Source: Lingula anatina (taxonomy: Eukaryota; Animalia; Brachiopoda). From it: a stretch of DNA of 64,000 nt. A program made the position numbers and the translations under genes. Location of the stretch: the NCBI GenBank assembly GCA_051362555.1, contig CM120640.1, positions 20,460,001 to 20,524,000 on the forward strand, read 5' to 3'. Of the stretch, positions 1-64,000 are shown in pieces; within the stretch, counting starts at the first letter, position 1; each line of letters opens with the position of its first letter. The notes beneath the pieces are model-generated. The model did no database searches. It had not been told where the DNA came from and saw only the letters and a program-made list of their open reading frames with translations.

Positions 1-3000
1 CAAGAATTTGATTGGGTCAGATAATATAAAAAATTTGAATTACACCCTTCATAATCATATTAACAAAACAATCAGTCCTATGAGAACCCCTTTTCTCGCT
101 TACCTCTTGCCTTTTCTCTTTGAATATGTTATATGTATCGTGGTGTGACAAGAGATTAAAAAGCTATTTACATGCAATAGCCTTTTTCCAATTTAAACAA
201 CATATTTACGTTTTCCAGTCTTTCTGCTGCTCTAGTCGTAAAAGTCAACTGGGCTTGCCGCTATCAAATGTCACATAACAAGCACAACTAAAACATCACA
301 TGACTCAAGGTATCAATTATTTTGGACGGACGCCAACGTGTCAACCTGTTGTAGTAAACTAAGCATTTTTGAGCGGGGTCTTTTCGGAAACTCCCACGCC
401 ATATTTAGGAAGGGTGTTAAGTTAACTATAACGTCTTTCGGTAACCGAGAACTTGTGTTCGCTACCACGAGACTCGCATGGCTGTTACAAACAAGAGTTA
501 TTTACTCCACGAATCTCTCAACTAATGCCCAACCCTAACAAACAGTATTTAATTCTACGTGTTTCGGTAATTTCCCTACGTCTAGAAGCCGCCTTCCCAG
601 TTTGGTTAATGAGCATGTTTCTATTTTTGACGCATTTTGAAGTTTCCTGCTCGGCAGTGTGGATTTCATAATTTTTCTTATGTTCAAAATCTTATGAGAG
701 CAAGGTCTGCTTTCATTCTGAACAACGTTCTCTCTTGTTCTCAGCTTTGCTTGGCTTTTATTTGAACTGCTTGATACATAAGTTCATTGTATCGGAATTA
801 TGAGGGAAAAAACAATCGAATGATCAAATTGCACCCCCCCTCCCCAAAAAAAAAAAAAAAAAAAATGGAGGGGGAATACTGGAAAAAGAATGCAATATTT
901 CTAGGAGTTCTATTATTTTCTTTGCTATCTGCAGTAGAATTCGTGTAAATAGAATGAGGGGTACTGTGCGTGTGTGTATGTGTGTGTGTGTGTGGTCTAT
1001 ATACGATTCACACCATCAGTATTATGTAAGAGGCAAAATTGGTAAGACACTTTGTCGTTTTTGCTTGTTTGCATATGGAGGATGCTGACAACTTGCTGAT
1101 CTTTATTCATTATAGAAAATTATAGAAAAAACTTGTGTATCCAAAATAACAGTTATGGTTACGATCAAACTATGCCATTGCCACGGTATTACCAAAGAAC
1201 ACATAAAAATCTTTGCAGCTATGCATTATCATAATTTAGTTTTGTTAGTTTGCAGAGTTGCTTTCATATTGACATCAATGCATAGAAATTGATAGTCTTA
1301 CAGCTTATAAGATAATTAATTTTCGTCGTTGACATGGCAATTGGGGTGAAAAATATTTAAAAGAGCATTTATGTATTTCTTGCAATGTTTTTAACTAAAA
1401 GAATACTAAGGGAGTGCATGAACACAGGAGAGTAAAAGAGGATTTAAAAATAATGTTATATAATTCAACGGTCCACCTAAAAACACGATTAAAATCTTAT
1501 TGACCTACAAAACAACCGGTAAGGGTATGTATTCGACACGATTTGAATATAAAATATGACAATAACACGCATAAATGTGAAATAAAAGAAAAATTTGGCA
1601 TAATATAAAAACAAATATCCAGCTTATACATCTATGTACCGGTACCAATCATAAAGTTTTTTTTATCGCGTCAGGTAAACCAAAATTCCATAAGGGAAAT
1701 TTAATTTATGCTGTAAAAACTTGATTTAAAATCGGTTAAAACAGTTCATAAATACAATCAAAGTACAGATGAACAAATATAAAAAATCATAATCAATGGA
1801 ATGAGCATCGAAAAGAAGTCTTTCATGCTAACGGAAAAACCATCACGAAACCCCCCCAATGTCACTTCCCATTTTTTTAGAAATCTCAACTAGAGATAAA
1901 TGACTTAATTGTGTAGTTATTAAGTGGTATTTTTAGCATTGCATTAAGTTTTATGAGACGCAATATGTCAAAGTCAAAACAAACTTGCATATGCATGATA
2001 TCAAAATGACAGTCATTTGTCGTGCTCTTCGCGTGTCACCAATGCGATAGCGGCGATGTCAACGACCGGTGTTCACATTTTAAGAATTCAGGTACTGCAG
2101 CTTGTAATCTAACATTTTCCATGAGATCAAATAAAACTCTTCTTAGTTTTTTTTTGTTCCAGTTACAAAAATAGTCAAAAGTAAGGGAACCCTGCTTAAA
2201 AGAGATTATTAAAAGGTTGGGAAGGTCTTACGTGATTTAATGGGTCATTGGTATTGGGTGTGGTTCTCCCTCCCTCTCAACTCTGAAGAAAGAAAGGGGA
2301 TAAACGCACACAGCTTTACATCAACAGAAAAAATCTAATAATGAAAGATGCCACAACATATATTTGTCTGTTTAGTTCTTAATGCAGGTTTAAACGCTTC
2401 TTCTTTTCTGTTAATGTATTTTTCGGTTCTTAAATAATTAACACATAGATGATCCTGCTTATGGCATGGTTGAGAAATTTAATGGTTAATGGTTTTATGT
2501 GCAGATTACGTAGTAAAAGAACGAGAGAGAGAGAGAGAGAGAGAGAGAAGTAAAAGCTATGGTTTTAGTTAAAACGCTTTTTTTCCTTCATATAAACCTG
2601 ACAATGTATTACGAGTAATAAATTCATAATCATTTCCGGGGTTAAATTTCTTATCTCATTTACAAATCACAATTATAGTGCAGAATAAATCTTTTTCATA
2701 AATTACATGGGTGCGTGACATAGCTAGTAGATACAATGCGCATTATTAATAAACATCGTGAGGATTTCTCCTTCTAATCCAAAAAAATGAACGAGATTTC
2801 AGGACCCAAGTATTATAAAAGTTCATAAAAAATAAAAGTCAAGGGTATCTCTCCAAGACGTTCGTGCGACGATGCACTATTCAATCACGGAGAAATATAA
2901 CATGGCGGGGTAGCAGGGGCTGGATGGAAAAGCTACACAGCGTATGCGCTCGAACATTCGATACTATGACGTAATATGAGAGGATAAAGTAGAACCCTGG

Positions 3001-5000
3001 ATATGCGGTATAGAATAAGCCTGTATATACGGAGGGTTCTCGGAACTTCCCAGCTAACATTGTACAATATGCATTTACATTATCTCCAAAGAATAGTTTT
3101 CGCTAGGAAACTGACTGTCCATAAAAATGTTTTCACGAAAAAGAGATAGGTGGAAACGTGGAAACATGCACCCCATGCAGTAGCGAGACATCCAAGCTTG
3201 TAAAAATTAAAACTAGGCGAGTGATCACACAAAAAAAGCTTCAAATCCTCACTCACGTTTTTAAAATCCCACTTCGTAGATCATCAGTATCCGGGTCTTT
3301 AGATCACGCTTCCGTGTATAGATTCCTTGTAGTAATTTCCGGGCGCCAATAAATTAATACGAGGTCAGTGGATTTTAGTAGTGGTCATAGTCCTTAAATA
3401 TAAACATCCAGGGAACCAGCAGAACAGAGCAATATGACCTTTGTCCAGGGAGATAACATTAAGACCACATTGTGGTCAAATGGCTCAAGAATATTTATGC
3501 CTCTTCGTAGCTTGGCGGTGAGCAAGAACAGTTGCTCTCTGGCAACAGTGGGGTCTGGTGGGACCCGCAAGGACCGCAGTCAGCTGAACGATGTAAAAGA
3601 AATAATATAAGGTGCCTGTTAGCTATATGACTCTGGAATTTCAGTAACTATTTAAATCGCTCTCTGCTCTCATCTGGTTGGTCAGCTATATTTTGCATGT
3701 TATTATGCAATATCCTAAAGCGGAGTCGTGGCCTGGAGGTCAACTAATTACGTAATACCATTTAGATTACACGCTGGTTCTCTGTGATAACTTAAGGTTA
3801 ATGACTGCGCAGTGCAATTTGCATATTATTCATCTATATTAGAGTGTCCACTAATCTAACTGACCACAGGCTACTAAGGATATTGAACCTGACCCCCGGC
3901 TGGACTCAGGCAGCTGTAGCTTAGCCATGATAGCGATGCTACTGAATCGCACTATTTGTGAAATGAACTATTAAGAGAGTCGTCTTTTTCTCATATACGA
4001 CTGGCACTTGTTTACGTGTTCTATGTTTCGTCTGTAATAAAGGTGTTTGTTATTGTTCTGAGACAAGTGTTTTTTTCTGTGTGTCTCTTTCTAGGCATGA
4101 TTTTTTTCCTTGACTTTCTACGCTTCTTTTTTCGTGGGCCAGTGAGATCTGGATAAAGCCGGAAAAATTGCATCGGGTCTGCGTATGAGTCAAATCAACA
4201 TTTAAATGTACCAGGAAATTAGATCTAGAAAATGAATGTTTGATGAAAGATTACCTCACTTTTAGTGAATCTAACGAAGTAAACAAGCCCAAAGAGTCAA
4301 GGTTAATAATGCCAACAAAATTAAGAGAAACTGTTTTAAATGATGTTTGGAATTAAAAGAAAATGGCTAGTCATTCACATGGTTATTCGCACCTAGGTTA
4401 TGATTAAAAAAAAAACACTTCATACATATGTGTAATGATGATGCATATCTGTATATATGTCATTTTGTTGCTATTTATAAAGTTTTTTGTATTATTACTA
4501 TTACTATTGATCCCTGTACAATTTCAACAGCTCAGTTTGATATAAAGAGTATGAATAAAGAAATATAATATATAATATAATGATAGCATGATTTAAAAAT
4601 TTTGGTATGTTTACTATTGAACCCCTTTTACTGTGCTTGTGCGTGTACGAGTGACCAGCTGAAAATATTTCTATACAGACTATTCGATTTTATTGTTTAA
4701 TTGTTCTCAAAATGTATTTACTGACTTAAATTGATGATGAAAATTGTTTATGTTGTGCTAATAATTTTATTAAATCGCTTTTTCGTCTAGTTTTATACAT
4801 AACGTAAAGTTTAAAGGTTAGAGTTTGTAACAAAAGAACAAAGTTCCTTTCTCTTAAACAACGAAAAAAGACATGCAGGCCAATAAGGCTTTTAGTTAAC
4901 GTTGGTTAAGTGAAAGCCGGTTTGTAAACGACATTTAGACCGATACCACGCGTGTTGTGTGTTTTTTATAACACCAAATTTTTTAAAGACACGATAATGC

Positions 5001-5112
5001 AATATATGACTGACAGGAGAGTCCAAAATATGACTGACAGGAGAGTGCAAAATATGACTGACAGGAGAGTCCAAAATATGACTGACAGGAGAGTGCAAAA
5101 TATGACTGACAG
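5001..5112. repeat. 24-bp minisatellite (aaaatatgactgacaggagagt[c/g]c), ~4.5 copies
   Basis: Direct reading; variants alternate gtcc/gtgc. Confidence 0.95.
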
Positions 5113-5559
5113 AATAAGAGAATGATTTCCCAAATCTTGCTAACGATTTAACACACTCAAGTGTGCTTTGTTTGAAAAAAAAAGGGAGAAAGAAAAAGAA
5201 CACTAAGAGATGGTTCCGTTAAATAGTCGTTTTTGTGCTCTAATGAGAGTCTGTTCCTTGAGCGGTACATTACAATAAGATGCTGCGTCTAATTACGAAA
5301 TATTGTAATTTAGGCCCATTGGCATCAGTTCATTGCCAGTAACTTTTCATTACATCACATAAATTGTGGAAAGATTGTATGTCACAATCCACATAAAATA
5401 GTATAGTATAGTATTTATTTATTAATGTGACATATGATATAAATACATCAGCCGGCCTAATGGGCCTACAAGTCACCGTGCTTTGTACATATATCAGAAA
5501 CAAAGAAAAAAAATATATATATATTAAGGTTGAAATATATGACTAAACAAACACTATAA

Positions 5560-6480
5560 TTCATGGTATAGTCAACTCCTGAGCCCTAAATAGAACTGTC
5601 TGCCTTAGACTAAAACTGTTCTTTAAATAACATGCCAAGTCTTTAGGTTTATTTACAATTATGTGTACTAGCATTTTAATTGAATCTTCCCTGTCAACAT
5701 GACGGCAGTCCAATATTTATGCATTTTACGTAGTTTTCTTCAGCCCTCATCTTTTATTTAAGATATTAAAATATCTGGCTGTATATTTACTGTGGCAGAA
5801 ATAAATTAAAGTGATGAATTTCAGTTGTATTATCGTTGAAATTAAGACAATAGTGACTTTTCAAATTATGAATCTTTAGTTGCCTTGTTGAAAATTTACA
5901 AATAATTGATATGACATTTCTCGTAATAATGCCAAATAAAATGAGACGTGTTTTTTTAAGTGTGTGTAGTGATGATTTCTTTGATATTTTCTAGATTTTT
6001 GTTGTTATCATGAGTTAAATCGAGGTGTTACTTGCACGCTTACTTTAGTTTTGTTAGATAATTTCTTATGAAAAGAAGTTATCCGTTTCTGGATATTTTA
6101 GGATTTCATTTAGGATAATACAGATTGTTTGCCACAAAAAGAGTTATACGATTCAAATAACTCCCCGACCCCCCTAAAAAGACCAACGTCTTCAGCAGGA
6201 TGAAGGTCGTTATTGTTTTCTATCAAAAAAACAATTCTTTACATTTATTACACAGATCTGCTTTAATATTTCAAGATTTTGATTTATTTTATAAGTGGTT
6301 TTGCTCAATGTCAGATTGAAAGCGGTTATGATATTTACGGACAAATATTTCAAATTGAAAAATATGTTGACCTTCTTTACCATTTTTACATTTTTGTTAA
6401 AAAATTTCTACAACTATTGTGTCAACATTTCACTAGATTTTTGAAGTTATATTATTGCAATTAATATTTCATCCTTTAAT
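5560..6480 (-). mobile_element. Highly decayed LINE fragments
   Basis: Frameshifted ST-YFFNL-like motif near 6345-6385 and ICKF...EIHHF-like 3' ORF2 remnants near 5790-5910. Confidence 0.3.
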
Positions 6481-8020
6481 ATAATTTTTCCTTCCCTTAA
6501 AAGTCCATCTCAGCGGTTAAAAATGACTGTTTTGCTCTGTCCACAATTTGATTATTACTTTACAAATAGTCATACTAGGGATTAAGAGTGGAAATTTTAA
6601 CGTAACCAAGTTAGAAAACTGAATAATAGAAAATCACACCACAAAACACTTGATTTAAAAAACTGTCTCTGTCGCGAGTTTCACGGTATTTTGTGAACTG
6701 CATTTTACAAATATTTTCTGAACCCGAGTATCGCCTGCGTAAAATTGATGAATTCAAAAAGAAAATAATCTTGAAAATAAAAGTAGTAGAATTAACCAGT
6801 GACGGGTAATAAATGGACAAAAATATACCTCATCAAAAACGTTTTTTTCACGGTACCCTCTGCATTTACCTTTGCATTGAAATCATATATGCCCGACATT
6901 CAACAAAGGCGCAATGTATTCAACTTCCATCTCTGTCATTAGTTGCGCAACTTATATGACTCTTCTTAAAGCAATAATGAAAACGCCATAAAGAAGGGTA
7001 TTTGAATAGAAGAGTAATGCGAAATCGAATAGCTTTTGCCGTTTCACGGCTTCTTCTGTACTTTCAATGCAACTAACGTTACAGAGAGATCAATACAGCG
7101 TCATCCCCGGAGATATGTTATTTCGAAACGGTAGGTTAAGCATCTTTCCTAAACACCAACCAAACCAACACATTACCTATGTTCAAGAATATTTTAATGT
7201 TTTCTTATACCATCAATTAAAACTACTCATTTTGAATAATCAAATCGAATTCTGAAAATAAGACTGTGGATTTTTTTTTTCAGAGTTTTAGAGAGGAAAT
7301 CTTTGACCTGCATCATGTAATGTATTCGAGTTTTTAGCCCGGTCAATAAACATTTGTTAGGTTCGTGTAATCTTCTTGCGTCATGGGAGGTACTATTTTG
7401 TGAGGTTTGCCAGGCTTGGGTATATGATTACCAAGAAGAAGCAGAGTTATATACAGAATGAGTGGTTATTCCTGCGCCACCGCATCTGGTTATTTTGGCA
7501 TGGAAATAATCAGAATAATCACCTTATTATTATCGCCACAGTTATACATGACACGTACAAAAACGTAATGATAAATAAATAGACCAATAAAATGAAATAA
7601 AATGAATGCATAATAGAATACATAATAGATTAATTCAAAGAATTAGAAAACGAAAAATAGATAGATGTCAAATAGTCCTATTGTTTAAAAAATGTAGTAC
7701 GTTTTTTTTTTTGGGGGTGGGGGTGAAGGGTGCATACTTGTATCTTAAATACTAGGCGATGCCTATTACATGGTATTTTGTATGAGACTAAATACTTGCA
7801 TTAAAATTGTGTGATAAGTAACTTTGTTAGATACTTCTCAGTTTTTCTACCCTGATACATGTAAAAAAATTTTTTGATGAAAAAGTAAGCAACTTCCTAA
7901 GCTCTGCCTACTGGTGCAAGGTCTGTTTACTGTAGGTTATTTCAGCCCCCCCTCCTCGCTCTTGCTCCCTCTCGTCCTCTCTCCTAAATCTCCTCCTCTC
8001 CCTCTTTATATATATAGAGA

Positions 8021-8022
<2 letters not shown>

Positions 8023-8088
<66 letters not shown>
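8023..8088. repeat. (AT)n microsatellite
   Basis: Direct reading. Confidence 0.97.
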
Positions 8089-8090
<2 letters not shown>

Positions 8091-9259
8091 TCTCTTGGTA
8101 ATTCAATTTTGAACGAAGACCAAAATTTGCCGGTATCAAACACATTTAATAACTCATTGAATTTTACTGAAAAACCAACCTCTACGCCTCCAAAGTAAGA
8201 ACTGTTCTTTTTTCTTTTCAATTTTCTTTTGTTCTCTTGTTTCTATGCTCAAGTATACTGTGTTTGACAGTTTTTTTAAACGAAGAATAATATAACTAGA
8301 AAATGTGAAGATTTAAAATTTGTTATTCTTAAAATTCTTTATTCGATCTGAAAATGAAGAATTTGGTATTATTTTTATACGTCTGCCATAAGTATTAATC
8401 TACAATATCAAGGGAGAATTTGGGGGGAGGGAGGAGGGGCGACAACGCACCGTCTCACGTACGTGTGTATGTGAGTTTAAACTTAAATAAAATTACAAGA
8501 CAGCCAGACGATCACCTGTCAAGGAACCTCTCCTTTTTCAGGCTTTCGGTTAAAAGACCCTTTTTTTCATAACCTCCATGTCAGATTGCTGCTTGCTTCC
8601 GCCACAAATATATCCAAATTCTACTCAAATCTGTAATTAATTGGAAAATAATTTGATTCTGGAAGAACGCTTAAGTTGCTGCTATGAGGAACTGCTGTCA
8701 CGAAACACCGGCACGCTAGTTTTTCTTACTGAGTTATTTATTACTTTTTCAAATATTGCCTGAGGTAAACCAACGTGTATATCAAAATCATTTTCTTCGC
8801 TATGTTTAAAACCAGGTGCAATAGTCCGAATATTTATATGCTTGTTCTGTCTATATTATAGTCAACTGAGATGTTCAAAATTTGCATTAAAACGGCGATT
8901 TAAAATATCGCTGTATTTTTCTTAAAAACACATCTTAACGTATTTGAACAGCTACCTTTTATATTCTTAACGTTTGATGCTTTAAAATACAACTTATCCC
9001 ACTTATGAACAGACTAGATCACCGACTGTTGCGCACCCAAACACACAATCAAAAGTCTCATCTAACGCATTTTTCAAAGGTAAATGCCAGTCAAAAACAC
9101 TTCTGAAAAGGAATTTGATTACACTTACAATTTTTTCTTCTTATTGACTACGGCCAGATTTTCATATTGGTCCGAAGATTCTGCAAATTACAAACGTTTT
9201 TAGGAAAGTGCATCTTTGGTCCGAGGCCTTGATACTCTGAATTTTTCCTCTCATTTAGG

Positions 9260-9952
9260 TTTAATGTTTAAGAACATTGTAACCTTTTATTATCATGGGG
9301 TTTTTCCTGCACCTAATTATTCAATAATGGATCTAATTTTGTGCTGATTTAAAACAATGAAAACCCCTCGAAAATATAAAATATCGGCATTTATATTTTT
9401 TCATTGCAATGTATAAGCATAGGCAACTCAAAGCTTTAATCGTCAATTTAACTTCTTTCTATTTTGAGGTGAGATAGCAACCGGTATTGGGTGTGACCTG
9501 AACCCTGAACAAGATTTTATCACGAAAATTGGCAGAGTTGACTAGGAGTGTACAAGCTACAATCTCGTGCCGTCATTTTTGTTTAAATGTTTTTGTTGTG
9601 GGCCCCTAATTACAGTTTTTCATTTAATGAAGGCATTATTTTGCTTTATCAACGATAAAATCTGAACCAAGACTTTTAAGAAAAATCGCTGGCAGGGATT
9701 TGGATTACTAAATGGTGTCATTAAATCGGCTTTGAAACGGTGATCGTGGGTGCTCAGGTAAAATAGATATTTGAGAAACCGATTTTTCAGTTTTTACCCC
9801 AACATCGCAATTACGGCGTCACCCGTAAGATGACATATGTGTAAATGTTTATTTATTTCGTCACTGAACACTGAACATTTATTTATTACCAAAAATCATG
9901 TATGTAAGGCAGTAAATGAGGAGTTTTGGGCGAAGGGTGACCATATCCTTAA
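9260..9952. mobile_element. Interspersed repeat, copy 1 (probable non-autonomous DNA transposon ending ...GGTGACCATATCC-TTAA)
   Basis: Colinear similarity to 40670-41358 over ~700 bp. Confidence 0.75.
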
Positions 9953-12876
9953 ATGCCAAATAGTCCAAAACGTTCATACTCCGACATTTGGTTTCATTGT
10001 TCCGAAGGTCTTAAGTCTGGAAGCTTACATTGTTCAAAGGCATGAGAGTCGTGAAAGTCGCAGAAGGGGGGGGGGGGGGGGGGGGATATTGGAGAGGACC
10101 CCCCCTACTTTTTGCAATCCCGCGCAAGAACCAGGTGCTAGGGCAAAACCAAATCCGTACCCCATCGTTCTTTTTTCCTGAATGGCGCACGCCTCTTTTT
10201 CCCACCCCCTACGCGCCTGTGGTTGATGCTATAAAAACTTAGGGTACTGTCACACTTAGCGTATAGCACTAACGTATGAGAAAAATTTGGTCAAACGCAG
10301 ACAAATAATTGGACTTCCGTCGTATACCTCCTGAGTACGCAGACAAATTTTGGAATAAGTTCTGATAAGCGGAGGAAGTTAGAACATTTTGAGCATGTTC
10401 CAAAACAATTTCATTCGTTCCTTTTCATAAGCTGGAAAAATGGTGATTTCATACGCTCAAACCTATAAGTATGAGGGACCGTCGTTATTGAGGTCGGAGG
10501 GGTCGGGGTGGAGAAGAAAATGCCAAAAAAATTCGAATTCACCCCTCTTCCGAATTGATTGAAAAATGCAGCCCCTCCACCCTCAATAAAAAATATAATT
10601 CCTATTCATTCATTAAAAGAAATAAAGTGCAATGTGCTTTAATAATTTATTAATTTATTTCTGAAGGATATTTCAAGCAAAAGTTTTATCATTTGAAATT
10701 GAAGTATTGCGTCTTTCCACTTTTTGGGCAGGATTTTTAAGTTAACGGAGTTGTTCGTAACATATAAAAATATAGCAGGCTAATATCTGAGGCAAAAGAA
10801 GCGAAAGAAGGAGCAAAAAAGTTGAGAAAGAAACTTAAAGGAAGACTTGAAAGAAATTTGTGAGCTTTTGACTGGCAAGAAGATGGACTTAGACATAACC
10901 ACAAAGGCAATATTGAGGCCACTGTACAACAAACATGAACAGAGAAGCACTGTGTACAAAACTGAGGAAACGCTTTCATCTAGAGCCTCTTAAAGACCTA
11001 GTCCAACAAGGATATGTTTGTGAGTGTACTTCCTGAAGTTGAAGAGGCTATTCAGAAGTTGGAAGCACCACTTTATATGATTGCAGCGTCAAATAAAGCA
11101 GCGAAGGATAAACAGGTGATATTTTCTGTCCTTCTTTTAAAATGTGAGAAGGCGGCACAACCAGTAGAAACTGATGAGAGTTCTCATACACTGTAGTGAA
11201 TCAATCAATGATTCAGAGTGATTCTGAATGACCCTATAACAGTGATGAGCACTGACACTTTGTTAAAAATTGTTTTGTTTTGCCCCAATAAAGAGGTCCA
11301 GTAGTTAATTACCTAAAAACATGGTATAAAAAGTATGTCAAAAACACTCTACTCATGTGGGTATTTTAATGAAAGATTTCATGTACAAATTTAATGCTTT
11401 TATAAAAACTTTTTAATGTAAACATTGCTGATTTTTCTCTTTAGGCACATCGTAAGAATGGGGTATAAAGCAGAGTTTAACGGTAGAAACTAAATACTAT
11501 AGAATGAATTCCAGTTATTCTTATAAATGAAAACTAGTACCATGAAAAAAAGGCGAAATTAATCAGACAAGATATGATGATATTTTATGCATACAGGTAT
11601 TCTAGTGAAAACAGAAGGAGAACAGAAAAGACGCTCTTTGTATAAACAATGGTGCATAAAAAATACAAGATGCATTAAAACGGGTCAAGCTCAAATATCC
11701 CATACTTAATTAAAATTTGGGTCCAAAATTTTGAACAGCTCAAAGCTTTTGTTCCGATTTCACGATCTCTCAAGAATTGCAAGAACTGACTGAGAATAAA
11801 TAAGAATCAGTAAAAAGCTTAAATAATGTATTACGATTAAAGTAAGAACCCTGCGATTCATCAATTCCTGGCGGTTCGTGGAATTTGTAGCCGGTGTGGA
11901 ATATGGGTATAGGGTTTATGATCTCAATGTTGCTCGTAACCCGCCCTCATACCGAGGCCGTTTTCCAGAAAGCAGCTAGGTTGCCCGGTCGACTGCATGT
12001 GTTTGAAGTAGCTGGTACGCGTCACCAGCGAGCCAATGCTTGGTCACTTACGTTTTTAGTTTTATTTTCTCTAGGGAGTGATTTAAGTGAACCAAATTAT
12101 GCTTAGTGCAATATCTAAATACGTTCTGCCACAGGTTATTGGAAATGACTGATAGTAATTGAATGGGTTTAATTTTTTGCAGATATCAATTATTTCACGA
12201 TTAAGATGTTGGTGTATCTGGTTTATAATATATGGTTTACAATACTTTTCTTCACACTTTTTGGTGGACAAGTTATTTTGTCTGTACATTTGTTATGACT
12301 ATATAAGATAATCGTTGCTCTTCTTCTCCTTGATACTGTTATAGCTTCCGCTGAAAGTTTATTCTTGGCTACGTTAGTGTTTAGAGGTTATTGCAGAATG
12401 GTTGTTTGGTTGTATCGCTGTACAAATTTCAATCAACTAGTGATCTATATATACAGTTATAGACGTCATAGAGGAGTGCAATGGCTCGCCGGAGAAACTA
12501 GTCTAGATCGGTCCACAGATGTCGCTAGTGCAGGCCTCAGATTCCCGAGCGCAAATGCCAATATTAACGAGCCGCACCTCAGATTCACAAGCATAACGTA
12601 AAGTCAACGAGCACAAACTTTGGACCAACGCTAGGCCATGTCGATTTCGACTTTTTACAGGTCCCAATAAAGACCAAATAAGAATGCATCTAACAAGCAA
12701 TTTAGACATTTAATATCAAAATATGTTTCACGTCTTTTTGTTAATTTTATTTTCAAAATATGAAATTGACGTGGTCATGTCGATTACATTTATTATTTTA
12801 TTTTTTGGGAGGGGTATGCAGCAAAAACACAGGCGCAGACTCCTACCTTTGGAAAATGGTGGGTTGGCGTATAGTA

Positions 12877-14178
12877 ATGCCCACTTTACACTTGGTGGCG
12901 TCCTTTCTGCGTCCCTTCTTACGATCAAAAATATGGTCAGGACGTTCAATGGTCACCAAAGCAATTAAATCGTGCCTCAGTGTAAACGCTTCTGCGCTTC
13001 TTGTGCGTCCATTGAACGACTGAATCTAGATTTTACCTGTAAAACTGCGAGCGTCCTGTACGTGCGTCCACTGAGCAACCTGCCTGCCTCCCCTGTGCAA
13101 CCTACGGCGTCAAGTGCAATGTTTGAGCAACCATTGTGCATCCTTGTTGCGTTCTCTGTAATTTCATCGGCGATCAGTGGCCACCATTCTACGGTCTTTC
13201 TGCCTCCTGCTAGACCGATCAGCGTTGTTTGGGCGCCCTTCGATATATTCTGACTCTTTTATACTTTTTCATCAATTATAACACGGCCATCCAATTAAGA
13301 ACATCTCCAGAAAATAATAAGGAATAATAAGAAATTATAAGGAATTTCGAACTTCGGTAAAGCAAGGTCTGCGTGGACTGATAATAAGCCAGATGATAAT
13401 TGCTGTCCTTAAGTGAAAGATAGACAGGCGCTGAAAACGAAAAAGGCTGATTGGCACAACACAATGTTTGGGTGAGTTTTCAAGAGACGCATTCTGCAAA
13501 AACAGCGGCAATAACTGCATCTTGAAAAAAAAAAAAAAAAAAAAGCAAAATATTCGTTATGCAATAACCTCCAAAAATGGATCGGTTCAAGAATTTTTGA
13601 AAAAAAAATTGGAGGCTGGTATGAGACCACTAGTAGATGTTTCCCGCAGATATCCTGTCTCAGGTGAAAAATATCCTAGCACGGCACAGTTTGAGCGTAA
13701 AGAAGTAATGTTTTACGTTCCGACACTGGCCAATCATTGAGCATTCATTCTGCAACCAAAGTGCGTCCTTTCTACGACCACAGAGCAACTTGCGCGTCCT
13801 TTCTGCGACCACAACCAAGCTTGTGCGTCCCTTGAGCAACCAACCCCTACCGCGTTCTTTGTGCGATTGTTTTGACAATGCTCAAAACTTTGCGGCGACC
13901 ATGGCGTTTTCGGCGATGCATGAACGATCTGTGTGCGATCTTAACCATCACCGTGCGTGTTCTGAGCGTCCAATGGCGACCTGCTGGGCTCCGTAACTCG
14001 AAAGCATCGCGTATTGCGAAGAGCGATATTACATTTGTAGAGGCTACGATGTATTATATGGGACAAGTATGGGCGAGTTATGGAATCGAGACGCTAGCGC
14101 TCGGTCGCAATGCGCGATGCTTTCGAGTTACGGGGCCAGGTCAGCTTCGAAGTCGCACAAAGGACGCCGTAGTTTAAA
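12877..14178 (+). mobile_element. Non-autonomous TIR element 'A', copy 1 (PIF/Harbinger-like)
   Basis: Ends gccc.ctttacact..ggcgtcctttctgcgtcc / gcacaaaggacgccgt. Colinear with the reverse complement of 59420-60569. Confidence 0.8.
13987..14137. mobile_element. ~150-bp palindromic MITE inserted in element A copy 1
   Basis: TIR ggctccgtaactcgaaagcatcgcgtattgcg / cgcaatgcgcgatgctttcgagttacggggcc. Absent from the A copy at 59.5 kb. Confidence 0.85.
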
Positions 14179-14837
14179 CGATATCTGCGAGGATGACAAA
14201 AACGTTTTATTAAAATCAATCAATAAATAAATAAACCAAGCAATGAACTTTTGTTTCGTTTTGATCGTTCCGGACTGTTCTTGTACATCTTGGCATAATA
14301 ACATGCATATGTCTCGGAACATTTTAAATAATCATTTTCAAGAAATTAATTTATTTTGTAGTCTCTTTCTTTCATATTCTTCCCTTTTATTGGGGGGTGG
14401 GGGAGGGGGTGGTCAGCATTCATTCAGATAAACAAACGACCATGTTATTAAAACAGGCCACGACCTACTGGTACTACCCGCACATCAATAATGTATTTGG
14501 AAACTGAAAATGTTTTAAGTAAGCTGGAAATAACACAACTGAAATGACGTACGCCCATCAGGTTTCAGGTACGTACCTTTTGAAATTATTCATTCTCCTT
14601 TTCGACATATTCAGTGGAAAAATTGTCTTGATTTTGGTTGCCGGTGCACATCGTTTTTTTCCAGCTTATTATCGTACCTAAATGTTTCATCTATGTGCCT
14701 CTTGAAAGAAATGCCCGATTGATCAATTTGGTAAATTTATATATGTTTTGCATAACTGACCTCTGTTTCATAACACATCCCATACATTGAACACCCTTTT
14801 CACATTTGGATTTATTTTGTACTTTCATTGACACTTA

Positions 14838-15128
14838 AGGGCCATTCAGAATGGATGATCCGAGTACTAACTGATCCGCCAACTAAATATGGCCTACTCC
14901 ACTTCAAACGCTATGACGTTGATTCCCGATGGTCTCCCCGCCTCCAAACGCGCCATAAAACGGATTACATCGCACCTCCGAGGTTAAATTGGTAGGCCCT
15001 TGCAGTGATGGTGTGAGTTGAGACAGGGAAACTATCATGGAATTAGCAGCATCACTTTTAAATTGGGGTCGGCCATATTTAGCCGGTGGATCAGTTAGTA
15101 CTCGGATCATGTATTGTAAATGGCTCCT
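14838..15128. mobile_element. MITE with ~70-bp imperfect TIRs
   Basis: gatccgagtactaactgatcc...aaatatggcc inverted at 15060-15128, TA/TAA flanks. Confidence 0.8.
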
Positions 15129-15641
15129 AAGTCATTTTCTTGAATTCTGACCTGTTACAATACGGGTTATCTGATACTAACTGTTCCAGACTCTCAAAAG
15201 TTCTACCAAAAGAGCTTCATGGTGTTCTAAAGCGAACTAATTCAAGCGGGCACCAACTCACAAAGAACCTTTCTTTTAACCAAACAAAACTACTCAAATA
15301 ATTAATGTAAAACAAAAAATATGGACTGATGTTTCAGATTGCGACAGGAGAAGCAACTGCAATAACACATTGCCTCTTGGATTTAACCATCTAATGTAAT
15401 TCTCCAATCATATTTCTTACACACATTTTCTTCCTCATTTTGCCAAAGCTTTCTGAGTAAACAAAAATCTCCCACTGTACCACCAAGCATGCAAAACTTG
15501 TCTTTTATCTCAAATTTATTTCCTTTATAAGCCTACGATCCATTTCTACAATTTAAGTACTTCCTCCTATTTAAAAAAACATAACAGCATAACTATTTCC
15601 AAACTCTAACATGTGGGTTTAGGGCCCCCAAGGCTTATATG

Positions 15642-15643
<2 letters not shown>

Positions 15644-15693
<50 letters not shown>
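15644..15693. repeat. Poly(A) tract
   Basis: Direct reading. Confidence 0.95.
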
Positions 15694-15694
<1 letters not shown>

Positions 15695-16395
15695 AGAAAG
15701 TCCCCTTAGAGTCATTTTTATCAGTAGATAGAATCTGGAGTAATTGAATTCCAGTTGAGGTAAGAGTGTGGTCTGCTGCAACCATTCCATCATCACGTTA
15801 TCAGTGCACTCAGCTCCTGCAATGCAGTCTTTGTTCACCTCCAGCAATGAAACCCCTTGTCGAGGCCTGAATTTTCCATAATATTTCTCAATCAAAATTC
15901 TTCTAATATATTTTGCCTTTACCTGGAAACCAAAGAAAAGAATGAATAAGAACTTGAATAAAAATATTGCTAAAGTCATTATGATCAAAGAAAATATATC
16001 ATTGTATAGAAAAGTCTTCAAATTTCATTTCTAAGCATTGAAAGAAAGTTATGAAGTGAATGAACTTCAGTCAAAATAAGCATCAACAGACATAAATGTT
16101 AATTCTGTTATGAAATAATATGAAGCAATTTTGAAAAAAAATTATCAAATGGCAATTCATCAATTAACAAAGTTAGTAAGATAATGGGCATCTGATCTGA
16201 TTTTACAATGAAATATTGCATTGCTTTAGTTGTGACAACAATTCCACAGTTCACAACTCTGCACAACCCTGAAGTCAATTCATTTCAGTCTTTTTTGGCT
16301 ACTAGTGATTTAAACACCACAATTACTAGATTGCTAAATTGGTCTCCATGACCAATAATTTCTACCACTAATACCAGGTCTGACTAAATGAGTGT

Positions 16396-16442
<47 letters not shown>

Positions 16443-16569
16443 GAATTTTTCAGTCCATCAGATAAGTATACAGCTTATCCATTTGACAATAAATATGAGA
16501 CTGATAATTACAAACAATACAAAACTCACTGGTTTGATAAGCATTGTTAAGCGGAACTTGAACATTTAC

Positions 16570-16646
16570 TTCTCCCACTGACATACTGTGAAAACTGTTA
16601 TTACGGCTGCTGGTTGTGGTCATTTCAGTTGACACTCGGTTTGGAA
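16570..16646 (-). CDS. aGPCR exon: Ser/Thr-rich C-tail ([25 protein letters not shown]); may read on to the stop at 16450
   Basis: tttcag acceptor with phase 1 match. Candidate donor gtaaat at 16569. Confidence 0.65.
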
Positions 16647-19600
16647 CTGAAAACAGACGATATTGGAAAGAGATATCTATAAAAACTGTGCACAAAGACA
16701 ACAACCAGAAAAACTGTTGAAAGCTAAGTAAAATAAGACAATGATGTGTGTGATACAGTGAAAAACACCATACCAAAGACAGACAGAAAACCAAAGACCC
16801 AGATGTAATTTATCTTGCATACATGTTAATTCATCCATGTGTCAGTCATGCAAGAAGGTGAATATCTGCCATCACGACAACAAGTTATGTTGAAATAATT
16901 TAATCCAAACAAAGATACTAGAGGCTATGAATATTATTTTAAGAGAAGACATTTTTTGATGCAATATTCTTTTATTGATCAGAGGACTACTGATTAAGAA
17001 TGCATGTTCTACATCTGGCTGTACGTGGCTGTATGATGAAAATGTTTTACAACCTATCACTTTGACTTTCTCTTACCTTTTGAAGAAGAGTTGAATGTGG
17101 AGCTGTCTTTGGGTTTTGGACAGCAAGGCAAACTTCTCATCCACATCATACGAACATCATGCTTCAAGAAACAATGGAATATGAATACAAAGAGTCCTTG
17201 CAAGGAGTTGAAGATGGCAAACAAATAGTGGAATACTATGAACTTTGCACTGAAGGTAAAGAAGGCAAAAACCCAAGTCAACCCCAGCAAGGCCATGATG
17301 CCCAGGGCTCCTCGGACTTGAGACACCGAGGATGCCTTCTGGGTCTTGGTGATCTTTTTCTGCTGGACATGGCTCCGGACCTGATGAAAAACTAACCCAA
17401 ACGCCACAAAATTTATGACCACTGTCACAGCCACTGGGGTTATCACAGTCACATACATGGGTATAACTGTAAGCCAGCAGCTGAAAGAAATGAAAAATAA
17501 AAATTAATTGTCCAATCTTCTAAATTACATTTACTCTTCAAATTAAACACTCTGAGTCAAACAAATGTTGACCTTTTGAGAAATAAAATGCTTCACCTTT
17601 TCTGCATTGTTTGCAAATGTCTTAAAACATTTATCCATTAGAAGATATTTTGGCAATTCTCTTTAAGTATTTAAATTCAATTTGCACTTTCATTTTTGTC
17701 TTTCGTAGACACTTCAATTTTGACTAATCGTATCCTTATGATATTTCTTTTTTTAACTTATTCTCCTCATATTGATTTCAAAACAAAATAATTACAAAGC
17801 CTCCTCATATCCTGTGTAGTAGTTGTAGTTGTCTATGTTGATGGCAAGTGTGATTGCTACTATCACCAGTGGAACACCTGAAGCATTTGAGAAAATCCTA
17901 AGTCATTGAACAGTAAGTGGGATGAATAGGTCAAAAGTTATTTCTTGCATGTGAACTTTTTGTCATTTTAATTAAGAGGTTCAGTGTTAGTTACTCTAGT
18001 TGGTAACTGAATACATTGTCTTTCCTGCTGTGCTAGTACATTTTAGCTCCTATTTCATAGCTATGGTTTCACTTAATTCTGAATACCTTCCTGAAAAAAA
18101 ATTATTTGCCATCAAGGCCAATTTTTTTCTGGGGAATTTTTCAAAATAGATTTGAACATGAGAACAACTAGGAACTGTAAATAACATGATAAATCAGAAA
18201 ATGTTTTTTAAAAATCCCAATCAATTGTCAAGTTGGAGAGTTTCTGGCATTATTACATCACTGAACATTCTACAGACAAAGTAGTTACACTATTTACCCC
18301 AGCCAACTATGGCAAACTTGAGCAGAAGCTTCCTGTAGTAAGTCTGGAAAACTTTCACCAGAGCCAAGTACATGTAGAAAGCTTCTATCAACATCCACAT
18401 CAGAGTTGCCAGCAAGAAGTAGTGGAGCAATATGGCAACAGTCTGGCAAGCATAAAAGAAATATGATTGAGAAAATGCTCTTCAGTTGGAATCTGGTTAT
18501 GGGAAGGGTGGGCCCCTCCCTGTTTATCTATTGGATGCATTGAGAAGTAAAGAAAAACACACAATGACACTATGAATCTGTTAGTAGGTAAGAAGATACA
18601 TGTAAAATATTACTTTTATTTTGCTTTGGAGACAAGTACATAACATGAAATTAAATTACAAAAGAACACATAACTCATCTCATCACCAACTGACCAATGA
18701 CAAAGGACACACAGATGAGAAAAGTGCTGGCACAAACTTCCCTTTTATTTTTTAGGGTTAATATATATATATATATATATAATTTCATCCATGGAAAAGG
18801 TTGTTTAAATTTTGCACAAAAGCATTAAAAATATATCATAGTAATAAGAAATGCAAGCATATACTTGCCTTATAAACAGATTTAACATTTACCAACACTA
18901 CCCACAGATCTTTTAGCACTAACGCCCTTATAATCAACCCTCTATCAGGGCGACAGATTGATTTTTCACAAGATATTCACAGATATGTCTTTAGATAAAT
19001 AGACAGTCATTTCATTCTCTGCCACCCTGTGATGAAATCTCAAGGATGATTACATGGCTGGTAATTGTTTGCATAACTGCTCAGGCAATGCCACTTAACA
19101 GGCCCAAGCCAAGTCCCTTTGACAACAATCAAGACAGTTAATTGTTCTGTTTTTTATCACTTGCTCTTTTGTGACAGATAAAAATAGCCTCTTATGAATA
19201 GCATGTTACTTCAGATTGAAGTTAATTGAAGAATCTCCTGTAGTAGCTCCCTACAGTTTGGATACAATGCCATCTGCACGTGCACAGATTTAATTGCTTC
19301 CATCTGGCCAAAAGTCACAGGGTGGCTTTTTCAAGATTTCCCTATAATATTTGCCACCTTGGTAAAGGTAATTATTAACCACATAACCCACAAATTACGT
19401 AACCTTGTCTGGAAAAATCATTGGTCTGGTTGCGTGCCAGTTGTTTTAATTTTAGACATTATAGCAAATATCTACAAGATAACTGTGACACAAAGGCACC
19501 CGAAATACATATTAACATGTAAAACCATACCATACCTTGCACACAAAAAGATTCCTCAGGTCTTGTGTTCCAGTTACATAAACAACATTTAAACCCAGCA

Positions 19601-21187
19601 AAGCAAAACACAACTGGATCAAGATCTTGGAAGGAGTGTCTTTGCGCAACTTCCTAGAAAATACATTGTGTTACACATATTCATGTCAAAAACATGCAAT
19701 CAAGCATTCTACAAATAATTGAGATAAAGGCATACAATGAGTGTAGGATCTTTCTAGAGCAATTATAATAATAATAAAAGGAGATAATTTTTTGGTTTTT
19801 TCAGTATCACCAAGTATGGGGAAATTGTCATTTACCCCAGGAAAATAAAATTTGTGGCCAAAATGAACGGTTTTTATCCCTTTAACAAATTACGTCAAAC
19901 TTGTTACGCATCACAGATATGTTAAAACCAAGCAATAATGATAAATAACTACACAAAACAATTACATGTATGCCAGGTAGGAGATGATTGTCAACAACAG
20001 ACCCAAAACGCTGAGACCACAGCCCACATAAGTGACAATCATCAGAATTCTCCTGTTTAGTGGATCAATTGCTGAACCCGAGCCAAAAACATCCTGCAAT
20101 CAGACATAAAATGATTACTGAAGATTATTTCCCGCATTATCACACAAAGAAGCTTATACCAACTAATCACCATGAGAAAATTGAAGTTAATCAAGCTTTA
20201 TTACCTATGTCAAGGTACTATCAGATCACATATTGCATGTAGATTTCTATAACATGAAAGACAAAATAGAGCACGCAAAACAATTGTGCAACTTTAAAGC
20301 CAGAGGTGAAGGACTCGGCACTTAATTTCTGACAAGCTGACCAGCACTATATGTTTTCAGGTTTTTCAATCAAGATGGATGCAAAATAAAAGCTCTACAA
20401 TGATTTAAACACATTAACACACAGAAAGTCAGAACTCTTTGAATATATGGCTGATCATACCACCTTTATTTAAAGTTACATATGAAGTCAAATCTTTGCT
20501 TTTAACCCCAACCAAATGCCACCATATAGTTTCAAACAGCATGCTTCCCCCAAAACCGCATATGAACAGATATTTTGTTTTCTTTCTGTGTTATGTATAA
20601 TCCTCAGTTGTTTCCACCAATGCACATTTGAATACTTACTGGTATGCCATTTCATGCATCATACAATACTACGTACCAGTACTAAAAGGACTTTAACAAA
20701 ATGGATAATAGGACACTTTACAACCAGAATTTTTAAGAAGGTGCAGTTTTTTTAAGCTTTTTTGGCTTACAGTGATAAATTTGGTTTATCCTTTGGCATG
20801 ACAACTTTATTTGAGTCATATAGGAAACTTTTATAGGGAATATATGCACATTCATATATAACTAAGGGCTCATTCCCAATGAAATTATTGGTTTATGTAG
20901 ATTGATCCAACTCTGAAGGGAGTCTCGCTGAGTGTACGTAATCAGATTCAATGAATGACAAGCCTCCTCTTGGCCATGAGTAGAATACAGAAAAAGGTGA
21001 TTATATGAGTACATTAAAAGCAAGAGGAGGCGTGTTAATATTTTAATCTGATTGCATTCAGCAAGAGACCCTGCAGAGATCAATCTATGTAGAAAATTCA
21101 TTTCTTTGGGAATGAGCCCTGAAAACTAAAACTTTTACCAATAGGTGAGGGTTTTAAAATTAAAAAAAAAATCCCAGCAACAATCTG

Positions 21188-21253
<66 letters not shown>

Positions 21254-24200
21254 CTTGATTCACAAAACAACAATCTAAACTTAAATTGACATATGTCCAC
21301 AACCTGACAATAAACTGACAAAAAACTAAATGTAAATTCAGACCCAGCTATATTGTTTTGCTGAACTTGGACCTGCAGTTTTATGAAATACATTATATGT
21401 ACTTAAATAAAAAAAGGTAACTCTATTACCTTTCTCAATTAAGATAATATGAATCAGCTAAATCTCAATCCGATGAAATAAATATCACACAGGATTGAAA
21501 CTGGTGGGGTTCACTGGCACTTACCACCAGCAAAGCAAAATTAGTGAGATGGTCACAATGGCAGACCGTCCTGTTTCCTGGCTGGTCACCTGCCAGTCTA
21601 CAGCCACGCCCTGACCATCCTCCTTGACCACTGTTGGCAGAGAAGTCCCAGAATACACACTGGGAGTTGTTGACTGTCTGGAATGGAATGAATGACATGG
21701 CTTTTGTTGAGGAACCTCACTTAGAAAGTGTAATATAAAAAAATAGATAAAAATACAGAAAAAAACTAATAAAAATACAATACAGCCCTTCTTCAAAAAT
21801 TGCATAATCTCAAATGCATATTAAACTTGACAAACAGAATGGTGTAAACCCTTACAGAAATGATTCAGTAAATTTTAAAAGAAATGTGACTTGTTTCATC
21901 CTAACAATTTATATCTTTTATCTGTACCAAAAACCAAAGTGACTTATTTTATATAAATAACAAATAAATGAATAAATATAATCACTTCTTTTTCTCTCTC
22001 CAGATGTTTGAATGATATAGTGACTGGGTCAGCAAGGTTCTGGACGGTCAGTCCGACCACACTGCCTGCTATGATGTGACCATTAATGTCCACATACGGG
22101 TAAACACTGGTGTTGGTCTTCACAGAGCCAGGACTGTTGCTAACAGAGGCCAGTACCTGGAATACAAGAACAAGAGAATGTATTTCATTCCTGATGGGAT
22201 TGATCCAATAGTTTCTCATAAAAATTCAATGCCACACTTATTCTAATAGGTTTTTATATGTGGTTACTCGGTAAAAAAATAATTTCAAAGGTGAACCTAA
22301 CTCATTTTTTTTTCAAGTAATATTAAACAAGGCATCTTGACAATATGGTATGAATTAGTATGCCTTGCTTTGTTGGCCAGGAGCTTGGCATGTATTTTTT
22401 CAATGTTGAAAATTGATTTTCTGTACTTAAATGGTGAAAATCTGTCCCCCATCCTCAGACTTGCTATGATGCATAATCAGTTAGGATCCGTTCACATGAA
22501 AAATCTATCTTCTAAAAATCTATTTGTGGTATCTTGTGATCATGGTCTGTGCCCTGAATACCCTGCGGTGTAATTACTGGCAGCGCTGAGAATTAATTAC
22601 AGCTTTGGAAGTAACTGGCTCGCGCTGCCTGTAATTACGTCGCGGGGTATTCAGGGCACAGACCGTGATCACAAGATACCACAAATAGATTTTTAGATTT
22701 TTAAAAAATAGATTTTTCATGTGAACGGAGCCGTAAACTTTGAGAGCCCTAGGTAAAGCTACTGCAAAGTAATGTTGAACAAAACAGGCCAAAGAAATTG
22801 TCTGTATGTCTTATGCCCAATGAAGCTAGTTACTGTTGAAAAAACTTGATAGGGTTGTTCAATCTAAACTAGAGGATCAGAGAGGTGAAACTGCCTGCGG
22901 GTGTTATACCACCAGCTGGATAAAGGGAATTCATATGGAAAAAAAAAAAAAAGGGATATCATCTCCAGTGTTGTGATTGACAAGCTCTACCAAATGCAAT
23001 AAACAAGAGTTCTTAATTTTTTGTAGAAAATTACAATTGATAACAAAATTGTGGGAAAAAGCAGAAGGTTAAATACAAGGTACATTGCAGTAAGATTGTG
23101 AAAAACAGACATCTCATCTATAGTACTATGGGTGTATCTCTGCCAGTTTTGGAGATATAAGGGACGGAAAATTTGCAAAGTTGAAATAAAGGTCAAAGGT
23201 CAAATCCAAGAGCATATTTGGAATTTCCACAGTTTGGGAGATATTTAACATTTAATTTTCTTAAATTTGGACAAGTGTACTGACAGAGCCCAAAATGTAA
23301 GTATACTGAGTTGAGATTATGTGTGACCTAAATTCAAGAGATGGGGACACAGGCCCTTGTAGTCTAGGACACGAAGCGGTGATGGTGACATGGCAGAAAA
23401 TATGGCAGATAAAATGGGTTGGATCCAAAACCTATGCTGGCGGTACAATTGAAACACATTTGTTATAATGTAATTACCTTAAAAAAAGTATTTTGTTGGT
23501 AGACCACAAAGTGGACTCTGGAAGCACTGGCTTGCTGAGTGACATTCAGTCCTATGAATAATGTCCTTGGCAGACGTATGCCAACATCAGCCACATCTGG
23601 GACAGGTTCATTCTCAGACCCCACCAGTCTAACCTAGGTGACAAAAAACTTCTTTAACTAATTAGAAATTTGTACCATTATAACTGTTAAAAAGGGTTCA
23701 GTTTTAACTGAATTGAATTTATTTTAGTTATTTGTTAAGTCAAACAACCTCTCTGTTGGAGATATAAAACATCACATTTAAGTTCATATTCATATTTCAC
23801 TTACAACATTCTCATTAGTGTTTCTTCCACTCGATACAGAGTCAAATCCTAAACCACTGAATTCTGGGTCTGATGCATTTGCTGAGACAACTGACACTGC
23901 TAAATTTGGGGCCACAATGGTCAGATTCGTTCCCGAAATATCAACTTTTTCAGCAAAAGTATCAATACCCCGTAGTATCCTGCAATATTGAAAGGGGGCT
24001 AACATAATAAATAAAGAAAATTTAATTATTTGAAGGCTGAAGTTTAGCAGCTGTGTTAGCATGGGCAAATTGGTTTAAAGAACATGGGAAAAATTTTTTA
24101 AACATCTTTTGAACAAGGCAGCAAAGCTGTCAAATTTACATAAACAAAGCAGAAAAAAAAGGATGGATAAAAAAGGTTATTTTGTCAATTTTAAAGCAAT

Positions 24201-27200
24201 ATTACATAATGCTTAACATCATTATCACTACCAAATTTTAATTACATTGAAAATGCCCATGTGAAAAATTGAAAAAAAATTATAACAAATAAAACAAAAT
24301 GCTGATAGTGCACAAAAAATAAGGTTTTCTTTATTTTTGATGCAATATTATAATGTTCAACAACATAATCAACACCTATTTTTCACCATATGACATGAAT
24401 ATATAGGAAATGTAAATAGCATTGGGCTTCAGACCAATGGGATTTAGAGTCAAACATTCAAAACGCCAAAATATAAAAATGAAATTTCACTAAAAACTAC
24501 ATTAATTACAAGAAAAACTAGAGGATCAGAGAGGCGATACCACCAGCTGGAGTAAGTGCATTTCTAAGGAAAACAAACAATTAAACAAACAAAAAAAAAA
24601 AAATAAAAATAAATAAAATAAAAAAATAAAAAATAATAATAAATAAATAAATAATGGGGCACCACCACTGTGTTGTGCTTGTTAAGCTCTACAAAATGTA
24701 GTACACTACAGGATCAGAGAGGTGATACAGCCTCCGGGTATTGTACCACCAGCTGGAGTAAGTGCATTCGTATGGAAAACCAAAAAAAGGGACACCATCT
24801 CCAGTGTTGTGCTTGACAAGCTCTACAAAATGCAGTTAACAAGAGTCCTCAATATTTTTTATTGAAAATTACCATTTAAAACAAAATCACTGGGAAAAGT
24901 AAAAGTTTAAATCCAAAAAAATTGTGAAGTGTGGTTCATGGCCAAAGTTTGGTCAAAGGTCAATTTCAAGATCACAATTAGATGCTAGTAGATCTTCCTA
25001 TTCAAGATCAATAGTAACTATGAACATATCTCTGCCAGTTTTGGAGATATAAGGGATAGAAAAGTTGCAAAGTTCAGTTCATGATGAAAAATAAGGCAAA
25101 GGTCAATTTCAAGGTCACATTTAGATTTTGGAAAAATAGCCTGATCAAGCCAATTTCAAACCTGGACCTGCATTTAACAAATGTTCATGACTTCTACAAA
25201 TTTGAGGACAAAAGGTCAAATGGTTTTATTTCCACTCGTGTTATCTCCAAAAGTGCACAGCCACAGCAACAATGCCAACAGATGTAGATGAGGGCCATGT
25301 GTACAGACATGATATGTCTGTGCATAAAAGATGAGGCATATGATCAGTCAATTTTGGTTGAATTTAGTAAGAAAGTGGTGTAAAGAGAATTGCACTGCAA
25401 CAGATAAACATGTTAATTAGAAATGTCAGATGAGCCTTTATTATACTGGCCATTTAAATCAAATGGTAAAACTGTATCTAGTTCAAAATATCTTTTATAA
25501 AATTGAGTTTAGAAAAATCAAATTGATGTAGATGTAGGAGGAGGGTCACAGAACATTCACATAATCTTTTCCTTTGACTTCACAACTATAGTTTTTATTC
25601 AACTAGTCTAAGAAATAACTTCACTTTTTTGCTACTAAAAATTCCTTAAATTGATGCTAAATGAATTTCATTGTTTGTGCGGTTTCTTATTGCTATAATA
25701 AGAAAGAATTGTCAGTCAATTAATAGCCTGGGATGAAAATCTATATACCTGGCACTTAGCTAAATCAGATATGCAAAGTGTTGCAAAGAGGCCAAAATAA
25801 TGATTAGCCAAAAAGATGCTCTGAAAAACCTACAACCCCACAAACTGAAATATGTGAACTAGTTGTTTGGAAATTACATATTAATGCAAATTTTCCAGGT
25901 CTAATCATTACGGAAATGTTATTACTCAACATTACTCAATGGTATCTACTAAATTACATCATTTCTTTTATTAGAGGGATAATAAAAGCAATCGTCATGG
26001 GGAGACATTTACATTTAATTCTCCACTCAGCTTGTCTTCCTTCTCAATATAATCCTGCTCTTTCTAATTTTATCACACATCAATCTACCATTGCCCACAT
26101 TGCTATACACACACGAGGAAAACAAGTCACCTGTGGTGCTACAATACAAATATATTTTACAGAGAAATATAATGAAAGAGAAATGAGAATTCTGTACAGT
26201 TTAATGAATATAAGTGCATTACAAATAACGTTTGTGGGATGTGCATGTGGTCACTAACATCCTTACCTCCCCACCAGAATGTGTAAACATTTCACAAAAA
26301 AAAAAAAAAAAAAAAAAAAAAACAGCATAACTTTGTGAAGAAATGTCTTATTAAGTCAATTACAAATTATCAATGCTTCTATAAATTTGAGGATATAAAA
26401 GGTTTAATGGTTTTTCACTTGTTTTCTCTCCTAAAGTGCACAGCAACAGCAACAATGCCGACAGATACAGGTGATGACCATGTGTACAGACATGATGTGT
26501 CTATACATAAAAAGTTAATATGTGGCACATGATCAGTCAATTTTGATTGACTTTATAAGAAAGTGGTGTAAAGAGAATTACATTGCAACAGATAAACACG
26601 TTAATTAGAAATGCCAAACTGTGGAGATGAGCCTTGATTATACTATCCATTTAAAATCAAACGGTATAACTGCATCCAGTTCAAAACATTTATTCTTTTA
26701 TAAAATTGAATGTATATAAATTTAATTGATGTAGATGCAAGAGGAGGATCACAGAACATTCATATAATCTTATCCTTTGTTTGCATATATATATATAACT
26801 ATAGCTTTTATTCAACTAGTAATAATTTCACTCTCTTGCTACTAGAAAATTCCTTGATGCTAAATGAGTTTTGTTGTTTGTGCGGTTTTTTTATTGCTAT
26901 AATAAGAAAGAATTGTTAGTCAATTAAATAGCCTGGGATGCAAATCTATATATCTGACACTAAGCTGGATCTGATATGCAAAAGGTTACAGAGGCCACAA
27001 TACTGATTAAGCCAAAAGATGATCTGAAAAACTCATTCAATTGTATCTATTACATTACATCATTTCTTTTATTAGAGGGATAATAAAAGTGACTGCCACG
27101 AGGGTGACATACACATTCAATTCTCCACTTAGCATGTCTTCCTTCTCAATATAATCTTGCCATTTCCAATTTATCATGCAATAATCTACCATTGCCCACA

Positions 27201-30200
27201 TTGCGATGCATACACCAGGAAAACAAGAACTTACCAGATATAATTTCATGACTATTTAAAATGTGTTCATGGATGCATGCAAAAGCATCATCATGCAATG
27301 TCAGCTTGTGAAGGCCAGCAGTCAAATCCATTAGCGGACATTGCCTCTGACAGTTGCTCCGTGAAACTCGGGATATTGCAATGAAGTGAAAAATTTTTTT
27401 ATATGACCATTTTAACATAAAACATCACGAAATGTACATATCTCATATGGGATGTAAACCTTTCCCTCTGAAGCGATTATGTGACTTTCTGGGTTGGAAG
27501 GTTAGGATGTTAGTGGCCACGTACACATCACACAAGCCTAATTTGTAATATACTTATATTCATTAAACTGTGCTTTAATCATATTTCTTAGTAAGATATA
27601 TTCGTATTATAGCAGCACTTCTTCCAATGGCATTACTCATTGTGTGCATTCGCAACTATTATAAAGGTCCATTGAGAATGAGTTTGGTTGCAATAGCTAA
27701 TGCATACTAACTCTACGTTTGAGGGATGAAAAATAACATATGGCTTTTAATAGATTAGAAAGTCTGTTTCTCTGATTTTTTTCTTTTTGCTGCACTTGCG
27801 TACACATTTCATTTGAAAAACAGCTCAACTCGCAAATGTGTCCATATTCTGTGATGATCTGGTGCAAAAGATGTTGGTCATTATGTTAGTACCATTGTAC
27901 CTCCTAACAATGACACTTAAGATGAGAATGATACAGTTAATGATTATATTTACTAAAATGTATTTAGTAAGCAATATCTGGAAAAGAAATGAAAAACTAA
28001 AATGATAACTCTTGAAAATATACCTTGCAATAAGTAAAGCAATTAAGAATATGACAAACTTATTATTGATTTGACTTAAGCATCTATAATAAAGCCTATA
28101 ACGTACTGAGAGGACCTTCATAAAATCTAAGAATGTCTAAGAATACTCTAGCCATCTTATTACCTGTTCACTGACTGGCTGTTTGTTTCTGACTTCAGCA
28201 AAGAGTCTTGGCCACTCCCCAACAAATTACTTTGGGTGTGCACGACATCATGTGCAACACGTGCTACGTGTGTTGAATTTAATGCTAGAATGCGGTCCAA
28301 CAGACCTGTGGCTATTTCCACCTCTCCCTCTGATAATTCTTCACTGGATGTTGCATTACGTAATGATCCTGATATCTCCTCAACATTATCTAAAAATATC
28401 AATTCATTTCAACCATTTTAATTAAATTGAATTAAGTTTGTGTATTGGTAGCCAACAAACTGAGGATTAGGAGCACTCCCAATATAATCATAATGAAAAA
28501 GAATAAAACCTGAAGATACTTAAATATTTCTTCAAATAAAATCAAAAGTTATGGATGGATTTTGATGAAATTTTCAAGCAGAATACATAAAAAAAAAATC
28601 ATTTTTTGGGAAACATGAAACAATGTCCTATGGTAATTCTGTAAGTTATACTATATGAATCTATACGGTAGCATTGAGTTGGGTTTTGTGGCATGTAAGT
28701 TTCTCTTTTGGCTTAAAAATGTTTAAAGGGATAATAACTCTTCATATGAGATCTATATTTCACAATAAAAACATTGTTAACAACTCATAAAAATATAACA
28801 TATTCTGTTTTACCACAAAAACGGCAGTTATAGCTATTATTCTGATATCTGAGCTTGTCATTGGACCACATGACCTCCATAGATGGCTATACTCTATAAA
28901 AATCTCTTAAGAGATTATTACAAAAAACAAACTTTTTAGAAAAAAAAAAAACAGGGACTAACTTTGAATGTAGAAATGGATTCATTAACCATTGATAAGT
29001 ATGGGAAAATTGTTTACTCCAGGAAAATTAATTTTTTGGCCAAAACGAACAGTTATTATCCCTCTAAATATTGCCAGTTGGTGTATGATAACTGAGTTTT
29101 TAAGACAAATCCCCCCTGCATGAGGAAATAATCTGATTATCATAATCCTAACCAGCATATCTTATCCAATCACAGTCTACATGCAGCCACTAAAAGCAAG
29201 CACTCTCGTCTATTACAGCTAATCTCGACAAGAAGTAAGATGTCTCTGATCACTAACAATCCTCAATCATTGTGCACATTCTGGTTTTATGCTTCAATTT
29301 AGCAGATATATAGGTAAGATAATACTTGCTTTCCATCCCTGTTTCCTCCCCATAATCTCCTCTTGCTTACAGTAAACCTATTCTGTACTCATAAAAGTTT
29401 ATTTTCTTTGTAATAATATGTTATATTATTGCTTTTATTGGGTAATCTAGTAGTGCAAGCCTCTTTAATGAACATTTGATCAGATCAGCCATCTTGACGT
29501 GCACCACCACCCATTCAATTTTTATAATAGGATATTATGCAACTTTTAGCTAAAACCAAAAAAATTTGCCCATCATTTTCCATGAAAATAATAAATAAAA
29601 ATAAAAAACACATACCTTGGTCCACTTTTGTATCATTCAGATCAAGGAGTACTTTTCTTTGAGCTGTCATGCAGTTGTCATGGTTCGGGGGCAGCCAGTA
29701 TACAATTCCTGTTGGAATGTCTAATGTGCTAGGAGGAAAGACAAACTGCTCTAACATTTACAACAATGATGAGACTAAACTCAGTCTAAAGTTTCTAACA
29801 ATCATCACATATATTCATGAATACTTTTGGAAAGTCATCATTAAAGGGATAACAACTGTTCGTTTTGGCCAAAAAATGGATTTTCCTGGGGTATTAGACA
29901 ATTTTCCAATGGTTAATGAATCCATTCAGACATTAAAAGTTAGTCCAGTTTTTTTTCTCTAAAAAGTTTTTTTAGAGAGGTATAGCCACTATGAGAGCCC
30001 ACATGGTCAGATGACAAGCACAGATTCCAGTATAACCACTGTTTAGTTGGTAATTTAAAAATGGAATTTATTGTTTTTCTATGAGTTCTTTTTTACAAAT
30101 TGTTAAATTGTGAAATATTAATCTGATATCAACAGTTGTTGTTTTAATTCAAAACCATGCTGGATGCTACTTTATACATATACCTGTACTCACCACTGTC

Positions 30201-31015
30201 TTACAGCAGTAGCAGGAAGATTTCCTAGATTGTATCTGCAGGGCAAGGAAAAAGATCTTGTGATAGTTGTCAAGTTGATCCATCTGTCTTGCCAAGTATA
30301 ATTTCCTTTGTTGCTGCTATCAATACTATGTAAACATACACCTTCAAATAGGAATATCAACATATCAAAATAATTAATAACAATGATAATAACTTACAAA
30401 TTTTAAATAAAGAAGGAAAAGACAGCTACACTGCTTTCAAGCAATTGTACTTTATGGTTTAATATATAATTTAGCAAAAGGAATACATTACTGAAATATT
30501 TAAGATGTAACGTACCCAAAGAACCATCTTTAAAATACATTCCATTCAAAGCAACATCCATAAATTGATTGTTTTTCTTTGCTGTACTGATTGCATTAGA
30601 AATGTTCATTCTGGTGACAGACTCATTTGAAATACTGCTGACAGTGGTACGAATCCTAACATATGACACAGTGCCATTGAAGCCAACAACAGGGCTGCAA
30701 AATAAAAAAAAATTACAAATCAAACATCACTGGAATATAACAGTGGCATCGCAGGCTCATTGCAGATAATTATTATCTTAGGCCCCATTCCAGCATACAT
30801 GTATCATCTGTCTACATAGATTGATCAAACTCTGTGGGGACTCTTGCTGAGTGCAACCAGTTTAACTGAATGACACACTAAATGTCACACTTTAAATTAA
30901 TCTGCATAGACCGAGGGTGTCTATGGAAATGGGATATTAGTGAGGCCTTATCCGACATCATTAATTCAAAACAGTTTTAGGACTTAGATGTCATACAGAG
31001 GGGCCTTAATTTATC

Positions 31016-31066
<51 letters not shown>

Positions 31067-31803
31067 AAATAATGATTTTAATTATAATTACCTTGGCATA
31101 ACTGATGTAACTTCAACTTCATGTATTCTGGGCATAACTTCATAAAGAACTTTTTGTAACTGAAAGGCAGAAATAAATTGAAATTTTAAGACAGACAGAT
31201 AATTAGTAGTAGCACCAATAAAAATGTGGCTTAGTGGCAGAAAAGTATCACCTAGGCAAGTTTAAAGTCAGCCTGAGCGAGATTGAAATCTTAACTCACA
31301 GACAATTTTAGATTATGAATAGATTTATCAAATCCCTAATAATGTCATTTTAGTTGTAAAATTTATATCTTTTATGAATGAAATTTCAATCTCACCTAGG
31401 TGATACAAATATCCACAATTTGAAAAAAGTCTGCATATATGTATAGTTTTCCAAAATGGAAATTTCACTATTATAATAAATAATAGTTATGAGAGTGATA
31501 TATATACATTTTGGCATGTATACACACACATTTATGCACAGTTTCATATTTTTACACAAAAACAGTCATTCATGAAATGGGCACAACTGCTAAATTGTTT
31601 CATGAAATGTCAGCAGTAATGGGTTTAAAAAGTGGAAACAATCTGAATGTCAACCTGTAAAACACATTGTCAACTGGTTTATAACAATCTCCCATCATGT
31701 GGTAATGACAAATCTTTTCAATGGGGAAAATCATTTATCTTTCAGATAAATAATGTTGGAATCATTAAAAATAATATTCTGTAAAGCATTTTTGGGTCCT
31801 TTG

Positions 31804-31846
<43 letters not shown>

Positions 31847-34800
31847 GCTACAATCGATGTTTTCATGGATGCTTTTATCAACCTTCATCTTGCAATATGT
31901 ACTCAAGAACTAATTTCTAGATTAAAAGTGCATTCCCAGATATTTAGATAGATCCATCTAGATCGACCTAACTCCCTGGGGGTTGACGCTAAATTGCTGT
32001 TAGCCGAGCGTGCACGGTAGTTAATTACCCCCTTACAGCTTTAAGTAGGCGGGACAGACGCTTAAGCCGGCTAAGCTGACAGTCACCCCATTTCCATAGA
32101 TTAGATCGATTTACTTTAGATTGACCTAACTCCCTGGGGGTTCACGCTAAATAGCTGTCAGCCGGGCGGACACGAAAGTTAATTACCCCCTTACAGCTTG
32201 CAGTAGGCGGGACGGACATTTAAGTCGGATTATCTGAAAGTAATCTAGTGAGACTCCCCGCGGGGATAGATCGATCTAAAACCTATGGGAATAGAGCCAG
32301 TAATCTAGTGAGATTCCCCACAGGGATAGATCGATCTAAAATCTGTGGGAATGGGATCTTAGGCAGATGTCTGAATGCTTTTCATAAATAATTACACTTT
32401 CCGTATCATCTCCGGTCTTGGTAATAATAGAACTCTGAAAGATGGATTCATGGTGTAGTGTCGTGTCTGTATTTTCTTTAAATGCATTCTTCCTCTTTTT
32501 AGAAAATAAACAGCCCACTTAAGTACCCCCAACCTGACAAAAGTATAGCAGAAAAAAATATGCCATGGTTTGAAAGTGTGAGTCAAATAGTTTTTAAAAT
32601 TGGTTTTGAAAATTTGTCATTTCATTTTCTGTGACTTGACAGAAAAATGGCAAACATTCAGATACCAAATGACAAAAAACAAAAAATAGTGAAAATAATC
32701 TGATCATGCCAACTATCAAAAGGAACTTGCGTTTTTTCCTAAACAAAGCTATTGAACAAATTTCAGGTAAAACAAAATATAGTTGAGTACTAATGGGGTA
32801 TACTGTGTCCCAAAAAAAGGATGAAAACTCTCATGAATTAAATAACTATAAAAATTTACCAAATCAAAAACAATAATTACACAGTCAAACTATGATCCAA
32901 CATTTATGTTAAGTTAGGAAAAAGCATATTAAACTCCAACATTCAGGATTTTTGAGCCTCTGACAAACACTGTTTTCTCACGCAACATTGTTTATCGACT
33001 GACTGAAACTGTACACCAAATGAAAAACTATAATAATCTAAACCACAGTACATAATACAGCTTTCAGGAAAATGTCACTTTCTGGAGGCTAAATATAAAC
33101 AAGCTGATAAAATTACCAGTAATTTCCATTTTGTTCACTTCAAGGGTTAACTAGAGAAGCAAGATTAATCAACCAAACATTGACGTCACTACTACCAAGC
33201 AAGTTGATTTTGCTGTAATATGCCTAATAATGGACCATTATTTTGCAAAAATAAAATAAAATAATTTTAAATAAATATAAACATAAATTGATAAAAAGAA
33301 TTATAAGAATCATCCAAAGATGGTTAATATCATGTTAGCAGTCAAACCCTTTTTAAAAATATTTTTTAAAATAACATTATTAAATTATTAACAACATAGA
33401 TAATGACATACTATCCTTGGCAGTATGCAATACTAGGGCAAGTGAATAATAACTTAATTCTCATAAGCACATACCTTGGTCTGAAATATAGTCCACAGAT
33501 TCCAATAGGCTCTCGAGGATGAAGAGATGTCATGGGTGAACAGTATGTGAACAATATAAGTCTGGCGTGCCACTGTAAAGATGGATCAGAATCTGAAGAT
33601 ATTCTAACAGCATGTCATTTATTTAATGGTACCCAGGTACATTAAAATATATATATTTAAAATATATTTATTTAAATTTGTTTAAATACAAATTGCACTG
33701 TACAAGCAAAATACTTGTATATAACATATAGTACTGCACCTGTTTAAACTTGGACAGCAAAGCAAGTGGAACAGTAATACAAGGTATTCATGCAGTTATA
33801 AGTTTTTACATTCAAAACAAGGCAGAAATTGAATTTGAGTTTTAGGCACACTTCTCAATGTTTTGATAATGGTCAAAGCCAATTTAGCTATATATGCATC
33901 TGTAATGTCACTTATGTACAAATTGGGCTTTAGACAAAATAAAGAAAAATATACATATCTAAATGAATGCTACCTAAAGCTGAAAGATAATTAAATAATA
34001 AAAAGTTGATAAATTAATTTGCAAAAATTACTTATATTAAGTCCTGCAATGCAGTAGAAGTTCAGTATAAGTTAACGCAGGTGTGATATAATGATTCATA
34101 TAGAAATAAGGCCAATTACTAGTAAATCTACCTATTATACTTAAACTGGGCACCTGATCTGGTGTTATTATACGTAGTTCTTCAGATGAGTAGAAAAGGT
34201 CGATCAGACGTTCATATTGAACTAACCGCTTTCTTGTAATCAGTCATAGCATTTGTTTATATTATTCATGTGCTAACTGGTAATTGGAACGGTAAACTAG
34301 CCTTGACCAATTAGCATGGTGAATGATGATGACGAACAATTCCAAGACAAATCTCATAACAAAGTCACTCAGCATGTCCACATTGTCTCATCATAAAATG
34401 ACTGACTCTTTCAGCTGCTGCGGGCGCTCATTAATCATTCACTAGACCGACAGTAACATGTTCACAGTTTGCATAGTATAATTTAAATCTGAAACTCACT
34501 ATCAGACAACTGCACTACTTAACCAATTAAGGGCCAAAATGTCTGAGATGCACAGTGCCTGTGTCTCTCTTTCATTCTGCTCACAGAATCAAGATGAAGT
34601 AAATATGCTTGTAATTTGTTAAATCTCTGACACAAAATACATACGGACTGGTGTCGTGAAGCAAGATCAAAGGATAATCAGCTTAGTGCAAGCTTTTTGG
34701 AAAACCAACTGCGTTTTGATCACGTGTATGTGTCCTTCAGTACAAGTAGAGAGTGATCGCGTGTTTGTGTCATTTGGTTAGGTAGATCCAGACCAGGTTA

Positions 34801-37800
34801 GACAGGTCTTTGGTTGGATGAGACGAGGAACTCTTAGAAATTAACTGTAAGTACAATCTATTGTATCATTGTGGAAGCAAGATGAGAATTTGATATGTAA
34901 ACTCATGAATGAATTCAAAATGCCCAATATGGTGAAAGCAATTATGTCTGTTACAGTAAACTGAGCTTTTATAATTGTATAATTGTGATGTAGAATACTT
35001 GATTTTAGCTATGATCCCAAAGAATTAAATTTATATACAGACATCACCTGTGTCGTCATTGCCCTCACCATGCACTTTCAGTGATAACACAATAAGTGGA
35101 AAAAAGTTTCACTTTTTAACTTCAAACTTATGGTATGATGAATATTCATGAAATATAGATTGAGTTCGAAATCAGCATGATTGGGCCATTTTTTCAAAAG
35201 ATATGCTGTTTTTTTGTTGTTTTTTTTTTGCTTTTTTTAGCATATTTGCAACATTGATAACACATTTCAAGGAAAATCTATAGGCCTATTGTCTTAAAAC
35301 TCACAGGTGTGATCAATCTTACTGAAATACTATTTTGTGCATCATCTGCTTTTTGTCTGTACATTTGACAGCTTGCTGCCTTGTTAGTCTCATGATTTTT
35401 CGTTTTTGGGAGAAAATAAACCTTGAGATGCAGCAATATTGAAAAGTCTCAAAGTAATAGCAGAATTTGTAAAGACTGCTGTTAAAATACATATATGTAC
35501 AGTAGTTCACATACAATTTAGTACATCACGGCCACTAATTGTTGATAATGCTGAGAATAGCTTAATTGATTTTATAGCATAACATGCATTAACACGTGTA
35601 ATTTAGCATACTACATATGTAAACATATATAAAGGTATATCCTTATATATTGTGTGAATAATATAGTGCTCAATAAACTTATTTTTATTATTATTATTAT
35701 TATTATTATAGACAGGGATACGTGTTACTCAGCACCTAGGTGCAACCCCCCCGACGGAAATCGTACACTGTCGCTGTTCCTCAGGGCTAGTAAAAGCGTT
35801 CCCATCACAAGATTTTTTACAAGCTAGATTTTATTGTGCCCTGACACTCAGGGTAACTAGCACACCCTGCAGTCAGAAAGTAGAGACAGTGACAAACACA
35901 CAAATTGCTTCTTTAATTCAAGTGCTTGATGATATTTACTTGGGTATAATGATTGTAAAAGTGATGCAGAGTGGATCTTGATCTCGTTTAAGTGTTAAAA
36001 ACCTCACCTCATTAATGGACTTCAACTTCATGGTTCTATCTTGTTATCAGATTCTTGGAATCTTTGGAATCATCCCAGTGCATGCTATTCAATAGCACTT
36101 ACCTGGGTTAATCAAGTCATTAGAGGGCATGACAGATAATAAGATGTTTAACTGTTACCTTGTTAACTTATTTTAGATATGTAATGGATTGTTGACAAGT
36201 GAGTCAGAGGATGACAGACCCCAGACAACCCTGAAGAACAATTCTGTACCTGGTAAGCTATTATGAAGAATTTATTTGTAATGCTGAAAAACCCCAGATT
36301 ATTTTACAATAAATTAAACAGAATGTCTGCTTTGAAAGATATCATTAAAATACCACTTGTAAAGTGTTTCAAATTGCTTTAGAGAGTCTATGTTGAATAC
36401 ATTGTATTTTAGATAATAGAGTGACAAGTGACTCTGCAGATGAGAGAACCCAGTAATCCCTGCAGAACAACTCTGTGACTGGTAAGCTGTTAAGAAGAAT
36501 TTATTTGTAATGCTGTGAAGACTATTTTTTTAATTAAACAATATAATGTCTGCTTCAAAATACATTATTAGTACGGCGGTTTAAAATGTGTGCCTGCCAG
36601 TTGCTTTTAAAACACTTTTGTTTAATATATCACTTGAAGATGATAAGTTGTTTAACTGTTACCTTGTACTCATAGAGGGACTTGAAGAATAATACATGTA
36701 CATTTAGTTTACCCAATGGATGAGTCTTCAAAGAAAGGCCTTAAAGATTCCATTTATTAAAAGTATTGACACTTTGCCCATTTGCAAAGTAAATGGAAAT
36801 TGGTGTGCTGGGGAAAACATGGAGGTTAACTTTATGGTTCATGGAAAAAAATTGCCACTTAAACATGAGCTTTACTCTTTTTATGGCAGGAAGTACAGTG
36901 ATGTTTCATCTTCAAACTTGGAACTTGTTAAATCAGACTTCAATTCAGCCAGAGGCCAGTGCAGGTTTCCTACTTTGTTTTTTATCCTAAAGTAATTATA
37001 AATAAATAACATGTCAAATATAAGTTTGTGGTTGGTGAAGTTTTGAGTCTCTTCTGTATGATTTGCAGTCTTCGATGTCAAATTAATAGGTGTCATTTAA
37101 GAAAACAAGCGAAAAACTTAGTATCTGACCCCTCTTACTGAGGCGTCACAGCTACATGTACATGATTAAGTTGGTAGGAAAATTCTTATACTTGTCCTGT
37201 CACTGCATGTCTCCTTCACCAACAGAAAAAGTCAACAGGTATAGAGAAAATGCAAGAACCCGTTATGTAGGAGATAATGGAAAACAGAAATTGAAAAGCC
37301 CAAATTTAATTTCCACATGTTGATGCAAGCCTAAGTGCAAGAAACTGTAAGATGGTGACAACGCAACCATGAGAGACCACAGGAAATTGCGTAGTTAGTG
37401 GGAAAAAAAATAGAAAGTCACATAGGCACAGCGCACTCGACCTTCATTATAATCTATTTGGACTCTCAGGAAGCTATCAAAACAGCTTAACAATCGGCAG
37501 ATATTACCAGAACGCAGTTGTCTTCAAGGGAAGATGCCATGCCACCATTCCATGTGTATTTTGTGTGAGAGGTTAAATCAAAACAAGTATTGGGTATATA
37601 GCATGCAAACTACTTTCAGTAAAAATTTCTAAGAGTATGAAGCATGCTGTCTTAAAGGCCTAGCTTAGTGCATACACCTTATATATCACAGAGGGTTTTT
37701 TCCTTAAAATTTGAACAATTTTTCGTATCCTCTAACTTACCATCTCCAAATCCACTGTGAAAGTTATGAGGTACGAATAAATCCTGTTTTTAAGTATTAA

Positions 37801-40800
37801 TTGATGGTTTTTACTGTTACAAGAGAAATGAACCAGTCCAGGGCATCAAGTTATAATGGACCTTCAAAAAATAGGCAAATAGGAAAAAATTATTTCAAAA
37901 AGGGAAAAATGAGGAATTATACTGTAACATATCTGTTTAAGAGCATACATTTCATCCATTGTGCTTCTTTAGTCAACAAAATTTAAACTGTGAAAAAAAT
38001 CATATTTTAACATTCTTTGGCTTTCTTAACTGATGACTTAACTGATGAACAATCAGGTTTTTTACTAGACAATTTTCTTCCCTAATGCTGCACACTGTTT
38101 TGCTGGGATGGCTTTTTTTAGTCCTCATAAACAACAACACCATTTGTGATTTTGAGCTGTGGATTTGTGATAGCAAATGCTGAATCAGCAACCTAAACCA
38201 CAATTTCATTGTGTGAATATGAAAATACTTGTTGCAAACACCGCAACAAAAATAGCTTTTACCTTTTCTCTCACTGTTTATAAATGGGTTCGATTTCTTT
38301 TTTTCCACTCGGAACTAATTTCAGTATGAAAGAAGATATGAAAAACTGCTAATTAGAGCTTTTGGAGACTCTTAAGTAAAAAAAAATGCAACAAATAGGA
38401 TACAAGTATTAACACATTTCCAAGAACTTACAAATATCTATTTTCTATGAAATTAACATAATCATTAGAAAAATAGATAAAAAGCTTCAAAAATGAATTG
38501 AACTAATCTACAGTTCATTTCTGTATAATCTACAATTAATACTGCATATCAGTATGGGTGTAATGGAACGTGGTAGGTGAGGGGACTTAAGCTTGCTGTT
38601 CACTAGTTTTCATTGCATTGTTTGCAACAAGTATCTATGCGATGGCATAAATAGTTGTTTAAACCCACAGCACCAGGAACCGCACATGTGCAGTTCATTA
38701 AAAAAATTCCCCAGTGCCAGCAAATGCAAATACGCGGTTTCTGTGCTTGTATACACATAATGTCCACTATCATTTGTAACAATTTATGCTTCCATCACAG
38801 GAATAACCCGATGTTAGTTCTTTGTTTACTACCGGCTTTTGAAAGACATGTGATGAGAGTTAAGAGCGCATTCTCAACGAATTAAGCCAGGCTTTACAAA
38901 GTCGGTGACCTAAAAATGGCAGACGTACATGAAAGAAAAACCGCCTAATCTTTTAATAGTCTCTCCGCCTCTCACACGCCTCCCCACACGTCGTCCCTGC
39001 GGGGTACAGTAATTAAATCTCGGCTCCGAACATTAATATTTCCGTGAATATCTCTGGTGATATTATCTCCGTAGATAGTCGATTCATTGCTGCTCTACGG
39101 GCCAAATTATTCCTTTTTCGTCTCTGTTTTCAAAGATTATAGAACAGAAGAGCTTTTTTCCTTCGATCGCCTTCAGCTGCCATGCTTTCTTCACCTCGAG
39201 TTTAACTGATGAGCATGCGCACTTAATATTTCTCAGGTAGCTTCCACATGGCGAACGGAGACGCGATTTAATTACTGTACCCCGCAGGGACGACGTGTGG
39301 GGAGGCGGAGAGACTATTAAAAGATTAGGCGGTTTTTCTTTCATGTACGTCCGCCATTTTTAGGTCACCGGCTTTGTAAAGCCTGGCTTAATTCGTTGAG
39401 AATGCGCTCTTAGATAATGAAAAAGCGATTTATTTTGACCCTTGTCGAGACGCTAAGAAGTCAAGATGGCGACAAGAAGTCAACAGAAGTAATGGAGTGA
39501 GAAATGTTCTAGAACTATTAAATATTCAGTCTTCGGGGAAGAGTCCTTGATACATTTTGATACTCCGACAACAGCAAACATGATGTTTCTTTGGCTAGTA
39601 TGAGTCGTCAGAAGATTCTGACGTGGAGCTAGATTTATGGAAAATGCTGATGATACTAGCTGCTGATTGGAATGGGGACATCGCTGATAAAAATTACTGT
39701 AACCATTTCTGTGGCAAGTCAGGCTAAATGCTGCCTGGTGTGCTCCATCAACTTGTCTTTTCCTGCTTGTGTATAAATACAGAGATGTCATATGTTACGT
39801 TGTACTGCATCAAGATGTCTTTTCCTGCTTATGTATAAGTACAAATGACATGTTTACTTGGGTGCTGCATCAACATATGCCTCTTCCTGCTTGTGTATTA
39901 ATACAGATGTAATATCTTTACTAGTGTGCTGTATCAACATGTCTTTTCCTGCTTGTGTATTAGTATAAATACCACGTTTACTTGTGTTTTTATGATGGGA
40001 TTTAAGTTTTATTCGCGAAAGTGTAATATTTTCTCATGACAATGTTTTTGTATATAATTTGAGTGCAAAACAAAATTTTATGTTATTTCTAGTTCAGTTG
40101 ATAAATAAATAAATAAATTTAAAAAAAACTATAAAAAACTATTGAAAAAGGCACTTGTTTATAATCTAATTTGTAATTATAAAAGTAAATAGGCGTAAGT
40201 CTTCTAGTCAGCAAGCCAGCCTGTATATTGTGCAGCTCTCTGACGTGATGTAGGTTTTTAGGTACAGCATGAATCCCAGGAAATTTATTATTGCTCAAAA
40301 ACTAAATATCTTTCTGAAATTTCCTGACATTGTTTAAAACATATTTAGGATGCCTATGAGAAAATTTCAATGAATTATTTGGTAAAATGAAAAAGAATGT
40401 GCATGCTGAAATTAAAATTTTGTTTTTTTACTTCTCCTCAAGAAAAGCAAGTTCTCATTTCTACCTAAGTTACCAAATGTGAATAAAACTGATATGACTT
40501 TAAAGCTTACATTCTTGACTTTATAAAAATGTACAGTTTTTAGGTGTTTTCTAGACAAATGAATATATTATCATTGATTAAAGAGGCTGCCTGTAAAATT
40601 GAGTGCACCCAGGAAGAGGCCTCAGGACCAACGGCACTTTTTAGGTCAGATGCTGTCAGGCTCTATGGGGTTAAGATTATTATAACCCTTCATTATCATC
40701 CAGCTATTGAAAATGAGGTTTTTCCTCCATCTAATTATTCAATAATGCATTTATCTTTGCGCTGATTTAAAACAATTTAAAAAGAACTGGAAAATATAAA

Positions 40801-42162
40801 ATATCAGTGTTTATATTTCATCACTGCAATGTATAAGTAAAGGCAACTCAATTTAACACATTTCTATTTTGAGATAAGATAATCAGTATGAGGTGTAACT
40901 TCATCCCTGAACTAGTTTTTATCATGACAATTGGTAGAGTTGACAATGAGTGTATAAGCTACAATCCTGTGCCGTCATTTTGGTTTAAATGTTTTTGTTA
41001 TGGAGTTATGAGCCCCTAACTACAGATTTTCATAAAAAAAAGACATTATTTTGCTTTATCAATGATAAAATCTGAACGAAGACTTTTAGGAAAAATCACT
41101 GGCAGGGTTTTGGAGTACTAAATGGTGTCATTCAATTGGTGTTAAAACGGTGATCGTGCTCAGGTAAAAGAGAAATTTCAGAAACTGAATTTTCAGTTTT
41201 TGCACCAAAATCACAATTATGACATCATCTGTAAGATGACATATGTGTAAATGTTAATTAATTTAGTCACTGAACACTGAAGACCTATCTATTACCCAAA
41301 AGAATGTATGTAAGGCAGTAAATAAGGAGTTTTGGGCAAAGGGTGACAATATACTTAAGCTGTTGCTCTTTTGTAGTTAAAGGGTTTGGGTGTTTTCTTT
41401 TCATCCTTGGTCAGCATTTTGATGAACTTGCATATGACATCCAACTGCTTAAGAATACCGCAAGTACTGTAGTAGTAGGTCTGATGCCAAGCAAATGAAC
41501 TTCAGTATGTTCCACACATGTAGGCATCTAAGGTTAACTTAGGTTTTAAGTAATCTCACTTTCCTGCACTGTGCTTTAATAGGGCATGTAGGTCCAAGCA
41601 TAATTAATTTAATATCTTTGCTAACCTTTCCAAACCTTCATAAACAGTTCAATGTTGCTAAAGTATCCACATTTTATTTTCCTATAACCAACATGACTTG
41701 ACACATAAAATCATTTCTAGGCCAAAAATAGGAAAAATAGGAATTTTCTCTAGAAAATATGATAAAATAGGAATATCTTTAAAAAAATCATTATATCATT
41801 ATTTGGTCAACACTTTTGTACATGGTATACCTTGGTGATTCAGGCAAGTGTTGGGATTTCCCAGAAAATGAAACTTTCTGATAAACATGCATACACACAC
41901 ACACACGCATGCACAAACACACACACTTTTTACACTAATTGCAGGACTTTTAAAGATTCTCTCCAGCATCTTTTGGGTCTCGAAACATTTTTCTTGAATG
42001 ATCTTCTTTTAAAAATTAAAGCATGTTGATGTCATTATATCCATCAGCAAACATTTTAGTCACCACTTTTTTAATCTTTAAAAAAATGCATTTGTCAATC
42101 CAGGATTTTTCTTTCATGTAACTTTTATGAATAATTCATCAAATGGTAAAAAATAAATAAAA

Positions 42163-42193
<31 letters not shown>

Positions 42194-45183
42194 ATACACC
42201 TTGACCAGGGATTACAGTTTTAAATAACAGTGAAGCAGATGAAAAACATAAAAACAAAACAGTATTTCAGTAAAAGTCAATAACTACCTCCTGCTCCAAG
42301 AAAATTATGTAATACATACATGACATTTCTATCAGTCCTTGACGATTACAGTTATCCCCAAGACAGCAAGAGTGGTTTTGAGAGCTGGCAGGGTTAATCT
42401 CTGCTGTCCTTGTCATACAAGCATCCAGGTTAATGCATTCCTTGGTAATGCTTATGCCACGTCCTGTGGTAGCAATAAGATCACTACAAGAACTCTGAAA
42501 AGATAAAGAATGAACCTTTTCATAAATATGCAAAACTGTCCGTTACTTTGTTTGTACAACTTTTTGTCAAACTACTATTTTCATCACAAAATAATAGATG
42601 CCCCCCCCCCCAAAAAAAAAAAAAAAAAGACTCATTAACTTCATTTTTGTTTATCAAAGAAGTAAAATACTACAACGTAGTGAAATACTTCCCACTCATA
42701 GCACTGAAATATAGACCAAGCTTCAAATATCAGCTTTATCAGCTAGACAACTTATGCTTCAGTTATTAATTTTTTTTCTCCAGCATGCAAATATATTGCA
42801 TACAATCCTTAACACAGAAATGTAAAGCCAAGACATTTGGTCAATTCCCTCTAATTTACTGGTCCCATTTATTATAATAATTGTGAAATATAGGTTAATT
42901 TTGAATAGTGAGTTGTTAACTTGACCATTTTTTTGTTTTTCCCTGACATTTTATCCTTTTCAATGCAATTAATCTATAAATCAAGTAAATTATTTTCCTC
43001 AAATGCATTAAAGTTCATAGCACTGAAGTAAGAATCACCATGGAATTATCATCTGGTCTCAAATAGTCAAATATAGGTGAAGATAAAAAGCAGCTTTAAT
43101 TAATCATTTCCCTTGCATTTATTTCATGCAGCATACAATTTCTTCAACTTCACAGAATTTGTCTATATTTCACCTGATACTTCCTGATATGTGCACTCAT
43201 TTCTTTTTCTGATATTGGTCTGTACATTTGACAGCTTTGCTGCTTTATTTATGATATCTTTTAAAAACATCTTTTATTATTCCAAAGTAATTTTGCAACA
43301 ATATCTGCACATGGTTCTGCAGTGAGAGTAAGAAATGTTTTTCTAAGAATGTCCACAACCGTGACTGTGTCAATCAATATATACACCTGGTCCATTAATG
43401 TGACAGTGAACATGAAAAACATAATGAACATTGACAATAATATCACATTTAGTTATGCACATAGTTATTATAAAAATTGCTTAAAGACACAAAACTAAAG
43501 TCATGATTCCTATAAAGTTTTTTCTTGTGGGGATCTAGAATAAACTTAGCTTGGTTGATGCTATAAATCGGCAATTTTAGGCAACTTGAAAAATCCAAGG
43601 TGTCAATTCCTGTATAAATAAACTCTAAATACAGGTCTATTATAGTGCTTGGACCATTATTTAGACCTCTAATACTGTAGGTAAATTTGTATTAATGTGG
43701 GAAGAAAATACCAATCTAAGTGATATAAGGCAAGTATATGAGGTCAATTGTTCACAATACGTAATAAGAGATGCTAATAAACTATGACAAAAGAAAAAAG
43801 ACTTGCATACTATACTTAGTCTAATCTATATATATAGGTTCAAACAAGGTTCAAACAATTGTGGACTGTAATCTAGCTACCATTATGCATGCATTAAAAT
43901 GCATGTACAACTGCTTAACAGTTATGTGTTAGAAGTAATATTCAATAATTCAAAAGTTAAATTATTCTATATGCATGATGATGAATGAAGTAATAAGTTT
44001 ATCACAAATAAAATCAAATAAAACGTCCACATCCCTGTTTGTATGGTCCACTAAGAACACATGATCCATGTAATCTATGGGTTGGAAAGTCAAGAAGGTG
44101 CAAATCTACCTGATGTGTGACGCTGATCAATAAACTGCAGTGTAAAAAACAAGAGTGATTTTTAGATGATGGTGATAAATGCATTATAAGCTCTCATCTA
44201 TGAACAGAACATACTAGACTATACTAATTTATTTGCACCTTCAGGCATGTACTGGAATTTAATCATGACTCCAGAGTTGATGGCATTTGATGACAGTGAC
44301 ACCTACATGCATGCATGCAGTGACTTCATCATTCAAAACTGCTCACCTGGCATTAACTCACCACAAAGTACCCAAGTTATGGAGGAGGAACATCACAAGA
44401 AAACAGCAGCAGAAATACCATTCTGAATATTCATAAATTAATGAATGAGGCATCATCAATCAACATATGGAGACATTAAAAACTGGAGGCATGCAAGTAG
44501 GTTTACTGGGAGAAAGAAAGACTTTTCAGTCCAGTGTCAATTAGTTTATAGGCTCAGATCTATTACGTAGACTTGCAAACATGGTTGAAATGGGTATATT
44601 GTTAAACCCACTTTTCAAATATTTAATGATTATATAGGCATATTATAAAAAGGATCATTACATGATAGTATAATTCATGGGTTTTGTAATGAAGTTTATG
44701 CAAAAGAATTGGTAACTGAAGAAGCAAAAGAAAATTGTAAATATCTTTATAAAGCAATACATAAATGGGTAATGACAAAAATAGAATGTTGAGCTTATAG
44801 CATATTCTCCCATAATTTCAAGCTAAAAAGAGAAGGATTTAGAAAAGAACTAAATACACATAAACAAGCTAATCATGGAAACATTAAATTTGATGACTTT
44901 AAATTACAACTAAATAAATAAATGAAAAGTCAGAGAGATTTATGTTACAAAGTTACAGTAAGGAGGAATAAAAAGGTTGAAAAAAGTTCAAAATATTTTC
45001 TAAATCTTGAAAAAATACATAATGCCAACAAAAGTAATCCAAAACCAAAGACTTATAGGTATACTGTGTAAGATTACAGTTCATCTTTTGCAAGTACCAT
45101 AATTATTAGTACCAACTGATGTGTTTACTTGTTTTTTTCTTCTCACTAGCATGTTATTTCACTAATTTACTTTGGTTAATTGC

Positions 45184-45239
<56 letters not shown>

Positions 45240-47479
45240 CTTACAGATGAACAGATGACTGGAGAGAAACAGAAAAACATCAAACCTCACATGGATTGAA
45301 GGAATTATGACAATTACACCCATCCTTTTCTCACAAACGGCAGATTGGCAAAAACAGGTGATAATGTAGTGTTTTGGGGAGATGAATATACTTTTAATAG
45401 CTACTAGTATTATAACAGTGGAACTGACAACTGACATACTTGAATAAAGCCTCCACTAATTATATAATCCTGCATGACAAAAATCACTCAAGAGAGAAAT
45501 GAAGTTTTCCTGTTATGGCAATGACGTGGGTGTCAGCAGGAGAACTGTGCACACGATAGCAGGCATAAACACAAGGAGCATCATTCAAGACCTTTCAGGT
45601 TGACGCAGAAGACACCAGTGGTAGAAAGGGTGCCTAAGCTTGCCTTACCATGGGTGAAAAGCACAATCTGCAAGAGACAGAAGGCTTTCCATTCCTGCCT
45701 TTAATACCTACGATAATATTCATGGTAGCTCTGATCATCATAGGTACTTGTGGAAATATGATTGTTGTCTTTGTTTTTAGTTTAAAAAGAAAAAAGAGTA
45801 CTGCAAACTACTACCAGTTCATTCTGGCCATTCTGGATCTTTTTGCCTGTGTTTTTCTTCACCCATATATAATTTCCAAACTCTTCAATATGGACAACCA
45901 GACCAATGTGGTGCCATGTAAAATATTTGAATTCCTGATACACGCCAGTTTGTTATCAGAAGGACTGGTGTTAGTGGCAGTTGCAGTGGACAGATATTAT
46001 GCCGTTTGCCAGCCAATGAAGTTTGTCAATGCTTTTAACAGAACCAGGGGGATGCTCATAGCCGCTGTCACAGTGGGGGTACTGTTAAGCATCCCCCTAC
46101 TGCAATTTTATGGTGTTCATACAGTGCAACAGAAGCCAGCATACAGCAAGTATAACCATACAGTGACAAGATATTTGTGTGATTACAGTGACATTTACCA
46201 AGGTTCTCTCAGTCAGGGTGTGTTTGGTGCTGTTGTTCTTCTCATGTTTTGTGTTTCCTTGATAACAGTCACAGTGCTTTACTTGGTGATTGCCAAAGCC
46301 ATCCATGACCGTCGAAGAAGAGTTGAACCTATCAGAAGTATAAGTGCATTTATGACGAAGCCTGGCCCAGACGCTAAAAGATTACAGAAAACGAAAGTTG
46401 ATTCTCAAAAACAAAGTGTTAGTGAAAACATCCCTTCAAAATATTCCACTGAAGCTTCAACCTCTGACTCAAAATCAACCAGATTTACAGCAAGATCAGA
46501 AGAGGTTGCCACGGAAGAAACCCAAGCCAAAAAAGTAACTAATACAGTTTGTGAACATGAAGAGGACACAAACAAACTGAAAAAACTAAACAAGAACACT
46601 CCTTTAATGACTAAAGTCTATTTTGAATGCCACCTTGCAAATTCATCTAAAATAGAGTATATCAAAGATAAGAGTGAAGAAAACTGCGAAATCATTGATG
46701 ATGCAAAAGTAATTAACCTTGAGCAAGAAAGTGGTACCTCAACAGAGCAGAAAAATTATAACATGAAAGAAAGCACCATTCAGCAGGATAGCAGCAGGAT
46801 TAAAAATGGCAGTCATCTTCACTGCCATAGCCCAGTCAGTATTAAAACTAATGCCAGTTTAGATGATAAGGTTGGCAAAGGATATTTAGCTAAAGAACAT
46901 GAAAAAACAAGTGCCTGGAACTGGCCAGATAAGCCAAAGCAGCTAGCCTCCAAGGGCGCAAAAGTCTTGTTCTTAGTAACACTAGTGTTTGCATTATCAT
47001 GGGCACCATTTTGGGTAATAAAATTTGCATCTATGATAAACCCAAATTTTTGGCCAGAGAAAACATTTCTTGACATCGCTTTTAAAGTTCTGTTGATGCA
47101 TGCTTTCTACCTGAATAATGCTATTAATCCTATTCTTTATACCTTAATGAACAAGGCTTTTGCTACAGATGTCAAAGATGTTGTAAGGAAACTTAGGCAA
47201 AGACTACAACCAGAACTTTGAACATAAAAGTTGGTTATTTAAAAACAAAAATCCAGCAACTGAAGGGGCATGACTGGGAAAAACATGAACAAGGTGGTGA
47301 TATCAGAAAGGTACCCTTTGACTAAAAGGAACTAACATTTAGTAAGAATCATTTTTAGATGAATGTTATATGCTCTTCACATTAAGGTGAATAATGAGTG
47401 TTGCATCCTAAAAAAAAGGCAGTAGTGGATGGAACTGATAATGAATTATAGGGCAAAACAATTGGGATGGTGTGTGTTT

Positions 47480-47530
<51 letters not shown>

Positions 47531-49633
47531 TATGTGTGTGTGTCTATGTGTGCGTGCATGTATTTGTGCATGTCTGCATATATATATGCAGACATGGGGA
47601 AACTATCAGTCTGACAGGTCATGACTGCTTGAAATGCCAAAGGTCCTGCAAGATCTTTGATAATAGGTTCTCTGGACTGGCAAGGTTTATGTGCAAAAAC
47701 GATTCTTCAATAATAAATCACATATCAACATAGACCTAAAGATAAAATACTTAGACCCCATTCCCATAGATTTTAGATCGATCTATCCCTATGGGGAATC
47801 TCACTAGATTACTGTCAGCTTAGCCGACTTAAGCGTCTGTCCCGCCTACTAAAAGCTGTAAGGGGGTAATTAACTATGGTGTGCACTCGGCTGACTGCAA
47901 TTTAGTGTGAACCCCCAGGGAGTTAGGTCGATCTAAATCTTAAATCTCTGGATCGATCTAAATCTCTGGGAATGCACCCTTAGTTTGGACCAGGACTGAA
48001 ATGGGAGGACCTGCAGAATTCTTGCAGTGCAGCCCCCCCCCCTTCCCGACCTTCAGTATTTCCAAAATTTTCTCCATGTCTGCATATGGGCCTTAACATA
48101 TACTAAATGCACAAAGGAGTAAGATCAATTGTAATTTCATTTATTAACAAAATGTTTTTTCACAAAAATATGAAGCAAGGGTCTTTGGATACATCCCTTT
48201 TTGTCCTGGCATTGTTTTTAAAGTCTATTTTGTGATCAGAATGACATTATATATGTTTAGCCTGGAACTGAATTATACTATTGTGATTGAAAGCAGTGCA
48301 TATATATAAACATTTATATTGTCCCCTTATTTTCTAAAATAATAATATTATTGCACAATTATATATAAATGGACTTGTTGCATCTACCTCGCCTGAGAGT
48401 GCTCCATATACTGTAGTATGTAGAAGGTGTATTAGGAATTAATTGTCAGCACATTTGCAATTATTCCATTACTCAAAATATCAAGCTGTGCATGTTACAG
48501 TCATTGTTACCATTATTGAAAATGACACCTGACAATCATTGTTAAACATCATGTGAAAATATAAGGAAAAATGTCCACCTTTTTTTTAATGCACATTTTA
48601 ATGGTCGTGTCATTACGAATATTTTCTTTTGTGTATGAAAACTTTCTATATGTTCCTGTTGTTCACTACAACTGACATGCTGTCATATATGAATGCCTCA
48701 TTTCTGACAAATAAAAATTTTAAAATGTAATAAATAACAGTGTTAAATGTTGAGTATTACTAACAAAAATAACTGACTCCTATTTCCATGTCTTTTTTTC
48801 CCATCCTATCAATAATACCAGGCCTCTGCCATCGTTGCTAATGCTAATTATTCTTCAATATCACGAGAAAGAGACCTTAATTTGATTGCTTCCCATTACA
48901 GTAATTTCAAATCATAGCTTAAAACTGATGGAAATCAAAGAGCATTAATCTCACACGTTGTCAGCCAATGATAATATTATTAGTGCACTGATGTGCTTGT
49001 ATCTCATCACGCACTTCCTGTGCACATGATATTCGATTCTTTTTTACAACACAGACTATTCATGTCACAGCTTTAAAACTTTATCTCAATCCATGATGGA
49101 TGCTTGGCACCCAGTGAGAATATTATTCCGGTACAGATTAGTGCACTTTTAATTGCTCATTGATTTAAATGCATGAAATCTCTGTGGGTATAGGTAAATA
49201 TGAAAATAAAACAGTTGGTGGCTATGTTTTCATTTTTTTATCCTAAGTATATGACTATAAAATGATATCTGGTCAGTATTTTTTTAAAAGATTTTTTTTG
49301 TCTTGGACACCTGGGAAGACCTCTTTCATTGCCTATTTGTATTTTGTTTTCATAAAGTCATGATAGTAAAATGAAGATTGCCAAGACATAGAAACACAAG
49401 GCAAATATTGTGGTAGATATGCATTCCATGTCAAAGGACACGTCTTCACAGCTTTTGACTAATGGAAACAAGATGTGCAAAGAGGAATTTATTCCCAGGA
49501 ACTTTTCTGTGATATATTGACTGTCAGTCCCTCAGCTTTTGGGTTTCCTCATTTACACACATTTTAACTCTTAATCTTTTAACAAGAACTTCAGCAGTTA
49601 TATCATGCTTCAACATCTAAAACAACAACTGCC

Positions 49634-49672
<39 letters not shown>

Positions 49673-52600
49673 TATATAGTTAAGTTTAGAAATCCACGTC
49701 CTTTAATTTATCTTAATAAATACATACAAATGCTGTAGCACACCTTTGGGATAAACATGAATTTGCCAAGGAAACATTGGTGCAAGTGTAGCAGTTATTA
49801 CTAAAGGGCAGTTCTGAAAGCAATAAAATGGTTAAAAAAGTTAATAATTAAACCACATTCAAATTATATTTTATATGTCTGATTAGTAATGTGTCAAGTT
49901 TCAATACTATTAAATGTGCATTGCAGCAAGTACAGCTAACACATTTTATGTATTTGATTGAAGACATGAATTGCTGACTCATTATTTTATTTATTTATTT
50001 TTTTAACATATATATTTTTATGATGCAGTCAAGAGCAGACAGACCTAGGTTAACATTTAATGCTTCAACAGCCTGCCTTAGACTTCCTCCTTGTGTACAA
50101 TGAATGCTGTCTATAATATGGCTCTGGGAATGTCTCTGTTGAAGGAATGTGTACACAGCAAAGGCTGGAGGTATGCAGTTCATAGTCAGTACCCTATAAT
50201 AAAGTTGAATTATTTCATTTATTCAGTTATTGTCAATCACTACTATCACATGAAATTTGCAGATGTGGTATTTTATTGTTACATGGAGCGAGGCAAAGGG
50301 GTACACAATGTTCCCTTTTTACTCGTTTTTTTTGCATGCAAAAAAGAAAAGTTAGGGATATGGGGGTGGCGAGGGAGGGGGGGGGGGTAAGATTGGGGAG
50401 AGGTATTCCCTGCAGGTTTCTTTAATAATCTGCAAAGGGGATGTTAAAGACAATGCATTACCATCCACATTCATGCACTACTTACAGACTTGACAATCTT
50501 GGTGTGTTGATGAAGGCATCAGGAGCAATATATTGGACAGTACCCAATGTCCTGAAATGAAAATTTCTAAATGTAGAAAAAAAGGAAACCACTAGTTTAA
50601 ACACACTCATTTACATCAGATGCAGGAGTAAATGAGTCTTCAATATGTTCTCTTGCTCATCTCCTTCATTTTGATATTATTATTATTATTATTATCATTA
50701 TTATTATTATTATGATTATTATTATTATTAAATAACTTAACTAAGTTTATGAATGCAAAAGTCATACATGTATTTGAAGGTATACTTTAACAATTCCTTA
50801 TTTTTACTTACAAATTAGTGAGAGACCTCAGACCCACAAATGTGTTACGATAGATATTTTCTACACTGGATTTAATTGACCTAAAATCAAACAAAAAAGA
50901 ATATCAAATTTATTACAAATAATCTTATTGAAAAGTCTTTTTACTGAAACTGTCATCCCATGGGTAAGATCATTTGTGGTATAAGTAATATTATAACAAG
51001 GTCTAGGCAAAATGCCCAACCCCCTATTAACATCCTGCCAGATAACTTATTGTAGATTTATAAAATCTATAGATGGAAACATGTACAAAACATAATCTAA
51101 TGTTAGTACAACCATTAACTTGGACAAAATTTAAGTCAATTTGGCTTACAAAGATATCAATTTGAATAATCCTTCAAAAGCAAACTCTTCGATTCTCTGA
51201 ATGGTAGTGTTGGACTGCATGTACCTAGAACAGCAAAGTTGTTTTAGATAATAAAATGCCTTTTCAGTACAAGTACAGTTGGGACATTTGCTAAAACTTA
51301 ATTATTTTTTCTTTATCAAAATATGGAATTAGTAATGAATGGTATTTACTTTATTATTATTTCTTTTATACTAATTGCGCCCTTTAAACTTATTAGTGCT
51401 TTCTCTCTGATTGTTTTCACATATTGGGTCAAAGGAAACTAATCATGCCCCATTTCTTTTAATTTTTTATTTCACGTGTAGGGTCAAAGGAAACTAATCA
51501 TGCTCCATTTCTTTTTTTTTATTTGCTGCTTATGATCAATGGGGCATCATCCTCATTTTGCCTCAGTTTAAGACTTTACTCTAGGTAATACTGAATGTAA
51601 GTGGCACATTTAAGCTTTTAAACTGAGGCAGTCTCATATCTCACTTCACTGGTATTAAGAGGAAGCCAACTACAAAAAATTGCTCTTATAGTTTTCAGTG
51701 CAAATCTACAGGTGACCTTATGTACAGGAAAGTATGTACATGCAAAGGTGACAAGAACATCTTCAAAATTAAAGTAGTGCTAATAACTTCAGAATGTGTG
51801 TATGAAGGAGTGAAGACAAAGGATTTAAAAAAAAATTTTACAAACACAAGCAGAAACTTGAACCAACATGTACCCATGCACATGAGCAAAAAGGTACAAT
51901 ATGGACGCATTCATAACAGAATTGATCCGCCAACTAACAGATCTGCAGATCAAACATGGCCGACCCACTTAAAAGCTTGCCACATAATCCCCTAAAAGAC
52001 ACTGAATAAATTCCCAGCGGGGATTACGTGGCCAGCTTTCAAGTGGGTCAGCCATATTTGATCCCCTGATCAGTTAGTCCACTTACCAACACTCTTGTGA
52101 ATGCTCTCTTTCAGTTACTTCATGGAGTGAAAAAGAAATAAAGAGCAAAAATTAAAAACAGTGTATTCATACTTACAGCAGGGTCAAGTTCGTGAGGTTT
52201 CGAAATATGAACCCTGGCACATCATTAAATGGATTGTCACCGAGTAACCTGAAGAATGAGAATTATAGCTAACATTAATTCATTTTGTAAAAAACTTAGA
52301 TACACAAATAAAATTGTCATTTCTAGTCATTTTTGGTTATTTTCTGAATATTTTTGTCCCTTCAGGAGTTAACCAAAGGAAGAGGTGGTCATTTTTACAT
52401 ATTTAATTTTTACACATGCCAACATGACCAATCGCAGACATATCAAAGAAACTTAAGAAAAGGTAAATTAACTGAACATTGTAAATTAACACAGAACTTG
52501 GTACATGCTATGCATGAAGGGCTGAAAAGCCAATTAAGGCACTTGGCCATTTCCTCACTGTTTCCTTCGACATCGTTGCCACCTTTCTGACCCAGTGTGT

Positions 52601-55317
52601 TTCCAAATGTCTGTCACAAATTACTGTCCACTGGACAACTACAGCACAAACACAACACCAAAGTGATTTGGACATTTGATTTCTACAGCCCCAAGACCAA
52701 AATATGTACATGTACACCTGATATTCCCATCTGGTGACCCTGCCAAAAATTGGCATCTCAGAAATGAACAATCCAGATTTTAAACTACTACTTGAGTTTT
52801 GCTGTGATAGATTATGAATGTTCAGATCACTGGGGGTACAATATAACTAGTTTAGGTGATTTTGGTGTGCTGCATTTGGCTTCCATACAGAACCAAAGCA
52901 TTTTCCTCATTGAGTCTCCCCGACTCCAGGACAAGAACTTTTAGTGACTGGCTGTGAGGGTTGCAGGTTTGTCCAGTTGTCGGCCTTACAAGCTCACGGT
53001 AAGAATACCCTGAGCTTGTAAGGGCGAAAACTGAAAACTGAGGCAAGTTGCAGGTGTACGTCGGTGGTCGTTTTCAACACATCCCATTGTAACCGATTCT
53101 GCTATGATTCTTCCAGCCGGCCCCTTTTGGTGCCATGCTATAAAAATGGAAGAGAAGCGAGAAACATTACTTTTTTCTCTGCCTTGGGACCCGATCCCTC
53201 AAGCATTCAGAGTATCCACTGAAGCACACCACATCAGTTCCAAAAGGCTTTGAAGAGTGTAGAAAAGATTTTTCCTCAATTTGTGAGTGGGCGAGGCAGT
53301 TTTTTTTTTCACGGCCAGATTTCCGCTTTCTTTTGCGTCGGAACTGTAGGCTAAAGATCGAAACTGCGAGGTGTTAGTCTCTTTCTCCTTAAAACTCACC
53401 TTTGTTGCTCAAAATTTCAATATCTGACAAACTAAGTCTCGAAAGGCCTGAAAGAATTCCCTAGAGGTCATATGTTAACTATAAATGAGTAATAGACAAG
53501 ACTGAATGCTGTGAATGAGGGTCGTGAGAAAGAGGTCAAGTCACACGCATGCGCATTTCGGAGATTTCGCCCATTCATTATGTTCATTCAGAGTACAGAC
53601 ACATATTGTACCTGTATAAAGGGCCATCACCTGCGTCCGTCGATGCCGTCCCAGTGCACTTTCAGATATTATACGATATGTTGAAAACCGTTTAGCCTGT
53701 TGTCCCCAAAGTTAGAGCTACAAAACTGATGGATATTGATAAAATACAGGTCTTGGACCACGCACGTCTCACTTGCAAACTTCTCGCAAACTCCATGCAG
53801 CCATGCTGCCTCGCTATTCGCAGACTATTCGTAGAATCTTTTGGACATATCCAACATCCTCCGTACGTGCTTACGGGCTGTCTGCGAACTCCAAATTTCG
53901 CAAGAAGGTTTTGCGCGGCACGTGAGCTTCTGCGCAAAATTTGTACGCAAACAGGCCGTAAGAGCCAGCACGGCCGGTTGTGACCGAGGCTTTACGATTT
54001 TCCAGTCTAGTCAAAAGTTCAGTTAAAGCCTCGGTCACAGCCGGACTCACGAATTTCAGGATCGTACGTCCCCTGCGATTTCTGGATGTTGTGGAGGCCG
54101 TGGAGGTTGTAGAGGTAGAGGAAAGTATGCCTTGTGAGTCGCAAGGGCCACATGAGATGTCCTTTCAAGCAGGGACGCTAATATTGCAAGGAGCGATGGC
54201 CATGGAAATCTCATTTCTTGAATTTGTCTTGCTTCCTGTGTACGTGGCACACACTCACCACTTACGAAGGGAATGCAAAGCACGGCGAAAGTAGTGCCCT
54301 TTTGCGTCAGTTTTGCTTCACTCTTGCCTCACACGTTTGTGGGGCGTACGTCAATTTTGCTTCCTATTCTCTTCTTCTTTCTTCTTCCTCCTCCCCTTTT
54401 TCTACTATGTAAGCTTCTTTTTCTTGCCTTTTGGAGGCATATTAGAAACTAAATTGAGAAAAAATGGGAAAATTTTGAAAATTGTTGTACACGTTACACA
54501 GTCGACGTTCATCGTAAAGACACGAGCGTGCGTCGTGAGCACGCCTTTTATACACCAGGCGTGGGGGTGACGCAGTTGCGACGCATTCCCAGTGTGCTTT
54601 CGACTTTGTTCGTTAGTTGTGAGGGCGTGCACCTTAGACCTACTCATCACGCAAAGGGCACTTGCTCCTTCATTGCTTGCGACGTGAGTCTTGCAAAACG
54701 CGCGTCTCTCTTGCTAACTCAGTGCAAGGGGAGCAAGTTTCGCTTGCGGTCTCGCAGTTCGCAGGCTAACGTAGAATCTTTTGGACATGTCCAACATCCT
54801 CCGTACGTGCTTACGGGCTGTCTGCGAACTCGAAATTGCGTAAGAAGGACTTGCGTGGGACGTGAGATTCTGCGCAAAATTTGGACGCAAACAGCCCGTA
54901 AGAGCCCGTACGGCCGGTTGTGACCGAGGCTTTAGCTTGACAATATCGTAGAGGCCGAAAATCCGTACGGCCACGCACGGCCAGGTCTGCCTCCGCTCAG
55001 ACGCCGTACGTGTATCATACGGATATCGTATAGCAAATGTAACCTAGTAAATTACATTTACGGAATACTTACAATATTGTCGTTTCTTTTGGCACATTAG
55101 GCACATCTCCCTCTAAAATATCACGCAGATTGTTTATACCCCTTGACTGGCAGTCTGTGGAACCTGTGGCTGATGAAAATATACAGGTCGGCTGAAGTGG
55201 CGGCACGGTGGCGGCACCTTCAAGCTTCGATATCCAAACTTGAGACAAGACGAAAATGAGTCCAAACTTCACGGCATATGTATTCCAGGAATGAAGATTT
55301 TGTTTTAACCGCTGCAT
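16570..55317 (-). CDS. Multi-exon adhesion GPCR (ADGRG2/G6-like 7TM) with LRR-LU-SEA-HRM-GAIN ectodomain; gene span, C-terminal end uncertain
   Basis: 23 exons with canonical GT-AG ends and compatible phases at every junction give one open frame of ~1,100 aa. GPS motif CHCDHL|TNFALLV. 7TM motifs [73 protein letters not shown]. Confidence 0.92.
17077..17480 (-). CDS. aGPCR exon: TM5-TM7 and helix 8
   Basis: 404 nt, phase 2-1. CWL...LLGLTWVF...[14 protein letters not shown]. Confidence 0.95.
17796..17877 (-). CDS. aGPCR exon: TM4/ECL2 ([17 protein letters not shown]...)
   Basis: 82 nt, phase 1-2. Joins GW-G-VP and F-CWL. Confidence 0.92.
18298..18442 (-). CDS. aGPCR exon: TM3/ICL2 ([31 protein letters not shown]...VGW)
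   Basis: 145 nt, phase 0-1. Confidence 0.94.
19536..19653 (-). CDS. aGPCR exon: ICL1/TM2 ([25 protein letters not shown])
   Basis: 118 nt, phase 2-0. Resembles the ADGRG2/G6 KLRRDYPSKIL motif. Confidence 0.93.
19966..20093 (-). CDS. aGPCR exon: TM1 ([24 protein letters not shown])
   Basis: 128 nt, phase 0-2, TYVGC.LS motif. Confidence 0.93.
21189..21252. repeat. (AAT)n microsatellite
   Basis: Direct reading. Confidence 0.97.
21525..21677 (-). CDS. aGPCR exon: GPS motif (CVFWDF...GWSGRGC...[15 protein letters not shown])
   Basis: 153 nt, phase 0-0, canonical GPS with HL|T site. Confidence 0.95.
21986..22156 (-). CDS. aGPCR exon: GAIN ([10 protein letters not shown]...[14 protein letters not shown])
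   Basis: 171 nt, phase 0-0. Confidence 0.88.
22484..22732. mobile_element. Foldback MITE (~250 bp, ~100-bp arms)
   Basis: ggatccgttcacatgaaaaatctat...ccctgaataccc mirrored at 22640-22732. Confidence 0.85.
22866..23210 (+). repeat. Interspersed repeat starting aactagaggatcagagagg, with further copies at ~24517 and ~24706-25120
   Basis: Shared blocks ccaccagctgga, catctccagtgttgtg..tgacaagctctac, tctctgccagttttggagatataaggga, aaggtcaa. Confidence 0.7.
23478..23633 (-). CDS. aGPCR exon: GAIN (IRLPRTLF...[14 protein letters not shown])
   Basis: 156 nt, phase 0-0, typical GAIN I.LP..L and F..Y...F motifs. Confidence 0.88.
23805..23979 (-). CDS. aGPCR exon: GAIN ([12 protein letters not shown]...[11 protein letters not shown]...)
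   Basis: 175 nt, phase 2-0, PNLA motif. Confidence 0.88.
25170..27615. repeat. Diverged ~1.1-kb tandem duplication within an intron, with a locally inverted segment
   Basis: 25170-26130 repeats at 26365-27230. 26140-26270 recurs inverted at ~27500-27615. Confidence 0.8.
28164..28389 (-). CDS. aGPCR exon: GAIN helical subdomain A ([34 protein letters not shown]...)
   Basis: 226 nt, phase 1-2, ttttag/gtaata. Confidence 0.87.
28727..29063 (+). mobile_element. Non-autonomous element with AGGGATAATAAC TIRs and TTAA-like flanks (Kolobok-like)
   Basis: ttaa-agggataataac ... gttattatccct-ctaa. Related copies at 29845-30160 (inverted) and ~19777-19884 (deleted). Confidence 0.65.
29616..29728 (-). 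CDS. aGPCR exon: HRM part 2 and GAIN start ([19 protein letters not shown]...)
   Basis: 113 nt, phase 2-1. Completes RQC...W...C. Confidence 0.85.
29845..30160 (-). mobile_element. Inverted copy of the 28727-29063 element
   Basis: ttaa-agggataacaactgttcgttttggccaaaaaa is the reverse complement of 29030-29063. Further matching blocks continue to ~30100. Confidence 0.7.
30194..30341 (-). CDS. aGPCR exon: HRM domain part 1 (VCLH...GNYTW...LPCRY...AVRQ)
   Basis: 148 nt, phase 1-2, C-W-C pattern of the hormone-receptor domain. Confidence 0.85.
30516..30694 (-). CDS. aGPCR exon: SEA-like domain end ([17 protein letters not shown]...DGSL)
   Basis: 179 nt, phase 2-1, tgcag/gtacgt. Confidence 0.82.
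31019..31062. repeat. (AT)n microsatellite
   Basis: Direct reading. Confidence 0.95.
31092..31159 (-). CDS. aGPCR exon: SEA-like domain middle ([22 protein letters not shown])
   Basis: 68 nt, phase 0-2, tttcag/gtaatt. Confidence 0.8.
31928..32360 (-). mobile_element. 'TAGATCGATCTA'-family MITE carrying an internal sibling insertion
   Basis: Outer parts are the reverse complement of 47753-47981. Confidence 0.8.
32084..32298 (-). mobile_element. 215-bp MITE 'D', copy 1, 3-bp TSD AGT
   Basis: Near-identical reverse complement of 60691-60905, with AGT duplicated on both sides. Confidence 0.85.
33475..33572 (-). CDS. aGPCR exon: SEA-like domain start ([29 protein letters not shown])
   Basis: 98 nt, phase 1-0, ttacag/gtatgt. 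Confidence 0.8.
36177..38300 (+). pseudogene. Possible decayed spliced plus-strand coding relic (transposase-like?) in the aGPCR intron
   Basis: Two paralogous exon-like blocks (36177-36252, 36413-36481), each ag...gtaagc; the second has a TAA stop. Further broken frames follow, including ANAESA near 38172. Confidence 0.25.
38863..39410. mobile_element. MITE with ~165-bp near-perfect TIRs, TA flanks
   Basis: agagcgcattctcaacgaattaagccaggctttacaaag... exactly mirrored at the right end. Confidence 0.9.
39740..39988. repeat. ~60-bp degenerate minisatellite, ~4 copies (catcaa..tgtcttttcctgcttgtgtat...)
   Basis: Unit starts near 39746, 39808, 39868 and 39931. Confidence 0.85.
40670..41358. mobile_element. 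Interspersed repeat, copy 2 of the 9260-9952 family
   Basis: Same order of motifs (gtgccgtcattttt, aaatggtgtcatt, gtaagatgacatatgtgtaaatg, aagggtgacaatatac-ttaa). Confidence 0.75.
42320..42494 (-). CDS. aGPCR exon: C-half of LU domain (SSC...[11 protein letters not shown]...SCCLGDNCN)
   Basis: 175 nt, phase 0-1, tttcag/gtatgt, CCxxDxCN LU signature. Confidence 0.88.
44570..45050 (+). mobile_element. Decayed L1/Tx1-type LINE ORF2 fragment
   Basis: [12 protein letters not shown] at 44979-45014, the (G)EK.S.YF.NLEK motif of Tx1/L1 ORF2. Surrounding frames are broken. Confidence 0.65.
45185..45239. repeat. (AAT)n-(ATT)n self-complementary microsatellite
   Basis: Direct reading; abuts ttacag at 45246. 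Confidence 0.92.
45650..47221 (+). CDS. Single-coding-exon class A (rhodopsin-like) GPCR, peptide-receptor-like (CCK/orexin-type orphan), 523 aa, nested antisense in an aGPCR intron
   Basis: Seven hydrophobic segments. GN (TM1), LAILD (TM2), C..DRY (TM3), FALSWAPF (TM6), NNAINPILY (TM7). Long ICL3. Good ATG context (accATGg). Confidence 0.95.
   Translation: MGEKHNLQETEGFPFLPLIPTIIFMVALIIIGTCGNMIVVFVFSLKRKKSTANYYQFILAILDLFACVFLHPYIISKLFNMDNQTNVVPCKIFEFLIHASLLSEGLVLVAVAVDRYYAVCQPMKFVNAFNRTRGMLIAAVTVGVLLSIPLLQFYGVHTVQQKPAYSKYNHTVTRYLCDYSDIYQGSLSQGVFGAVVLLMFCVSLITVTVLYLVIAKAIHDRRRRVEPIRSISAFMTKPGPDAKRLQKTKVDSQKQSVSENIPSKYSTEASTSDSKSTRFTARSEEVATEETQAKKVTNTVCEHEEDTNKLKKLNKNTPLMTKVYFECHLANSSKIEYIKDKSEENCEIIDDAKVINLEQESGTSTEQKNYNMKESTIQQDSSRIKNGSHLHCHSPVSIKTNASLDDKVGKGYLAKEHEKTSAWNWPDKPKQLASKGAKVLFLVTLVFALSWAPFWVIKFASMINPNFWPEKTFLDIAFKVLLMHAFYLNNAINPILYTLMNKAFATDVKDVVRKLRQRLQPEL
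47480..47545. repeat. (GA)n/(TG)n microsatellite downstream of the nested GPCR stop
   Basis: Direct reading. Confidence 0.92.
47753..47981 (+). mobile_element. 'TAGATCGATCTA'-family MITE, uninterrupted copy
   Basis: TIR cattcccatagattttagatcgat / atcgatctaaatctctgggaatg. Confidence 0.82.
49728..49813 (-). CDS. aGPCR exon: N-half of Ly6/uPAR (LU) domain ([23 protein letters not shown])
   Basis: 86 nt, phase 1-0, tttcag/gtatgt, CYTC start of LU fold. Confidence 0.85.
50045..50193 (-). CDS. aGPCR exon: degenerate LRRCT-like cap (VLTMNCIPP...IHCTQGG...)
   Basis: 149 nt, phase 2-1. Bridges the LRR and LU exons in frame. Only two cysteines are retained. Confidence 0.72.
50486..50551 (-). CDS. 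aGPCR exon: LRR 3 ([22 protein letters not shown])
   Basis: 66 nt, phase 2-2, tttcag/gtaagt, IxPxAF..L..L motif. Confidence 0.85.
51150..51224 (-). CDS. aGPCR exon: LRR 2 ([25 protein letters not shown])
   Basis: 75 nt, phase 2-2, tctag/gtaagc, AFxGL LRR motif. Confidence 0.88.
51426..51520. repeat. Short direct duplication gggtcaaaggaaactaatcatgc.ccatt
   Basis: Two copies ~55 bp apart. Confidence 0.8.
51903..52108. mobile_element. Degenerate MITE related to 14838-15128
   Basis: gcattca...gatccgccaactaa...atggccgacccactt inverted as aagtgggtcagccat...gatcagttagt...tgaatgc. Confidence 0.6.
52177..52248 (-). CDS. aGPCR exon: LRR 1 ([24 protein letters not shown])
   Basis: 72 nt, phase 2-2, ttcag/gtaagt, typical 24-aa LRR exon. 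Confidence 0.88.
53760..53991 (+). mobile_element. Right-end fragment of a B-family element
   Basis: Repeats 54770-54931 and ends ccggttgtgaccgaggct-tta. Confidence 0.75.
54027..54931 (+). mobile_element. Harbinger-like non-autonomous element 'B', copy 1
   Basis: TIR AGCCTCGGTCACA.CCGG / CCGGTTGTGACCGAGGCT with TAA/TTA flanks. Colinear with 58120-59365. Confidence 0.88.
55073..55317 (-). CDS. aGPCR exon: signal peptide-like segment plus LRRNT cap
   Basis: MQRLKQ...[20 protein letters not shown]...[22 protein letters not shown]...[14 protein letters not shown] donor, phase 2. Acceptor at 55363 upstream of the ATG. Confidence 0.8.
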
Positions 55318-56863
55318 TTTTTTTCGGTAGATTTGGTGAAGTTCTGGGTTTAGTTCGTCAAATCTGAAATGAGTCAAAAATGTATAATCTGTAGATACAT
55401 ATATTCATAAAAATTATAACGTTATCAGACGAAGAATTCAACCTATCTGCATTGTGAATTCAACTGTGGATAGTAACAACATAATATCTCATGAACTGTT
55501 GGCTCACTTACAGGATAATACATGAAATATTTTCTCTTGCCGCATTACTGTAAATAAACCAAGACGGTTAGCTAAAAATGAGACAAGTGCGCCGCATAAA
55601 TCGAAAGAAAAAACTCATGTGAAGGCAATCGCAATCCTTAATAGGAAAGACGGTACTTAAACAATCTGGAACGGAGGTGAAATAAAGAACAGATCTCTTC
55701 GGAGTTTCTCGTTTGTATATCTGTAATGCCATTTTTAAATCTAGGGCCTGTCATCCCCTCACAGACAGTAATTGAGACAGATAAATATTGTATGAATAAG
55801 CGATTTCGAAAATAAGCTATTTACATTTAGGCTCAAGTCAGTTATTCAGAGTTTTTTCAGGCGTTTTTCAATTATTTCACCCAAAAGCTTGTCGCTCCAT
55901 AGACTAGGCCCTATGCTCTTTGGCTTGCTAATAATTTCTTCTTCCATTCGGTGTTACAAAAACGAGAAATATATCATCCAAATTTAATTTGAGATTAATT
56001 AAGATATGATTGGTATTCGATATAATTAAAGATGTTTCCATTTTTAGGTGTACGTTAAAAATCGTGTGTACAGAAATAACAACCACTATAAAAAGTTTAT
56101 TCTTACAATGGCATACATCGTTCTGAGATAAATAGAAGGCCTCTTATTAACTTCATTTAACCGAGGAAAGAATCAAATCTAGCGACAGTGTTATTTGTGG
56201 AAATAACAGGACTTCTAAATCGTCTAGGTTCAGATTAAGAGGTGACTCATACATGAAAGAAAGGTCAACTAAAGCATAGAGTTTTTAAGTTAAGACGCTA
56301 GGTTAAGTTTATTCCACAAAAGAGGATGTGCACTGTGATGTTCAGTTGAGTGTAATAATCGCAATTAATACACAGCGTTGTGTTTCATGTTAGTTATTTG
56401 TGTCTAGTGCGTCTTCTTTCGTGTATGCCACGTTTACTTAAAACACTTTTCCTTTTTCTATTAACGACATTTTGGTTGAATCTAACTTGTTTGAAAAAAT
56501 GTTATATCATTAGAATAAGCATAAAGGAAACAAGGTCAAACATTTTTTATAGTTCAGAACGGACTTAGATAAATAATTGTTATAAGAACTATAAAACCTT
56601 GTGTAGTGATTATTGGGTCAAATATGGTCCACTGATTACCAAACACTGAATGTTTCCTCACTAAATCAATATAATATTGTAATAATGAAAGACCAACTGG
56701 CTTTTTCACTTCGAAGAATCCGTCAAGAGATTAGTGAAATACAGGAAGCTCAATTCAAAATGTAACAAAAGTAAAGCGAGTCAATATTGCAATTGAATAT
56801 ACCAAACATGATTTTAATCATGACCTAAAAGTCACATGACTATGGTTATTGAATCTAACTCAC

Positions 56864-56934
56864 ACCTTTTGGTGCTTTCCAGTCTGATTTTCCACTCGAG
56901 ACCGGCTGTAAAAAGATTGAGATACTCCGACCAT
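56864..56934 (-). CDS. Possible upstream first exon of the adhesion GPCR (MVGVSQSFYSRSRVENQTGKHQK), or 5' UTR exon
   Basis: GTGAGT donor after 56864. Splices in frame to the acceptor at 55363 (V-FDELNPELH...). No homology support. Confidence 0.35.
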
Positions 56935-58119
56935 CTCATTCTGTCCAATTTTTCGCTTACATCTGCATATATAGTCTCTTTGGTAGTTTTTACTTCATAA
57001 ACGTGTGACCAAGTTGTTTGTCCTGCGTCATCGACAGGAATGGGTACATGACAGTGCTGTCAATATACAATGTCGTGTATTACGTACTTCTTTTCACAGA
57101 AATACTTCCAAGGCAGCACTATTGTTTTACTTACCTACATATATCTACATCTGTATCTAGCGCTCTTTCGTGTTACTGATATAGGGCTGCGCGATAACAT
57201 TAGCACCGTCACTAACTTTGGCTACGAAAGTGTCTGTGATCAACAGTATTTAAAACCTCCGATATATTGCTGTGCTGCAGTGACCTGGCCCTCTGTAGCT
57301 TCCTTGTCCCACGATCGAGATCTATTGGCAAAGCTAGAACGGGCGGGAACAGACAACGTCTATTCACTCTGAAATAACCAACAATGCACTGAAACTCATA
57401 AGTGTCGTGCAATGCGGATGTTACGTGGAACGCCAGTACCTGGCAGTGCGAGTCCTAGATTTCAGTCCCAACAGTGTGCAATATCACGTTTGCCGTGCAC
57501 AATTGGCCTGGATGCTTTTGTATGCTTTAAATAAATATAGGGGGTGACTGCTGAACGACGAGGACGTCCCACGGCAGAGTATTGAACGCTTTTAAAAACA
57601 GCAACAATAATAATAATAATAGCTGCGATGGCGTTCTTACAACGAGGCTTTGGAGTTATTATTATTTTTACTGTGATAAGCATTTGAGAAAACGGAGGCT
57701 GAATATGATTGCCAAAGGTAGATGCCATGTACGTCTTGTGCCTCTGGCTCTGACCAGGGAATTATATCCGATATAATTCCCTGCTCTGACTGACCTTGGA
57801 AGGAACAGCCAAGATCTGTAAGAAATGCAACTGGAACTGTGACCGAAGATGCCTTCTAAGACAATCTTCCCATGCCTAGATCGATCTAACAGGATCGATC
57901 TATCTCCAAAGGGTTTCTAGCTAAATTGCTTTCATCTTAAGCGGCTTAGATGTCTGGCACGCCTTCTGAAGCTGCTAAACGATAATTTATAACCCCCAAG
58001 GAGCTTCAGTAGGCGTGACAGACATTTAAGAGAACATTCCCAGAGACTATCGTACTAACTTTGGATCGAACCATCTCAGAGGGGATTTTCGCTAAATTGC
58101 AATAAACCTGGGCGGCTTA

Positions 58120-59365
58120 AGCCTCGGTCACAACCAGACGCACGAATTTCAGGATCGTACGTTCCCTGCGATTTTTGGGTGTTGCGGAGGCCGTAGAGGT
58201 CGTAGAGGTAGAGGAAAGTCTGTCTTACGAGTTGCAAGTGCCACATGAGATGTCCTTTCAGGCAAGGACGCTATAGCAAGGAGCGATGGTCGTGAAAATT
58301 GTACTCATTACTTGAGTTTGTCTTGCACACACTCACCACTTACGAAGGGAATGCAACGCACGGCGAAAGTAGTGCCCTTTTGCGTCAGTTTTGCTTCACA
58401 CTTGCCTCTCACGTTTGTGGTGACGTACTGACGGTTTGTGGTGACGTACGTCAGTTTTGCTTCCTGTTCTCCTCTTCTTTCTTCTTCCTCCTCCCTTTTT
58501 TCTACTACATGTATGTAAGCTTTTTTCTCTTGCCTTTTGGAGGCATATTAGAAACTAATTTGAGCAAATATTTGAAAATATTGAAAGTTTTTGTACTCGT
58601 TACACAGTCGAAGTTCATTGTAAAGACACGAGCGTGCGTCGTGAGCACGCCTTTTATACACCAGGCGTGGGGGTGACGCACGTGCAACGCATTCCCGGTG
58701 TGCTCTCGACTTTGTTCGTTAGTTGTGAGGGCGTGCGCCTTAAGCCTAGGTCCCAACTGCGTTTTGGACGCACGGTTTTTAGGTTCCTTGCGTCCGGCTA
58801 GGACGTAGCTAGATCGCACGTAGCGGCTGTTGATCATGTAGACAAGTTTCTACGTGCTGTTTGCGTCCTCCAAAAGTCGCACGATGGACGTGCTCCTCAT
58901 GCACGAACTCCCACGTTTTCCCCATTTTTTGGCTGTAGACCACACGCAGCAGCCCGTACGTTCGGTTGGGGCCTAGGCTTTACTTGATTTCTTCCCTGCG
59001 ATCTAGCTACGTCCTAGACGGACGCAAGGAACCTAAAAACCGTGCGTCCAAAACGTAGTTGGGACCTAGGCTTTACTCAACACGCAAAGGGCACTTGCTC
59101 CTTCATCGCTTGCGACGTGCGTCTTGCACAACGAGCGCCTCTCTTGATAACTTCGTGCGAGGGGAGCAAGTTACGTTTGCAGCCTCGCTGTTCGCAGGCT
59201 ATTCGTAGAATCTTTTGGACATGTCCTACATCCTCCGTACGTGCTTACGGGCTGTCTACGAACTCGAAATTTCGTAAGAAGGCCTTGCGTGGGACGTGAG
59301 ATTCTGCGCAAAATTTGGACGCAAACAGCCCGTAAGAACCCGTACGGCCGGTTGTGACCGAGGCT
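58120..59365 (+). mobile_element. Element B, copy 2, inserted in X', TTA TSD
   Basis: gcggc-TTA-agcctcggtcacaacc ... ggttgtgaccgaggct-TTA-gatgtc. Confidence 0.9.
58743..59072. mobile_element. MITE 'C' (~76-bp TIRs AGCCTAGGTCCCAACT...) inserted in B, TTA TSD
   Basis: TTA on both sides. Absent from the B copy at 54 kb. Confidence 0.9.
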
Positions 59366-59419
59366 TTAGATGTCTGTCGCGCCTGCTGAGGTTGATAGGG
59401 GATAATTCACTATTGTTTA

Positions 59420-60569
59420 AACCCTTTTTACACTGGACGGCGTCCTTTCTGCGTCCTTTGTGCGACCATGAAACTGGCCAGGACGCCGTCGGACGCTCAA
59501 AGAACGCACGGTGATCGTTACGGTCGCACAAAGAACGTTCAAGCATCGCCGAGGACGCCATGGACGCCGCGAAGTTTTGAGCATGTTCAAAACAATCGCA
59601 GAGAGAACGCGATGGAGGATGATCGCTCATTGGACGCAGAAAGGACGCACAAGCATCGCCGTGGTCGCAGAGAGGACGCTCAAGCACTGCCGCGGTCGTA
59701 GAAAGGAGGCACAAGTATCGGTTTGGTTGCAGAATGAAAACTCGAAGATCGTCCAGTGTGCGGCACGTAGAACATTATTTTTTTCACTCTCAAACGGGGT
59801 CGTGCTGAGGTATTTTTCACCAAACAGGAATACTAAAGGCAACAGTGGTCTCATATCAGCTTTCGATTGTTTTTTCCCCTAAAATTTATGAAAAGATCCA
59901 TTTTTTTGAGGTTATTATAAAACGAATATTTTGCCTTTTTTACAAGATGCATTAATTGTCAGAACTTTTTGCAAAATGCGTTATTTGAAAACGGATTCAA
60001 ATATTCTATGTTGTGTCAGGCATACTTTCTCGTTTTTGGTGCCTGTCCATCCTTCTTATAAGGATAACAATGAGCATCTGGCTGATTATCAGTCCATACA
60101 GACCTTGCATCACTATAGTTTAAAGCGAATATTCCCATTTATCTGATTTGTGTGCTGGAAATGTTTTTATTGGATGACCTGTTTAGAACCGATGAAAAAA
60201 TATGAGTTAGAATATAGAGAAGGACGCCCAAACAACGCTCATCGGTCAAGCAGGATGCAGAATGATCGTAGAATAGACGCCACTGATCGCCGATGAAGGT
60301 ACAGAGAACGCAGCAAGAATGCTCAATGGTCGCTCAAACATCGCAATGGACGCCTTGGGTTGCACAGGGGACGTACAGTGGAGGCAGGCAGATCGCTCGT
60401 TGTTTTACAGGTAAAATCAAGATTCGGTCGTTCAAAGGACGCACAAGGGACGCAGAGGCCTTTACACTGAGACACGATTTAATTGCTTTAGCGACCATTG
60501 AGCGTCCTGACCACTTTTTTGAACGCAGAAGGGACGCAGAAATGACGCCGTCCAGTGCAAAGGGGCCCT
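59420..60569 (-). mobile_element. Element A, copy 2, inserted in X'
   Basis: TIRs ttttacactggacggcgtcctttctgcgtcc / ggacgcagaaatgacgccgtccagtgcaaagg. Reverse complement of 12877-14178. Confidence 0.85.
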
Positions 60570-60690
60570 TAGCAGCTTTAGTGGGCGTCCCAAACGTCTA
60601 AGCCGCTTGGGCTGAAAGCAATTTAGCGAGAGACCCCGTGGAGATGGACCGATCCTGTTAGATCGATCTAGGGATGGGAACCCAGTCTAA

Positions 60691-60905
60691 GGCTCTATTC
60701 CCATAGAATTTAGATCGATCTATCCCCGCGGGGAGTCTCACTAGATTACTTTCAGATAATCCGACTTAAATGTCCGTCCCGCCTACTACAAGCTGTAAGT
60801 GGGTAATTAACTTTCGTGTCCGCCCGGCTGATAGCTATTTAGCGTGAACCCCCAGGGAGTTAGGTCGATCTAAAGTAGGTCGATGTAATTTATGGAAATG
60901 GGGTG
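60691..60905 (+). mobile_element. MITE D, copy 2, TAA TSD
   Basis: TAA-ggctctattcccata ... tatggaaatggggtg-TAA. Confidence 0.85.
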
Positions 60906-63900
60906 TAAGCTGCTGAAGTTGACAGCAATTTAGCGAGAATCCTCTTGGAGATAGATTGATGCAAAGTTCGCACGATAGGGGCTGGGAATGGTCCCTATAT
61001 GATTGCCATCGGATGGGTTGGTCCAAGAAATGGGAGACAAAATAACAACTAGACATCAAGTTCATCAAGTAGAGGCTGATGTTAATCTACCCGGTAGATG
61101 TGATCCTCATATCTACGGTCGCAGTAGCCTACTACATGTAGTCGCAGTTCTAGTCACAGTTCTCAAAATATTTGAAAGGTTTAGTTGTATATCTCGGAAT
61201 GAAAGACATGTACAAGACGATCCGACTTGGTGAAATGTGTTTCATTATTTCGTTTAAGTCACGAAGACAATGAGATTATGATATACGGTAGTTTGTAACT
61301 GTGACACAAGTAAAACTTGATAGAATTAAAATACATATGTCGATGAAACCAGACAAAATGGATAAGTTGGTTAACGAGCGGCCACATTCTGTAATATTGG
61401 TCGGTAGACGAAATCAATTTTATATTGTTATTTTTAAACATTTGAAGTTTAACTAGCATAGCAGCTATGTCAAATCCACAGTGGGCGATTTAAGAGCATA
61501 AAACGCAAAATGTTTTTTTCTTTTTTTTTTTTTTTGGGGGGGGGGGGGGGGATCAATTGTAAATTTTTCCAACATACCAAAAATAACTTTATGCTTTTTT
61601 ATTTGAATAAAAAAAAAGGCGCGAAAGAAATTGCTCATATCAGGGTAGGTCGCGCACCATCACTAAATCGTCACTATTGTTTTGCTTAAAATTATAACCG
61701 CAAGCACACTCCAACCCATATCGACTCTCAGCCCTTGCTCTGAGTCCCAACTGACACAATGAGATAAGTTTGTCTGTCTACAAATTAAAAAGTTATATGT
61801 TTTCTATTTTTCTTTTCCTGTGACTGTGTCACTTGTTAAGACGACAAAGATGAGCACTTTTGATTGAATTTATTAAACATACAGCAATATTTATAATTAA
61901 TGCAGCCTTCTTTAATGATATTCCCAACCGTTGCAACTTCATTTTATGAAATCCTCTCACTGGTACGGTAGAACTATGACAGTTACTTCCACAATTCCGA
62001 ATCCAAGATGTAATTAAGAACATACCCCTGAAACATAAAAGTAAATTCGTGAACTAGATCGAATAACTGTGTAATACAGAAAAAAGAAAAAATCTCTTTT
62101 AAAAACACTGTAAATAAAAAAACCACTTCATTGCAGCTACTAGAGCATTTCAATTGCATTTGATCAATTAGGATTCGACCTGTACAATGTAGAAGAAAAG
62201 AGGAAACCAAGTCAATGATTAAAATAATATAAGTTTTATAAACGCGCATCCAATCATTAAGTAACGTGATATTACACGCCGAGGTTTATTGCATTGAATT
62301 ACAAATTGGCACCAAAATAGAATTGTATATAACAATGTATATATAGAAGCACCGTAGATACATGTAATTGCCGATTTCAATTCGGGATCTCTTTACCGAA
62401 AAAAAAAAAAAAAACACGATTTGATATCGCGTACGGAGATCTTGGACCCATTATAATAGGTACAAGCAGAAATAAACTCCCTCTCTCCCCAGCTCCACCA
62501 GTTCAAGTTACCTAACTAGACCTGTCACTGTAGTCGTATGTTAACTTATTAGTCCGTTTTAACAGCGTAGAGGGAAATAATTAGCAAGAAATACTCCACC
62601 AAAAGGATTTTGATGGAGCTTGCGATACTTAACCCGAAATGTATAATGTCATTATATCAGTTAATTATTAATATTACACGTTTTTTATAACAGACAATCA
62701 CGGACCCATCTCGTATTACTCGGAAAGGAAAAGATATAATTAAATAATAACTTTTCGTTTGTTCCATAGCATCATGTTGTAAAGTTGATTCTTCAGACTC
62801 CCAAATGTGTCCAATAAAAACGCATGTCTACAGTATGTCTTTTCAGCATTTTATCAAACTTTCACAATTTTTCCAGATCTATAACTTTGCTTTACCCATG
62901 ATCACATCTCTACCTTTCATTGACCCTGTGTCTTATGCCATTCCATTAGTAGTTGTATGGAGTGGTAACATAAAATCAATTTTTGATGTAAGATTTTACT
63001 TTTCCGTAATACTTCATATCCATGAAGCACTGTGGTGCCCAGTTTATATACTTTGGCAGCTAAATCGTTTTACCAAGCACTGACACACCGACACGAGAAA
63101 GGTTGATCAAACAAGAAATAGGCTTGATTTATGGAAGATTTGATGACAAGGGCAATGTTCGCGACAAGTTCAAATTAGGATCACTCCTGATTTCCAATCA
63201 CATAAATGTGACTTGATTATCCGGAGCACAATTCCTTTTACCGACACAGCAACAATGAATATAACAATACACGCCCTAGTCTAAACCCGATCTCCCTTTT
63301 CATTGTACAGTTTGGCTAAACTGAGCTACTCATTTCTTCATTGCACGCTTGTCAAAGCTAAACGTTAAAACCTAATTCCTCAAATGTTCGCAAAAGCTTT
63401 TTTTGCTTTCAATTTAAGACTTATCAACACGACGCCGTTATTACGCAAAAAAAGTATTGTTCGTTGAGGAAGAATTCGATACCCAATCGTCTGACGTTGA
63501 CATCCGGCCGCCGCCCTGCATATTTATCAACAAATATAAGATCACGCATTGTGTTCGCCTGAAAGAATACTACACATGAGAACACCCAATAAAGTTAGAA
63601 TTCAGGACGTCACACTGCTAGGTCCAGGGTATTCAAAACTAAAGTATATCTGACTGGGCGATACAAGTGAAGGCTCAGCGTGTGAAGAGCCTGTTCGCGC
63701 ACTTGGCTGGCTGTTTATAGATTGATCTCTAGATCACGGGACGAGGGATTTACAGATGGTTTTAGTCACTACAATATGTACGACTTGAATTAGCACTGAT
63801 AATCACAGACAGCACTTGATACCAGTTGCAGTGGCAGTGATAACGTTGTATTTGGACGGCCTGATACAATAACATTGTTGAGAGGTGAGTTGGGCAGATT

Positions 63901-64000
63901 TGTTAACTTGACAAACTTCAGCAAAGAGGGAAAACTTGATTATAGACACAATATACTGACAGCAATTTCCTGTGATACTTAGTGATCTATAATGAATGGA

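Follow-up and report, generated by a model that had tools for sequence, protein, structure and literature searches.

An adhesion GPCR gene of Lingula anatina with a predicted LRR-LU-SEA-HRM-GAIN-7TM architecture and its likely relation to vertebrate ADGRG2/4/6

The receptor gene and its transcripts

The window, meaning the whole 64,000-nucleotide stretch of Lingula anatina DNA analysed here, carries on its minus strand a real, spliced adhesion GPCR gene. Spliced by coordinates, the gene extends from 55317 to 15903 in 25 coding exons, with GT-AG boundaries at 24 of 24 introns and a coding sequence of 3,438 nt in one open frame without internal stop (1,145 residues and the stop codon). Its translation differed at 7 of 1,145 residues from RefSeq XP_013379585.1 (P0099), so that the gene was already annotated and the window shows it in another haplotype or assembly, and a search with exon 23 returned records titled "adhesion G-protein coupled receptor G6 [Lingula anatina]". 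The exons are the following.

Exon 1, 55073..55317, minus strand: start codon, signal-peptide-like hydrophobic stretch, LRRNT (2 Cys)
Exon 2, 52177..52248, minus strand: LRR, 72 nt, phase 2-2; Pfam LRR_8 on P0099 80-133
Exon 3, 51150..51224, minus strand: LRR, 75 nt, phase 2-2
Exon 4, 50812..50880, minus strand: LRR, 69 nt, phase 2-2
Exon 5, 50486..50551, minus strand: degenerate LRR, 66 nt, acceptor as in RefSeq
Exon 6, 50045..50193, minus strand: LRR C-terminal cap, 2 Cys
Exon 7, 49728..49813, minus strand: LU domain part 1 (Cys 1-4), phase 1 in
Exon 8, 42320..42494, minus strand: LU domain part 2 (Cys 5-10, CCxxxxCN), phase 1 out
Exon 9, 33475..33572, minus strand: SEA part 1, by read depth, both junctions and predicted fold
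Exon 10, 31092..31159, minus strand: SEA
Exon 11, 30516..30694, minus strand: SEA final part, phase 1 out
Exon 12, 30194..30341, minus strand: HRM part 1, by HRM matches in relatives
Exon 13, 29616..29728, minus strand: HRM end and start of GAIN subdomain A
Exon 14, 28164..28389, minus strand: GAIN subdomain A; Pfam GAIN 5.9e-5
Exon 15, 23805..23979, minus strand: GAIN
Exon 16, 23478..23633, minus strand: GAIN subdomain B
Exon 17, 21986..22156, minus strand: GAIN subdomain B
Exon 18, 21525..21677, minus strand: GPS with HL/T site, tethered-agonist start TNFALLV; Pfam GPS 4.9e-19
Exon 19, 19966..20093, minus strand: TM1
Exon 20, 19536..19653, minus strand: TM2
Exon 21, 18298..18442, minus strand: TM3 and start of TM4; 7tm_2 4.6e-10
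Exon 22, 17796..17877, minus strand: TM4 and ECL2
Exon 23, 17077..17480, minus strand: TM5-TM7, helix 8; 7tm_2 5e-17; 100% match to P0001
Exon 24, 16530..16646, minus strand: cytoplasmic tail; donor at 16530 agrees with RefSeq
Exon 25, 15903..15922, minus strand: final residues and stop codon

A sequence-only reading of this DNA had described 23 phase-compatible exons ending at 16570, with three LRRs. This outline stood, and the count became 25 coding exons; coding sequence continues past 16570 to the stop at 15903, and in place of three LRRs there are four phase-2 LRR exons (72, 75, 69 and 66 nt), with five strands in the LRR region of the predicted model. Exon 1 matched residues 1-82 of P0099 at 100% and holds a hydrophobic 9-mer at residue 16 (mean KD 2.4). 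Our first model (24 exons, end at 16570, acceptor 50566) was dropped for the 25-exon model that matches RefSeq; the in-frame AG at 50566, 15 nt upstream, is a possible alternative acceptor of exon 5.

Raw RNA reads were aligned to a 338-base stretch around exon 9, which covers 2 of the 24 junctions. This stretch drew 2 reads from X1, 0 from X4, 10 from X7 and 11 from X9, with read depth restricted to exon 9 save one stray read. At the junction 42320->33572, singled out earlier as the one most in need of confirmation together with 50045->49813, loose ends at 33572 in five X7 and five X9 reads agreed with the terminal bases of LU exon 8 in 28 of 30 positions (by eye), and RNA reads in both X7 and X9 thereby link the LU and SEA exons; loose ends at 33475 (three X7 and three X9 reads) matched the start of exon 10, also at 28 of 30 bases (by eye). 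Identity to the window was no higher than 90-95% in 18 of the 21 X7 and X9 reads, which indicates a divergent haplotype or population as the source of these reads; the 2 X1 reads, at 99% identity or above, were too few for a listed loose end. Two further loose ends in X7 and X9 translate to the peptide of a Lingula paralog, described below, and because this paralog differs in the exon 9 stretch the junction reads belong to the window gene. The whole architecture is also found in two assembly records, P0005 (1,305 aa on a 4,783-nt contig) and P0127 (1,155 aa, three members, on contigs of 3,988-4,449 nt), whose contigs leave little space for introns and are therefore likely to be transcripts.

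Domain content of the receptor

Pfam matches on P0099 comprised LRR_8 (1.6e-9) and LRR_5, GAIN (5.3e-5, under the cut-off), GPS (5.9e-17) and 7tm_2 (2.3e-47), and seven helices were present in the full-length predicted model, in agreement with the GAIN/GPS and 7TM parts of the sequence-only reading. The HRM that it had also named stood in part: Cys and Trp positions align and relatives give sub-threshold HRM matches, but P0099 itself had no Pfam HRM match at E<=0.1. Pfam scans of single exons gave no LRR, SEA or HRM match. The LRR C-terminal cap has 2 Cys, compared with 4 in mollusc and echinoderm relatives, and exon 18 retains an intact HL/T self-cleavage consensus followed by the hydrophobic tethered peptide TNFALL. 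An ADGRG6-like core, as had been suggested, was recovered by two routes: the Gpr126 ectodomain was the top Foldseek match (E 2.3e-26) of the full-length AlphaFold model (mean pLDDT 58.4, with LU under 50 and not resolved), HormR-GAIN structures being among the best, and the best PDB sequence matches were ADGRG2 (2.6e-99), ADGRG6 (7.7e-92) and ADGRG4 (1e-66), followed by L3 (1e-58).

The LU domain has 10 Cys with spacing 2-8-4-6-16-5-16-0-4 and contains CCxxxxCN, ending in CN. Toxin_TOLIP matched P0099 in Pfam (4.4e-4; 21.4 bits vs a cut-off of 21.2) and scored 24.5 bits against the same cut-off of 21.2 on the isolated LU stretch. LU and SEA were folded alone with 28 sequences and compared with 48,161 chains; mean pLDDT was 81.9, and 84-93 within LU. 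Residues 4-80 of this model resembled PSCA (Z 9.4, rmsd 2.4 over 74) and Lynx1 (Z 9.4, rmsd 2.4 over 71). LU is thus predicted to adopt a three-finger fold, and the Cys pattern, the Toxin_TOLIP score and this predicted fold together uphold the 10-Cys LU domain first read from the sequence.

The SEA block is likewise predicted to adopt the ferredoxin-like fold, of about 110 residues, that is typical of SEA domains, as the earlier reading of a SEA-like domain implied: residues 86-200 of the model matched MUC16 SEA at Z 9.7 (rmsd 4.4 over 118) and 9.4, transmembrane protease SEA domains at Z 9.2 and 8.9, and Gpr126 SEA at Z 7.8 (rmsd 3.5 over 101). SEA domains ranked 1, 2, 5, 6 and 7 (Z 9.7-8.9), the best non-SEA row, a ferredoxin-like one, scoring Z 8.0. 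Of 12 family members, 4 had a Pfam SEA match (best 2.5e-6); the Lingula gene had none. With the LU+SEA model, no Foldseek match reached E<=0.001; the matches shown included no SEA row and were headed by two three-finger proteins. A family profile of LU+SEA matched LYPD1 and LYPD6 (8e-10 each) and, weakly, the SEA of a MUC16-like protein (0.004) and ADGRF1 (0.009), and profiles made without Lingula found the window LU (6e-7) and SEA (2e-6) in a single-sequence search. The predicted Lingula SEA matches the Gpr126 SEA in fold and position, but a profile-profile comparison of the family SEA with ADGRG6 SEA found no sequence similarity (E 0.23, within 20 shuffled controls), so that the two domains are at most candidate homologues.

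A cleavage motif is not required of all SEA domains. We searched for the SEA cleavage motifs described in PMC6954182 (GSVVV-type, furin): the Lingula SEA lacks a GSVV-like motif and the ectodomain lacks an RxR/KR furin site, so that this SEA is probably not cleaved. Among 13 family proteins, GSLL occurred in 1 and an ectodomain furin motif in 1.

Relatives across phyla and kinship with ADGRG2/4/6

As judged from sequence, the LRR-LU-SEA-HRM-GAIN-7TM architecture is not confined to brachiopods, being found in gastropods, bivalves, octopus and annelids. After two Lingula proteins, 11 of the next 12 matches to the 7TM carry LRR, GPS and 7tm_2, all 11 with a 12-Cys LU, the twelfth being a 642-aa fragment. 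An LU+SEA profile search of 1.84 billion representatives gave 187 matches at E<=0.001, and 36 of the 150 matches listed were scanned, picked by LU coverage and length: 17 had LRR with GPS or 7tm_2, 10, mostly short, had LRR but neither GPS nor 7tm_2 among the families shown, and 9 were other or unclear. Named members came from gastropods, bivalves, Octopus, Capitella, Lamellibrachia, Acanthaster, Diadema and Lytechinus, and Holothuria has a likely partial member of the LRR-LU receptor family; no chordate or arthropod member stood among the named proteins, most of the 150 matches listed having no names. Of the other searches, the ESM Atlas returned two clusters at 0.79 and 0.76, under the level of a lead, a word-based search with the LU exon found the gene's own record alone among 6 candidates, and a word-based LU+SEA profile search (7 matches) added little.

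LU held 12 Cys in 24 of 24 relatives scored and the GPS was of HL/T type in 23 of 24, the count covering relatives whose LU matches the pattern and excluding the degenerate-LU members P0130 and P0227 and fragments. The 10 Cys of the Lingula LU were invariant in 28 of 28 aligned sequences. On this Cys count, 10 vs 12 in relatives, the Lingula copy is a derived member. Between LU and HRM, nine lophotrochozoan proteins have 117-134 residues with 19-24% Ser/Thr/Pro and four echinoderm proteins have 56-927 residues with 47-62% Ser/Thr/Pro, one octopus protein falling outside the pattern; by composition, a Ser/Thr/Pro stalk takes the place of SEA in the echinoderm members.

Several relatives depart from the common plan. 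Octopus has several family copies (P0135, P0140, P0145, P0150, P0158, P0196), some with many more LRRs, which suggests a cephalopod expansion. Capitella P0151 (ELT96794.1) has LRR, LU and 7TM but no GPS block, probably through a missed exon. Amphiura P0169 (XP_072018636.1) bears LRR and a 12-Cys LU on a non-GPCR with C-type lectin, chitin-binding and EGF domains, from which it appears that the LRR-LU pair can move as a unit. Owenia P0213 (CAH1784857.1), a 2,043-aa adhesion GPCR with Ig and C-type lectin domains, has a weak LU-profile match (9.3e-6 at 522-605) and a 7TM outside the LRR-LU clade, and is a possible second origin of an LU-GPCR.

The 7TM phylogeny proposed earlier placed the Lingula receptor with vertebrate ADGRG2/4/6 in both careful trees. 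From a quick tree of 56 rows, in which a Batillaria SRCR-bearing model also fell inside the clade, 18 rows were removed beforehand (near-duplicates, fragments, long branches); the sampling leaves aside ADGRA, ADGRG1/3/5/7, ADGRD, ADGRE and ADGRL. In the 38-row GPS+7TM tree (mixture model), 20 LRR-LU receptors, two Ptychodera proteins and five fish ADGRG2/4/6 formed a clade (98/97), within which echinoderms, Ptychodera and vertebrates stood together (95/93); the GAIN+7TM tree (LG+G4) gave the outer clade at 99/99 without fixing the inner order. AU tests gave p 0.195 and 0.020 for monophyly of the LRR-LU receptors, and 0.24 and 0.30 for all invertebrates including Ptychodera together with vertebrates outside. 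These trees make the LRR-LU family the likely invertebrate counterpart of vertebrate ADGRG2/4/6 and, since it is equally close to G2, G4 and G6, a likely co-orthologue rather than ADGRG6 itself, despite the RefSeq name. The presence of the family in protostomes and echinoderms indicates that the bilaterian ancestor likely had an LRR-LU receptor of this clade.

ADGRG6/GPR126, ADGRG2/GPR64 and ADGRG4/GPR112 share with the Lingula receptor the order SEA-HRM-GAIN-7TM and one supported clade. They differ in the head: ADGRG6 has CUB-PTX, and Lingula has LRR-LU with a SEA that lacks a furin site (Pfam found CUB in fish P0025 and P0043 and pentraxin in P0043, neither being found in P0099). ADGRA2 and ADGRA3 are built as LRR-Ig-HRM-GAIN. 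They resemble the Lingula receptor in N-terminal LRR, HRM, GAIN and 7TM, but carry Ig after the LRR, where Lingula has no Ig match and has LU and SEA instead (ADGRA being absent from our trees). LYPD6 and LYPD1 (Lynx2), the best profile matches of LU and alike in the predicted three-finger fold, are single GPI-anchored domains, whereas the Lingula LU is an internal GPCR module without NxI.

The sequence-only reading had called the architecture apparently undescribed, knowing of no characterised adhesion GPCR with an LU domain. This stands for the full architecture, which we did not find in print, and requires correction for its LU component, as in silico work of 2022, 2024 and 2026 had already recorded adhesion GPCRs that bear LU, without functional characterisation in the accessible portions of those papers. 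LyAr2 and LyAp2 are LU domains inside adhesion GPCRs (PMC9410279), two LU adhesion GPCRs are listed in Asterias (PMC11595613), and coelomocyte and coelomic-epithelium signal has been reported for LyAr2. LU-GPCRs of molluscs, arthropods and echinoderms are given in PMC13719153, where Table 1 has Brachiopoda and Annelida with LU and RK only, so that the present data extend the range of LU-GPCRs to brachiopods and annelids. PMC6900090 treats GPR64/112/126 as one group and includes Lingula, Octopus and Acanthaster 7TMs, and its accessible portion does not discuss LRR-LU ectodomains. Among open-access texts, with subscription papers lying outside this survey, we found no full LRR-LU-SEA-HRM-GAIN architecture, no brachiopod or annelid member and no link to ADGRG2/4/6, a result limited by Fig. 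2B(2) and Supplementary File 1 of PMC13719153, which may show a mollusc member or list the Lingula protein.

Starfish LyAp2 (XP_022094807.1) is our P0154, and the family profile finds it at E 1.7e-10. It shares with the Lingula receptor LRR, LU (235-314), an HRM-like region, a GPS with HLTNF, 7tm_2 and the same 7TM clade, and differs in a 56-residue stalk with 48% Ser/Thr/Pro, vs the 125-residue SEA, and in an LU of 12 Cys vs 10. LyAr2 is XP_033635706.1; in their accessible portions the starfish papers name LU and GPCR only (PMC9410279, PMC11595613). The legend of Fig. 2B(2) in PMC13719153 names GPS and LRR, by which its mollusc example probably belongs to the same family; that legend names neither SEA nor HRM, and the accessible text gives no phylogeny including vertebrate receptors. 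The present analysis adds the full architecture, the range of the family over four phyla, the likely orthology to GPR64/112/126 and the 10-Cys brachiopod member. The LRR-LU family is widespread in invertebrates under automatic names such as "ADGRG6-like" and "mucin-2-like"; if it is the GPR64/112/126 counterpart, Aplysia, bivalves, Capitella and starfish become tractable models for the role of these receptors before myelin and the inner ear, and the family offers a natural domain-swap series (LRR-LU vs CUB-PTX, SEA vs mucin stalk) for head and spacer control of tethered-agonist signalling.

Proposed mode of action and origin of the LRR-LU head

We consider it probable that the gene encodes one spliced adhesion GPCR that cleaves itself, binds ligand through LRR-LU and signals by a tethered agonist, likely through Gs. 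By analogy with ADGRG2/4/6, the receptor itself would cut the HL/T site in GAIN and the two fragments would remain non-covalently associated. From its position, the LRR-LU head likely binds a cell-surface or matrix ligand, and anatomically it would occupy the ligand-binding place that CUB-PTX has in ADGRG6. SEA-HRM, lying between head and GAIN, may serve as an uncleaved spacer or force coupler that relays force or conformation to GAIN, with the Ser/Thr/Pro stalk replacing this SEA spacer in echinoderms. Force or binding on the head would then expose the tethered peptide to the 7TM, as in the analogous receptors, with signalling likely through Gs: the solved structures of ADGRG2, G4 and G6 are, by their titles, Gs complexes, and human GPR126 couples to Gs (PMC6954182).

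LU might instead modulate a nearby receptor in cis, either a nicotinic receptor or a Wnt co-receptor, in the manner of Lynx or LYPD6 but mounted on a GPCR rather than on a GPI anchor, as proposed for starfish LyAr2. LYPD6 binds LRP6 via NxI. LU is closest to LYPD1/LYPD6 by profile and to Lynx1/PSCA by predicted fold, and the CxxCC arrangement of LYPD6 is common to the relatives; however, NxI occurs in 0 of 13 family LU domains, and LU lies between LRR and SEA, distant from the membrane, unlike in GPI-anchored LU proteins. A Lynx2-like role has been suggested for LyAr2 (PMC11595613), and the grouping with Lynx2 has been called irrelevant (PMC9410279); on balance we regard cis modulation as unlikely.

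A paralog outside the window, P0002 (XP_013379590.1), is 71% identical overall and has a 12-Cys LU; a shared longest-contig figure and a near-consecutive accession make it a likely tandem copy, and reads matching it were present in X7 and X9. Identity between the two Lingula proteins is 52-60% over LRR, LU, SEA and HRM, and 90-92% over GAIN-B and 7TM; the corresponding values for two pairs of mollusc orthologues are 64-77% and 80-92%. This contrast suggests that ligand specificity has been diverging or that the 3' half has undergone gene conversion. The same contrast in identity would fit a decaying duplicate whose head no longer binds and which is driven by GAIN and 7TM alone, as would the LU with 10 Cys where all 24 relatives scored have 12, and the 4 Cys before LU where six relatives from molluscs, annelids and echinoderms have 8, the paralog showing the same loss. 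Yet the open reading frame is intact, spliced and expressed, the missing Cys amount to one pair and leave 10 that are invariant across the alignment, and the LU model is predicted with good pLDDT (84-93), so that decay seems to us quite improbable beside a ligand-binding head.

As to where this head came from, exon shuffling onto an ADGRG6-like core had been proposed, on the ground of phase-1 introns flanking the LU module. These introns are indeed in phase 1 (after 50045 and after 42320), but are weak evidence of shuffling, because phase 1 occurs at 7 of the 24 introns and also at both borders of the SEA and HRM blocks. The event was drawn too locally, since the head is common to brachiopod, mollusc, annelid and echinoderm receptors, so that its assembly is ancient. 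Tentatively, at somewhat less than even confidence, we propose that LRR-LU-SEA-HRM-GAIN-7TM was the form of the ADGRG2/4/6 receptor in the bilaterian ancestor, that lophotrochozoans kept it, that echinoderms exchanged SEA for a mucin-like stalk and that vertebrates exchanged LRR-LU for CUB-PTX; descent of the vertebrate receptors from an LRR-LU receptor with head replacement was the best tree in one analysis, but the alternative with all invertebrates together and vertebrates outside was not rejected (AU p 0.24-0.30). If the proposal is true, orthologues of GPR126 exist in single or low copy in invertebrates (Aplysia, scallop, oyster, Capitella, starfish) and bear another ligand-binding head on a conserved force-coupling core.

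Separate addition of LRR and LU to an ADGRG-like core, in lophotrochozoans and in echinoderms or recently in the Lingula lineage, we judge very improbable. The phase-1 flanks, the LU or LRR-LU modules on other scaffolds (P0213 of Owenia, P0169 of Amphiura) and PMC13719153, which leaves independent origin possible, speak for it; against it stand the common order of LRR then LU, the 12-Cys pattern, the shared position near residue 230 and the single 7TM clade across four phyla, and the relatives rule out that the combination arose recently in brachiopods. That gene prediction has fused two genes, one with the LRR/LU exons and one with the SEA-GAIN-7TM exons, is hardly credible despite the long introns around exon 8 (7.2 and 8.7 kb) and an antisense gene inside one of them, given the RNA reads joining exon 8 to exon 9, the LRR with GPS or 7tm_2 in 17 of 36 scanned profile matches and the whole protein on the likely transcripts P0005 and P0127.

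The intronless antisense gene lies on the plus strand at 45650-47221, within the 7.2-kb intron between the two LU exons. It encodes a GPCR of the rhodopsin family (523 aa; 7tm_1 8.9e-34) in which the DRY and NPxxY motifs are present and the third loop is long. Among solved receptors its best relatives are those for ghrelin and neurotensin and 5-HT2 receptors (~1e-16 to 1e-15), none of them a clear orthologue. Dispersed repeats of 120-240 nt with 82-95% identity, some with inverted arms, occur in introns and upstream of the receptor gene (53800-54930, 58100-59370, 31960-32360, 47750-47940 and 60690-60900) and are likely small transposable elements.
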